From the NCBI GenBank assembly GCA_028534125.1, contig CM052816.1, positions 9,054,001-9,118,000 on the forward strand: DNA of 64,000 bases, in the 5' to 3' direction. Under the pieces are notes generated by a model. The model saw only the letters and a list, made by a program, of their open reading frames with translations. It was not told the origin of the DNA and searched no databases. The stretch comes from Lama glama. Its lineage: Eukaryota. The position numbers and the translations under genes are program-made. Of this stretch, positions 1 to 64,000 are shown piece by piece (the first letter of the stretch is position 1; the number at the start of each line of letters is the position of its first letter).

Positions 1-105
1 GTACTAGAACTCACAACACCATCAAGTTCAATATTCCGATGGAAGACCAGAACCCAAATGAAATCCGTCATATGGTTATGCAGCATTTTCTATACATAAT
101 GCAGG

Positions 106-108
<3 letters not shown>

Positions 109-157
<49 letters not shown>
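109..157. repeat. (TG)n microsatellite
   Basis: About 24 uninterrupted TG units. Confidence 0.98.
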
Positions 158-160
<3 letters not shown>

Positions 161-260
161 AGGGAGGGTGAGGTGGGGGTGGACAACGACAAATAATAGA
201 AACACTTAGGTTATCTAAATATCCTTTATGGGGAAACCAAGAAAAAAAGTATGATGGAAA

Positions 261-588
261 TCAGAATGCGACTGTATTTTAAGGCAGGGGCTTTAATGAG
301 TTTATTAAGTTAAAACGAGGTCATCAGGGTGAGCTCTAATCCAGTATGACTGGTGCCCTCATAATGAGAGAGGATGAGGACACAGACCTGCACAGGAGGA
401 AGGTCATATGAAGATCCAGGGAGAAGACAGCCATCTACAAGCCAAGGAGACATGCCTCAGAAGAAACCAGCCCGGCTGACATCTACATCTCAGATTTCTG
501 GCCTCCAGAACTATCACTAAATAAGTTTCTGTTGCTTAAGCCACTCATGTGTGATATATTGTTATGGCAGCTCTAGCTAACTAACACA
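261..588 (+). mobile_element. MLT1-type (ERVL-MaLR) solo LTR, 5'-truncated
   Basis: Typical MLT1 motifs (aagttaaaacgaggtcatcagggtg...ctaatccagtatgactggtg; gccatctacaagccaaggaga; ends gttatggcagctctagctaactaacaca). Similar to the copy at 14584-15004. Confidence 0.85.
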
Positions 589-1215
589 GACTCCAAATCA
601 TTATTTTAAGTAGTATAAAGCATATAAAAGCTGCCAGGGAATCAAGACCATGCAAAGCTCCTGGAGTAGAAGGTGCCCTGTCCGTCTACGCCTTGTCTCA
701 GACTTATTATCTCCAGTTAGGAGGATCCCAGCAGGTCCTAACTGACCTCTTTTCCCATTCATTTCTCCACACAGGCGCCGGAGTGATGCTTTCAAGAGCC
801 AAATACGATGATGCTTAAACCCCGCCTATCACTGCTTCCAGCAGCACTTAACACCATTCAATGGCTTTACTTTGCTCTTAGGATAAAGTCAGACTCCTTG
901 CCATGGCTCTACAAGGGCCTGCATGGCCTGGTCCCTGCCAGCCTCCTCAATCTCCTCTCAGACCCTCTTCCCTTTTGGCAGTAGCTGAAAGCCACCTGGC
1001 TTTCTTTCTTTTCCCTCCAATGCACCGTGCTCCCTCCCCATACTGGGAGAGTCCCACTCCAAAACAGACATGAAAGAGGTGCTTCCACATGCAGATGTGC
1101 TAAATGTCCTGGAAGATGCATCTTGAGGCAGATGGCCTTCAATCCTGAGTTTTCATGCCCCACTAATTTTGTCAGGTTAGTCATTGGTAGAAATTGTCTA
1201 AAGACCAGATGAAAA

Positions 1216-1787
1216 GCACTATTTTCAATAGCAAAGACTCAGAAACAACCCAATGCCCATCAACAGACAACTGGCTTAAGAAGATGTGGTGTGTATATAT
1301 ACATATACATATACACAATGGAATATTACTCAGCCATAAAAAAGAATGAAATATTGCCATTTGCAGCAACATGTATGGACCTAGAGAATATCACACTAAG
1401 TGAAATAAGTCAGACAGAGAAAGCCAAATATTGTATCACTTACATGTGGAATCTAAAAAATAACAAATCTATCTATATACAAAACAGAAACAGACTCAAC
1501 AGATACAGAAAACAAATTTACAGTTACCAAAGGGGAAAGGGAGGATGGAAGGGATAAATTAGGAGCATGGAATTAACAGACACAAACTATTATACATAAA
1601 ATAGAGAAGCAACAGGATTTACTGTATAGCACAGGAACTATATTCAATATCTTATAATAACCTATAATGGAAAATAAACTGAAAAATTATATACACATAT
1701 ATATACATATATGAATCACTTTGCTGTACACCTGGAAATAAGACAATATTGTAAGTCAACTGTGCTTTCATTAAAAAAAAAAAAAAA
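1216..1787 (+). mobile_element. LINE-1 3' end (ORF2 C-terminus, 3'UTR, poly(A))
   Basis: Encodes TMEYYSAIKKNEILPFAATCMDLENITLSEISQ (L1 ORF2 C-terminus); A-tail at about 1773-1787; TSD-like flanks. Confidence 0.95.
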
Positions 1788-1795
1788 GAACAGTT

Positions 1796-3507
1796 GGGCC
1801 ACAGTACCCAAAGCAATTTACAGGTTTAATGCCATCCCTATCAAATTACCCAGGACATTTTTCACAGAACTAGAAAAATCCTAAAATTTATATGGAATCA
1901 CAAAAGATCCAGAATTGCCAAAGCAATACTGAAGAAAAAGAATGAAGATGGAGGAATAACCGTCCCAGACTTCAGACAACACTACAGAGCTACCATAATC
2001 AAAACAGCATGTTATTGGCACAAAAACAGACATATGGACCAATGGAACAGAATAGAGAGCCCAGAAATAAACCCACAGACTTTTGGTCAATTAATCTTCA
2101 ACAGAGGAGGCAAAAAAAAAAAAAAAAAGAAGGAAAGAAAAGACAGTCTCTTCAGCAAGTGGTGTTGGGAAAACTGGACAGCAGCATGTAAATCAATGAA
2201 GTAAGAACATTCCCCACACCATACACAAAAATAAACTCAAAATGGCTTAAAGACTTAAACATAAGGCAAGACACTATAAACCTCCTAGAAGAAGACATAG
2301 GCAAAACGTTCTCTGACATAAATCTTAGCAATGTTCTCCTAGGGCAGTCTACCCAGACAAACAGAAATACAAGCAAAGATAAACAAATCAGACCTAATTA
2401 AACCTACAAGCTTTTGCACAGCAAAGGAAACCATAAGCAAAACAAAATGACAACCTACGGAATGGGAGAAAATATTTGTAAATGATGCGACTGAAAAGGG
2501 CTTAACTTCCAGAATATGTAAACAGCTCACACAACTTAATAACAAAAGAACAAACAACCCAATTCAAAAAAGGTCAGAAGACCTAAACAAGCAATTCTCC
2601 AACAAAGACATACAAATAGCCAATAGGCATATGAAAAAGTGGCTCAATATCACTAATTATCAGAGAAATACAAATCAAAACTACAATGAGGTATCACCTC
2701 ACACCAGTCAGAATGGCCATCATTCAGAAGTCCACAAACAATAAATGCTGGAAGGGGTGTGGAGAGAAGGGAACCCTCCTACACAGCTAGTGAGAATGTA
2801 GTTTGGTGCAGCCATTATGGAAAAAAGTATGGAGGTTCCTCAAAAAGCTAAAAATAGACTTATCATATGATCCAGCAATCCCACTCCTGGGCTTATATCC
2901 AGAGGGAATTCTAATTTGAAAAGATACATGCATTCCAATGTTCATAGCAGCACCATTTACAATAGCCAAGACAAGAAAATAACCTAAATGTCCATTGACA
3001 GATGACTGGATAAAGAAGCTGTGGTATATTTATACAATGGAATACTACTCAGTCATAAAAAAGAATAAAATAATGCCATTTGTAGAAACATGGATGGACC
3101 TGGAGATTGTCATTCTAAGTCAAGTAAGCCAGAAAGAAAAGGAAAAATACTATATGATATCATTCATATGTGGAATCTAAAAAAAAAAAAGACACAGTGA
3201 ACTTATTTACAAAATAGAAATAGATTCACAGATATAGAAAACAAATTTATGGTTACCAAGAGGGAAAAGGGGTGGAAAGGGATAAATTAGGAGTTCAAGA
3301 TTTGCAGATACTGACTACTATACATAAAATAGATAAACAACAAGTTTCTACTGCATGGCACAGGGAACTATATTCAATATCTTACAGTAACCTATAATGA
3401 TACAGAATATGAAAAGGAATATATGTATATGCATGACTGAAACATTTTGCTGTACACCAGAAACTGACACAACATTGTAAACTGACTATACTTCAGTTAT
3501 AAAGAAA
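1796..3507 (+). mobile_element. Young 5'-truncated LINE-1 (ORF2 3' part and 3'UTR)
   Basis: ORF2 motifs [15 protein letters not shown] and [15 protein letters not shown]; 3'UTR similar to the copy ending near 50290; A-rich tail. Confidence 0.96.
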
Positions 3508-5987
3508 AAGAACAGCTGAAAACTACTAGAGCTGTTTAGTGTTGAGTGAGGAGAGCAGTAAAACTCGAGGCATACTGAGATGTACCCAGGGTGTCTTTCC
3601 TAAACTAGGCACGGGTGAATCCTGGTGACGGGCCCCATTCATCTGGGAACTGTAAGGGGAGCTGAAGGGTGAAATTCTGGGCCTCTCGGCCAAAACGAGT
3701 CACCTGCTCTGATGGGCATGATGAAAGGGTTCTTTCTCTTTGGTCTGGCTTGCTCACCGCCCTTCCAGACACAAAGAGAAGAGCAAAGCTTCTCTCCTCT
3801 GGTCACTGTCCTGTGTCTCTTTTTATCATCATTTAATTATAGAGACTATGCTTTCTGAATGAGATGCTGAAACGGATGGCTAGACGCATGGCCTAACAAT
3901 GGGAAGAAATATTTGAAACAAGGACAGTTGTATATAAGGACACTATACCCACAATGAACAGACTCTTTTCACCTTGCCCTATTTACCTGTAACCCAAATA
4001 AAGCTGGATTTGCCTTGTGCTCAGCTTCTGTGCAGAATTGTGTAAAATTTTAATGATTAAAAGAAACACAGCCAACAACCAAAAGTAATTTAAAAAAAAA
4101 ACAATTCAAATCTTTGCTAGCTTCCCTTTCAAAGAAAAGCCAAGGGAAGAAGGTGTCTAATAACTAGGAAAACAGAGGCTAACTCAAAGGTTTTCTCATT
4201 CACTGCCTTTTTTGATTGTTACCAAACACGTCAGATGAAGCAAGATCACTCCATCTGTTTTGTAGATGAGCAAACTGAGGCTCGGGGAATTAAAATGTGT
4301 CCAGACGCCAACACAGGCCTTCCAGGTCCCAGCTCAGCAAGCTTCCTTTTCTACACTTGTGCACACACACACACGCACACCACTAGACTCCTGTTCCACC
4401 TTCTGCCTCCTAAAATATTGTTTTTTTTTTATTTCTTGAAACTAATGTCAGGAAAAATGATTATTGCCAATATAAGTTTAAGAAATCCCCAGAGATTCAC
4501 TAAGGTTTGATTCTCAAACCCCAGTTAAGTGTGGAGCTCAGACAAGAGGGAACAAATATCAATGAAGCATACATGCATTTTCACTCTCTCAGCCTCTCTA
4601 AGCTACATTAATGCCTCAGAAACATCTACTGGAATAACCTCTTTACTAGCCAAAGAGGCATTCTGTCCCCAGTCAACTCCAGGAACCCTGGTACAATAAT
4701 TAACATGTGGGCCAGAGCCCAAACTCATTGGCACAGGACAGATTTCTCAGATGAGAAACAGAGAAGCCCCAAATCCCACTCACATAAAAGGCTTATTGAC
4801 ATTATCTGTTGAAACGAGTAGAGATTTCAAGGGACACAGCAAGGCAGAGAGAAAGCAGAATTCTGGCTATGGAGGAAGTGGGTGGGAGGAAGGCTAGACT
4901 TCTCCCCTATTTCTCAGCCCCTTCGATTTTCACCAGAGCATTCTCTAAGTTCATACCCTCGTGTGGACTTTGCTACTGGCTAATGAGCATTTCCCCATAA
5001 CACTGATGTCACAGGAGCCAAAATAATCCAGGTCAGCAAACACATTCCAGTGGTAAAACAGAGGGTTTCAGAGAGCTCCTGTGCACACATCAGCCAGGGG
5101 AGAGGACCAGGTGCCCTGGGCTCAGGGCTGACTCCAAAGAGAGAAAGAGCCTCTGTGAGGACAATGGCATTCAAACCCAGAAAACCCAAAAGAGAAGGAG
5201 GTTCGATTATTAGAGAGAGAAAGAGGGAAGGGATTATGGCTAAAAGGCCACATGATGGGAAAGAGGTCTGAAAAGTGCTGAATAAGAGGATGAATGTGGA
5301 CCCAGGCACTCATCCCACCTGCTCTTGGGCTCTGTGCTAGGTGTGGGATGCAGAGGGCCCTGGAGATGGAGGACAGTTCTGGCGTGTTACATAGTTAGCC
5401 TGCTTGTGCTTCAGAGTCTTCTCAACCTGGAGATACATGCAGAACCCCTGGGTTACAGCCCAATGGAGGGAACACAAAGCAGACCCAAAATACAATACCC
5501 ATAAATACAGACCCAGCCTTCCTAAAGACAAGACATCCTAAGGTTTCCTGGAATCCCTAAGCTTCTCCTGAGTGAGCACACTACATTGATACTAGCATTA
5601 TCCTAGTGTCATTTCCTGGCACCCACTGAGCCCCAGGGAAGACCTGGCTCCAAGCAGAAAGTCCCGAGTCAGCAAAGACTACAAAGTTCAGTTGCTAATG
5701 CTAATGCCATCTTCGTAGGTGTAGTTATTTATTGGGCAATCTTTACTGGGCAATTTCTATGTGCCAAAGACTGGGGACATGCTGGTGAATAAAACAAGCA
5801 TGTTTCCTCTCCTTTGGGAGTTTACAGTTCCATGGGAAATATATCTAGTAAGCAATTAAATGAATAGATAATCACAACACTGGAACATCAGGGCCAGGAA
5901 GAGACCTGGAGAGGAGGGTCTTGATATGTATAATGCTTGAAAGTTCACCAAGCACTTTTCCAGGTGTTATAATAGTTGAAGTAGCCC

Positions 5988-6330
5988 CCCCTTTTTTATA
6001 ACATTTTTTTATTGATTTATAATCATTTTACAATGTTGTGTCAAATTCCAGTGTACAGCACAATTTCTCAGTTATAGATGAACATGTATATATTCATTGT
6101 CACATTCCTTTCTCTGTGAGCTACCATAAGATCTTGAATATACTTCCCCGTGCTATACAGTATAATCTTGTTTACCTATTCTACAGTTTTGAAATTCAAG
6201 TCTATCTCTTCCCACCCCCCACCTCCTTGGCAACCACAAGTTTATATTCTATGTCTGTGAGTCTATTTCTGTTTTGTATTTATGCTTTGTTTGTTTGTTT
6301 TTAGATTCCACATATGAGCGATCTCATATG
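5988..6330 (-). mobile_element. Short LINE-1 3'UTR insertion with 13-bp TSD
   Basis: T-rich tail at the left and L1 3'UTR sequence; GTTGAAGTAGCCC at 5975-5987 and 6331-6343. Confidence 0.92.
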
Positions 6331-6482
6331 GTTGAAGTAGCCCTTTGAGGTAAGCAAAGCTGATATATCCACTGAACTAATGAGGGTATTAGCAGATGTC
6401 ATAGAATTAGTAAGAGAGCTAAGATTTGGAGTCAGTTCTTCTATTTCTAAGCCTAGGAACTTTTTAAAAGTTTTCATTTTAT

Positions 6483-6514
<32 letters not shown>

Positions 6515-6517
6515 ACA
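6483..6517. repeat. (CA)n microsatellite
   Basis: CA dinucleotide run. Confidence 0.95.
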
Positions 6518-6519
6518 GG

Positions 6520-7530
6520 TATACTTTACAAATAATGCAATATACAGATCTTAAAATATGAAAAGCTTTGACAAACAAACCCATGTAAACAACATCTCAA
6601 TCAAAACAGGGAACATTTCCATAACACGGAGATAATCTGCTGTCACCACTTACAATCAATCACTCCTCCCCACAACTAGAGGCAAACTCTGTTATGATTT
6701 CCATCCACATAGGTTAGCTTTGCCTATTCTTTAACTTCGTATGACAGAATCATACAGTATGTGCTCTTTCTGTCTGGCTTCTTTTACTCAGCATGCTTTT
6801 GAGATTCACTGTTGCATGTATCAATTGTTGGTCCTTTTTTTCTTTTTTTGCTGAGTAGTATTCCATTGTGGAAATGTAACACAATTTGCTTATCCACTTG
6901 TCCAACATTTGAGTTGTTTCCAGATTTGGGATATTATGAATTCAGCTGCCAGGAACATCTTTGCCCAATTCTTTTTGAAGATTTATGTTTTCATCTCTCA
7001 CGGGTAAATACCCAGGGATGGAGTTGCTGGATCATAATTAAGTGTGTGTTTCTATGAAACTGCCTACAGTTTTCCAAAGTTGTTGTACCATTTTATGTTC
7101 CCACCAACAATGTATAAGGAATTTAAGCCATTTTGGTGGGTGTAAAGAGGTGGTTCTAATTTACATTTCTCTGATGACTAACGATGCTGAGCACATATCT
7201 GTTGCTCTGTGAAGTGTCTTGCCCTGTTTTGCTGCTTTCAAGTGTTGTAAGAAGTCACTGCCTACCTCAAGGTCACAAGATATTCTCCTATATTCTCTTT
7301 TAGAAGATTTATAGTTTTAGCTTTTAGTTTATTAAGGTCTATGATCTATCACAAATTAATTCTTGTGTGTTGACTAGGAATGCACAGGCTTATAAAGTAT
7401 AAGGACTCCTTCATTTTTATTTTTTACTTTTTATTGTGGCATAACCTGCATAGAGTCAAGTGTACAAATCTTACGTGTAAAGCTCAAGAATTTTACACGT
7501 TTACATCCATGTAACCACATTCAGATCACT
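6520..7530 (-). mobile_element. Old L1M-type fragments
   Basis: Antisense L1 3' motifs (gtctggcttcttttactcagcatg, gctgagtagtattccattg, gttgtaccattttatgttcccaccaacaatg). Confidence 0.8.
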
Positions 7531-8039
7531 TGAGGACTCCTTTCTATTGCTGAAAGTATCTGTTAGCCTCACTATGTCAGTATTATCTTCAAGTCATAAT
7601 TATTTTGCCACGTTGATTTTTCTTAAATACGTGCATTTGACAGAAAATTACACATATGAGGCTTGGTGCACACATGGATTTATAAGCTCCAGCAGTAATG
7701 CTCTGGCTCCCCGGTGATCTGTTCCTTGCAGTTGTAAAGCTAATGCACTATTCCCTACCAATGCACGGCTTCTGTCCTCAAGGAGCTTATAATCTAAGAG
7801 GGCTGTAGGAAATGCACATGAATAAACCAGGTTGAGTTACAACAAATGACTCATAACCATAAGAATGTTCTAAAACAAGGACCAGGGACTTCCGAAGAGG
7901 GAATAAAATCACTGCAGGAGTGGATGACAGGAAGTTCTTGGCCTAAAGATGGCCAGGATTTTGATAAATGGGAGTAATTATATGAGGGAATTGCCAATGG
8001 GAGAAAGGGTAAAATAACAGCAGCAGCTAGTGCCTTAGG

Positions 8040-8490
8040 ATCCTTTCCACTGTAATTTATAGAAGCCAGCTGAAACTAGTTTAAGTGGAAAGGGAATTTC
8101 TTGGTTCCTACAACTGGGAGGTCTAAGGATGGGGTGGAGTGGGCCACCTCTGGCTTCAGATCTGGCTGTTCTCAGGAGCTTTACACTATGGTCAGAGCCA
8201 TAACTTTTTCTATTTTACAGATAGCCTCTTCCCATGTGTTGCACAGGACTGGCCACTGGTATCCCCAAAGTCTCATGTCCTCAGCTCAGCAACCCCAGTG
8301 GAATGAATACTCCATCCCAGTATCTCCCTACCCAATCCCAGGGAATACTTTGGTTGGCCTCTCTGGGGTCTAATGTCCACTGGTGAACAAATCCTTGGGG
8401 AACAGGTAGATGAGATGCTCTGATTGGCTAGTCTAGGTCATATGCCAAACCCTGGAGGCGGTGCAGAACACCATAACTGACAGCTCATTA
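8040..8490 (-). mobile_element. Old MLT1-like LTR
   Basis: Motifs such as aagccagctgaaactagtttaag and ctctgattggctagtctaggtcatatgcc resemble old MLT1 subfamilies. Confidence 0.55.
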
Positions 8491-9029
8491 GTACTACATG
8501 GAATTGGGGGGAAGTTTCTTTTGCAAAGAAACAGAAGGAAGGATGATGAAACATGCTGGACAATGGGCTACTGTATTTCATTACAAGGGAATGTGGGCTT
8601 GGAGTAGGAAATGTGAATGGGGAGCAAATTAGAAGGAGATTTTTCTCTGGACAGTGAAGCCCTGGCCGGGAATATTGCCTGGCATGTCTCTTCCCAAGTG
8701 GAGAGTCCATGGCCTGAGTGTCAAGAGCTGTCTACTCAACAGATCCCAGGGTAGCCTGTGCAGCCCGGTACCCAGTGGCCACGGGAGAGGAGTCATGGAA
8801 TACCAGGGCGTGAATCAAGGGCCGTGCCGAAGGTAAAGGCACACAGAGAACGGAGACAGCCTTCTTCAGTCCTTTTCAGGCCCATCTTTCCAGAGTAATC
8901 TTCATCATATTTGAAGTAAACTCCCCTTACAGTTACAAACACGAACTGAGTAACAAGGACTAGGTATTTCTGTGCCATCATTTCGGACTGGAATGTCAAC
9001 GCTGGAAGAGGGCTCAGAGGTCGTCTGGC

Positions 9030-9233
9030 ACAAAGGGCAGCAAACTCAGGCCCACAGGTTAAGTCCCCCTCCCACTTTATTTTTGTAAATAAATTCTGAT
9101 TGCACTGCTGCCTCATCCGCTTGACCACACATCGTCACGGGCTGCCTTCACAACCCAGAGACTGTAACACGACAGAGCCCAAAATACTTACTTCCTGGTC
9201 CTTTACAGAAAAAGTGTGCTAACTGCCGGTCTA
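9030..9233. mobile_element. MER58-like hAT-Charlie non-autonomous DNA transposon
   Basis: gggcagcaaact...ggcccac...ttttgtaaataaa...cccaaaatacttact...tggtcctttacagaaaaagt. Confidence 0.75.
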
Positions 9234-9559
9234 CTATGACATGCTCCCTATTCAATTAGGACTGTCCTCTACAACATTAATTTCACTTCTGATTCACACC
9301 TGGATAAAAAGAGACAATTCATGGGAAGTTTAGAATACAGTCTGACATATAAAAAAAAAGCACTCCTTAAATGTTGGCTGAACAGAAGTCTTAGGGTATC
9401 AATATACACCTCTGTTCCCCTTTCCCAACGCAATGACCAAGAGGTGACCGGTCCTAATCCTACCACGTGCTGATTAATTTGTATATTTAAAGGGGGTTTT
9501 CCCAGTACATTCAAGTGTATTTCATTACTTCTGCTACCAATCATTACTGAGTGTGTGCT

Positions 9560-9735
9560 AAGCACCTGCAGCCATTCCCTCGCTCGGTGCTCCCCCTTTT
9601 ATTCCCATCTTGAGAGGAAGCTGAAGCTTTGGAGGGTAAAGCAAGTCACCCAAGGCTGCACAGCTAGTCAGTGGCTGAGCTGGAATTTGAACCCAGGCAG
9701 TCTGACTCCGTAGCTTAAGTGCTTATCAAACGCAC
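9560..9735 (-). mobile_element. MIR SINE
   Basis: Antisense MIR core: cccaaggctgcacagctagtcagtggctgagctggaatttgaacccaggcagtctgactcc. Confidence 0.8.
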
Positions 9736-10984
9736 TATCTAAGGCACCTCGATTTGGTAACCTAGTTTTCAAAGTATCAGTTCGCCCAGTCCCAGAAATC
9801 AGAATCAGATAACAGGTCCGCTTGTGGGCCCAAGAGCAGTAACGGTGACAGGAAGGCACGGCGGGGCTGCGGAAGCACTGCCAGCTCATCCTCTCTGCTC
9901 CGCAAGCCTCCCCTCATCCACTCACACCTGCTCTACTGCGCTTAGCCTGCTTCTCGCTGCCTCTGGGCTCTCCCAGCCGTCAGGTGCGTGTTGCCGGGGA
10001 GATCTTCCTAAATAATGCACAGCTCTGCTGGGGTCACTGCTGGGCTCCAAACCTCTCATGGCTCCTCACTGGCCGGGGACTGTAACAAATACACTCCAGC
10101 CTGGCACATAAGACTCGCAGATCTGCTCCTCACCAGCTCTCCAGCCTTATTTCCTCACTGTCCACCTCCTCGTGCTCCACAGGGTACAGACAACCGGGCT
10201 TCCTGACATTTCCCGAAACTCTCTGTATCTGTTTACTTTGCACCTCCTCCCCCCTGAGCCACAGGCCGGGGACACAGAAGTTGTGCAACAAGGGACTGTG
10301 GAATGCTTCTGTGGGAGAATGAATGGATAAACCTACCTGGAACACCATTTTCCCCCTTCAATGCTACCTCTCAGAGTGCAGATTGAGCGCTACCTTCCCC
10401 GCGAAGTATTCTCCAGGTCTTCCAGAGGAATTTGGCCTGTCTCCCTCTTCATTCCTTCCTTCTGTCTCAATACCCATGATGGTCTCCTTGTATTTCAGTC
10501 ACGCATGTGTCCACCCCCCGGGAGATGCTGGAAGGAGGCAACCTGAGGTCACACTCTCTGTCCTGTGTATCTCTGATCCCACAGTGCCTGGCACATGGCC
10601 ATGCACGGAGCAGGGATTTGTGTCACTGCCCCAGTGAACGGGAGAGCAGTGCTGGGACATCCAACAGGAGACGATAAGATCAGCCACCCCAACCCACACT
10701 TCCCTCTCTCACCGGTGACTCTCATCACAGCAAAATGGGGAAAGACAGTAAAAAGGAGGAAGCAGCAAGGAGGGAAAAGAAGCTCGGAGTTGGCTCACCG
10801 TGTTTCAGATACCTGCCCCACCGCCTCCCAGCTCGTGTGACCGAGGCCAGGACACTGTACCCTTGAACCTCATTTCTCTTTTAAGCAAAATGGGAGTATT
10901 AAATACTCTGTATTAAATTCATTCGTGCACATACTCATTCAAGACGTCATTACTTATTAAATAAGAGATTCAGGGCCAGCGACC

Positions 10985-11140
10985 TCTTTTCTGAGCCTCA
11001 GTTTGCTCCTCTGTAAAATGAGGATATTATTAGCATCTACTTCATGGGACTTCCAGAAGGGTCCAGTGCCCTTATGCCTGTGAAGAGCTTAGCACCGTGC
11101 CCGGCACAGAGCAAGTCCTTAATGAACATGGACTGTCATT
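10985..11140 (+). mobile_element. MIR SINE
   Basis: tctgagcctcagtttgctcctctgtaaaatgagg...agagcttagcaccgtgcccggcacagagcaag. Confidence 0.8.
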
Positions 11141-12643
11141 AGCGGTCATCACTTTGTGCCAAGCAGCCTAATGAGTTTGGAGGACTCAGCAGTGAACAAA
11201 ACAGGCCTGTCACAGAGCCATCATGTGGCTTACGATCCAAAAGGGGATAGAGGCACAAATGAGGAAAACACACTAATGGATAAAACAGTCACCGGCTGTG
11301 GCGAGTTCTGGGAAGGATGATGAGAGCCAACATCATACGGGGAAGACTGTCCTTAGACACAGAGCAGGGAGGGCGCATGTAGGATTGTTGCCAGGATTAA
11401 ATAAATAATACATGTAAACAGTCGCACTCAGATAGGCTATAATTGGAAAAGAATGTCTCTTGATTAAGAGAAGGAGAAAAAGTTGGTCTGAGGCTAAGGC
11501 ATCTCTGCTGGGGTTTAGGTTTCTCTTTGTTCCTGAAATGCTGCCTCCCAAGTCCCTTCTCCCCACACACAACGGTTCCAAGCTCTGTGTCTGCCCTTTG
11601 AAAGGGGGATTTATGGTCACTTGAGGTTCCTGCGCCCTATAATCCTGGCATCCCAGGCAATTCTCCTTGCAGAACAACTCATGCTGACTGTGGAAATATC
11701 TAATTTTACAGTTGCCTTAGATTGTCCTTGGATGGGCAGGGTCCGGATCCCTGGGCTTTCAAAAAGCAGGAACAGACCTCGGGCTGGCCCTGCCCCTGCA
11801 TGCTGAGAGCAGCTTGCTGCGGGAAGATTGGCACTTGGTGGAGTGTGCTTCAGGTGCTTAAAATAGATCAACTGTGTCATTAGACTATTGCAAGGCAGTT
11901 GTTTCATTGGCCCTGCTGGTGCTGGTGAGGGCAAGAGATAACAGCCCACGGAGAAAGACCTACGCTCTGCACAAAATCAAGCAGATGTGAGGGAAAAGCT
12001 TTTGAAATGATAGAGGCAGTAGAGAGTAGAATTCTGCCAAGAGATGGGGTGGGGCTGTGGCACGAGCACACAGCAGTAACCACAGCATGGGGAGCAAGAG
12101 GACAGCAACGTGGAGCCTGTCTGGACCTCTTGTCTGGCTGGTGATGCACTCGGAAAAGGGGCTAGAGACTTCCAGGTTGCAGGGTGCACTCAGGGGCATT
12201 GTGTGAAATTGTCAAGGAACCATCCATACCCTCGGGGGGACATAAAACCAACTTGTGGGGCTGACTCTGGCATCTCCCTTCTGCTCCTTCAAGGCCCTCT
12301 GCCCAGCACGTTCCAAGTCCTTCCATTCCTGGGCGTGCTCCACCCTGAACACAAGGCTCCAAGGCAGCCCAGGCAGAGTGGCACAGGGCAGCGCTGGGAC
12401 TGCCTCCCGCCTGTGCAGCCTGCCTGGCTCCGCTGCCTTCCACTGAACTTGAGATCAACTCATCCCTCCCTCAGCCTTCCACCCCAACGGCTGTCACAGC
12501 TGGTGCCACAGACACTGGAGAGTGATGGCAGCTGAGGAGGTCAAGAGTTCTGGTCACATGTTGGAGGTAGGAATGACCCGGCAGAGACACAGACTGAACA
12601 CAGGAGAGCGAAGGAAAGAGAAATGTGGATGAGGACGACTTTC

Positions 12644-12792
12644 TTTTTTTCCTTTAAAAACTTTTAAATTAAATTTTTTTTTTTTAGGAGGGAGGTAGCT
12701 AGATTATTTATTTAACGGAGGCACTGGGGATTGAACCCAGGACCTCATGCATGCTAAGCATGTGCTCTACCCCTGAGCTATTTCCCTAGCCC
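12644..12792 (-). mobile_element. Vic-1-type tRNA-Ala-derived SINE (camelid)
   Basis: Minus strand reads ...atagctcaggggtagagcacatgcttagcatgcatgaggtcctgggttcaatccccag plus an AT-rich tail; TSD aggac(g/c)actttc at 12632-12643 and 12793-12804. Confidence 0.9.
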
Positions 12793-14583
12793 AGGACCAC
12801 TTTCCGATTACTAACTTAACGTGAATGGATAGATAGAGGTTCTAGCAATCAACAGAGTAGAAGGAGGTTTTTTTTTCTTTTAAAAAGAATAAGTTTATTA
12901 CATTTCAGTTTGAATTTGAAGTGCCTTGGAATATTCAGGTGGGCAACTTAGCAGATGGCCATAAAGATGAAACTAGAACTTAGTAGAGAGATCTACATTA
13001 AAAAAAAAAAAAGTGTGGGGTTTTCATCAATGAATTAATTCATCAAATATCCTTTGAGTACCTACAATGTGCTGGGCACTACGCTTTGTTTTCTATGAAC
13101 TCTTTGCTACCCTTATTTCTTCCAGAGGAATGAAGAAAAAAGTGCTCTCAACTGAAGAAATTATGTTAGCCTTATCCAATTTCTCGCCTTTCTTTCTCAA
13201 GCAGGAGACCCCCATAATAACAGAGGAGAAGTCTCGAGTAGCCATACCTGGCTCAGTAATCACCCCTTAGCTGGGTGGGGATATAAACTGACCTTACTGA
13301 TATGGAGCTCAAGTCTGAGATGTCCTCCACTGGATCAGCATGTCCCATATGTCACAACAATATCTGAACAGTCCAGCCCCCCACCTTCCTTTGGGCTAGA
13401 AAAGGTACCCAGGGCTGGGATCAGTTACCCAGAACTGCCCTCCTTTGGTCCGTGTCCCGCCCCCTACTCCCAGGTTCTCCTGGAAATGAAACTGACCGCT
13501 AGGAGAAGGGGTGGGATGTTGTTTGCCCGACTGTATCCAACAGGATATGACATCATCCTCTGGGGATGGGTCAGCTGGGGACATAGGACATGAAACAGGA
13601 TTCTGCTCACTTTAGGACTTTATAGCACAGCAGTGTTAATCAGTTGCTAACTCCAGACAGGACTTTCTCCTACGATAGTGAACAGATATGCAGCAGTTTC
13701 CTCATCTGAGTTTGAGGTTATATGGGTCATCTACTAGACAGAGGTTTAAACATGCAAATGCCTATAGCAGCAAGGCAACATAAAATTAAGCTGTCCTTGC
13801 ACAATGTAATATGAAGTGGTGGCAACTGCAGCTCACTAGAGACCAGTCCATGCCCCCCTGAACGCAGGCCAACCCTACTGACTTGCCACGTAGGAAAACA
13901 GGGGCAGGGATGCAAGATGTTTCAGTTGTTTTAAAAGAGAAGCTAGAAATCCCACTTTTGACTTCCCAGTTTCCCAATGCTGGCAAATAATTCAAGTTCA
14001 TTGAAAACCTGGTGTAGGGCAAATAAAACATGTTCCATCATGATGGCCACCAGCTGGCCCCTATATGATCCATGAAGAGAAGGACCATGCCTGTTATATT
14101 TACTGCTATATTTCCAGCAATATGCCTGGCGCAGTTGGTGGTCAGTAAATATTTGTTGTGTGAACAAATGAACAAACCAATTCTTATCCACCGTGGAGGA
14201 CATTCCCAGGAGCTAGGCAGGCAGAAGCACAATCCTGTGGCTGTAAATGCCGTTGCACTGCTGAAACGCTACAGTCGTGCACAATGACCAGAATAGGGGG
14301 TGAGGGGGGAGTGTGTTTTCTGCAGACAGACTGACTGTGGAATACCAAGTCACTGCGGTCCTCTTCTCTGGGGACCTTCTACCTATGAAGAGTCCCCTTC
14401 AAGTTCTCATGGACAGACTCTATCTCCGCTGGTCAGAGGTGGTAAAATTAGGGATGAAACATCAAGACAAGGTAGATAGCTATCAGCATCCTACACTAGC
14501 CCTGGGGAGTAGCTGACACTCAGAGAAAACTGATCCACAGGGAAGTCTCCTCTTTGAGGAGTCATTTACTTAACAGACACCAC

Positions 14584-15004
14584 GTTATGGGTGGAATTGG
14601 GTCCCCTCCCTGAAATTCATATGTTGAAATCCTAAACCCTGGTAGCTCAGAATGTGACTGTATTTGGAGTAAGGGTCTTTAAAGAGGTAATCAAGTTAAA
14701 ATGAAGTCATTAGGGTGGGCCCTAATCTAGAAAGACCAGTGTCCTTATCAAAAGGGGGATTTGGACACAGACACACACTGAGGAATATGATGTGAAGAGA
14801 CACAGGGAGAAGACGGCCATCCACAACCAAGAAAGAGGCCTGGGTGGAGCAGATCCTTTCCCTGTGGCCTCAGAAGGAACCAACCCGCTGAAGATACTCT
14901 AGTTTTGGAGTTTAAGCGCCAGAGCTGTGAGATAATACATTTCTCTTATTTAAGCCACCTGGTTTGTGATACTTCATTATGGCAGCTCCAGCAAAGTAAT
15001 ATAC
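14584..15004 (+). mobile_element. MLT1-type solo LTR, near full length
   Basis: Starts gttatgggtggaattgggtccc, ends gcagctccagcaaagtaatatac; internal MLT1 motifs. Confidence 0.9.
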
Positions 15005-15029
15005 ACTATTTTTATTGTTTTACAAACAT

Positions 15030-15250
15030 CTGCTATATGCCAGGTGCTGTTTTAAGCAACTTAAGCACTTGTTTAGGTTACAACTATTAACTTATTTATT
15101 CATTTTAACAACTCACTATTGTTATACTTCCTGAGATTATCATTCAAGATGTGGTGCAGAGAAGATAAGTGACCTGCCCAAGCACACACAGCAAGTCAAA
15201 GGCGGGGCCGGAATTTGAACCCAGCTATTTAGTTCCAGTCTGTGCCCTTA
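15030..15250 (-). mobile_element. MIR SINE
   Basis: tatatgccaggtgctgtttta...aagtgacctgcccaag...ggaatttgaacccag. Confidence 0.7.
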
Positions 15251-15799
15251 AGAACTGCAGAAGAACGATTTAACCGGCAAAATATCCAACAAGTAAGAGG
15301 TGCTTAAACACTTCTGGCTGTTTTCTGTTCTTTACAATGGTATCTGGCTAATGCTGGGTACCGGCCAGTTGTTGACCATTCGAAACAGCAGATGTTAGCC
15401 AGATAAAGCTTTTGCCAGATAGGAAAGCTGGAGTTCAGAATTGACACTGCTTCCTTTACACAATGCAAGTGCTCCTGAAGTCACACTGTGGATTTGCAGA
15501 GATGTGCTAGACTCATTTTGGGTGGTTTTAACATTGTTCCTTACACTCTTCCTCTAACCCCCACTTAGCTTCAAGTGGTCATCTGTCTACAAGTGCTCCA
15601 TTCACCCAGTAAGCACTGATTAAAAAAAAAAGTCTCTATCCTTATAAAATATACAATCATCTCTATTTCATCTGTTTTGTAAGTCGAGAATTGCTTTAGA
15701 GGGCACCCTCCTGTGTTTGTGTTTATAATGGATCCTTTTCTTCAGGAATTCATACAGTTCCTGACCTGGGCAACGACATTAGCTGAGGAAGGTCACTAT

Positions 15800-16300
15800 G
15801 CTCCCTGTCTGGGTGTCATCAGTTCTGAAATCCCTCGCCTCCTGAGGGCCACTCTGCTCCTTCTCGACCCCGCGATGTCCCAGGTCAGGCTCACCCTGAT
15901 GGGCCCATCAATTGCCTACCTTGCCCTGTGGCTCCTGGTTGGATTGGGCCCCGGGGGTGGGGTTGGGGAGCGCCGCAGGAAATCCAGGGGAGGAAGGAGA
16001 GAGAGGTCGGGATACTCTTTCCCCAGTTCCTTCCTTGGGGTGTGGCCGAGGGCGAGCTGCCTTCTGGGAGCCCGGGGCCACCACTCCTCCCTGCAGACCT
16101 TCCCCTGCAGCAAGCTGGGCCTCCGGCTTCCTTTCTTTCTTGCCTCTTTAGGCTGGGGGCAGTCGTGGTAAGAAGGGTCCTGGGCCACCCTGGCTTCTCC
16201 TTGCTCTCTTCCCTACACCCTCCTCGCACGCTGGCAAAGACTCCTGTTTAACTCCCCTCAAATCGCTCATCTGTTCCCTGCTGAGACCCTAACGCCAACT
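15800..16300. mobile_element. LTR33/LTR16-like ERVL solo LTR
   Basis: ccttgccctgtggctcctggttggattgggcc...ggaggaaggagagagaggtcggg...ttccctgctgagacccta; same layout as 34520-35000 and 63600-64000. Confidence 0.6.
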
Positions 16301-16869
16301 CCCCACCTCCTTCACCTTATAACTCAGTCAGGTGCAAGGCCACGCGGATGTTAACTCCCAAAGGATCTTCTCCCTTACTTCTATTCTTACAACTACAAAA
16401 TCCTGGCCCTCAGACCTTTTCTGCCTCTCTTCTAGGATCTTAACTCAACTTCAGATTCAGCTCCTTTCTCCTGGAGTTGAGCTGGCCATTGAGTAGAGAG
16501 CAAAGTTCTGAAATGATGGTGTCCTAAGAGCCAAATCCTCTAGTTGAAAATTAGCATTTTTCGCTGGTATTGTACCCAGCACTGGGCTCTGTACGTAGGG
16601 GAGCCATGGCTTTCAGGAAGCCTTCAGGAAGATGATCAACCTGGTACTGTATATGCATGAATCTAAAAGGGCAAGAGAGGCCGTCAGGGCCTCTGACGCT
16701 CTGGGGTCAAGTCAACGCCCCTGGCTGTGGACCCAGTGGAGACTGAATTGACCTGGGAACTCCTGGGGCCAACGTGGGGCTGGGAGACACTGACGTAGAA
16801 TAACCAAAGATTTATTGTTGTGTAAGAAAACGCACATTAGGTGGTGAAGCCCTCATGGCTTTGGGGACT

Positions 16870-17400
16870 GTGTGAGAGTGAGGGGTCTCGAGTCAGTGCC
16901 TTCCTTGCTCTGTGGGTGCAGGAAAATGGCCAGAGACCACAGGAGTGAGTGTGTGATGGCGGAGACAAGGTTCCTAAAGAACAGGGCCAAGGTGCACGGA
17001 GAGCAACACTGGGGGATGTGAGCTGAACTGGGGAACGGTAGTGGGAGGAAGCCAGCCTGGATGAAGAGGGGTGTTGGGCAGAGGGGCTGGTGCTGGAGGG
17101 AGAGAGAGCTTTCCAGGAGGAAGGAACAGGTCCTCAGGGGAATGGAAGGAGGCAAACATGATGGGAACTGGAGAATGGTGCAGTGTGGATGAGCTGGGGC
17201 CGTGAGCAAGGCCGGGCCACAGGGGATCCTGCAGGCCTTGCTGAGGGCTTTCCTCTTGCATCTTAAGAGCAATGGGATCTGCATTTTAAGCAGAGCATGA
17301 TGCAGTGGGGTGGGGGGAGACTGGAGGGGGCTGGAGTGGGTAAAGGGAGGCCAGTTAAGGGGCTGCCTCAGCAGGTCAGGAGTCAAAAGACAGATCCTTG
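16870..17400 (-). mobile_element. L2 LINE fragment
   Basis: Purine-rich antisense L2 pattern (gatcctgcaggccttgctgagggcttt...ttttaagcagagcatga...gggaggccagttaaggggctg). Confidence 0.6.
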
Positions 17401-18600
17401 GAATTAGGCTGGGTGCCTGCAGGGGAAGCAGTCCCACCCCACAGAGGCCAAGGTAGAAATGATGGCTCTGTTTACCCTGAAGCCTTTGGCCCATGGGAGG
17501 AACCATGTCAGTACTAGCCTGGGAGTCCTGCTCATGCCTTTGGCATCTTGTTCTTTCTGTAAGGAGCCCTCCTCCCCGTCTGCCTTACTGGCTCCAAGGG
17601 CTGGAGCCCACCTGTTGAATTCTGCCAGGTCTGGACCCTACTCGGTCATCTCCAAAATTACCCCTTCCTCTCATGGTCCTGCTTTGTGGCGTGCTAAAGG
17701 TCAGCTAGATTTCAGAAGAAAGAATACTGATGAAATTAAAATGTACTCTGATGAGTCACTGGGCACTACCCTGGATTTGCCATCTGAGACACGTGTTTCT
17801 TATTAATAAAAACAATTTACACATATTTACAAAGCAATCTGTCACAATCCTGTTTAATCCTCAAGATCACACTTCCATATTCATCTGAATTTATGACAAA
17901 GTTGTGACACTGAGAGGGTGAGTGACTTGCCTGCTAATGTCATAAAGCCAAGGACAAGAACCACAATGACCACGGCAGTGATGATGACAGCCTGGCCACC
18001 ATCGCTCACAAGACACCAGCCCTGCCCGGATACCACTCTCTCAATTTTACACATGAACATTTATCTCCGTTCTGTGCTGAGGTAGGTCGCACCATTCCCA
18101 TTTTGCAGATAAGACAATTATGCTGAGGACCATACAGCCGAAAGAACTAGAACCTGGGATCACCTGATTTCAAGGCGTGAACTCTATCAACTCTCACGCG
18201 CAGCGCACGCTCCACTTCACCGCTCCACAGGTGAAGCGATTAGCAGCCTAATAATCAGCGCATGCTTTGCCCCGCCCCCACCTCAATGGTGACATTTAAA
18301 TCTCTCATTAGGAACAGTCCGCACTGTCAAAAATGTTATGCACCCAAGTACCTTTCATAATCCAACAATCACCTGCATGATTTGAAGAAGTTATTGAACT
18401 TTGGCTCAAAGGTTTCACCTGTAAAACTGGAGCAATAATGCCCGTCTCACAGGCTGGGTGGGAGATTCTGGGGAGAAGGTGCAGGTGAAATGCATAGCAC
18501 AGTGCTTGGTAAAGAGTGAGGCCTCGGTAGGAGGAAGGGAAAGAAAAATTGAGTAAGAGTTTCTCTTAGGTTTAACTGCGGGCATGAGGATTGGGTTTTA

Positions 18601-18700
18601 AGACGTAACAACCAGTAGAATTGAATACTGTGGGAGAAGAGGACTAACAAAAATGCACTCTCTTCTTCTGCAGTATTCAATTCTATTGGTTGTTATGTCT
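18601..18700 (+). repeat. Inverted repeat: 42-bp stem, 16-nt loop
   Basis: 18601-18642 pairs base by base with 18659-18700: 36 Watson-Crick pairs plus 6 G-U pairs. Confidence 0.93.
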
Positions 18701-20810
18701 AAAAAAAAGTAAATTCCGTTTCCTTCTTTTAGGAATACTCAGTGCTGCTAATGGGACAAGAGCTCCTTACAATTTCAGAGAGAAGGGCAAGCCACTTATT
18801 TCCTTATTTCTCAGTTCCGTGAAAAACAGATGAGCCATCTTTCTCTTCTGTCATTTAGTGCGAAAGAGCTCCCATAAATACATATTTTCCCTAGAGATAG
18901 TGGGAAGTGACAGGCAGTTCACATCTTTACTCGTCGAAAGCACACGGATGCAAATACGTGGCCCACTAGGTGGTCAGGTCTACCTAATATTGCTCTTCTC
19001 CTCAGCCTGGTGTGAAGCCCCAGCCCCTTTCCAGATGATCACAATCAAGAGTCAAAATGCTTGGGCTGTAAGAGGCAGAGGGAGTCCAGCTACAATCGCT
19101 TGCTTAGCATAGCTATGTAATACACAAAGGAAGACGGCAGAGAGATGAGTCATACAAATACATAGTAAATAAATATATTTCATTTCCATCTCCCTGGCTT
19201 TCGCTTTGTTTTCCTCCCCTCCATGCCAACAGCCCTGAAATGGAGGGAGGGGAAGAAACTGGGTTTGGTCTGACACAGAAGTACTGATTTTTTCGGGCCT
19301 TGCTTCTCAGTTCTAGCTTTTTTAGAAGAAACTTGCAGATTCTTAGCTTAGCAAGACCTCTAATTCAACTCTTCTCATCTTACAATGAGCAATCTGAGAT
19401 CCAGAGAGGAGACGGCGAAGTCATAGACCCAGGGAAGTGAACGTTCCTAGGGGTTCTCCAGTTCAACAACCCCACCTGCTGCTGAATAACCCAGGCAAGC
19501 TAAGCTGGCCCAGTGGCAGGAGGAGGGGCTTGAACCCAGACCTCCCTCTAGGGTGGTGCCCAGGCCACCTGCCCCAGCAGCCCATGGGCAAAGGAATTAT
19601 GTTGAAGAGAAATAGAGTGGGCCTCCTTGTACTTCTTACTGCATTTCTCAGCAGTTGAGGCTCAGCTCAGCAGCAAAATGTCTGGTCCTGGTTCTGCAAA
19701 GCAGTTGCTGCCTCCAGCATGTTAGAAACATTGGCCAAAGGCTTGTCTCTTTTTCCCTCTTTCACAGGATGGCTAGACAGCCTGCAGGTGTGTGAAAAAA
19801 TCAGCCCTGGGCCCATGGGGCTGCCTGCACACAAGAGCGGGCTATTTCACAACCTCCAGATCCAAAGGTGGCTTCCTGATGATTTGTTTATCAAACTGCT
19901 GGTTCCTATCCCAGGGCCTGCCCACATCCACCCACCCACCAGCGGGAGGGCCAGCCTCCCTGCTCCTCCCAGCTCCAGGGCAAGCTGGGCCTTCCATGGC
20001 TTTCCAGCTGTGTGCCGGGAGGTCTCCTCAGAGCCCCCACAGTCAGACAATGGCCACACTACTGCTTCCTAGGCCTTCCCAGGCATTGCTAGAAGGAGAC
20101 AAGCAGCCTCCCCACAGAGGCGAGTGACGCTGCCGATAAAACATTAGTTAAATTATCATGAAAAGCTGAAGCCATATCCTTGTGCCTAGGAGCACAGAAA
20201 GGACCAAGGAGGAGTCTGGGGGCCTGGTGTCCACCCCGGGCCAGGCTTCCTTCCTCCTTCGAGGCAGCCCCAGCGCAGGCTCCTGCACCTCCCGCCCCCA
20301 CCCTGTTCCCATGGCAAAGGAGAGGAGGACCCACTTACTGCTCGTGTTCATGGTGATGCCTTCGCACTGGGTCTTTCATTCAATACGTAGGCTCCCGTTG
20401 CTTTTTAAATCTTCAGATCTTCCGACCTCACTCATCACCTAGAGGGTGAAAGGGCAGTCCAATGCTAGCTCTGTATCCTCAGGTGCTGTCCCCTCTCCGT
20501 CTTGGCTGTAGCCACTGGCCTTGAAGGCGAGTAGACTAATTGGCGCAGGTGAGAGCAGGAGGGAGGCGGAGGCAGAGAGGATACGGGCGCCTAGGTCCTC
20601 CAGCTCCTGGAACCTGACTGCCCGGCAGAAGCCAGGCTGGCAGCGCCTGCTCGCGCACACCCCCGACTGTTGCAGCCCAGCAGCTCGGGAGCCCAAAGGG
20701 GGTGTGGACCACAGGGAGGCAGGGCGGGGGCAACGCGCGGGGCGCCCGGCTCAGCTGGGCAGCGCGTCCCCGCCCGGCTGCCGCGAGCAGCGGCCCGCCC
20801 CAGGACTCAC

Positions 20811-20938
20811 CTCTCGGCCAGTGTCGGGAGCCAGAGGCCCCAGTCCGGGCCCCTGCGACCGGCTCATGAATCCTGGTCCTCTTCTGGGGTCTCGAATTCC
20901 AAGGCGAGCGAAGCGAAATAGGAGAGCTCGACATCCAT
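20811..20938 (-). other. Candidate first exon (ATG-containing part) of an unidentified minus-strand transcript
   Basis: Consensus donor GAG|GTGAGT at 20811/20810; ATGs at 20938 (strong Kozak, atcATGG), 20934 and 20867; inside the CpG island. No protein homology recognised. Confidence 0.5.
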
Positions 20939-20985
20939 GATGCGGGCTCGCGGCGTGGCTGCGCGGGGGGCGCGGCCGCTCGCTG

Positions 20986-20999
20986 CTGCCACCTGGTGG
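20986..20999 (-). promoter_or_regulatory. CTCF core motif CCACCAGGTGGCAG
   Basis: Matches the CTCF core consensus; identical in the paralog at 54850-54863. Confidence 0.75.
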
Positions 21000-22964
21000 A
21001 CGCGCCGGTGCGTATCCAGGCCCCGCCCCGCCGGGGTTTCTCCCTGGGTCCTGGGGAGTGAAGGGGGATGGATGGGGCCCTTGCGTCCTGGGGCCAGCAA
21101 GGGGATGCCTGAGCGCTGTTTCCCCTCCCTGAGTACTGGGTTCTAAAAGCTAAACAATGATAGGAAAATAGACACGTCATCGGGAGGGGCTGTGAAGAAA
21201 GGATTGGCGTTGCAGGAAGACAGTGTTAGCTTCTAATCCTGCTTGGAAACAGATGGGTGTAGTCTGGTCTTGAGCAGATCAGTGCCGTCTGCGTCATCTT
21301 CCTCAAGTGTGGAAGGTGGCGGCTGGACAAGTGGGTGAGACATTAGGGGTTAAGAAGACTTAACTTCTGTCCCTACCTCCCCCTTCGTACCCCTTATCAC
21401 TGATTCATTTGTTACAGTTGTTTATCATCTCTCTTCCCCATGAGACTGTTAACTCTATCAAAGTATGGGTCTTATCCGTAAGATTCATTGCCAGGCCCTC
21501 AATACCTAGAAAAGCACCCAACACGTGGTAGGTATCGATAAATATTTGTTGACAGAACGTCCTGGGTCTTCTCTGGGTCTAATATCACGAAGCCCTCAGA
21601 GTAGAAGGTCTAGGAATCCCCACCTTGAAACACTTCCCTGTCTGAGGCAAAGAGCTGGCATGTGGCCTCATGACTTAACCTCACTGGTTCACCCAGTTTT
21701 GTACGGCCACTAACTCTTGTCCAAAAGTTGTTTTTTCCCCCTATAGTTTTTGTAGGCGTGTATTACAGAAAACTTTATTCTGATTTTCTTGGCCATGATT
21801 AATTCAGTGGGGTGAGGTTCTTTATATTTCCCTGACTACCTACCCTGTCACCTTGTGAACCTAGTTCATGGTCACAGAAGCATCACTTTTGAGTAGAAAA
21901 ACAAGACTGAAAGGCCACATAGTCCCTGTCTACAGAATGACTCTGGTTAGAGTATGCATAGAATCAAAAAGCTGTGAACACATCCCCAACTTATAGATAA
22001 GGAAACAGTGGGTCAGAGAGGCTGAGCTACCTGCCCTCAGACACACAGCATCTGGTGGCAGAACTGAACCATATCTTCTCATTTCTAGCGTAGTCCCTTG
22101 TGAGAGTGAGTCAGGGCACCAGAATCTGGGATGTCAGGGTAAGGGTAGATAGCCCTCCTCTTAAAACTAGGAAAAGAACATCTTTTTTAGATAAACACAA
22201 TGTTTCTGCCTTACACAGAGTGAAAAAATTTGATATGGCTCTTGACCCCAAGACGTGATAGCAGTTAAAGGATCTTTAGATAAATTGAAGGGTCATTGGA
22301 TTTGAAACACATTTCAATAGCTTTTTAGGAATTTCTTTGAGTGGAGGAGGTGTAACTGCAGCCTCCTCACAGTTTTGTTTGTATAACAATCACCTGAGAG
22401 ATCTGCAAAAAATGGTTCCTGGTTCTCTGGCTCTGCATGTTAAACAAGGATCCCAGGTGATTCACAGACCCCTCTTTGCTTCTGAAAAGGCCTAGAACAG
22501 CTTTCAAAACACAGTAGTGCTTAATAATTATTTAAATGAGTCCCAAAGATCTCGTTAGAGACCTCCTACATTTCTCAGATTGAGATTCCTTATCCAATCC
22601 CCAAGTTACATGTACCTTGCTAGGTTCTACTATTTAGAAAAAAAGATATTTTTTTCCCTGGGAGAAAGTTCATATAAATTAAATATGTAAAATTAATAGG
22701 CCTGTTCACTGAACACACTAAGTTATCACCCAAAGCCTCAAGGTTTGCAGAACTTTTCAGAGTTCAGGTTTACATAGTCAAATAAAAGCATATTTTTCAT
22801 TCATTAATTCATTTACTGAGTATCTACTTTGTGCTTGGCCCTGTGCTGGCAGGTGGGGACAACAAGACAAACAAGGACCCTGCCCTCCTAGAACATAAAT
22901 CCTTTGGTGGGAAGTGGAGGTAGACAACAATTAACTCAGCCAAGTGTGAATCAGGTAAACCAGG

Positions 22965-23190
22965 TGGTGGCTTGGTTAAGAGCCCAGGAGCACTTACCAG
23001 CCTGGCTGATTTTCAATCTCAGCTCCATCACTTCCAAGCAAGAGACTCAGCCTCTGTGAGCCTCATATTCAACTGTAAAACGGTTATAATACGGTGCCTA
23101 CCTCACGGAATGCTGTGTGTGTGAAAGTACTCAGTGTAATGCTTGGCAAGTGAAGACTTGACATATGTTAATTATTAGTATCATCCCTCA
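22965..23190 (+). mobile_element. MIR SINE (paralogous to 55520-55780)
   Basis: MIR motifs; shared flank atgttaa...agtatcatc..tcactt in both copies. Confidence 0.65.
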
Positions 23191-25139
23191 CTTATACTCA
23201 CCCCCTAAGACAGTCTTGTCAATTTTCTACTGACCTGTTGGGCTTTTCCACAGAGCAGTGGCCATGAAAATATGCCTCAGAGTTCTCCAACGACAGAGGG
23301 CTTAACTGACCAGCTCTTCATGTCCAGGGTTCTTTTTAATACCTAACCCAGCGGGCTGCTGATGAGTTCAGCTCTTTGAAGGGACCATGGATCTACTCTA
23401 AAAAGCCTCGATTAGCTTCTGTTGGGGAAACAATCTCATTTTCCCTGCGCAATTTCAAGGATGGGGAGAAAAGGGTTAAAAGAAGCTAGAGAAGCTATAC
23501 GGGTGAGGATGTCCACAACAATGGAGGCAGCCGGGAAAGACGCAGGAGGAAGCTGGGGGTGGGATCCTCGGTGGAATGGGCTGTGAAAATCATCAGGAAA
23601 GCAGAATCCTGGCTCTGCCCTTGCAAGAGAATGGAGCCGAGACCCGAAGAGCAGAGGGTCCCTTTGTTTGGAAGTTTGTTTTGAACTTTAAGACTCCAGA
23701 ATGGAGATAAACAAGTCTCCCTCGGAAATAGTCAAATGCTCCTGGGTGTTGGAAAACCAGCTGGCAAAACCATTGGGAAACAGACTTTCCACCTTCTTCA
23801 GGGGGAAAGAGGAAAGCTGGGGGGCCAGTTTCACTCCGAGTGCTCCCCCTATAACGCTTCTCTTCTTCTCTGACTTCCTGTCCCCACACAGAGTGGTCTG
23901 GCTCCCCTCCCCACTCTCTGCCCCCTCATTGCTGTTATGGACGGACACAGCCCTAGACCCCCAGCTTTTCTTTCTCATTGCCTTTCTCGTGTGCCCTTCC
24001 AGCTCCATCCTACACGTCTGCCCTCCACATCAGCCTGCCTCCTGTCCACTCCTGCGCTGCTCCCGTCCACTCATGGGTACGCTCTCATCCATCCTCCTCT
24101 TGAACACAAAATCCTTCTGGCCTGTGAGGGATGGGAAGGCTAGGCAGAGGTGCTTGTGATCTGAGAGTTTCTACTTGCCATCCCTAGGCTGTTTGAATAT
24201 CTCACCAAGAGGGAGTACTCCCTTTATTTTTATTTGAAAAATAGTATGCAGTTGTTAACATGAGACAGATCTACATGTGGTCGTGAGGGAAGATTTTCAT
24301 TGTATGTGATTAAATAAGAAAAGAACATTGCAGAAACATATATATAGTATGTTCTTTGGGATAATGTATATATGTGGGTATATTTTATTATGTATGATAT
24401 AATACATATATAATATAGAGAACATATAGGATATATACAATATATCATCTAAAATAGTGAAATCATTTTTCTACAAATGGGATCCTATGTAGGTGCTACG
24501 TGTATGTATACCTATAATGCATAGAGAAAGACCTGGAAGGGCACACTCCTAATTACCAGGCCCTTGGATTAAGGTAAGTTTTTGGATTATGTAGGTTTAA
24601 CCAAGTCAGCTGGACAAGTGTTAGATGTGAGAGATCTGGGCAGACATTAATTTGAAGGACTAAGGTTTTTAGTTCATTTTTTCATGCTTTCAACAACTTC
24701 TGATTGTTTATTCTATGCCAGGCACCATGTTGACCAGAAATAGGGGGAGGAGTCAATACATAAGTAAACACAGACTTATGATTACAATCTGCAAAGTAAG
24801 AGCGGAGGGGCAATCATGGACACCTGGAAACAGGTGTCTTCCTCAACGGCTGGCATTTGAGCTGAGGCTGAAGAGGAGGGAACCACCATGCTGATTTGGT
24901 GTAGGGCTGGGGGAAGGAGAGAGTGCAGAACTAAGTGGCAAAAAAGAGTCAAAGGTCCGTGGGGGAGGGAGGCCAGGACACAGGTGTGCCGGCTTCTTTG
25001 TGGAAGAGCTGAGTGGGAGGCACATAGTCAAGACCACATTCAGGATTAACAAACCTGGGGTGGAAATGGACTGGGAGGTCAGAGATGCTGCTTACAGTCC
25101 TGATGCAGCAGGATGTCAAAGCCTGGGGAGTGGGATACA

Positions 25140-25345
25140 GTGGTCTGGAGTAGAATCCCAGCTCTACTCATCACAGCTGTGTGACCTTAGGCAAGTGGCT
25201 TAACCTCTCTAGGCCACAGCTTCTGAGTGTGTGAAGCAGAGATCATAGCAGTGCCTACGTCACTGTGAGTGCTAACAGCAGGGAGACATTAACAACTTAG
25301 CACAGTGCCAGACATCTAGTAAATGCTCACACACCTGGCTTTATT
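25140..25345 (+). mobile_element. MIR SINE
   Basis: aatcccagctctact...agctgtgtgaccttaggcaagtggcttaacctctct. Confidence 0.8.
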
Positions 25346-25829
25346 CACTTTGGAACAACCTTACTGATTTGCAAGGTGACCCTCTCTGGGCCAGAGTTTC
25401 CACATTTATACATGGAGGCTTGAAACAGATTGAGTCCCAAGGTTCCTTTCACTCTAAGCATCTGAGTGTCCTGTGGCTGGAGCTGGGCAAGTCTGACCAT
25501 GTTCTAGGCTGGTGCAGGGCCCTTGATCCCCCAGGGGCACCGCTGGGTTGCGCCGAGACCCAGGTCCTGAGTGGAGAGTGCTCTTCCCGCCAGGAAATGC
25601 ATGGTGCTTCCTAACTCCATGTCTGCACCTCTTTGCTTCCCAGGGGAGCCCTGAAACCTAAGGAATTGGCAGGTCGCAGGCTGGTTTTTCTAGCTGAGGC
25701 AGCTTTGTCATAGGGCCATGCTTTTCCTCCTGTTCCTCATACTGTTTTGTGGAGAAATGTTTAAGGAAAATTAAAGGGGTTCCTGCGGTCTTTGGGAAGC
25801 TTCTGGGGGGAACAAAGGAACTGGCTTTG

Positions 25830-26010
25830 AGGCCAGCGGGTTGGAGGCTGCAGCGCTGGCCGTGGGGACGCTCCGGGCAGACGGTCCCACCGCGGGGCTC
25901 TGCGGAGGCCTCACGCTCACATCCGACCGCAGCCTGAACCTCCTTCCTGCCAGCAGAAGCAAGGAGCTGGGGTGGAGCCAGCTCCGGATGGGAATCCGGG
26001 AGTCGTGAGG
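25830..26010. promoter_or_regulatory. Small CpG-rich patch (possible enhancer or promoter)
   Basis: Local cluster of CpGs in otherwise CpG-depleted DNA. Confidence 0.35.
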
Positions 26011-28479
26011 GCTGGACTAGGGCCTGCCATTCCCTTGGCCAGCCTCCTCTGGGCTATTGCAGTGTTGGTACACCCAACCTAAAAGGGACCTCGGTGACCT
26101 TCTATCCGACTCTTCCACTTTACGGATTAAGGGACTGACTCTTACTCATTACTCATCCATAATTTCTCTTCCACCTGTCCTTCTCCTGGCAGAAACCTCC
26201 TCTGCTGTGCTTCCCATGAATAAAGTCAGTCATTTCCTTAAGATCCCCTCAAGTCCCATCTGAGCCCAGAGCAGTCAGTAGCAGGGGCCCACCTTATTTT
26301 ATATCCCCCCCTCCCCTTTGGCTCCCTGCACAGAGGGACTCCTTGGCCTTTCAGTGGGTTTGTCCATCTTGGAAACTTCACATATGCTGTTGCCTATACC
26401 TTGTTTGCTTTTCTCCTGTTTCTTTGCAAAGCTGGAATCTGCTTATCCCCAAGGTCTCAGCTTAATTGCCAAGTCCCTAGAGAGGACTTTGTGACCAGCT
26501 AGCTCAGGTATTCCAGAGAAGGTCTTTACTTAATGTGTGGAGTGAAAGCCCCTCAGACAACTTGAACTTATTCATTTCTTCTTAGAGTTCAGTTACATTA
26601 ATTCCCATGCCCTCTCCCCCAAAATCTGGCTCTCCTCCCTCTATTCGCTTGGCTCTTTAAGACCTAAATTCTATCTCTGAATATGGTCTTCCACTAAATC
26701 CTTCAGAATCTGCTAAGGATGCATATTTCTCCTAGCTTTTAAGGATTACAGACAGGTCTTCACAGCCATGCAGCTGGAAAGTCCAGTGCTGCCCTGTGCA
26801 TGAGAACAGGACAGGGAATCAGAAGACCTGGGTTCCAGCTTTGCCCTCCCTTCCTAGCTGCATGGCCTTGGGCAACCAGTTAATCTTTGTTGTCTTAATC
26901 TACTTGGCTGTAATGAATAACAAGTCCATTAACATTATTATAAAATATATTATAATTCTCCCTTTCCTGTGTGTATCTCAGGGTTGTTCCAGGAATGAAA
27001 TGAGAACCTGTGTGCTTTGTAGACTAAAGTCTATGCAAAGTAGGTGGGGATTATTTCCCCCTCACTCATTATAACTTAGTTATTTACACAGAATTTGCAA
27101 AAGGTGACATCATATGCCCTGCTATCCAGGACGGCCACGGAGAAGGGCCAGCAGATCCCAGCGGCGTATGTGCACCAGCCATCTCACCATTACAGTGTGT
27201 GCCACTGCCTGGAGGGTCACACTGCAATCCACAGGCCTTCTGCAAGCACCTCATGACCTCTGAAAGGGCATCAAACTTCCACTTGTGAGAGAACCCTACA
27301 CGTTCACTACCTGGGATCACAGAGTTTTAGACTGTCATTACTGTGAGAGTTTTTAGAGTTCATCAAAAACAAGTTCCTCTTTCTACAGAATCCAAAAGGC
27401 GTTGGGAATTGGCAAACAGCCTGCAGCGGGCTAATGGTGAGGACGGCAGTGCTGAGGCAAGGTCTCTGGGTTCTAGGTGACCATTTGGTTGCCAGAAATT
27501 CCCACGGCTGATTCTGCTTCCATTTGGGGGTTGCATCTAAGAGCAAAGTCCTCCTTCTGACAAAGAGGAGCATTCACAAAGTGGGCAGAGAGGAAGTTCC
27601 ACTGCAGCATTTTACTGCTTACTCCATTGCACTATTTTACTTGTAATGCAAAAAAGAGTGGGAAACAGTTTAAATGACAATTCGTAGGGAGATAGACTGC
27701 GGCACATCATACAAAGGAGTGTTACACGGCGATTAGTAAAATGAGGTGGGCGTTTATATAACCTGGATAGCTATTCAAGACCTGTTTTCTGGTGTGTGTG
27801 TGTGTCTGTGTGGTGTGGGGGGTGGGGGGGCAAAGACAAGTTGCAGGGCCATCACATGTAGTATGCTACAATTTATTTAAATGAACCTGTAAAAATCACA
27901 CTATCTTCTCCATGTGTACAACACATATGCATTTTAAGACATAAGAAATGGTCTGGAAGGCCTCCCATTTAACTGATAGTAATAGTATTCAGCTCTAGTG
28001 GGACAGCGATGGAGAACTAACAAAATGACCAGGGTTGGAGGTGGGCTCCAGGGGCACGAGCCTTAAGGACCATGTTTTCTTTCATTTAAAAAAAAGAAAA
28101 ATGTATTCACAAGTCCTTGGGTGATTAAAAATTGATAACAGTTTAAAAATTAGCCCCAGGCTCTACTGAGCCCTTCCTCTCGGCTGGCAGGGCCGATTCA
28201 TGACTGACTAACCTTGAATGGGTCTCTGTGACTAAAGGGAAGGGAGGGTCCACTTTTCATCGCCATGCTGTCTGGTCACTTGACCCCTGCGGGCTCCCTT
28301 GGCCTTTGGAGGCCTGTCCCATGCCAGGTCCTGAGAGTGAGCACAACGTGGCCAGAGTCCAGTGCGTCAGGGTCCTCCTGCAACTGACCTCCTGGTGACT
28401 CAACATGATGGACGGGTCTGCCCAGCACAGTTGACACAGAACCATGAAAACTGAGCCTGGAGGCTCCAGTCTGAATCTT

Positions 28480-28990
28480 AGCCCTGCCTCCACCTTCCAG
28501 GGAGATGCTGGGCGAGTGCCTGCACCACAGCACATGGCCTTGCCCGGGCTCTGACCGCCTCTCCTGGCATCTCCCCCTCATTCACTCTGTTCCAGCCATG
28601 CAGGCTTCCTTTCTGTGCACCCCGCCTCCCACACTTGCCCCAGGCATTCATGGTTGCAGTTCCTTCTGATCTGACCATCTTCTCTCCAATGTCCATGTGA
28701 CTGGCTCCTTCTCGTGGTTCAGGTCTCGTCTCTAGTGAACGTTCCCGCCTAGAGAGGCCTTCCAAGTCACCTCCCCATCAGTCCCTCTCTCACATGTGCT
28801 GTTTTAAATTCCCCTGGAGAATGGAACACTGCCAGAAGTTATGTTGCTCAGTTTGTTCATGCACTTTTATCCACTGTGTGGCCCACTGGAAGTTACAGGC
28901 AGTAGGAGCAAGTACCTGTCCTGTCCTCTTCTGGAGCCCAAGCACCAAGAATGGCGTCTGGCACATAGTAGGTGCTCAGTAAAGATTACG
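28480..28990 (+). mobile_element. L2 3' end
   Basis: ttcactctgttccagcca...ctagagaggccttcc...gtctggcacatagtaggtgctcagtaa. Confidence 0.75.
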
Positions 28991-29859
28991 GGAATGTGTG
29001 ACCTTTGCAATCCCAGTGAGAAGAGTGCACTTGGAGAAGAAGGACCCAAGTTTCCTTCCAGTCCGCTCCTGTCAGGAGCCAAATCCCAGAGTCAGGCAGG
29101 ACTGGACGAAGGGACAAGCCCTGTGGCTCCTCTTCCAAGTCGGCCATTACAAGGCTGAAGTGTGGGCCTGTGACTTAATGCCCAGATGCTCCAATCTGCT
29201 CTTCTAGAAGATGAAAGGATTGGGCTAGATGCTTCTTTTCAACTCCCAGCTTTTACTATGCTATAAAATATAAATGGTTTGTGTCCACGTGCTCAAATCA
29301 AGATACATGCTTGAATACACTTTCTTTAATATGCCCTAAATATCATTTTAGTGTGTTTTTTTTTCCATTTTCCTCCTTCTCATAAAAAATGGAATGCAGA
29401 GTGTGTGGCAGGATGGTCTCTGGTGCACTGTAATACGGAGCCCTTTATGCAAAATTCATTATTGAATCAAAGGCTGCAGTTTTCTTTTTCTCATTTGTTT
29501 CTCTGCTCCCCAAACAATTTTCAGGTTTCACATCTTTATTAGTGTTCTTTGGTCCTTTAGCAGAATGAAAATTCTGTGTAAATAATCATGGGGGCTGTAT
29601 TTTGAATATGACTAAGTGGGCACACAGAAGAATATTGAATGTTTGTTCCAAAACCCCTCGTTCCAGCACATGGAGTGGGGAGTAAGGGTGAGCTCCTGAA
29701 TTTCCATGCAGCAGAAAGGAGCCGGGTCAGCCTGGCCTTTGGGGTCAGATTCTGATGTCAGTACTGACCCTCCACTTCTGGCTGGAGAGTTAACTGAGGA
29801 GGTGCCTTTGATTTGGAGGCTGGAGGCCAAACGCGTTATGAAGCCTCCTATTGCTGAGA

Positions 29860-30070
29860 GCTTGCTGTGTTCCAGGCACTGGGCTAAGAGCTTTGACTTC
29901 ATTATCTCCTTTAACTTCAATTCTTTCAAGTACTCTGTGACTTGGGAATTGTTATCACCCCATTTTTTCAGATAGAGAAACTGAGGCACAGAGAGGGTAA
30001 ATCAAGTAGGAGTGGAACTTAGATTTAAACCCAGGCTATCTGAGACCAGAGCCTACAGTCTTTCCCACCA
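29860..30070 (-). mobile_element. MIR SINE
   Basis: ccaggcactgggctaagagcttt...cccattttttcagatagagaaactgaggcacagagagg...atttaaacccagg. Confidence 0.85.
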
Positions 30071-30621
30071 CCAATACTGGTACATGCGTAGTACAGGATC
30101 CTATACCTATTATGCAGTACAGGTCTGGCTCTGCTAGGACAAGTGCAGTTAATAAAAATAATCCCTAACATTCAAGTTTCTAATCAAGATTTTTAAAAGT
30201 AGCAATCAATATCAGATTTAAAAAAGATCATAAGCAAGTCAGGTATTATTTATTCCTTAGATAAACACACCAGGACTTGCTATGTGCGAGGAGAATGTAT
30301 ATACTTTGTTGCCCCAAATAGAGAGAGTCCCTGCCCTCCTGGGGATTATAGTCATTTGACATCAGAGGAAATGAAAGCTGAGAGATTTTGTATAATGTGC
30401 CTGTTTCCATTCAGCTTGTCTAGGGCAGAACTGACATTCAAATCTAACCACAGGACCCCTCAGCCACTAAATTTCCTGCTCAATGGGAAGTAGTAACTCT
30501 CAGGTGTCCAATTTGAACAGCTGCCTATCATCTCTTCCTTTCCTGTGATCTATGGGAACAGTTGAATGATCATTCAATAAATTGCCAAAGATATGGATCA
30601 GCATGAGTGGACTGAATAGAG

Positions 30622-30828
30622 CAGGGTTTCTTGACGGTGGCACCGCTGATATTTTGGGCTGGATCATTCTTTGCGGTGGGGGCTTTCCTGTGCATTGTAG
30701 GTGGTTTAGCAGCATCTCTGGCCTCTGCCCACTGGAAGGTAGGAGCCAGCTGTGACAACTAAGAATGTCTCTGGATATTATCATATGTCCCCCTGGAGGC
30801 AAAACTGCCTTAGGTTTAGAACCACTAG
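30622..30828 (-). mobile_element. MER20 (hAT-Charlie), near full length
   Basis: Reverse complement of MER20: cagggtttct...tgtgcattgtagg..gtttagcagcatctctggcctctgcccact...tgtgacaac...aatgtctctgga...tgtccccctgg...gaaccactag. Confidence 0.9.
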
Positions 30829-31050
30829 AATTGAGTAACGAAAAATAAAACACTCACCAAAAAAAATCCTCCGTTGCTCCAAGCCAATGATAGTTTTGCA
30901 TACATGGGACTTACATCATCAGAGGTTAGGAACCCCGATCTCATTCAGTTAAAATAATCCTCGGAGCGACCGGGAAGCCTGGAGCTGTGGGAAGACCATA
31001 GTTTCCTCAGGTGAGATTGTTTCCTCTGCAGCTTAAATAACCTGCCTGTG

Positions 31051-31064
31051 CTGCCCTCTGCTGG
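31051..31064 (-). promoter_or_regulatory. CTCF core motif CCAGCAGAGGGCAG
   Basis: Consensus-type CTCF core; retained at the paralogous position 59320-59333. Confidence 0.65.
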
Positions 31065-31311
31065 TTAAGTCTGTAACTTCATTTTGGTGTGGATCAGAAG
31101 ATTAAGAAAGGAGAGCTAGGCACTGAAGTCCCCCGGAGTCTACACCCTAATCCTCATCCCTGTGAAAGGAACCCCACGGGCAGTATTTAACAAAATTTCA
31201 GCTAATCAAGATCATCTAGGAGGTATATACAGTTTTCCAGTGACTTTCTCTCCAGGGATTTTGACGCCTCTTGTGATGTCAGTGCCTAAGGAGACCTCAC
31301 AGGCCCCTTTT

Positions 31312-31421
31312 GGAATTTTTATTTTTGGTAGGGATAGGTACTTAGGTCTATTTATTTTTAGAGGAGGTACCAGGGATTGAACCCATGACCTCGTGCATGC
31401 TAAGCATACCCTCCCCCTCCC
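31312..31421 (-). mobile_element. Vic-1-type SINE with internal deletion and 12-bp TSD
   Basis: gggattgaacccatgacctcgtgcatgctaagca; lacks the ctctaccactgagcta segment; CAGGCCCCTTTT at 31300-31311 and 31422-31433. Confidence 0.88.
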
Positions 31422-31644
31422 TCAGGCCCCTTTTAGAGCCCCTCCAACACGCCATACTCAGCCCTGAATTTCTCCTCCTCCTCTCTTCTCCCACCACCTT
31501 CTTCTTTTGTTTATTTACATATTTACATATTCACAACAACATATTTCATATGTGAATAACTGTTGCTAGAAACCTCAGATAACACAAAGCACTTTTAAAA
31601 GAGAGATAATGCTCTTCTCCCTTCTCCTACCAACCCCACACCCT

Positions 31645-32257
31645 CACCTGGCTACAGGAGGCAGGGGTGTTGTCTGCTCTGGGCTCTGCTGACCCCTCAT
31701 CCAGCCCAGGGCCAGGGGCATGGGGAGGGCCCTGGATGTGCATCTGTGGAGTGAATGAACAAATCACCATCATCAGGCTGATGTGGTCTCTTTCCTATAT
31801 GTTCAAAGTCACATATATAGTGTGCTTCTGTACATAAGTGGGGCCACACTCTATCACTGTGTGCAAGTTTCTTCAGTTTTTGCATCATAATATGGCTTGG
31901 AAATCTTTCCTTGACTCTCCATCTAGACCTGCTTCATTCTTTTTCACTGCTGACTAAATGCACCATCAGTATTTGACTGTTTTCACATTGATGGGCATTG
32001 ATGTGCCTTCCATTTCTCACTATTTCCAGCCATGCTGCTTGCATGGCCTGTTGGTGCCCGGGTGCGAGTGTCTCCAGGAAAGACACCCGAGGTGGCCTCG
32101 CTGGCTGAAAGGGCACCTCCTTCCTGTCCCATTCACTGGGTCAGATGCATAAAACCTGAACTTTTCTTAAAGGTAAGTTGGACTGAGGAGAAATTCCTTT
32201 CCCCGGGAGTGGTGGGGAGTGTCAGACCTGGGCTTGTATCCTGTACTTGGTGTGCGT

Positions 32258-32292
<35 letters not shown>

Positions 32293-32948
32293 CCTGTCCC
32301 AGCCTGCTCACTGGGGAACCTAATCTGAAAACATGAACTGATTAGTTTAGCATGTTTTGTGGAAGCATGCTGAGCTGAGAGTCCTGAGGTCTGAGTTCTC
32401 ATATAGGCTTTGCCATAAAACTGTCTGTAAGTGTTGAACACATGACTCAGTCTTTATGGGCCTCAGTGTCTTTATCTTTAACATGGGCTGGGGAGTGGAC
32501 CCGTTACTATAAAGACACTTTGACTGCTAACCTTTCAGGGTGAGGCGTCAGTTGCCTGCCCTTGACCTAAGGTTGGCTGTGGGAGCCAAGAAACAGGAAA
32601 CTAATGTTTTGGCAAGAGCAGTCAGCAGTCCGGGTAAGGTCAGAGCTGGTGGCATGGTGACCTCTGCCCCAGTCAGCAGCCCCACCTCCTCCCTCGAACT
32701 GCTGGGCCAGTACCTCGGCTGACCCTTGGCAAGAGAAAAGTCTGGGTAACACCTCACCCCTGGTGCAGTGACCTGTCTGCACCTCTGATGGCAGTCGGGC
32801 TACAACACACAGACACTGCTGGGCCCTCCTGGCAGAGTAGTGAGGACCAGGGCCCTGCAGTCCCTTCCCGGGCTCCAGCCCTGACTCTGCTTTGACATGT
32901 CAGTGGGTGAGCTGGGACTAGTCACCCAGACTCTTGGTGTCCTGATCT
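31645..32948 (+). repeat. High-identity duplicated segment 2, copy A (partner 61337-62629)
   Basis: Aligns from cacctggctacaggaggcagg to ctcttggtgtcctgatct; near-identical ORFs in both copies in the ORF track. Confidence 0.98.
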
Positions 32949-33429
32949 CTAACCTGGGGACAATGTTAGTAAAGCTCTAATGGGGTGTTGTAAGGATTAA
33001 GTGAAGTTCTTTTTTCTTTTATTTTTCACTTTGTTGACCAAAATGTATTTATATTATTACATGTAATATAAAAAGAGTTTTCCTCACTAAAATATAAAAT
33101 TTTAAACAAAGTGTTAGTTATAAAAACCAAAGAACTGGCATCTGGGAGTCTTGATGTGGAGGGTAGAGTAGAAAATAGTTGAGAAATAAGAGGCTATTGG
33201 ACTAGGGCTGTAGGTGAGTCTCCAGAAAGAGACCTTTCTTGCCAGGTGGGTCTTTGCTAATGCTGGACAAACGTCATTCTGAAACTTCCACAAGAGTGGG
33301 GATCCTGGTCAGTTTCATTCCTTGCTTTGTCCCTGGTGCCTGGAAGAGTGTCCAGCACAAAGTTGGTGTTCTGTAAATATATTTGCTTTTTCTTTCTTTC
33401 TTTTGTTTTTTGGTTTTACTGTTCTTATA

Positions 33430-34130
33430 ATTTTCTTTTTCAAAATTACTTTTGTTTTCCAGTTTTGAGATATAGGTGACCTACACTATTGTTTTCATTT
33501 TAGGTGTACAACATGATAATCTGTTATATGCATAGAACTGTGAAGTGATCACCACAATAAGTCCAGTTAACATCCATCACCTCACATAATCACAATTTTT
33601 TTCTTGTGGTAGGAACTTTTAAGATCTACTCTCTCAACGACTTTCAAGTACACAATACAGCATCATTAACTATAGGCAATATGCTGTACATTACATCCTC
33701 AGGACTTATATATATCTTATAACCAGAGGTTTGTACCTTCTGATCACCTTCACCCCCTTTGCCCACCTCCTCATTCCCTCCTCTGGCAACCACTCATCTA
33801 TTCTCTGAGTTTGTTTTTTTTAGATTTCACATGTAAGTGAGGTCGTGCAGTATTCGTCTCTAACTTATTTCACTTAGCATAATGCCCTCAAGGTCCATCC
33901 ATGTTGTTGCAAATGGCAGGATTTCCTTCTTTTTCATGGCAAGTAATATTCCATCATATTTATCTATGTCTATATATCACATTTTCTATCTATTTTTCAG
34001 TGGATACTTAAGTTGCTTACATGTCTTGGCGATTGTAAATAATGCTGCAATGAACATAAGGGTGCAGATAACTTTTCAAGGAGTGATTTCATTTACTTCA
34101 GATACGTACCTAGAAGTGGGATCGCTGGAT
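33430..34130 (-). mobile_element. LINE-1 3' end (L1MA-like)
   Basis: cttatttcacttagcataatgccctcaaggtccatccatgttgttgcaaatggcaggatttcc; T-rich tail at the left. Confidence 0.92.
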
Positions 34131-34139
34131 CCATCTTTC

Positions 34140-35455
34140 TGAGTGCTCAGACCAAAACATTAGTCACTATTGATGCTTCTCTTTCTCCTACATCCTACAC
34201 TTAATCCAACTAGAAATCTTTTAGATTTATTTGGATATATCCAGAATCAGAACACTTCTCACCATCTCCACCATCACCGAGGTCCAAGACAAGGCCAGGA
34301 GACTCCACTCCTGCCCTTCTCTCACCCACAGCCCATTTCTACAGAACAGCAAGAGTGATTCTTTGCAAATTAAAGGTCAACATATCAATCTTCTGCTAAA
34401 AAATCCTGCAGTGGCTCCACATTTCAGTTAGAGTAAAATGTAATATTTTTGCAATGGCTTACCATGCTTTACAAAACCACAAGCCTCACCTCCCTCTACT
34501 CTCTCTGTCCTGGACATTCTCCTTTTGTCGCTCCGGATCCATTCTCCAGACTTTTCCCCTCTCCTTTCCTCATCAGCAGGGTGGCCACAGGAATCTTCAA
34601 ATGTGCTCCACTGCCTTTTGGCTTGGAGTTAGATCAGTTGGTGGCAGGCTGTGGTACTGGAAGGGGAAATGGGAGCTGAGAGAGGTTGAGGTATTTAGTC
34701 TTCTGTTTCCTTCCTTGCCAAGCCTGGTTGTGGCCACGACTGTGCTCCTTCACCAAAGACCACATCTCCTGCCAGCAGCCCTGTCCCACGGCCAGCCCCC
34801 TCGAGGTTCCAGAAATCCTGCTCTCTGCTGCCCTCTTCTGGCCTAGAAGTGCTAGAGCCATCAAGCTAGTGCTACCTCTCCAGGGCATGACCTTGCTCGT
34901 TTGTCTTAACTCTGTGCATAGCTTTGCAAACAGCCTTTCTACTTAACACTCCTCAATGACCCCTTTTTAAGGTGCTCTTGGCTTCTTCCCAAACATGATT
35001 GATCCCTCACCCTGGCATACTCTGTTCAAGCAACACTTTCTAGCTTGGTCTTCCTCTAGCATGCACTCCTGCCTCAGGTCTCTGCACTGGCTATTCCCAT
35101 CTCCTGGCATGCTCTTCTCCTGGATGTTCACGCACCCTTCCTCACGTCCTCAAATCTTTGGTCAGTTGTCACCTTCTCAGTGACCACATCTCTCTCTGTC
35201 CTAATGAAAACTGCAGCTCTTCTACTCTGGCAGTTCCAATCTTTTTTTTTTTTTAATTAAAAAAAAAGTACATATCCTCTTATAACTCACTACATAATTT
35301 ATTCATTTATGATTTTTCACTGTCTTTATCCTCTCACTAGACTTTTAGATCCTTGAGGGCAAGGACTTCATCTGTTTTTTTCATTGATGAATCTCCACTA
35401 CCTAGAATAACACCTGGAACACAGTAGGTGATAAATGCATGTTTGCTGAATGAGA
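34140..35455 (+). mobile_element. L2 interrupted by an LTR33-like LTR (about 34520-35000)
   Basis: L2 motifs (gctcagaccaaaac...atatatccagaatc; ccttgagggcaaggac...acacagtaggtg...tgctgaatga) flank an ERVL-like segment. Confidence 0.65.
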
Positions 35456-35599
35456 AAAAGTTTGAATACATCCCATTTTGTTCTTATCTCTCAATGGCGC
35501 CCACCATGGTTTCCCTTGAAACGTATAACGCAAGTGCATATCTTGTAATTCCAACTAAATTGTGAGCTCTCCAAGAGGAAGAATTATTAGCGTTTATAT

Positions 35600-35985
35600 C
35601 TGAGGTTGCAAAGAAAAGGCCCTTGGGCTGGACTTGGCCTGCAGGCAAGTTTGTTTGTACTAAAGTATCGGTCCACACAGTGTTTCAAGTATTATTTTGA
35701 TTTACCTTTCCAACATTAAAAAAATGGGGATATTCACTTGAAGACATGGATTTCTGGTTTCCATGCCAAATAAGAAAGTCTGGTCATATTTTACAGCATG
35801 TTTCTCATTTTATAACAGCTGAGCGGGGTCCTCCTCCTTAGACTGGCCATGTCCCCTCCTGTGCATCAGGGCTATACCTCTTTCTGTTGCTTCTCTGACC
35901 TCCTCTAAAGCAGGTGTCACCCAGCCAACTCCACTAACTTATGCAACTGCTTGGCCCTTGTAGACATACAAGTTTTCAACCCCTG
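35600..35985. mobile_element. MER58B-like DNA transposon
   Basis: gaggttgcaaa...ggcccttgggctggacttggcctgcagg...ggcccttgtagacatacaagttttcaacccctg. Confidence 0.5.
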
Positions 35986-36089
35986 ATGGTAAAGCATATC
36001 TCAGGGAGACAATAAATGTTTAATGATGGTGAGGTTATACTGATGATGAAGAAATATGGGTTGAATTTCTACTTTTTCTCTTCTTTTCT

Positions 36090-38095
36090 CTTGTAACTTC
36101 TCTTCATCTACTTGTGCTCTCAGTGTTGATGTCTTCAGACACAACTGTGGTTTTCTTTCTTTTAGTTACACTATTTTGCTTTTTGTATTCTCAAATTCTA
36201 TTATTAGGTGCATACATATTTATGATTGTATGACTCCTGAAGAAGACATGAAGGAGACTGAAGGAACAGAACGACTCTGAGGAAACTTTCAACCAACATG
36301 TGGTTGAAGACTCAAAGGACACTATCAACCAACCTGACATAATTAACATGTATTCGACTTAACAATAGCAAAGTAAACATTCTTTTCAAGTACACATGGA
36401 ACATTCACCAAAGTAAGTCACATTCTAGGCCACAAAACACACCTCTGCAAATGTATAAGGACTGAAATAACACAAAGCATGTTCTCTGACCATTATAGCA
36501 TTACACTAGAAATAAAACTAGAGATACAGCCTCCAAAACTCTAAATAATTAGAAATTTAAAAATACACTCTAAATAATAACTCATGGATCAAAGAAGGAA
36601 TCACACAGGAAATTCTAAAGTACTTTGAGTTAGACAAATGAAAACACCACATGTAAAAATTTGTGTGATACAGCTAAAGAAATGTTTTAGGAACATGTAT
36701 GACATTAATTACTTTTAAAGAAGAAAAGTTTCAACAGTGATCTTAGCTTAAGCCACCTTAAGAAATTATAAAAAAGAAAGCAAGTTAAACACAAAGGAAG
36801 CACAAAGAAGGAAATAAAGATAAGAGCAGAAATCAACAATATGGAAACCAGGAAAATAATAGGGAAAATCCATGAAACTATAATTTATAAATTTCTATCT
36901 GTTATGTTCAATTAAAAAAGAGAGAGAGAGAAAATACCAGTTACCAATATCAGAAATGAAAGAGAAGATTTTATTAGAGATCCAATAGAAATTAAAAGGT
37001 TAATAAGGGAATAATATGAACAACTTTATACCAATAAATTTGAGAACTTACATGAAATCGAAAAACTGCCTGAAAGATTCAAACTCCCAAAGCTCACTCA
37101 GGAAGAAATGGGTAGTCCAAACAATGCTATACCTATTAAAAAATTAAATTTGTGGCTAAAAACTTTCCAACAAAGAAAACTCCTAGTCCACATGAGTTCA
37201 GTGGTGAATTTTACCAAACACTTCAGGGAGGAATAATACCAATTCTAGAGAATTTTTTTTTTTCCAAAAAATGGAAGAGGATGGAATATTTTCCAATTTG
37301 TTTTATAAATCCAGTATTAACCTGATACCAAAATTAGACAAAGACATTACATGAAAATAAATCTACAGCCCAAATATCCCTCACAAACAGAGATGCAAAA
37401 GCCCTTGGCAAAATAGTAGTAAATTAAATTGAGCAATATATAAAAAGGATAACACATAGTGAAGACGAGAGTTTATCCTTGTAAGGTTAGTTCAGTATTC
37501 AAAAATTAATCAATGCAATCACCATATCAACTGATAAAAAGTGATTATCTCAATAGATGCAGAAAAAAGCACTTTGGAAAAAGTCAACATTCATTCATAA
37601 AAGAATCTCTCATGAAACTAGAAATAATAGGGAAGTTCTTCAATCTAATAAAGGTCAACTATGAAAATGTATAGCTAACATCATATTTAATGTATAAAAG
37701 ACTGAATGCTTATCCCTGAGATCAGAAACAAGGCAAAGATATCCACCCTCACTACTGTTCAAAGGTGTACTGAAAGAAAGAACAAAAAATAAATAATACT
37801 AAGATTAGAAAGGAAGAAATGAAAATTGTCTTCACTTGCAGATGACATGATTATCTAGGTAGGAAATCCTAAAGACTCTACAAACAATATGTCACACCAG
37901 TACCCAAACCACAAAACACAGAGATAAGTCTAACAAAATACATGCAAGATTTATGTGCTCACATTTATAAAACATTGATGAGAGAAACTGAACTAGACCT
38001 ACACAAATGGAAAGACATGCTGCATTCGTGGATTTGTCAGTGTTGTCTAGATGTCATTTCTCCCCAGATTGATCTACAGGTTCAATGCAATCTCA
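36090..38095 (+). mobile_element. Old LINE-1 ORF2 fragment with short inverted 5' piece
   Basis: 36305-38095 is degenerate sense ORF2; 36090-36240 is antisense endonuclease-region sequence (IINMYAPNN on the minus strand). Confidence 0.85.
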
Positions 38096-39109
38096 GTCAG
38101 AGAATCAGCAGTTGGGTGTGAGCTGGTGCATGCTCTGGACACGCCTGACCACTCCAGTGAGGCTCGCGCCCAGGGCATCCTCAACCCTGAAGTGGTCCTC
38201 CCAGAATATAAACTGGAACACGATGCAGGCCTCCTTTAAAATGCTCGTGACGTTTCCACGTTGCTTTGAGAATCAAGCTCAGAATCCAAGCAGCCAGAAA
38301 CACAAGCCTTGTGTTTCATGACCTGGCTCCGCCTTCGCTTAGCCTTCATCTGCTTACTCTCCCCCAAGGAGGCTCCAGGCTTGCTGAAGTTTTCTATTTT
38401 GGGACAGATTGATTTAGGAAACTCTTTCTGTCACTAAGTGGAAATCTTTCGTCCTGTTACGCTCACCCTGGATTAGACTCCCAGAGACCACAGAAGTACA
38501 ATCTCTCATGAGAGCCTTTAAGCACTGAAATGTGACTGTTCCCTCCGAGTTTTTTCTCATGTTTGCTAAATGTCCTCTGTTAACTAAGGTATTCCTTGAT
38601 GACTTGCTTTGCTGAGTTATTGCCCTTTTCTCAGGAAGTTCCCATCAATAAATGTCTATTTTAGTATCTGTCATCTAGAGCTGAATGCACAGCCCATTAG
38701 CCGGCCCAGAGAACAGCAAGGCTCGCCATCTTGTTTTCTGACACAGTAAATCTCCTCATGTGGCCTACATTGCGTTAATGTTTGGTAGCCTCATTTACAG
38801 ATAAATTCATACTTGGAGCTTGAGGGTGCCTAAAACTCTGACATATTTCTTATATGTGTTGCTTTTAGCTGTTTCCCACTCTGTACTTGTGTCATTGTAT
38901 TTTAATATTTTTACATTTATTTCATGTGCTTTTTATCTTACTGTGACATTTCCATCGAGGTTTTTGAGATAATGGTGAATTCTGATTCTGTTTTCCTATT
39001 CACCGTCTGTCCAACCTCAACAATGACTCTGACCAGCTCATGTCCAGGAGGTCCTCAACAAGTCCCTTAAACATCTCTTAATACTCTCCACTCTGCTCTC
39101 CCTGCAGTA

Positions 39110-39890
39110 CCACAGCTTAGTTTGATCTGCCTTCATCCAGAAATAGAATGCTTATCCTAGCTGGTCCCACACATCTATTCCTGCCCCCTCTGGTCTCTTC
39201 TCCACACTGAAGCCAGGCTAATCTCTACGAAACAGAGAAATTAGTTCACAATGTCCCTCTGCTTAAAGCACTACAAAACACCTATTGTTCATATCCCTTA
39301 CGTACTCTACCAGCTTCCTACATCAGCATTCATTCATTCACTCAATATTTCTTGGTACCTACATGAGGCAGGCATGGCTCTAGGCACTGGAGACACAGCT
39401 GTGAGCAAAATAACACAAATTCTCTGCCCTCATAGAGCTTACATTCTAGCAGATGAATGCAGCTCCTCAGGGCTCCCTGTGCCCTCGCCTCGGCTCACTG
39501 GCCTTTCATTCCTTCACACTAGTCGTATTCCCCCCTGGAACAGGGCTTTGGAGGGACACACTGGTCCCTCTCTCTGGAATTCTTCTTCCCTCTTGTCTTT
39601 GTAACTCTTACGTATCTTTCAGATATTAACTTAAAAGTTACTTCTGCAGGGAAGTCTTCCTTGATTTTGCCACCTAGATGAAAGTCGCCTTTGATGTGCT
39701 CTTACAGGACTTCCCTTTCGCCCTGTCACAGCCGTTACTGCACAACCATTTTTCTGACACTTTGACTGACCTCTCAGTCCTCAATGGACTGTGGGTTTTT
39801 TGAGGGCAGGGGCTCTGTTTTCACTCAACAGTGTCACTCAGTGTTCAGTACAGAGTAGGCACTCATTCAACATTATTTAAAGAAATGAAT
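39110..39890 (+). mobile_element. L2 fragments
   Basis: tctccacactgaagccagg...tccctctgcttaaa...tgagggcagggg...acagagtaggcactca. Confidence 0.65.
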
Positions 39891-40899
39891 TTATGCCTTC
39901 ATCCAAGACTATTAAAATTTGGCCTGGAATGGAATGAGAGCCGTGACTAAGAACCTGCTCTGAACATAGCATCCAAGAGAGCAAGGAAGTAACTTATTAG
40001 TAGTCTTTAAATCAGTCATCAGTCTGTCTAACCTTATTTGGATTCAGCCCACACTTTTTCCCATCTCATTTGCAAGATCTCATGGGAGGCTTTTCCAAAG
40101 TTCAGCTCACTATGTCATCTGCTCTGCTGACTATCCAAAAGGCAAATGAGGTTTGTTTCATGCAACTAAATTTCATTCATGCACAGCCTCAACATACTTG
40201 GCCCCCCATCCTCTCACCTGTAAGATGCTGGGCTACATCAGGTGATTTCTAGGATTCCTTCTGACCAAGAATTTGGGAGCCAGGACTGGGGATTGGCTCG
40301 CTGATGCTGCTGGGGGTGAGGTGAGACGCTGCGCCCACAGCTCCAGCTTCACCCAGACAACCAAGGGAGGTGTTTGCAGAGAGAGGCTGGGTGGGGAGCC
40401 CTTTCCCAGTGGCAGGCAGGTCAGTGTGGGCCAGGCCAGTCAGGGAGGGAGCAAGAACAGCAGCCTTGATTCCTGGGATGCTCTCTGCCCTCCTCCCCAA
40501 CCCTGACCACCCCGACAAGAACCATACTGTGTGTCTCAATCCTAGAATGTGTGGAATGTGCCACAGCCTGATAGGCATAAGTGATCTGCAGAGAGGCAGG
40601 GAGGAGCTCTGCTCCCTAGTCAGAGGCCTGACAGTGCAAGGACTATGGGTCCTGAGGGCTGGGCTGCCCCTCCCATCCTCCCTGGGCCTCCTGCTGCAGC
40701 CAAGATATCAAAGGCTGCACTGTGCTTTGAGAAGGACTTCGAGTCCCTCATGTTTCTGGCAGGAGTTGGAGGAGGGACATCGTTAGCAAGGTGCCCCCCC
40801 AACACCATTCAGGCCGATGGCAGTTGGTACCTCAGCCCTGAAAGGGTGGTGCAGACAGAGGTGGCTATCTCTGCATCCCTGGGTCAGAGGGATGTAGAG

Positions 40900-42290
40900 C
40901 CTGTTTTTCCAAAGAAATAGTTCTTTGGTTTTGTTGATATTCTCTATTTTGCCCCAGTTTTACTGAGATAAAATGGACACACAATGCTGTATAAGTCTGT
41001 GCACAGCACAACTATTTGACTTACATATATTGTGAAATGATCATCGCAGTAAGTTTAGTTAACATCTATTTATTTGTTCAACTTCTATTTGATTTCTGCT
41101 CTTACTTGTACTATTTTCTTTCTTCCTTCTCCTTACTTTTTGCTTAATTTGACTTGCTTAGGTAATTGATTTGAGACTTTCTTTTCTTCTCATATAAGCA
41201 CCTAATGTTATAAAGTTCCCTTTCTAAAGCACTGCTTTTGTTGCATTCCCAAATTTTGACAGGTTGTATTTTTATTTTATTACATTCGGACTATTTTCTA
41301 GTTTCCTTCATGATTTCTCCTACATCCCCTGAGTTATTTAGGAGTGTTCTATTTAATTTGCACATATTCGGGGATTTTCCAGGTACATCTCTTTGATTAA
41401 TTTCTAATTTAATTCCTCTGTCTTCAGAGAACCTACTCGTATGCTTTCAATCCTTCAAGTAACTTGATATTTGTTTTTTTGTCCCAGAATATGTACTTTC
41501 TTGGTGAATGTTTCACATGCATTTGAAAGGAACGTCTATTTTGATTGGGGGAGGGCATTGTTATATAAAATTCAACTAGGTCAAGTTGATTAAAAGCGTT
41601 GTTCAAGTCTTCTGTATCCTTACTGATTTTTTTTTTCTGGTCTAATGTTCTATTAATTACTGAAAGAGAACTGCTGAAATATCCAACTAAAATGGTAGAT
41701 TGTTTTCTAGTTCTTTCAGTTTTGTTACTTATTGCCTCGTGTATTTTAAGCTGTGCTGTTAGCTGCACACACTTCTAATATTGTATGTCTTTTTAATGAA
41801 TTAACTCCTTTATTATTAGGAAGTATCCCTATTTATTCCTGGTTATATTCCTTGCTCTGAAGCTTACTGAACTGATGGTACTACAGGCATGCCAACTTTC
41901 CTTTGATATTTAAATAGCATTTCCTTTTTCATCCTTTTACTTCTATCCTAGTTATGTCTTTATATTTATGTATCTAGGTTCCTTTCTTCAATCAGGCAAT
42001 CTCTGAATTTTAAATGAGGGTGATTAGTTTTATTTATTTATTTATTCATTTATTCATTCATTCACTTATTCATTTATTCATTTAATGGCGGTACTGGGGA
42101 TTGAACCCAGGACCTCGTACATGCTAAGCATGTGCTCTACCACTGAGCTATATCCTCCCCCTTAAATGGAGAGTTTAGGCCATTTTCATTTAATGTAATT
42201 ATTACTCGGTTGGGTTTAACTCTATCATCTTGTCATTATGTTTTTTTGTTTCCATTTGTTCTTTGTTCCTTTTTTTCAATGGAATCTTCA
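40900..42290 (-). mobile_element. Old LINE-1 ORF2 fragment with nested insertions
   Basis: ORF 41433-41768 (TILVGYFSSSLSVINR...ISKDTEDLNNAFNQLDL) is L1 endonuclease region. Confidence 0.85.
42028..42162 (-). mobile_element. Vic-1-type SINE
   Basis: gtactggggattgaacccaggacctcgtacatgctaagcatgtgctctaccactgagctatatcctcccc with a (TTCA/TTTA)n tail. Confidence 0.92.
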
Positions 42291-42329
42291 AATTTATCCA
42301 GTTGAATTTTGTTTTTTAACAGGATTATT

Positions 42330-44415
42330 TTATTATTATAAGGTGTTCACATTACCTGTGAAGTGGTATAGTGTATTTGAAAGTGGACTTGGATTAGTTG
42401 TAGGTGTATACTGCAAACTCTAGGGAACCCACTAAAAACAAAACAGATGTATAACTGATATGCTAAGAAAGAAGAGAAAATGAAATCATATAAAATGCTC
42501 AGTTAAAACCACAAGAGGTAGAAAAAGAGTGGAAGACATAAATAGGACCAAAGAATAAAGATAGCAAGTAGAAACAGTAACAAATATGGTAGACATTAAT
42601 TTAAATATATCAATAGTTGCTTTAAATTTCAATTGTCTACATGTACCAATTAAAGACAGAATTGATTAAAAAAAATGACCCAACTACACATTGTCTACAA
42701 CAAGCCCACTTTAAATAGAAAGACACATGTAGATTAAAAGTAAATGGGTGGAGAAAAATAGACCATGATAACATTAACTGAACTATTAATTTTAGAAGTC
42801 CTTCATGATGCGATAAGGCAAGAAAAGGAGGCAAAAGGTATACAGATTGGGAAGTGAGACTGAAGACACTGTTCACAGATGATATGATCATCTACATAGA
42901 CAACTGAAAAGAATCAATAGAAACTCCTGGAACTAATAAGCAATTTCAGCAGGGTTGTAAGATATAAGGTTAACATACAAAAGTCAATGGCTTTTCTAAA
43001 TGCCAACAATGAACAAGTGGAATTTGAAATTAAAACCACAATACCATTTATATTAGTACCTCCAATGTGAAATATTTACGTGTACCAGATCTATATGAGA
43101 AAGTCTATAAAAGTCTGATGAATAAAGTCAAAGAAGAACTAAATAAATGGAGAGAGATTCTGTGTTCATGCATAGGAAGATTCAATAGCGTCAAGATGTC
43201 AGTTCTTCTGAACTTGATCTACAGATTCAGCAGAATCCCAATCAAAATTCTAGCAAGTTATTTTAAGGATATCGACAAATTGACTCTAAAGTTTATATAG
43301 AGGCGCAAATGATTAAGAACAGCCAATACAATATTGAAGAAGAATAACAAAGTTGGAGAACTGACACTGCCTGACTTCAAGGTTCACTATAAAGCTACAG
43401 TAATCAAAACAGTTTGGTACTGGCGAAAGAAAAGACAAATATATCAATGGAACAGAATAGAGAGCCCAGGAAATAAGACTCTCATAAATACAGTCAACCG
43501 ATCTTTGACAAAGGAGCAAAGGCAGTACAGTGGAGGGAAAGTAGTCTTTTCAACAAATGGAGCTGGAACCACTGAACATCTAGACCTGTGTCTATTCTAG
43601 GTATAGACTTTATAATCTTCCCATTAATTAACTCAAAATGGATCATAGACTTAGGCGTTAAATGTGTAACTACAGAACTCCGAGCAGAGAACCTAGGAGA
43701 AGACCGACAAGACTTTGGGTATTGAGATGCCTTTTTAGATTCAATACCAAAGACATGATCCATAGAAGAAATGAATAATAAGCCAAACTTCATTAAGTTA
43801 AAAACTTCTGCCTCCAGAAAAGACATTGCCAAGAGAATGAAGAGACAAGCCAGAGGCTAAAAAGAAATATTTGCAAAAGACACATCTGATAAAGGATTGT
43901 TATCCCAAATATACAAATAACACTTAAAACTCAACAATAAGAAAACAAACAACCCAATTAAAAATGGTCCAAAGACCTTAATGGACACTTCACCAAAGAA
44001 GACACACAGATGGCAAATAAGCATATGAAAAGATGCTCCACATGATACATCATCAGAGAAATGCAAATTAATACCACTACACACCAATTCGAATGCCCCA
44101 AATCCAGAACACTGACAACACCAAATGCTAGAGGGAACGTGGAGCAACAGGAACTCTCATACATTGCTAGTGAGAATGCAAATAGTACAACCACTTTGGA
44201 AGACAATTTGGCAGCTTCTTACAAAACTAAACATACTCTTACCATATGATCTAGCAATTACACTTCTTAGCGTTAACCCAAAGGAATCAAAAAAGTATGC
44301 TCACACAAAAACCTGCACAAGGATGTTTACAGCAGGTTTATTCATAATTGCCAAAACGTGGAAGCAACCAGGATGTCCTTCAGGAGGTGAACAAACTGTG
44401 GCACATCCAGACAAT
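42330..44415 (+). mobile_element. LINE-1 (L1MB/MC-like) ORF2 fragments
   Basis: ORFs 43067-43300, 43334-43600 and 44125-44430 translate to L1 ORF2 ([40 protein letters not shown]). Confidence 0.92.
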
Positions 44416-44426
44416 AGAGTAATTTG

Positions 44427-44578
44427 CTGACCCCACCTTGCTCCTTGGCTACAAATCTCCACTTGTCCCTGTTGCATTTGGAGTCGAGCCTGCAAAATCC
44501 CACTGCAGTAGACTCTTCCTGAATAAAGTCTTCCTTACCATCTTTAACAACTGTCATAAATAGTTTTTCTTTAGTATC
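44427..44578 (+). mobile_element. ERV1-type LTR 3' fragment (MER31/34/39-like)
   Basis: ctccttggctacaaatctccacttgtcc...aataaagtcttccttaccatctttaacaa...tttttcttt; contains the polyA signal. Confidence 0.6.
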
Positions 44579-44589
44579 AATTCCAAAGG

Positions 44590-45125
44590 CCACTGACTTC
44601 TCAATACAAACCATAAGGGTCAGTAGACTGTAAAATAACATTAATTAAAAGAGAGAGACTGCCAGAACTGATTGTAAAGACAGTAATGCCCAATTGTATG
44701 CTATTGACCAGATACATACTTTAAATTCAAAGATAAGGTAAAAGCAGTTGGATTGAAAAGATATCATGTAAGCTGTAAGTGTAATAAGGTTGGAGTGGCT
44801 GAAATTGTACACAAAAAGACATATAATCATTATTAATACATGTACTGAAAAATAGATCTTTAAAATATACAACGAAGCAGTTGAGAGAATCAAAGGGAGA
44901 AATAGAAATTCTATAATCGCAATTGGGGATCTTAACACCCTCTCTCAACAATTAAATAGCACACAATTGGAGGAACCCCCAAACTGTAAAAATAAAGATG
45001 ACCTGTAAATCACACAATCATTTTACGTAATTAATATTTCTGCAACACTATATCCTGTAACTATAGAATAGACATTTTTTTCCTCATGTACTTGGTACAT
45101 TCACCAAGGTAAACCAAATTTGGGA
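44590..45125 (+). mobile_element. Old LINE-1 endonuclease-region fragment
   Basis: aattctataatcgcaattggggatcttaacaccctctctcaaca...acattcaccaagg. Confidence 0.75.
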
Positions 45126-46524
45126 AGATTATTACTCATGCTTAGACTCATATATCATCTGCAGATGAGCTAGACACCACAACAAAACACATCTGTGCAA
45201 GGACATTAACTTTGTGACATTTACTTGCTTACAAATCTTCCATCACTCAGCATTTCCTACAAGGTTAATTTAAATCTCTTCAGGCGGACATACAAAACGC
45301 TGCACAGTCTGGATGCCATTTTCACCCTCATGTCATGACTCATTATACTCCATTTCATATCATTTTTTTGGCCACAGTTAACATGGACTCTGTATTATCT
45401 GCTAAACCGACATTGCACATTTGACTGCCAAGTTTTCATCCATTTCTTTCCCAATACTTTTATGCTCTCCTGCACACCTTCACTTAGGATTGTCTGCATC
45501 CTTTCAGGCGCAGCTCAATTATCTTTTCCTTTACTGTGTCTCCTCTGATCAGAGGCTGAAGTTTCTCTCTCCCTCTCTGCTGAGCTTCACTGAATTGAGA
45601 TTCTGTCACCTGTAACACGCTGATTCAACTGACTGATTCTTGATAAAAATGACCTGGCTTTAAGGAGAAGGGACATTCAGACCATGGCTAGCTACAGTTC
45701 AAAGCAGAATTTCAGGCAAGCACGGAGCAGGCAGCCCAAGAGACAGCACAGCCAATCTGTAGAAGTTGACATTAAGGAATTAATCTGGCTCTAAACATTA
45801 CAAGAAGTAAATCCCTGAAGAGGACATAGATGGACATGGATATTTTGAAATATCCCAAATGGTCTGTAAATAAATCTAAAGCAAATGTTAACCATTCCTC
45901 TGAAATGCCACGTAAAGAATGTGGCTTCTCTGTCTCCAGGGAGATACTTTATTGGTATCTAATAAAGATAACCAATCAAAACTGGAAAAAAGTTATTGAT
46001 CACCTACTAAAGGCAAGGTACTGAGACAGATGTGCAATCTCGATGGCTTCTTGAAAATAGGAACTTGTCTTGAGCAAGAGACAGTAGCAGGCCAGGGTAT
46101 AAAAGTTCCAGATACTCGATGCCATAGCTTTGGGAAACAGACGGGGGAATTGTCTGCTTATAGCAGGCTTAGGCAGCAGGGTTTTCCAGAGGGTAAAGAA
46201 GGATACTGGGGCACAGCACCTGTATTGCCGCGGCAGGAAATGGCTCATCCACCCTCTCCATGGAGAACGACTCATGATAGGGAAGTTATGGTTACAAAGC
46301 AAAACCAAGCAAAACAAGGGGATGCCACTTAATCTGATGAATGTTTTACATCGTCCAGGAAATACTGGCTTCATGCAGATTTATGCAGAAAGCGACCTTA
46401 TGCAGAGGATGGAGGGTTAAGATAGCTCATGGCTGAAAGGAATAAGGGATTTTTCCACTTGTCATCTTGGAGATCCTTTGTTCTCCACACTAAGCGTCCC
46501 CTCCAGTGAACATTACGGACCCTC

Positions 46525-46682
46525 ACTATTCAAACTGTGGTCCATAGACCAGAAACCTCAGCGTGACCTGGGAGGAATGTAGAATTTCAGACTACACCTA
46601 AGAACAGCTGAAAACTGAACTCGCATTTAAGACAATTTCAGACAATTTATTTCCACATTAATGTGCACAAGAAGCACTGTGA
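46525..46682. mobile_element. MER5-like DNA transposon
   Basis: ctattcaaactgtggtccatagaccag...tgacctggga...cattaatgtgcacaagaagcactg. Confidence 0.6.
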
Positions 46683-47639
46683 TAGTACATATCCAAGGGC
46701 CAAATCTGGACCAAAAATAGCCAGAACAGAATGAAACAGGTGTTTGCTTCTTAGAGAGCAAGCCTAGAAGGAGGGGAGTATCACTACAGATAAGCCATGT
46801 TTATAAGTGTGCTGAAGGACTAGACATTATTAGAATTTCATAGGTTTCAGCCTGCTTTTCTATAAAGAAGAAATCTTACTGGACACGGGATGAGGAAGAA
46901 GGTAGGGCAAACATGGATGTTGGAGTAAATGCTGGCTTTTGCGTGGGCTGTGTGTAGTCCGTTTTATGGGGATTTGAGCCCAAGGCAGGAGACCTTTAAG
47001 GAGGATACCAGGAAACTGCACTCAGCTTTCTAAGTCTGGAGCAACTTGGCCTGGACACATCAGTAAGCGTTTGAAGAGCCCCCTAATATGTTAAGAAGCG
47101 TGAAGACAATTTCAAAACAACTTACATCTCCAAACTGCTGCTCAGGAAAGCACATTCATTCTAGAAATGGCCTAGCTGCTCCCACCCCTAACCTTCTCAT
47201 GGCCTTCTAATCCCACCACCAGGTGGGGCTAGTGTGCAGCCAGGGTAAGAACCATCCCCTCATTTTCCTACGGGGGAAGGTGAAGACCCCAGGAGTGAAA
47301 GGGCTGAGCCTTGGGTCTGGAACCCCAGGGTCCTGACATTAGTTAAATCCACTGAGTGCTGCAACCACGGTCCTGGTGAAAGGGAGAAAGAATAAAGAGA
47401 ATGGAAAATAGGGCTGGTGGGGAAGAACCTTGGAGGATGCCTCCGTTTGGAGAGCAGAGGAACGAAACAGAGCGAGAGAGACAGCAGCAGGCTGGGAGGA
47501 AGGAACCAGCCACCGGGGAGGTTGAGGGATGGTTAACACTGTTGCAGGCCCCAGAGAGGAAAGCAGGGTGGACTGAGGAAAGGCCTTTGGGACTGGCTGA
47601 TGGAGGACATTCGGAGACAGTGCAGCTTAATGGTTTACA

Positions 47640-47900
47640 GAGTTTCAGAGCCAGGCTGCCTCAAAGGCACCCTGGGGCCACGTGAGAACATCATGTGTCT
47701 GCATTAGCTTATGAGCTCAGTGACTCTGGACACATTAGTTTAGCTCTCTATGCCTCAGTTTTCTCATCTATAAAATGTGTATAACATTAGTATTCACCTA
47801 ATAGGATTGTCATAAGTGTAACTGACCTAATACATGTAAAGCATTCAGAATGGTGCCAGGCATAGCGCGTGTTTATGATCAATATACATTAGTTCTTCTT
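47640..47900 (+). mobile_element. MIR SINE
   Basis: ctctctatgcctcagttttctcatctataaaatg...catgtaaagcattcagaatggtgccaggcatag. Confidence 0.8.
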
Positions 47901-48833
47901 ATTGTTGTGGTTACTACTGGTGGTGAGTGAGACACAATTTTAATTGAATGGTGGGAGTGGTGTTAGATTCTATAATGCTCTTACGGGGTTTTGCATCTTA
48001 GCTACCATTTTATGCAGAACAATCTCTTAAATTGGCAATTGCTAAAGAGTTTAGAAAGATAAGTTCAGTCCTGTGTGCAGAAGTGAGGCAGACCTAATCA
48101 GGCCTCACTGAGACCTTCTTGTGATAGAATAGCTTGTCTACACTGGCACCCCAGCATCTTATACCCGACCCTGAATTTCAACAGCCTGGTACTACTAAAT
48201 TAATCTGATCATCACATTTTAGCTGGCTTAGTAGTAAGAGGCACACTCGTCCTAAAGAACGTCATCCCCATATTGCAGTGGTGACATGAGACCTTCTCCT
48301 TACTTGCACAGTGGTCCCCTGTGGGACCCCATGCACCAGGGATTGCACGGTCAGTAGGGAAGGGGAAAGTGAGCAGGAGACAGGGAGGGATGGGAGGAGA
48401 GGAGGACTGGCTTATTCACACCCTCAAAGCACCCTCTAGAATACAGACATCCATGAAGTGCAGCAATCAAAGGAAAACCCTACAAACAAGCTGCTACAAG
48501 CAGCAGCCAGGGTGTGGAAGTCCTGGACATCATCCCTGTGTGCTGTGCTGGTGACTGAGCCACTAGGTGTCACTTTTAGTCTGTGTTCATTTGGTGTCAG
48601 GTTTCTGAAAGTGGTCCAGCATTTGCTGAAGTCTCCATCCTCTTCCCACAGCTTCCCTCCCTGTGCTGGTGTATCTCCTCCAGCTTCCCTCCAGAAGGCA
48701 TTTCTGACCATCCAGGTAGTACATTGAGAGTAAAACTGCGCCAGAAGGGGACTTCTGATCTGCACATGGAAAGTAGCCTGTGTTAGCGAAGCAAGCAGAG
48801 TCCAGCATCAGTAACTAATTCCACAGCAGCACT

Positions 48834-50290
48834 GTGTGAGGGAGAGTTCTAACTTCACTAATTTACATGCAGCTGTCCAGTTCTCCCAACACCACTTGCT
48901 GAAGAGACTGTTTTTTTCTCCATTGTATGTTCTTGCCTCCTTTGTTGAAGAGTAATTGACCAAAAGTCTATGGGTCTATTTCTGGGCTCTCTATTCTGTT
49001 CTATTGATCCATATGTCTGTTTCTGTACCAACACCACGCTGTTTTGACTACTGTAGCTCTGTAGTATTCTCTGAAATCTGGGAGGGTTATTTCTCCAGCT
49101 TTGTTCTTTATCTTCAGTATTGCTTTGGCAATTCTGGGTCTTTTGTGATTCCATACAAATTTTAGGATTATTTGTTCTAGTTCTGTGAAAAATGTCCTAG
49201 GTAATTTGATAGGGATCACATTAAATGTGTAGATTGCTTTGGGTAGTATGGCCATTTTAACAATATTTATTCTTCCAAACCAAGAACATGCGATAACTTT
49301 CCATTTCTTTGAATCATCTTTAATTTCCTTAATCATATACAACTTAATAACAAAAAAATAAATAAACAACCCAATCCAAAAATGGGCAGAAAACTTAAAC
49401 AAGCAATTCTCCAATGAAGACATACAAATGGCCAATAGGCACACGAAAAATGCTAAATATCACTATTTATCAGAGAAAGGCAAATCAAAACTACAATGAG
49501 GTATTACCTCACACCAGTCAGAATGGCTATCATTAAAAAGGCTAGAAATGAAGGCTGGAGAGGGAATCCTTCTACACTGTTGGCAGAAGGGAATGTATTC
49601 TGGTGCAGCCACTATGGAAAACAGTATGGAGATTCCTTAAAAAACAAAAATAGATTTACCATATGATCCAGCAATCCCACTCCTGGGCATATATTCCAAG
49701 TGAACTCTAATTTGAAAAGATACATGCACCCCAATGTTCATAGCAGCACTATTTACAATAACCAAGATAAGGAAACAACCTAAATGTCCATCAACAGATG
49801 ACTGGATAAAGATGCTGTGGTATATTTATACAATGGAATACTACTCAGCCACAAAAAAGAATAAAATAATGACACTTGCTGCAATGTGGATGCACCTGGA
49901 GACTGTCATTCTAAGTGAAGTAAGCCAGAAAGAGAAAGAAAAATACCATATGATAGCACTTATATTTGGCATCTTAAAAAAAAGACACAAATGAACTTAT
50001 TTACAAAACAGAAACAGACTCACAGACATAGAAAACAAAATAATGATTACCAGGTGGGGAAGGAGGTAGGAAGGGATAAATTGGGAGTTTAAAATTTGCA
50101 GATACTAACTGACATATATAAAATAGACAGACAACAAATTTCTACTGTAGAGCACAGGGAACTGTATTAAATATCTTGTAGTAGCCTATAAAAAAAGAAT
50201 GTATGACTGAAACATTATGCTGTACACCAGAAACTGATACAACATTGTAAACTGACTATACTTCAATAAAATTTTATTTTTAAATTCTAT
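48834..50290 (+). mobile_element. Young LINE-1 with 5' inversion (48834-49335 antisense, 49335-50290 sense)
   Basis: ORF 49001-49444(-) and ORF 49734-49994(+) are both L1 ORF2; flanking ACAGCAGCA at 48823-48831 and 50292-50300. Confidence 0.93.
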
Positions 50291-50579
50291 AACAGCAGCA
50301 GGTTGAAAATGAGTCCTTAAAACACAGAAATATTTCATTGATTTTATCATTCATCATTGTTATTTCCTTCTTCCTATATTCTGTTTTTTTATTTTATTAA
50401 TTTATGTCCTTGTGTTTTGATTTAATTCTTTCATTCTATAAAACTGGACACTTAAGTGAAATGGAAATCAAACCCAGAAATGAGGATTGGGGGAAAAATC
50501 AGAATGGATAAAACCTTGAGAGAAACAGAAATCATATTTTAGTTTTATTTGCCCTCTTGAGAACTTAATGAGCTTTTTC

Positions 50580-51330
50580 AGCCTGAAGATTCATGTTGTC
50601 ACTCTGGAATATTCTCAGTCATTTTCCCTGTGAATACTGACTCCCTTTCAGTCTCTCCCTTTGGAAGTTCTGCTAGATCATGTTCGACTTCTCATTCTAT
50701 TCTCTGTCTTGCATAGTTAATTCTTTCGTAGTTTCTACCTTGTTTCTCCAGCTACATTCCAGGTGATTTCTGCAGATCTGTGTTCAGGTTCAGTGATTTT
50801 TTTCCTCTGCTGTGCTGACTCTTTTGTTTAACCTATCCAGTGAGTCCTGGATTGCAATATTTTTTGTTTGTTTGTTTGTTTCTAGGAGCTGTATTTAGGT
50901 ATTTATTAAATTTGTCTGCCCATAATGCTCTATTCTTTCAGTACAGTTCCTAATTTTAAAAAATCTTTTAAATTATTTTAACATACTTATTCTAAAACTT
51001 TCATTTCCAGTTCTTTTATTCCCATTCTTGCAATTCTAATTCACTGTCTAGTTGCATCTGCTGGTTTCCTCTCCAGGTAATTAATTTCCTCGAGTGATTC
51101 ATATCTCTTTAATTATGAACTACTCTGAACTAGTCTTCAACATTTGAAAAAATGGGCTTCTCATGAGCCCTGCACTATCCTTATAGAGTAGTTTTTCCAA
51201 TTGTGTCTGTTGCCTTTCTAGAGAATCAACATCCAAGGGCCAATTTTTGTCACCAACTTCCCTGACTGGGATTCCTGAGGAATTAGGAGTAAATTCAGAT
51301 CCTACACCTTCTCAAGGAGTGAGTCTGGGG
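50580..51330 (-). mobile_element. Very old L1ME/HAL1-like fragment
   Basis: T-rich degenerate antisense LINE pattern (ctctggaatattctcagtcatt...ttctcattctattctctg...tttaacctatccagtgag). Confidence 0.5.
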
Positions 51331-51914
51331 GTTTGATTTTTTCTCACAGATGCACGGCTTCTTCAGGGTGTCCTCTGAAGGCAGAAGAAAGTTTTTCCAA
51401 TTTCTTTGTGATGGAAAAGCAACATTTTCAGGCTTCAAGCTTCATGCAGGGAGCACAAGTCCTGCGCTCCTGCCTTACAGAGGCCCCAGGTCATCGCTGT
51501 AAGGGGCACAGGGGTGGGCATTAGAAGGCCAGCCCAGGCCTGAGGGCCATGTTTTCTTCCAGCCGCCTGACATTCCTTCAACCCCACTTCCCACCCCATG
51601 GTTTCATGGGATCCCCATGGCATCTGCTCTGGCATGCTCACACGGCTTTGAATTCAGCGCTTGTTTTTGGCTCCCACAGATTTCCCTATCTTTAAAGCTA
51701 AATACGCATTAAAATATTAATCTTCGTCACAGTTTATCCTACCTTGACCTTGAGTGATTCAGTTTATCCTCTGGTTTTCTTTATCGGGTGTTTTCAAACA
51801 GGGTCCTCTGAGCTGTGGGAGAGAAGGAAAGTGACAGGGTTGCTGACCCCTTCCCCACTCTACACCCTGTCCTCTACCTTGCTCTTCTTGTGCCCTGCCC
51901 TACGACAGCCCGGC

Positions 51915-52100
51915 AGTGTGACTCTGGCAAGCATTTCATCGCTCTGTGCCTCACTTTCTCCGTCTGTAACAAAGAAACAGTAACAGTGCTGCCTCAAAGG
52001 GCTGTTGTGAGGATTAAATGAGATAATATACATGAAGCACTCATGTCAGTGCCTGGTTCAAAATAAGCACTCAGTTAGTGATTTTTGTTATTAATTATTA
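51915..52100 (+). mobile_element. MIR SINE
   Basis: gtgtgactctggcaag...ctctgtgcctcac...gggctgttgtgaggattaaatgagataatatacatgaagcac. Confidence 0.85.
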
Positions 52101-53604
52101 AGTCCCAAGTTGTATCTCTTTAAAAAAATGATTCTGAACTTAAAAAGTGTCTCTCTAGGTCTAGATGGGGCTTTAAAATGTATCTAGATATATTCTAGAC
52201 TGGATACTTTCTAAAAAATCTTCCAGTTTGAAAATTCTTTACTTCTATGCCAACACCTTAGTAGGAAAGTTAGTTTTAGCCAAGCTTGGAACCTAGCAGG
52301 GTGGGCATAAAGATCTGTTGTTGTGATCATTTTCTTCCAGCCCCCTGACATTCCTTCAACCCCACTTCCCATCCCTTAGCAATTCTGTGATTTTCTTAAT
52401 GACTCACAACGGACTTGTTGTAACAGTGGTACAAGCTTCCTTCTGACTAGAGTCAGCCTTGCTTCATGGTTTCTCAACATTGTATCACCTGTCCCTAGAT
52501 TTCTCCCTCAAATTGCCTAACTATAAAGAAATTTCATTTAATGGTCTCTCTCTGACCTTTACATTTAACCCCTTCTGCATTTCCCAGGAAAGTGGGGACC
52601 ATGCAGCCTCAAGGAAAAGACAGGGTGAAGGGAAGAACTGGCTTTGTTGCCTGAGAGACGGTGCTGTTGGGAGCAGCATTTTCACTCTTGCTTTGATCTA
52701 GTCAGCAGTTGTTCAGCTCAGCTCCACACTCATGAGCTGGTAACAGCTTTTCTTACTTGGGAGCTTGACTACATCATGAACGAATGAGATGCTGAGGCAG
52801 GGTTCAGCCATGAGCAATGCGGGTGGATGGTCTCCCACCACATCCCAGGGTGAAGTGCAGAAAGTGGCAGGTCTGTGGCCTTAATTCACGTGCAAGAACT
52901 CTACTTTCTTCAGCGACAAGGTGAGATGTTCTCTTTGGATCCAGGGAAGTGACAGGAAGTCAGATGTGCCAGCTTCCCTGCAGGTTGCTATGTTGATACA
53001 ACATCTGCCTACTAGCTGACTATAAGTTCCTAGTATCTTCTGAGGGTCCAAAACTCTCAAGATCAATAAGGTCTTTTTAACTGTAAGTAGGGTTGTTCCA
53101 ATGCTACCATGAATTTGGAGCTATGGTCACAACTGAGTTGATGACTTAGATAATAGTTGATTGGTACAATTGGTATAAAACATCCAAGGCTTCAGTGGAA
53201 GTAGGGAGAATATTAAGCCAGGTGCACCCAACCTCTTAACGCTCCTGAGACTTGAGGATATGATATGATTGACAGTAGGTCAGGGGTCTCTCAGTAACAG
53301 AGGCTGTGATTATTTGAACTCACCTAGGAAGGCTGGTCAGCACCTCAGCTCACCATACAGTTTCTCAGCTCACAGCACAATCTCAGTACATTTGACACTC
53401 TAACACTTACAGAGGATTCTCAGAGCCAGTCCTGGGATGTTACAACTATGTCAAAGGTGAGACAGCAGGGAAAGTGGGGGCTCTTTCTTCCCAGTCCTTT
53501 TAAGGGCCAAAGCCTGACACTTTCTTCAGAAGGCCAGTAGCTGCCTCAATGCCAAAATAAATCAGGCTCTCCTTGGTCAAAAGCAAGGCTAAGTTTCCAT
53601 CACT

Positions 53605-54412
53605 GTGAGTTAACTTATTTACATGATGTGAGGTAAGGATCCAGCTTCATTCTCTTGCATGTGGCTACACAGTTGTCCCAGCACCACTTGTTCAAAGAGT
53701 ATTCTTTTCTCCATTGATTTGATATCCTAGTGGAAAGTTAACTGACCACAGACACACAGGTTTATTTCTAGACTCTCAATTCTATTACAGTGATTTATCC
53801 TTAGATAGTACCACACTGTCTTGATTTCCATTGCTTTAATAATAACTTTTGAAACTGAGAAGTGTGAGTTCTCCAACTTTATCCTTCATTTTCAAGATTG
53901 TTTTGGCTATTCTGGGTCCCTAAAACATCCACATGAATTTTAGTATCAGCTTGTCAATTTCTAAAAAAAGATGAAGCTGCTGGGATTTTGACAGGGACTG
54001 TATCGAATCTGCAGATTGATTGAGGCATTGCCATCTTAACACTATTAAGTCTTCCAAATCCATGAACATGAGGTTTTTCCATTTATGTAGATCTTTAATT
54101 TCTTTCAACAATCTTTTGTAGTTTCCAGAGTGTAAGTTTTGCATTCCTTTTGTTAAATATATTTCTAAGCATTTTATTATTTTTGATGCTTTGGTAAATT
54201 GAATTGTTTTCTTAATTTCATCTTTGGATTGTTTGTTGCTAGTGCACAGAAAATAACTGATTTTTGTACATTGTTCTTAATATCGTGAAAACTAGCTAAA
54301 CTTGTTTACTACTTCTAATACTTTTTCTAAAAATTGGATTCCTTATGATTTTCCACTTACAAGATTATGACACCTGAGAATCGTTTTCCTTCTTCCTTTC
54401 TAACTTGAATGC
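53605..54412 (-). mobile_element. LINE-1 ORF2 fragment
   Basis: ORF 53920-54144(-) QNLHSGNYKRLLKEIKDLHKWK; antisense L1 motifs gttgtcccagcaccacttgtt. Confidence 0.9.
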
Positions 54413-54485
54413 CTTGTCTGTCCTTCCGTCAGTCCTTCCTTCCTTCCTTCCTTCCCTTCCTTCTCTCTCTCTGGCCCCGGTTTCC

Positions 54486-55306
54486 TTTAAATCTTCAGAT
54501 CTTCTGACCTCACTCATCACCTGGAGGGGTGAAAGGGCAGCGCTAGCTCTGTATCCTCAGGTGCTCTCCCTCCTGCTGCCCGGTCTCCCGTCTCCCGTCT
54601 TGGCCACTGGCCTTTAAGGTGTGCGGACTAACAGGTGCAGGTGAGAGTAGGAGGGAGGAGGAGGCAGAGAGGATACGGGCGCCCAGACCCTCCTGCTCCT
54701 GGGACTCGACTGCCGGGCAGAAGCCAAGCTGGCAGCGCCTGCTCGCTCACACCGCCTCACACCCCGACTGTTGCAGCCCAGCAGCTCGGGAGCCCAAAGA
54801 GGGTGTGGACCACAGGGAGGCAGGGCGGGGGCAACGCGGCCGCTCGCTGCTGCCACCTGGTGGACGCGCCGGCGCGTAATCCAGGCCACGTTCTGCCCAG
54901 GCTTCTCCCTGGGTCCTGGGGAGTGGCTGGGGCCTTTGTGTCCTGGGGCCAGCAAGGGGATGCCTGAGCGCTGTTTCCCTTCCCTGGGTACTGGGGTATA
55001 ACGGCTAGACGATGATAGGAAAACAGACACGTCATCGGGAGGGGCTGTGAAGAAAGGATTGGCGTTGCAGGAAGACAGTGTTAGCTTCTAATCCTGCTTG
55101 GAAACAGATGGGTGTAGTCTGGTCTTGAGCAGATCAGTGCCGTCTGCGTCATCTTCCTCAAGTGTGGAAGGTGGCGGCTGGACAAGTGGGTGAGACATTA
55201 GGGGTTAAGAAGACTTAACTTCTGTCCCTACCTCCCCCTTCGTACCCCTTATCACTGATTCATTTGTTACAGTTGTTTATCATCTCTCTTCCCCATGAGA
55301 CTGTTA
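54486..55306 (+). repeat. High-identity duplicated segment 1, copy B (CpG-island paralog lacking 237 bp)
   Basis: Aligns with 20403-21451 except for the absence of 20738-20974. Confidence 0.97.
54850..54863 (-). promoter_or_regulatory. CTCF core motif CCACCAGGTGGCAG
   Basis: Identical to 20986-20999. Confidence 0.72.
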
Positions 55307-58228
55307 GTTTTATGAAAGAATAGATTGTGCCTGTTCACTGTACTCACTTTTCCTTCCCAACCTAGGTTAGTGAATGCCTGCCCTACAGTTGGTGCTTAAT
55401 CAATACTTGTTGAATCAATCCCTCAATTCATCTTCAGTGTTTTCTCCACTCTCCATGCTCCAGGGCTCTATAAAAGTATATTGCATTATTCTTTGCCAAA
55501 GCACAAATTAGGGAAACTCCATGGTTCCCTGGTCAAGAGCCCGGTGCTGGACTCAGCCTGCCAGGTTCTGACTCCTGGCTTCATCACTTGCCAGATGGAT
55601 GACCTTTGGAAATTTACTCAGCCTCCCAGGGTCTCAGATTCTTCACCTATAGATGGAGATAATGACAGTACTTACCTGACTGGGTGGTTGTGATGTACTA
55701 AATGAAGAAACTCATTAAAATACATAGTATAGTGCATCCATATGTCCTTCAATGTTAACTCTCAGTATCATCGTTCACTTGCACCGATCCAGCACCTCTC
55801 TCCTCGTGCCAATCTTTTAGACCTTCCTCAGTACATTCCTGCCCGGTTGCATTTTCCTGCCTGGGAATGTATGGTGAGCTCTGCTGCCAAGCAGATTTCC
55901 GGGTGTGGTCTTTCCTCTGAGCCAATCACAATGTTGTTAAATAAAACTAGTCTGTATGGCTGTGTCCATCCCCTTGGGGAGAAATACTCAGACAGGGACC
56001 AGGCAAAGAGGAGCAGGCTTCTGGTTGCTTCCCTTCTCGGTCTCCAGCCCTTCTCTTGCAATTGCAGTAAGCTCTAGCCCTGCCTCTTTATTTCACAGGC
56101 TTGTGTGGCCCTGAATGAAAGTGCTTTCACAGCAGCATAAATTCATATAGGAAGGCAACATGGTCTTGAGTCCTCTCTCTCTATTCCAGGCTGAGATTAA
56201 CTTCCTTCTCTGGGACCATTTTCCCCAGTTGGGTGACCTTGGCTTAATGAAGCACACCCAGTGCTTCCCAGCAACTCACAATTAACAAAAAATGCTTCGG
56301 GGATCTTTCTGATTTTCTCCTCCCAATCAGTCCATAAAACTAACAAGGCAGGGGGTACATTTTATAGCTGAGGAGCCCCACCCTTGGATAGCAGCTCAGC
56401 CTCTCAGCCTCATACTGGGGCAGGGCAGCTCCAGACTTGAATGTGGGCCCCACACCTCTTTGTCTAGGGTACTTTTCACCCTGCCCAGATGGCTGTGATG
56501 AATTAGGCTGTTGAAACCTGGACCATCTAAAAACCTCAAATAACTTCAAATGAGAAAACAGTCTTCTCTCCCCTGCACAATTATAAGGACATGAAGGGGT
56601 CAACAGATATAAGATGCTACACCCATGAGGATGTCCACATCGATTGGTGGCCACTGAGAGGGCCACTGGGCTGGGATTCTCCATGGGGCTCAGTTGAGAA
56701 AGCTGTCAGAAGACTTGTATCTTGGGTAATTCCTGTCAAAGGAATGGAATCAAAGGATCTCTTTGTTTAGAAGTTTGTTTTGATTCCAGGAAGGGTGAGG
56801 AACAACTCCCACCCCCAAAAGGAAAATATTCCTAGACTTTGGAAAACCACATGGAAAAACCATCAGGACACACTTTCTCTACCTTTACCTCTGGGCCAAC
56901 TTCACCCATGGCTGTCACCTCACCCTTCGTGGGCTGCCCTCACTAAGGCTCTCTGCTCCACAGAGAACTCCCATCATTCCTGCTTGAGGGGTCCAGCGAT
57001 AAGCCAGGTGAAACAGGCCAAGTCAGAGTTGTCACTCTCACAATGTCAGGTGATTCCAGTGCCAAGAGTGAAGCAGTGAGCAAATTAATACATGGGATAA
57101 TACATATGATCCTATCAGGAATACACACACATACACACACGCACACACACACACCCCATGTGTATATAACGTATGTGTGCACAATCTTTCTCCCCGAAAT
57201 GGGATCATCTATACAAGTGTCTGGAATGCAGAGCCAGAGGTCTGGAAGGACACTCCAAATTGCCAGTAGTTGCCTCCAGAGAAGGGACTAAACTTTGGTT
57301 GGGGGTGAGCTGGTTTGAAAGGGGACTTGCACTTTATAGCCGTATGCAGTTTGAACTTTTCTATGCATGTGTTACTATGGCAATGACGCCATTTTAAGCA
57401 GAATGCCTGACTTTCCTGCAGGATGGTGCTTGTCTCACCCCTCCCCCTCAGCAGGGGCTCCTTCTCACCCTCCACCTTTATAAATACGACATCTGAAACT
57501 CACCTCTGCACCCTCCACCTTTCCGCTCTCTCTCTCCCTGTATCCTCCTGAATCTGCTGGACATTATTCTTAAGACCTCCTGTCACAGTCCGTCCCTGTT
57601 CTCATATCCCTTTCCACCTGCCTTGCCTCCACATCCAGCCTGACTCTGTCACCCATTTTTGTGACTCTCTCACCAGCCCCTGAGTCTCTTGCCCCAGTGT
57701 CTCCCTGCCACGCCTGCTTTGCCAGCTGGGAACTGTCTGCTGTCCCTGCTCTGTTTCAAGGCTGCTGGAAGAAAGACATCCGCTCCCATGACTGGGCCCC
57801 TGCAAACTCCTAACAGCCAGCCCAGGCCAGCACTCACTATGACCAGCAATTCTCTTATTCCTCTCTAATCAGCTTCTTATCACTCTGCCCCCATATACCC
57901 CTTTGCCGCCCTTCTCCCTGTTTATATTGTGGCCTTACCTACGACCTACACCAGCCACCCATCTCTTTCCTTCATATTCTCCATGCTTTCACTCATCACA
58001 TTGTCCTGCTGGCCCACCTCAGAAGAACGCTGTCTCCAAGACTGCTTCCCTTCCTTGCTAAGTGGAGGCCTCCAGTCACTGGAGGAATGGCTGCAGGGGA
58101 GTTGCCGACGGCTTGCTATTCAAAGTGCGGTCCAAGGGCCAGCGCACCGGCACCACACAGAGCCCCTGCTAGAGCTCCCCGCCCTGCCTGGGCCCGGGGT
58201 GAGGACCTGCACTTCACCAGTGCCCAGG

Positions 58229-58728
58229 TGTATTTGTTACCTGAGGCTGTTGTAATTACAAACCTAATGGCTTGAAACCACACAAATTTCTTATCTTAAA
58301 ATTCTAGACATCAGAAGTCTGAAGTGGGTTTTACTGGGATAAATAAAATCAAGGTGTTGACAGGGCTGTATTCCTTTTGGAAGTTCTAGGGGAGAATCCA
58401 TGCTTCGCTTTCTCCAGCTTTTAGAGGCTTCCCACGATCCTCGGCTCATGGCCTCTTCTTCCATCTAAAACCAGCATCATAGTATCATCTTCGGACCACT
58501 TCCTCTGACTCTGACCTCTGCTTCTAGTTCTGTCTTTACATCTTCTTCTGACTCTGACCCTCCTACCTCCCTCTTATAAGGACCCTTGTGATTACATCTG
58601 GATAATCCAAACAGTCTCCCCGTCTCAAATTCCTTATCAACAAAGTCTCTTCAGCCTGGACAGGTAACATATTCTCAGGTTCTGGGGGTTAGGGCATCTT
58701 TGGGGACCACTGTTCTGCCTACTACATC
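58229..58728 (-). mobile_element. MLT1-type solo LTR inserted into a MER5-like element (about 58110-58770)
   Basis: aatggcttgaaac...agaagtctgaa...aaaatcaaggtgttgacagggctg...cttataaggacccttgtgattacat...ttctgcctactaca; MER5-like halves on both sides. Confidence 0.85.
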
Positions 58729-59319
58729 AGAGATTTTACATCCATTGTTAACGTTTGAGAAGCCCTGGCTACCCTATTTAAATGGTTTTTCTTTCCTACT
58801 TTCCCTGGCTGCTCATGTAATGCTGAAACCCTTCAAGTTAAATGCATGTATGATAAAACTGTTCTGCTTGTTTGTGTGACCCCTGCACATGTGTGGTTCT
58901 GCGTAGGCTGAAATCATTCTGATCTTTATTGTTAGATAGATGTTGACTGAGGCAGGACTTGAGGGTTGGGCACTGTGTGTATGTCTGGTTCATGTCTTCC
59001 TGGATGTCTTAAGTGGTGAAAGCTGCTGTATGTGCTGTTGCTGGCTGGAATGTTTGGGAAAATCCAGCTCTGCCAATTACTAGCAATAAGACCTTGGAGA
59101 AGTCACCTGATTTCTCTCAGACAATCTTTTCATCACTTACAAAAACGTCAGGTCCAACCGCTATGTCACGGATGTGGTGTGAGGATGTAATGAGATGGAG
59201 GGATTTGTCAACGGGGAACTCCTGCACAATTGTAAGTCTTATTTGATTCTTTGTGGATCTTGAAGAATAAAAGGAACTCTTTCAGACTCTTTGCATTGAG
59301 TCCAAACTCCCTGCATGTG

Positions 59320-59333
59320 CTGCCCTCTTGTGG
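59320..59333 (-). promoter_or_regulatory. CTCF core motif CCACAAGAGGGCAG
   Basis: Consensus-type CTCF core, paralogous to 31051-31064. Confidence 0.65.
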
Positions 59334-61336
59334 TGAAGGCTTTTAATTAACTTTGGTGTGGATCACAAGATAAGAAAGCAGAAATGGGCATTCACATCCT
59401 TGCTACACCTGACTGCCCTTCATCCCCGCAAAAGAAACCTCTCGGGGATTATTTGCCAAAGTCTGGATGCACATTAGAATCACCTGGAATGTGTCTAAAA
59501 GAAGACCTCCAATCACCCTGCTACCAGAGATAATGATACACCATGGTTGGGCAGGATCTAAGCATCTGAATTCTGGTAAATCTCTACCAGTGGATAGAAT
59601 GTGAGTGGTCTCCTGATGTAAGCTTGGGATCTATTAACGGAAGTACAGTAAGTGAAACAAAGGAGGGACAGCGCCTCGGAGCTGAACGCAGAAGACGAAG
59701 CTGTGCTGGACAACAGGATGGAAATCTGGGTCCCCACTTCCAGAGCAGCTTGGACAGTTTTCACAGGAGCAAGACCTGAATGGTGTGGGGACTCAAAGCT
59801 ACATCACCTAAGGAAGAGGGGAAAGCACTGAAGGGGAAATGGCTGACGTGCCCAAGGTCGCCCAACAAAATTTATCTACAAAACACCAGGACAGAGAGAG
59901 AGAGAGAGAGATACACATTTCCTTAGATCACAAAGCCAAATATCATGATGAAAATAGTTCAGTATGAGATTTTCTTTCTTAAGTAAACACCTTGTAAAAT
60001 TCCTGTCTGCTGAAAATATTAGCCAATTGAGGAGAAAGGACAGACATGCAGCTAGGGTGCCTCGGCTGGATGCCTTTGCCCGAGGTAACAGAAAGGAATC
60101 TCTCCGATTATCTCTGAGGACAGGCAGATCTGGTTTTACTTGGAACCAAGGTTTTGTCTCTGTCACAGCTGACGGGCACATCCTGCTCATGTAGGATGCC
60201 TCTTCCTCCTCAGAGTCCTAACCGCTCCAGACGCGAGGCGAGCATGCCTAAGACTAGTGGAACAGTGACCTGTGTGCGTGCCTATGCACACGCACACTCG
60301 CACGATTTGCACAAGTGGAAAACACCCATAAACACCTTGTTATACACTCACAGCCCCTTTGTGAGGTAGAACTGCTTTGTTACCTCCACTTAATTATTAT
60401 TGTTACTGTTATTTATAAAGGAAGAAATGGGCTAAAGAGCATACAGCTGGAGAATGGCAGAGCCCGGATTTGAATTCAGGTTGTCTGCCCACAAATCTAG
60501 TGCCTAAGTTGACCAGGGAGGTAAGTTGATCAGAGTGGCGGTAAGATCTGTTTGTTACCCTTCTGGCCAGTAAGGCTGTCTTGCCAATTCCTCTGCAGAG
60601 AGAAGAGGACAAGCCCAAAGACTGGGAGGTGCTCTGGTAGGGAAGGACGTGTCCCTCAGTGTAATCCATGTAGCCAATCGTGCCATCTTCTCTCGGGTAG
60701 ACTGAGCAGAGGTGTGGCACCTTCAAGAAGAGAAGAGGCTTCCTCTGCACCTTCTGGATCCCAGCACCAGTGAGGACCCTCTAAATAGGTTGCTGGTCAG
60801 ATGGAGGCACTAGATCAGGGGCAGAGGGTGTAAAGCCACGTCTGCAAGACCACAATCCCAGAAGACTGTGCAGCTGTTTTCACAGCATCAGACCCAGAAG
60901 ATGATCCTCGGCTTAAAATTTTCCTCCTCTAGGGGCTGTAACCAGCTACAGGCAGCACTGTCTGAAGGCTATCAAGAAACTGTAGGGAGTAACGGGATTT
61001 GCTATTCCTGGAATGTGCCTCCTTCCTGCTAAGATGCTGTGGACATTGTGCCTGGCAGTCTCCAATTGGTCCTTCTGTGATGCTCGGTACAAAGACCATC
61101 TCTCAAGTCAGGTCCAGAGTATGTCAGCTCGAAAGTGACCCTCCACGACCACTCCTGACACACTGTTCTTATCTAGGCACCTCTCCTCCCTTCTCTTCTT
61201 CCACCTTCTCTTTGTTCCTATCTTTTTGTATTTATTATGGCAACACCATGAAACACTGTGGCTGGAAAAGTTGCTATAACACAGAAGTGTATACGAGAAA
61301 AAGACATCATGTTCCTTTCCCTTCACCCCCTCCCTC

Positions 61337-62629
61337 CACCTGGCTACAGGAGGCAGGGGTGTTGTCTGCTCTGGGCTCTGCTGACCCCTCATCCAGCCAA
61401 GGGCCAGGGGCATGGGGAGGGCCCTGGATGTGCACCTGTGGAGTGAATGAACAAATCACCATCATCAGGCTGATGTGGTCTCCTTCCTGTATGTTCAAAG
61501 TCACATATATAGTGTGCTTCTGTACATAAGTGGGGCCACACTCTATCACTGTGTGCAAGTTTCTTCAGTTTTTGCATCATAATACGGCTTGGAAATCTTT
61601 CCTTGACTCTCCATCTAGACCTGCTTCATTCTTTTTCACTGCTGACTAAATGCACCATCAGTATTTGACTGTTTTCACATTGATGGGCATTGATGTCCCT
61701 TCCATTTCTCACTATTTCCAGCCATGCTGCTTGCACGGCCTGTTGGTGCCCGGGTGCGAGTGTCTCCAGAAAAGACACCCGAGGTGGCCTCGCTGGATGG
61801 AAGGGCACCTCCTTCCTGTCCCATTCACTGGGTCAGATGCATAAAACCTGAACTTTTCTTAAAGGTAAGTTGGACTGAGGAGAAATTCCTTTCCCCGGGA
61901 GTGGTGGGGAGTGTCAGACCTCGGCTTGTATCCTGTACTTGGTGCATGCGTGCACACACACACACACACACCCTCCTGTCCCAGCCTGCTCACTGGGGAC
62001 CCTACTTTTAAAACATGAACTGATTAGTTTAGCATGGTTCGTGGAAGAATGATGAGCTGAGAGTCCTGAGGTCTGAGTTCTCATATAGGCTTTGCCACAA
62101 AACTGTCTGTAAGTGTTGAACACATGACTCAGTCTTTATGGGCCTCAGTTTCTTTATCTTTAACATGGGCTGGGGAGTGGACCCATTACTATAAAGACAC
62201 TTTGACTGCTAACCTTTCAGGGTGAGGCGTCAGTTGCCTGCCCTTGACCTAAGGTTGGCTGTGGGAGCCAAGAAACAGGAAACTGATGTTTTAGAAAGAG
62301 AAGTCGGCAGCCCCTGGTGAGGTCAAAGCCGGCAGTGTGATGACCTCTGCCCTGGTCAGCAGCCCCACCTCCTCCCCAGAGCTGCTGGGCCAGTTCCTCG
62401 GCTGACCCTTGGCAAGAGGAAAGTGTGGGTAACTCCTCACCCCTGGCGCAGTGACCTGTCTGCACCTCCAAGGGCGCCCAACTATACCACACAGACACGG
62501 CTGGGCCCCCCGGCAGAGTGGTGTGGACCAGGGCCCTGCAGTCCCTTCCCGGGCTCCAGTCCTGACTCTGCTGTGTCCTGTCAGCCGGGTGAGCTGGGGC
62601 GAGTCACCAGACTCTTGGTGTCCTGATCT
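61337..62629 (+). repeat. High-identity duplicated segment 2, copy B
   Basis: Aligns with 31645-32948. Confidence 0.98.
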
Positions 62630-62859
62630 TTAAGTAGGGGGTGAAGATTAGATGTGGAATTTTCACATAAGCATGTAATAAGAGCTCCGTCAGCATTTCT
62701 TCTTCTTCTTCTTAATGTCCACAACTAACACAGTGCTTAAAGTAGGCAACCAGTAATGTTCACTGAATAAATAGGTCACTGATGACTGAACCAGAAACTC
62801 ACAGGCCTCCATCTCTGCTCTCTCCATCACCCGTCCTCGGGCTCATCTGAACCGAAGTA

Positions 62860-64000
62860 CTGTTTCCTGAACTTGTCCCCACTGTCAATCCTAGCACCTT
62901 TGCTATGGCTTTTTTCTTCCCACCTACGTGTGCCTGTCAAAATTTCATCCTTCAAGGGCCACAGTCACACGCCACCTCCTCCATGCAGCTTTCTTTGCTT
63001 TTCCCGTTGGTACATGCTAACTTCCTCCTCATATCTCCAGTATGTGTCTATATCCCCATGAGCCCCAAGTCTAAGTTTCCAGTAGAGGCCTTTCCCTTGA
63101 ACTCTAGACTTGGGTATCCTACAGCCTGTTCCACGTCCTCCAGTGGATGGAGAATAGACTTCTCATACTCAACACGTCAACCCAACCAATCAGCCAAGCT
63201 TGCCCCAACCCCCGGATGTCTCCTCTCCAGTCATGGCTACCATGCTCCTTGCAGGTGCTCAGGCCCAAACATGGGGAACCCCCCTCACTCCTCCTTCTCT
63301 CACACCCTGTGTTTCATCTGCAGACAGTTCTGCCTCCACCTCAAAGTAAGTCAGAATCTCGCCACATCTCACTGCCTCCGCTGCCCCCACCCTGGCCCAA
63401 GACACACTTCCTCTTACTTGGATTACTGCAGTCGCCTCCTGCTCCTACAATTCTTTCAGATCATAAATCACATCATCATTCTTCTGCTCAAACCGCTGCA
63501 GTGGCTGCCATTTCACTCAGCGTGACAGCCACGCCCCCACACTGGTCTAGCAAGCTCGGCATCCTTGGGACGCTGATCCCTCTCCCCCCGCACTGGACGG
63601 TCTTTAGTTATCCTTTGGACCCCTCTTCACCTTTCTCTCCCTTGTTCTGCTGGATGCTGGCCTTCACAGGCGTCCTCAGCTCAGCTCTCTCATCCTTTGG
63701 CTTCCAGTTGTGCTCAGTCAATGGAAGACAGGAGGTGAGAGGATGGAGCATTTATTCCTCTGGCCCCTGTGCATACATGGCCTTGGCCAGCCTGTGGCTG
63801 TGTTCCTCTATTAATGATACAGCTCCTGTTGTCAGCTCTGGCCTGCAGCCATTTCTTGCTACGTTCTGACAGCCACTCTCTCCTCTTGTCCCTTCAGCCT
63901 TAGGGATGCTAACGACTTTTTAGTCTTCCCAGCCCTAGGGTGCCTCACCATCCTTGCTGGTTCACTTTAACCCTGCCCACATTTTGGTGAACAGTTCTTT
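62860..64000 (+). mobile_element. L2 followed by an LTR33-like LTR (from about 63600), paralogous to 34140-35000
   Basis: L2 motifs (gtgctcaggcccaaac, ttcttctgctcaaaccgctgcagtggctgcc) then cctttggcttccagttgtgctcagtcaatggaag. Confidence 0.65.

What the first reader, a model, noticed from the sequence alone, without database searches (positions are those of the whole stretch)
20403..64000. Hidden ancient direct duplication: about 20.4-35.4 kb is collinear with about 54.5-64 kb
Beyond the two obvious duplicated patches, diverged but ordered anchors line up. MIR plus flank at 22965-23190 matches 55520-55780. Apparently non-repeat sequence at 23390-23800 matches 56520-56890 (gaggatgtccaca; ctttgtttRgaagtttgttttga; ttggaaaacca...aaaaccat). 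An L1 tail at 24470-24560 matches 57185-57270. The CTCF block at 31045-31195 matches 59315-59460. L2 followed by an LTR33-like element occurs at 34140-35000 and 63255-64000. Offsets run from about 28 to 34 kb, with unit-specific insertions and deletions. Inference: a promoter plus roughly 10-15 kb of upstream DNA was duplicated after MIR/L2 activity but before camelid SINEs, since the SINE at 31312 is only in unit A.
Basis: partly seen in the sequence, partly recalled or inferred. Interest (0 to 1): 0.7.

Follow-up and report, generated by a model that had tools for sequence, protein, structure and literature searches.

The report
Ancient ABLIM3 promoter copy, repeatedly homogenised
A very old duplicate of a gene's start region (probably ABLIM3) sits 34 kb away and has mostly decayed, yet two non-coding patches are still 98-100% identical, which suggests the copies kept overwriting each other until recently.

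Summary
The duplication is real. Eight blocks of 20394-34938 align in order, on one strand, with 54476-63999 (4,114 columns). Background identity is 66% (K2P 0.48, roughly 80-160 My at recalled rates). Three shoulders are 87-88% identical. Cores are 98% (846 columns) and 100% (281 of 281). Tract edges cut through single L2- and MIR-like repeats (71/71 then 60/100; 80/87 then 35/56), which is the footprint of repeated interlocus gene conversion. Unit A is a CpG-island promoter with two 5' exons, probably ABLIM3; that rests on recall plus unchecked scan notes placing ABLIM3 to the left and SH3TC2 to the right. Unit B cannot code: it stops 43 nt before the ATG and has lost the exon-1 donor by a 237-bp deletion. 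It keeps its CpGs and both CTCF-like motifs. No second genome or read-level data were obtained, so concerted evolution across species, and any function of B, are inferred. The scan had not reported this on other DNA, and no paper on it was found.

The parts
20394..34938 (+). Unit A, alignable span (the true unit may run on to about 54470)
54476..64000 (+). Unit B, direct copy, still aligning at the window end
20339..20438 (-). Inferred exon 2 of the host gene (probably ABLIM3): AG acceptor, ATG at 20351, 13 coding nt (MNTS plus 1 nt), GTAAGT donor
   Evidence: sequence; gene name from recall and unchecked scan notes
20811..21000 (-). Inferred exon 1 inside a CpG island (20600-21100: GC 0.725, CpG o/e 0.73); GTGAGT donor at 20810; start point approximate
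20734..20970 (+). 237 bp present in A and deleted in B (junction 54834/54835, CGCG microhomology); removes the exon-1 donor and most of exon 1
54476..54520 (-). B's copy of the first 45 nt of exon 2; acceptor AG kept; ends 43 nt before the ATG
20394..20663 (+). Shoulder 1 (with 54476-54764): 228/259, K 0.132
21015..21169 (+). Shoulder 2 (with 54880-55024): 126/145, K 0.146; A's GC-box (recalled Sp1 motif) is degraded in B
21170..21450 (+). Core 1 in A: 281/281 identical to B; the last 71 bp are the first part of an L2-like fragment
   Evidence: repeat label recalled
55025..55305 (+). Core 1 in B
31646..32610 (+). Core 2 in A: 596/607 and 235/239 identical to B either side of a (CA)n of unequal length and an 82-column dip at 90%
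61338..62292 (+). Core 2 in B
32611..32947 (+). Shoulder 3 (with 62293-62628): 290/334, K 0.147; its edge falls inside a MIR-like element
23311..23795 (+). Diverged anchor with no third match in the window (with 56453-56885), 70%
20987..20999 (-). CTCF-like motif, proximal, A
   Evidence: consensus recalled
54851..54863 (-). CTCF-like motif, proximal, B (identical to A)
31052..31064 (-). CTCF-like motif, distal, A
59321..59333 (-). CTCF-like motif, distal, B; 58/69 identity around the motif against 122/201 in the rest of the block
31300..31434 (.). SINE in A only, with 12-bp target-site duplications; its family member at 42086-42157 scores as tRNA-derived
34134..34938 (+). L2-like plus LTR-like composite shared with 63246-63999 (61%)
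   Evidence: family labels recalled
53627..54463 (-). Old L1 ORF2 fragment and (TCCT)n repeat abutting the start of unit B (junction)

Best explanation
An early placental-mammal tandem duplication broke inside the 5' UTR part of exon 2 and copied the promoter, exon 1 and at least 14.5 kb of upstream DNA of ABLIM3 into the interval towards SH3TC2. The copy had no coding sequence from the start. Most of it drifted to about 66% identity, with insertions and deletions in each unit. Two islands, the promoter and a 1.3-kb element 10.6 kb upstream, stayed similar enough to keep pairing ectopically, so interlocus gene conversion overwrote one copy with the other again and again. The tracts shrank with time: about 87% shoulders (K 0.14), 98% cores (K 0.018), and one perfect 281-bp tract. 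B lost its exon-1 donor late, since both flanks of the deletion are still 98% identical. The likeliest reason these two islands survived is that selection on promoter, CTCF and enhancer-like sequence slowed their divergence, after which conversion fed itself. SHOWN: homology, order, strata, tract edges inside repeats, deletion, motifs. INFERRED: gene name, ages, conversion as the mechanism, any function of B.
For: Identity is far from uniform: longest identical run 282 against a maximum of 61 in 2,000 permutations; SD of 100-column windows 0.151 against a maximum of 0.053. High-identity tracts continue in register into 60-65% flanks. One L2-like fragment is 71/71 identical up to 21450 and 60/100 after it; one MIR-like fragment is 80/87 then 35/56. 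Old repeat fragments are not expected to be held at 100% by selection. Three separate shoulders agree (K 0.132+/-0.025, 0.146+/-0.035, 0.147+/-0.023). B is present in independent data: 17 of 24 listed runs hold half or more of its sampled words (0.84-0.95; 5 coded organisms). B-specific shoulder 31-mers are 8.7% of the stretch, and 8 runs listed at 0.92-0.95 in studies P1 and P2, plus X5 and X10, exceed the 0.913 ceiling expected if the shoulders were not real. Hints that B is constrained: CpG loss in the promoter shoulders is about symmetrical (8 shared, 9 A-only, 6 B-only); the distal CTCF-like region is better kept than its block (Fisher p 0.0003, window chosen after the fact); 4 of 7 CTCF-like matches fall in the two pairs (2.4 expected, 1 of 100 shuffles reached 7). 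Theory for tract loss and persistence: PMC3924837 passages.
Against: One genome only, so the defining test (paralogues closer within species than orthologues between species) was not run. No G000 is held. The metagenome scan gave 2 chance hits and the viral scan none. No read-level data were obtained, so the perfect 281-bp core could be partly a polishing effect. Shoulders at 87-88% could come from purifying selection alone. Repeat anchors by themselves are not diagnostic. The direction of conversion is unknown. B has lost the GC-box and the donor, which argues for decay as a promoter. The ages use recalled rates. The gene name rests on recall and unchecked AI notes.
Confidence: 0.8

Rival explanations
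1. Purifying selection alone: both copies are functional regulatory elements, and the islands are simply conserved since the duplication.
For: 87-88% is in the range of conserved mammalian promoters (recalled). CTCF-like motifs and CpGs are kept in B. The islands coincide with a promoter and with a region about 580 bp from a CTCF-like site.
Against: 281/281 and 98% over 846 columns would be ultraconserved-level. The tracts include L2- and MIR-like fragments and microsatellite flanks, with abrupt edges inside single repeats. It may explain the shoulders but not the cores.
Confidence: 0.06
2. Assembly or polishing artefact: the old duplication and the shoulders are real, but the cores were made more alike by collapsed reads.
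For: 281 bp of perfect identity is the size that short reads cannot span. Word sharing cannot test this, because A supplies those words. No read-level check was obtained.
Against: Reads only cross-map if the copies were already nearly identical. Core 2 keeps 15 substitutions and a different (CA)n length. B-specific core words are 6.1% of the stretch and the two best runs hold 0.95, marginally above the 0.939 ceiling.
Confidence: 0.06
3. Unequal crossing-over (expansion, then contraction, or double crossovers) produced the mosaic, not conversion proper.
For: The repeats are direct and 30-34 kb apart. The equal age of the three shoulders could mark one episode.
Against: There is no third copy or remnant in the window. 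Each island would need paired crossovers a few hundred bases apart, several times over, while the diverged DNA between them stayed intact.
Confidence: 0.06
4. No old duplication: two recent small duplications plus independent insertions of common repeats.
For: The MIR and L2-tail anchors are no closer than unrelated copies. The 'unique' block could not be tested against a repeat library.
Against: The 430- and 270-column blocks score 12,378 and 7,468, with no other match above 1,614 in the window. The 736-column L2/LTR-like composite scores 10,915 against 3,819 for another related element. All 8 blocks are in order and on one strand.
Confidence: 0.02

Closest known systems
BEX/WEX/GASP 5' UTR (BGW) element on Xq22 (Winter and Ponting 2005, PMC1274310; abstract and sections 10 and 12 read)
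   Same: Non-coding 5' sequence of placental-mammal paralogues repeatedly homogenised by interlocus gene conversion while neighbouring sequence diverged.
   Different: There every copy belongs to a protein-coding gene in an X-linked family, with cross-species trees. Here there are two copies, B has no coding sequence, and a second island lies 10.6 kb upstream.
OPN1LW/OPN1MW tandem opsin genes (as described in Fawcett and Innan 2011, PMC3924837; passages read)
   Same: Direct tandem copies tens of kb apart, with conversion strongest in non-coding DNA.
   Different: The opsin duplication is 30-40 My old and nearly all of it is homogenised. Here the background is about 66% and only islands remain; there is no second gene.
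FLNA-EMD inverted repeats and X palindromes (PMC8327919 passages; Caceres et al. 2007 seen only as cited there)
   Same: Repeat pairs kept alike by conversion, proposed to be over 100 My old in the FLNA-EMD case.
   Different: Those are inverted, so crossover inverts harmlessly. A crossover between these direct repeats would delete or duplicate 30-34 kb.
Clustered CTCF sites at domain boundaries (Kentepozidou et al. 2020, PMC6945661; abstract read)
   Same: Several CTCF-like sites near transcription starts, here four in one orientation between two head-to-head genes.
   Different: Here the cluster arose by segmental duplication; binding and boundary function are untested.

Membership tests
Ancient tandem segmental duplication | Collinear, same-strand homology including sequence that is not a common repeat | tested here: met
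   8 of 8 blocks in order; two blocks have no third match in the window; not screened against Dfam
Ancient tandem segmental duplication | Both units present in outgroup genomes | not testable with these tools
   no mammalian genome collection; searches gave nothing
Interlocus gene conversion / concerted evolution | Significant high-identity tracts in register within diverged paralogues | tested here: met
Interlocus gene conversion / concerted evolution | Paralogues group within species in the tracts, orthologues group outside them | not testable with these tools
   no second species' sequence was obtained
Interlocus gene conversion / concerted evolution | Shared polymorphisms between the copies | not tested
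   no read-level data were obtained
Interlocus gene conversion / concerted evolution | Raised G+C in converted tracts | tested here: inconclusive
   island 2 GC 0.52 and core 1 0.49, against 0.41-0.51 in flanks; no outgroup to polarise
Duplicated (paralogous) protein-coding gene | Copy carries the start codon and coding exons | tested here: not met
   B ends 43 nt before the ATG; no match to 19001-20389 in the rest of the window
Recent segmental duplication (1 kb or more at 90% or more throughout; thresholds recalled) | Uniform high identity along the unit | tested here: not met
   pooled background 1290/1968 = 65.5%
ABLIM3 5' region | Coding exons matching ABLIM3 | tested here: inconclusive
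   only 13 coding nt in the window; agrees with the recalled gene structure; scan notes place an ABLIM3 intron 75.7 kb left and SH3TC2 intron 1 11 kb right (unchecked)
CTCF boundary cluster | CTCF/cohesin binding at the motifs | not testable with these tools
   motif matches only
Known structured RNA | Rfam match in either island | tested here: not met
   21000-54400 scanned: 1 hit, the SINE at 42086-42157; the part of island 1 left of 21000 was not scanned

The most novel reading that the evidence does not exclude
Unit B is a gene-less 'shadow' of the ABLIM3 promoter, enhancer and CTCF module, kept across placental mammals between ABLIM3 and SH3TC2. Independently in each lineage, gene conversion has kept it synchronised with the real promoter for about 100 My. 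Selection favours both its retention, against an easy 30-34 kb deletion, and its homogenisation, so that new regulatory mutations spread to both modules.
Probability: 0.2. Interest if true: 0.75.

Novelty: new variant of a known kind. Interest (0 to 1): 0.5.

Why it matters
Long-lived concerted evolution is usually tied to coding sequence, multi-gene families or inverted repeats. In yeast, conversion lasting since the genome duplication is almost confined to coding regions (PMC3924837). Here it seems to have lasted in purely regulatory DNA of a gene-less direct repeat whose surroundings have decayed to about 66%. The locus holds dated layers (about 66, 87, 98 and 100%), so it is a compact natural test of how conversion tracts shrink and of whether selection keeps them alive. 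It also predicts a 30-34 kb deletion or duplication at the ABLIM3 promoter, and mis-mapped reads there. If B proves camelid-only or functionless, it remains a tidy but local example.

Tried and rejected
Whole genome: none held. Orthologues through host contamination: metagenome scan, 2 loci, both only 21-22 bp chance matches; viral scan, 0. Between-anchor homology: 3 of 4 intervals at null level, 1 marginal MIR match; two short extension tests (21450-21700, 23780-24000) also at null level. Third copy: none; best scores 1,290-2,551. A weak nhmmer hit 20301-20730~9417-9867 (score 12.5) is at the null level (11.0) and was dropped. MIR and L2-tail identity as proof of shared origin: rejected. Protein-coding role for the islands: no convincing ORF among 234 stop-to-stop frames of 70 aa or more, judged by eye only. 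Upstream ORFs crossing the exon 1-2 junction were computed with one base too many and are not used. Literature (CC PubMed Central and bioRxiv only): no paper on this duplication in the listings; supplements were not examined and could hold duplication or CNV tables. PMC7318790 and PMC6937214 passages gave no coordinates for SH3TC2-DT. Scan look-ups for look-alikes were empty.
Full report
1. Observation. Self-BLASTN of the window and nhmmer of 70 tiles from 19001-36750 against the right part, the left part and a reversed null show one plus-strand chain between 20.4-34.9 kb (A) and 54.5-64.0 kb (B). HOXD70 alignments give eight blocks with 4,114 aligned columns, about 28% of A's span and 43% of B's. 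The null gave 2 microsatellite rows. Against over-reading: the MIR pair is 68% identical, the same as unrelated MIR pairs in the window, and the L2 tails score 1,085, below several unrelated tails. The case rests on three things: two blocks with no third match in the window (scores 12,378 and 7,468 against at most 1,614); a 736-column L2-to-LTR-like composite (10,915; null maximum 1,685; another related element 3,819); and the order of the blocks. Repeat family names are recalled; no repeat library was available.

2. What was duplicated. On the minus strand, A holds a CpG island (GC 0.725, CpG o/e 0.73), an exon ending at a GTGAGT donor (20810), and a 100-nt exon (20438-20339) ending in an ATG plus 10 nt (MNTS) and GTAAGT. 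I saw no further coding exon in the 20 kb downstream (by eye). This fits ABLIM3 as I recall its structure. Unchecked scan notes put an ABLIM3 intron 75.7 kb to the left and SH3TC2 intron 1 11 kb beyond the right end. If so, B lies between two head-to-head genes and ends within about 11 kb past the window. B begins inside exon 2, 43 nt before the ATG, next to a (TCCT)n repeat and an old L1 fragment (K 0.43-0.49 to other L1s). B keeps the acceptor AG, but lacks 237 bp (A 20734-20970) that include the exon-1 donor, with CGCG microhomology at the join. B therefore cannot encode the protein.

3. Layers of identity. Pooled background is 1290/1968 (65.5%, K2P 0.477; blocks 0.30-0.59, the 82-column L1 tail being the lowest). 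Three shoulders are 228/259, 126/145 and 290/334 (K 0.13-0.15). The deletion flanks are 69/70 and 43/44. Core 2 is 596/607 and 235/239, with a 74/82 dip between. Core 1 is 281/281. Permuting columns 2,000 times never approached the observed run (282 against 61) or spread (0.151 against 0.053). The edges are sharp and in register, and two of them fall inside single old repeats (71/71 then 60/100; 80/87 then 35/56). At recalled neutral rates of 1.5-3e-9 per site per year, this means about 80-160 My for the duplication, 23-47 My for the shoulders, 3-6 My for core 2 and under 4 My for core 1. As an internal scale, SINE copies differ by K 0.11-0.23 and young L1 copies by 0.13-0.14. The SINE at 31313 has a 12-bp target-site duplication and is only in A.

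4. Is it an assembly artefact? 17 of 24 listed runs, from five coded organisms, hold 0.84-0.95 of B's 1,014 sampled words; one may be the window's own source. B-specific shoulder words are 8.7% and B-specific core words 6.1% of the stretch. Ten runs at 0.92 or more support real shoulders; the support for core variants is marginal. This cannot show whether the perfect core was over-polished. No read-level data were obtained, so that stays open, as do transcription of B and shared polymorphism.

5. How it most likely works. Tandem duplication (homology shown, age inferred) was followed by divergence and indels. Ectopic pairing then survived only in two islands. Repeated conversion there gave nested, shrinking tracts (pattern shown, mechanism inferred). 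Theory says conversion stops as substitutions and insertions build up, and that purifying selection can prolong it (PMC3924837, passages). The islands are the promoter and a 1.3-kb element about 580 bp from the distal CTCF-like site. Signs that B is not inert: both CTCF-like motifs persist in the same orientation (4 of 7 matches; 2.4 expected); the distal one sits in a locally conserved stretch (58/69 against 122/201; post hoc); and B has lost CpGs at about the rate A has (small counts). Against: B has lost the GC-box and the donor. Direct repeats that convert should sometimes cross over and collapse. That this pair has not collapsed hints at selection, but only survivors are seen.

6. Comparison. 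It works like the converted 5' UTRs of BEX/WEX/GASP genes (PMC1274310; abstract and two sections), the tandem opsins and the FLNA-EMD repeats (PMC8327919, passages). It differs in being gene-less, direct, and reduced to islands in a 66% background. Promoter similarity normally falls quickly with paralogue age (PMC10100218, passages). CTCF clustering near promoters is described in PMC6945661 (abstract). It meets the within-genome test for conversion; the cross-species test could not be run. It fails membership as a paralogous gene or as a recent segmental duplication.

7. Novelty and verdict. Nine paper searches (listings only, open-licence library) showed no description of this duplication, and the scan had no look-alike. 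Genome browsers may well show it unremarked in self-alignment tracks. Observation confirmed; interpretation partly supported. Best reading: ancient duplication with long-running gene conversion, confidence 0.8. New variant of a known kind; interest 0.5.

Noticed in passing
window 48834-50284: A young L1 whose 5' part is inverted relative to its 3' part (48834-49253 minus, 49339-50265 plus, against the L1 at 1797-3495), the pattern of a twin-priming insertion (interpretation recalled).
   Followed up: no
window 51552-51597 and 52330-52375: 46-bp direct repeat, 96% identical, 778 bp apart.
   Followed up: no
window 20339-21000 (-): The inferred 5' leader holds five ATGs upstream of the main one; the last opens a frame that overlaps the main ATG out of frame.
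   Followed up: partly
window 34829-34841 (-), 47216-47228 (+), 48560-48572 (+): Three more CTCF-like matches with one mismatch; the two plus-strand ones lie between the units and point the opposite way to the four duplicated ones.
   Followed up: no
window 59563-61138: 1.6 kb in B with old repeat-like sequence and no counterpart in A, where only the SINE lies: probably a deletion in A.
   Followed up: partly
window 36300-45000 and 48800-51100: A dense run of L1 fragments of mixed age and orientation between the two aligned spans; it inflates the A-to-B offset.
   Followed up: no
window 12675-12785, 31313-31420, 42074-42157: Three copies of one SINE family, 81-90% alike; one scores as tRNA in Rfam.
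   Followed up: partly
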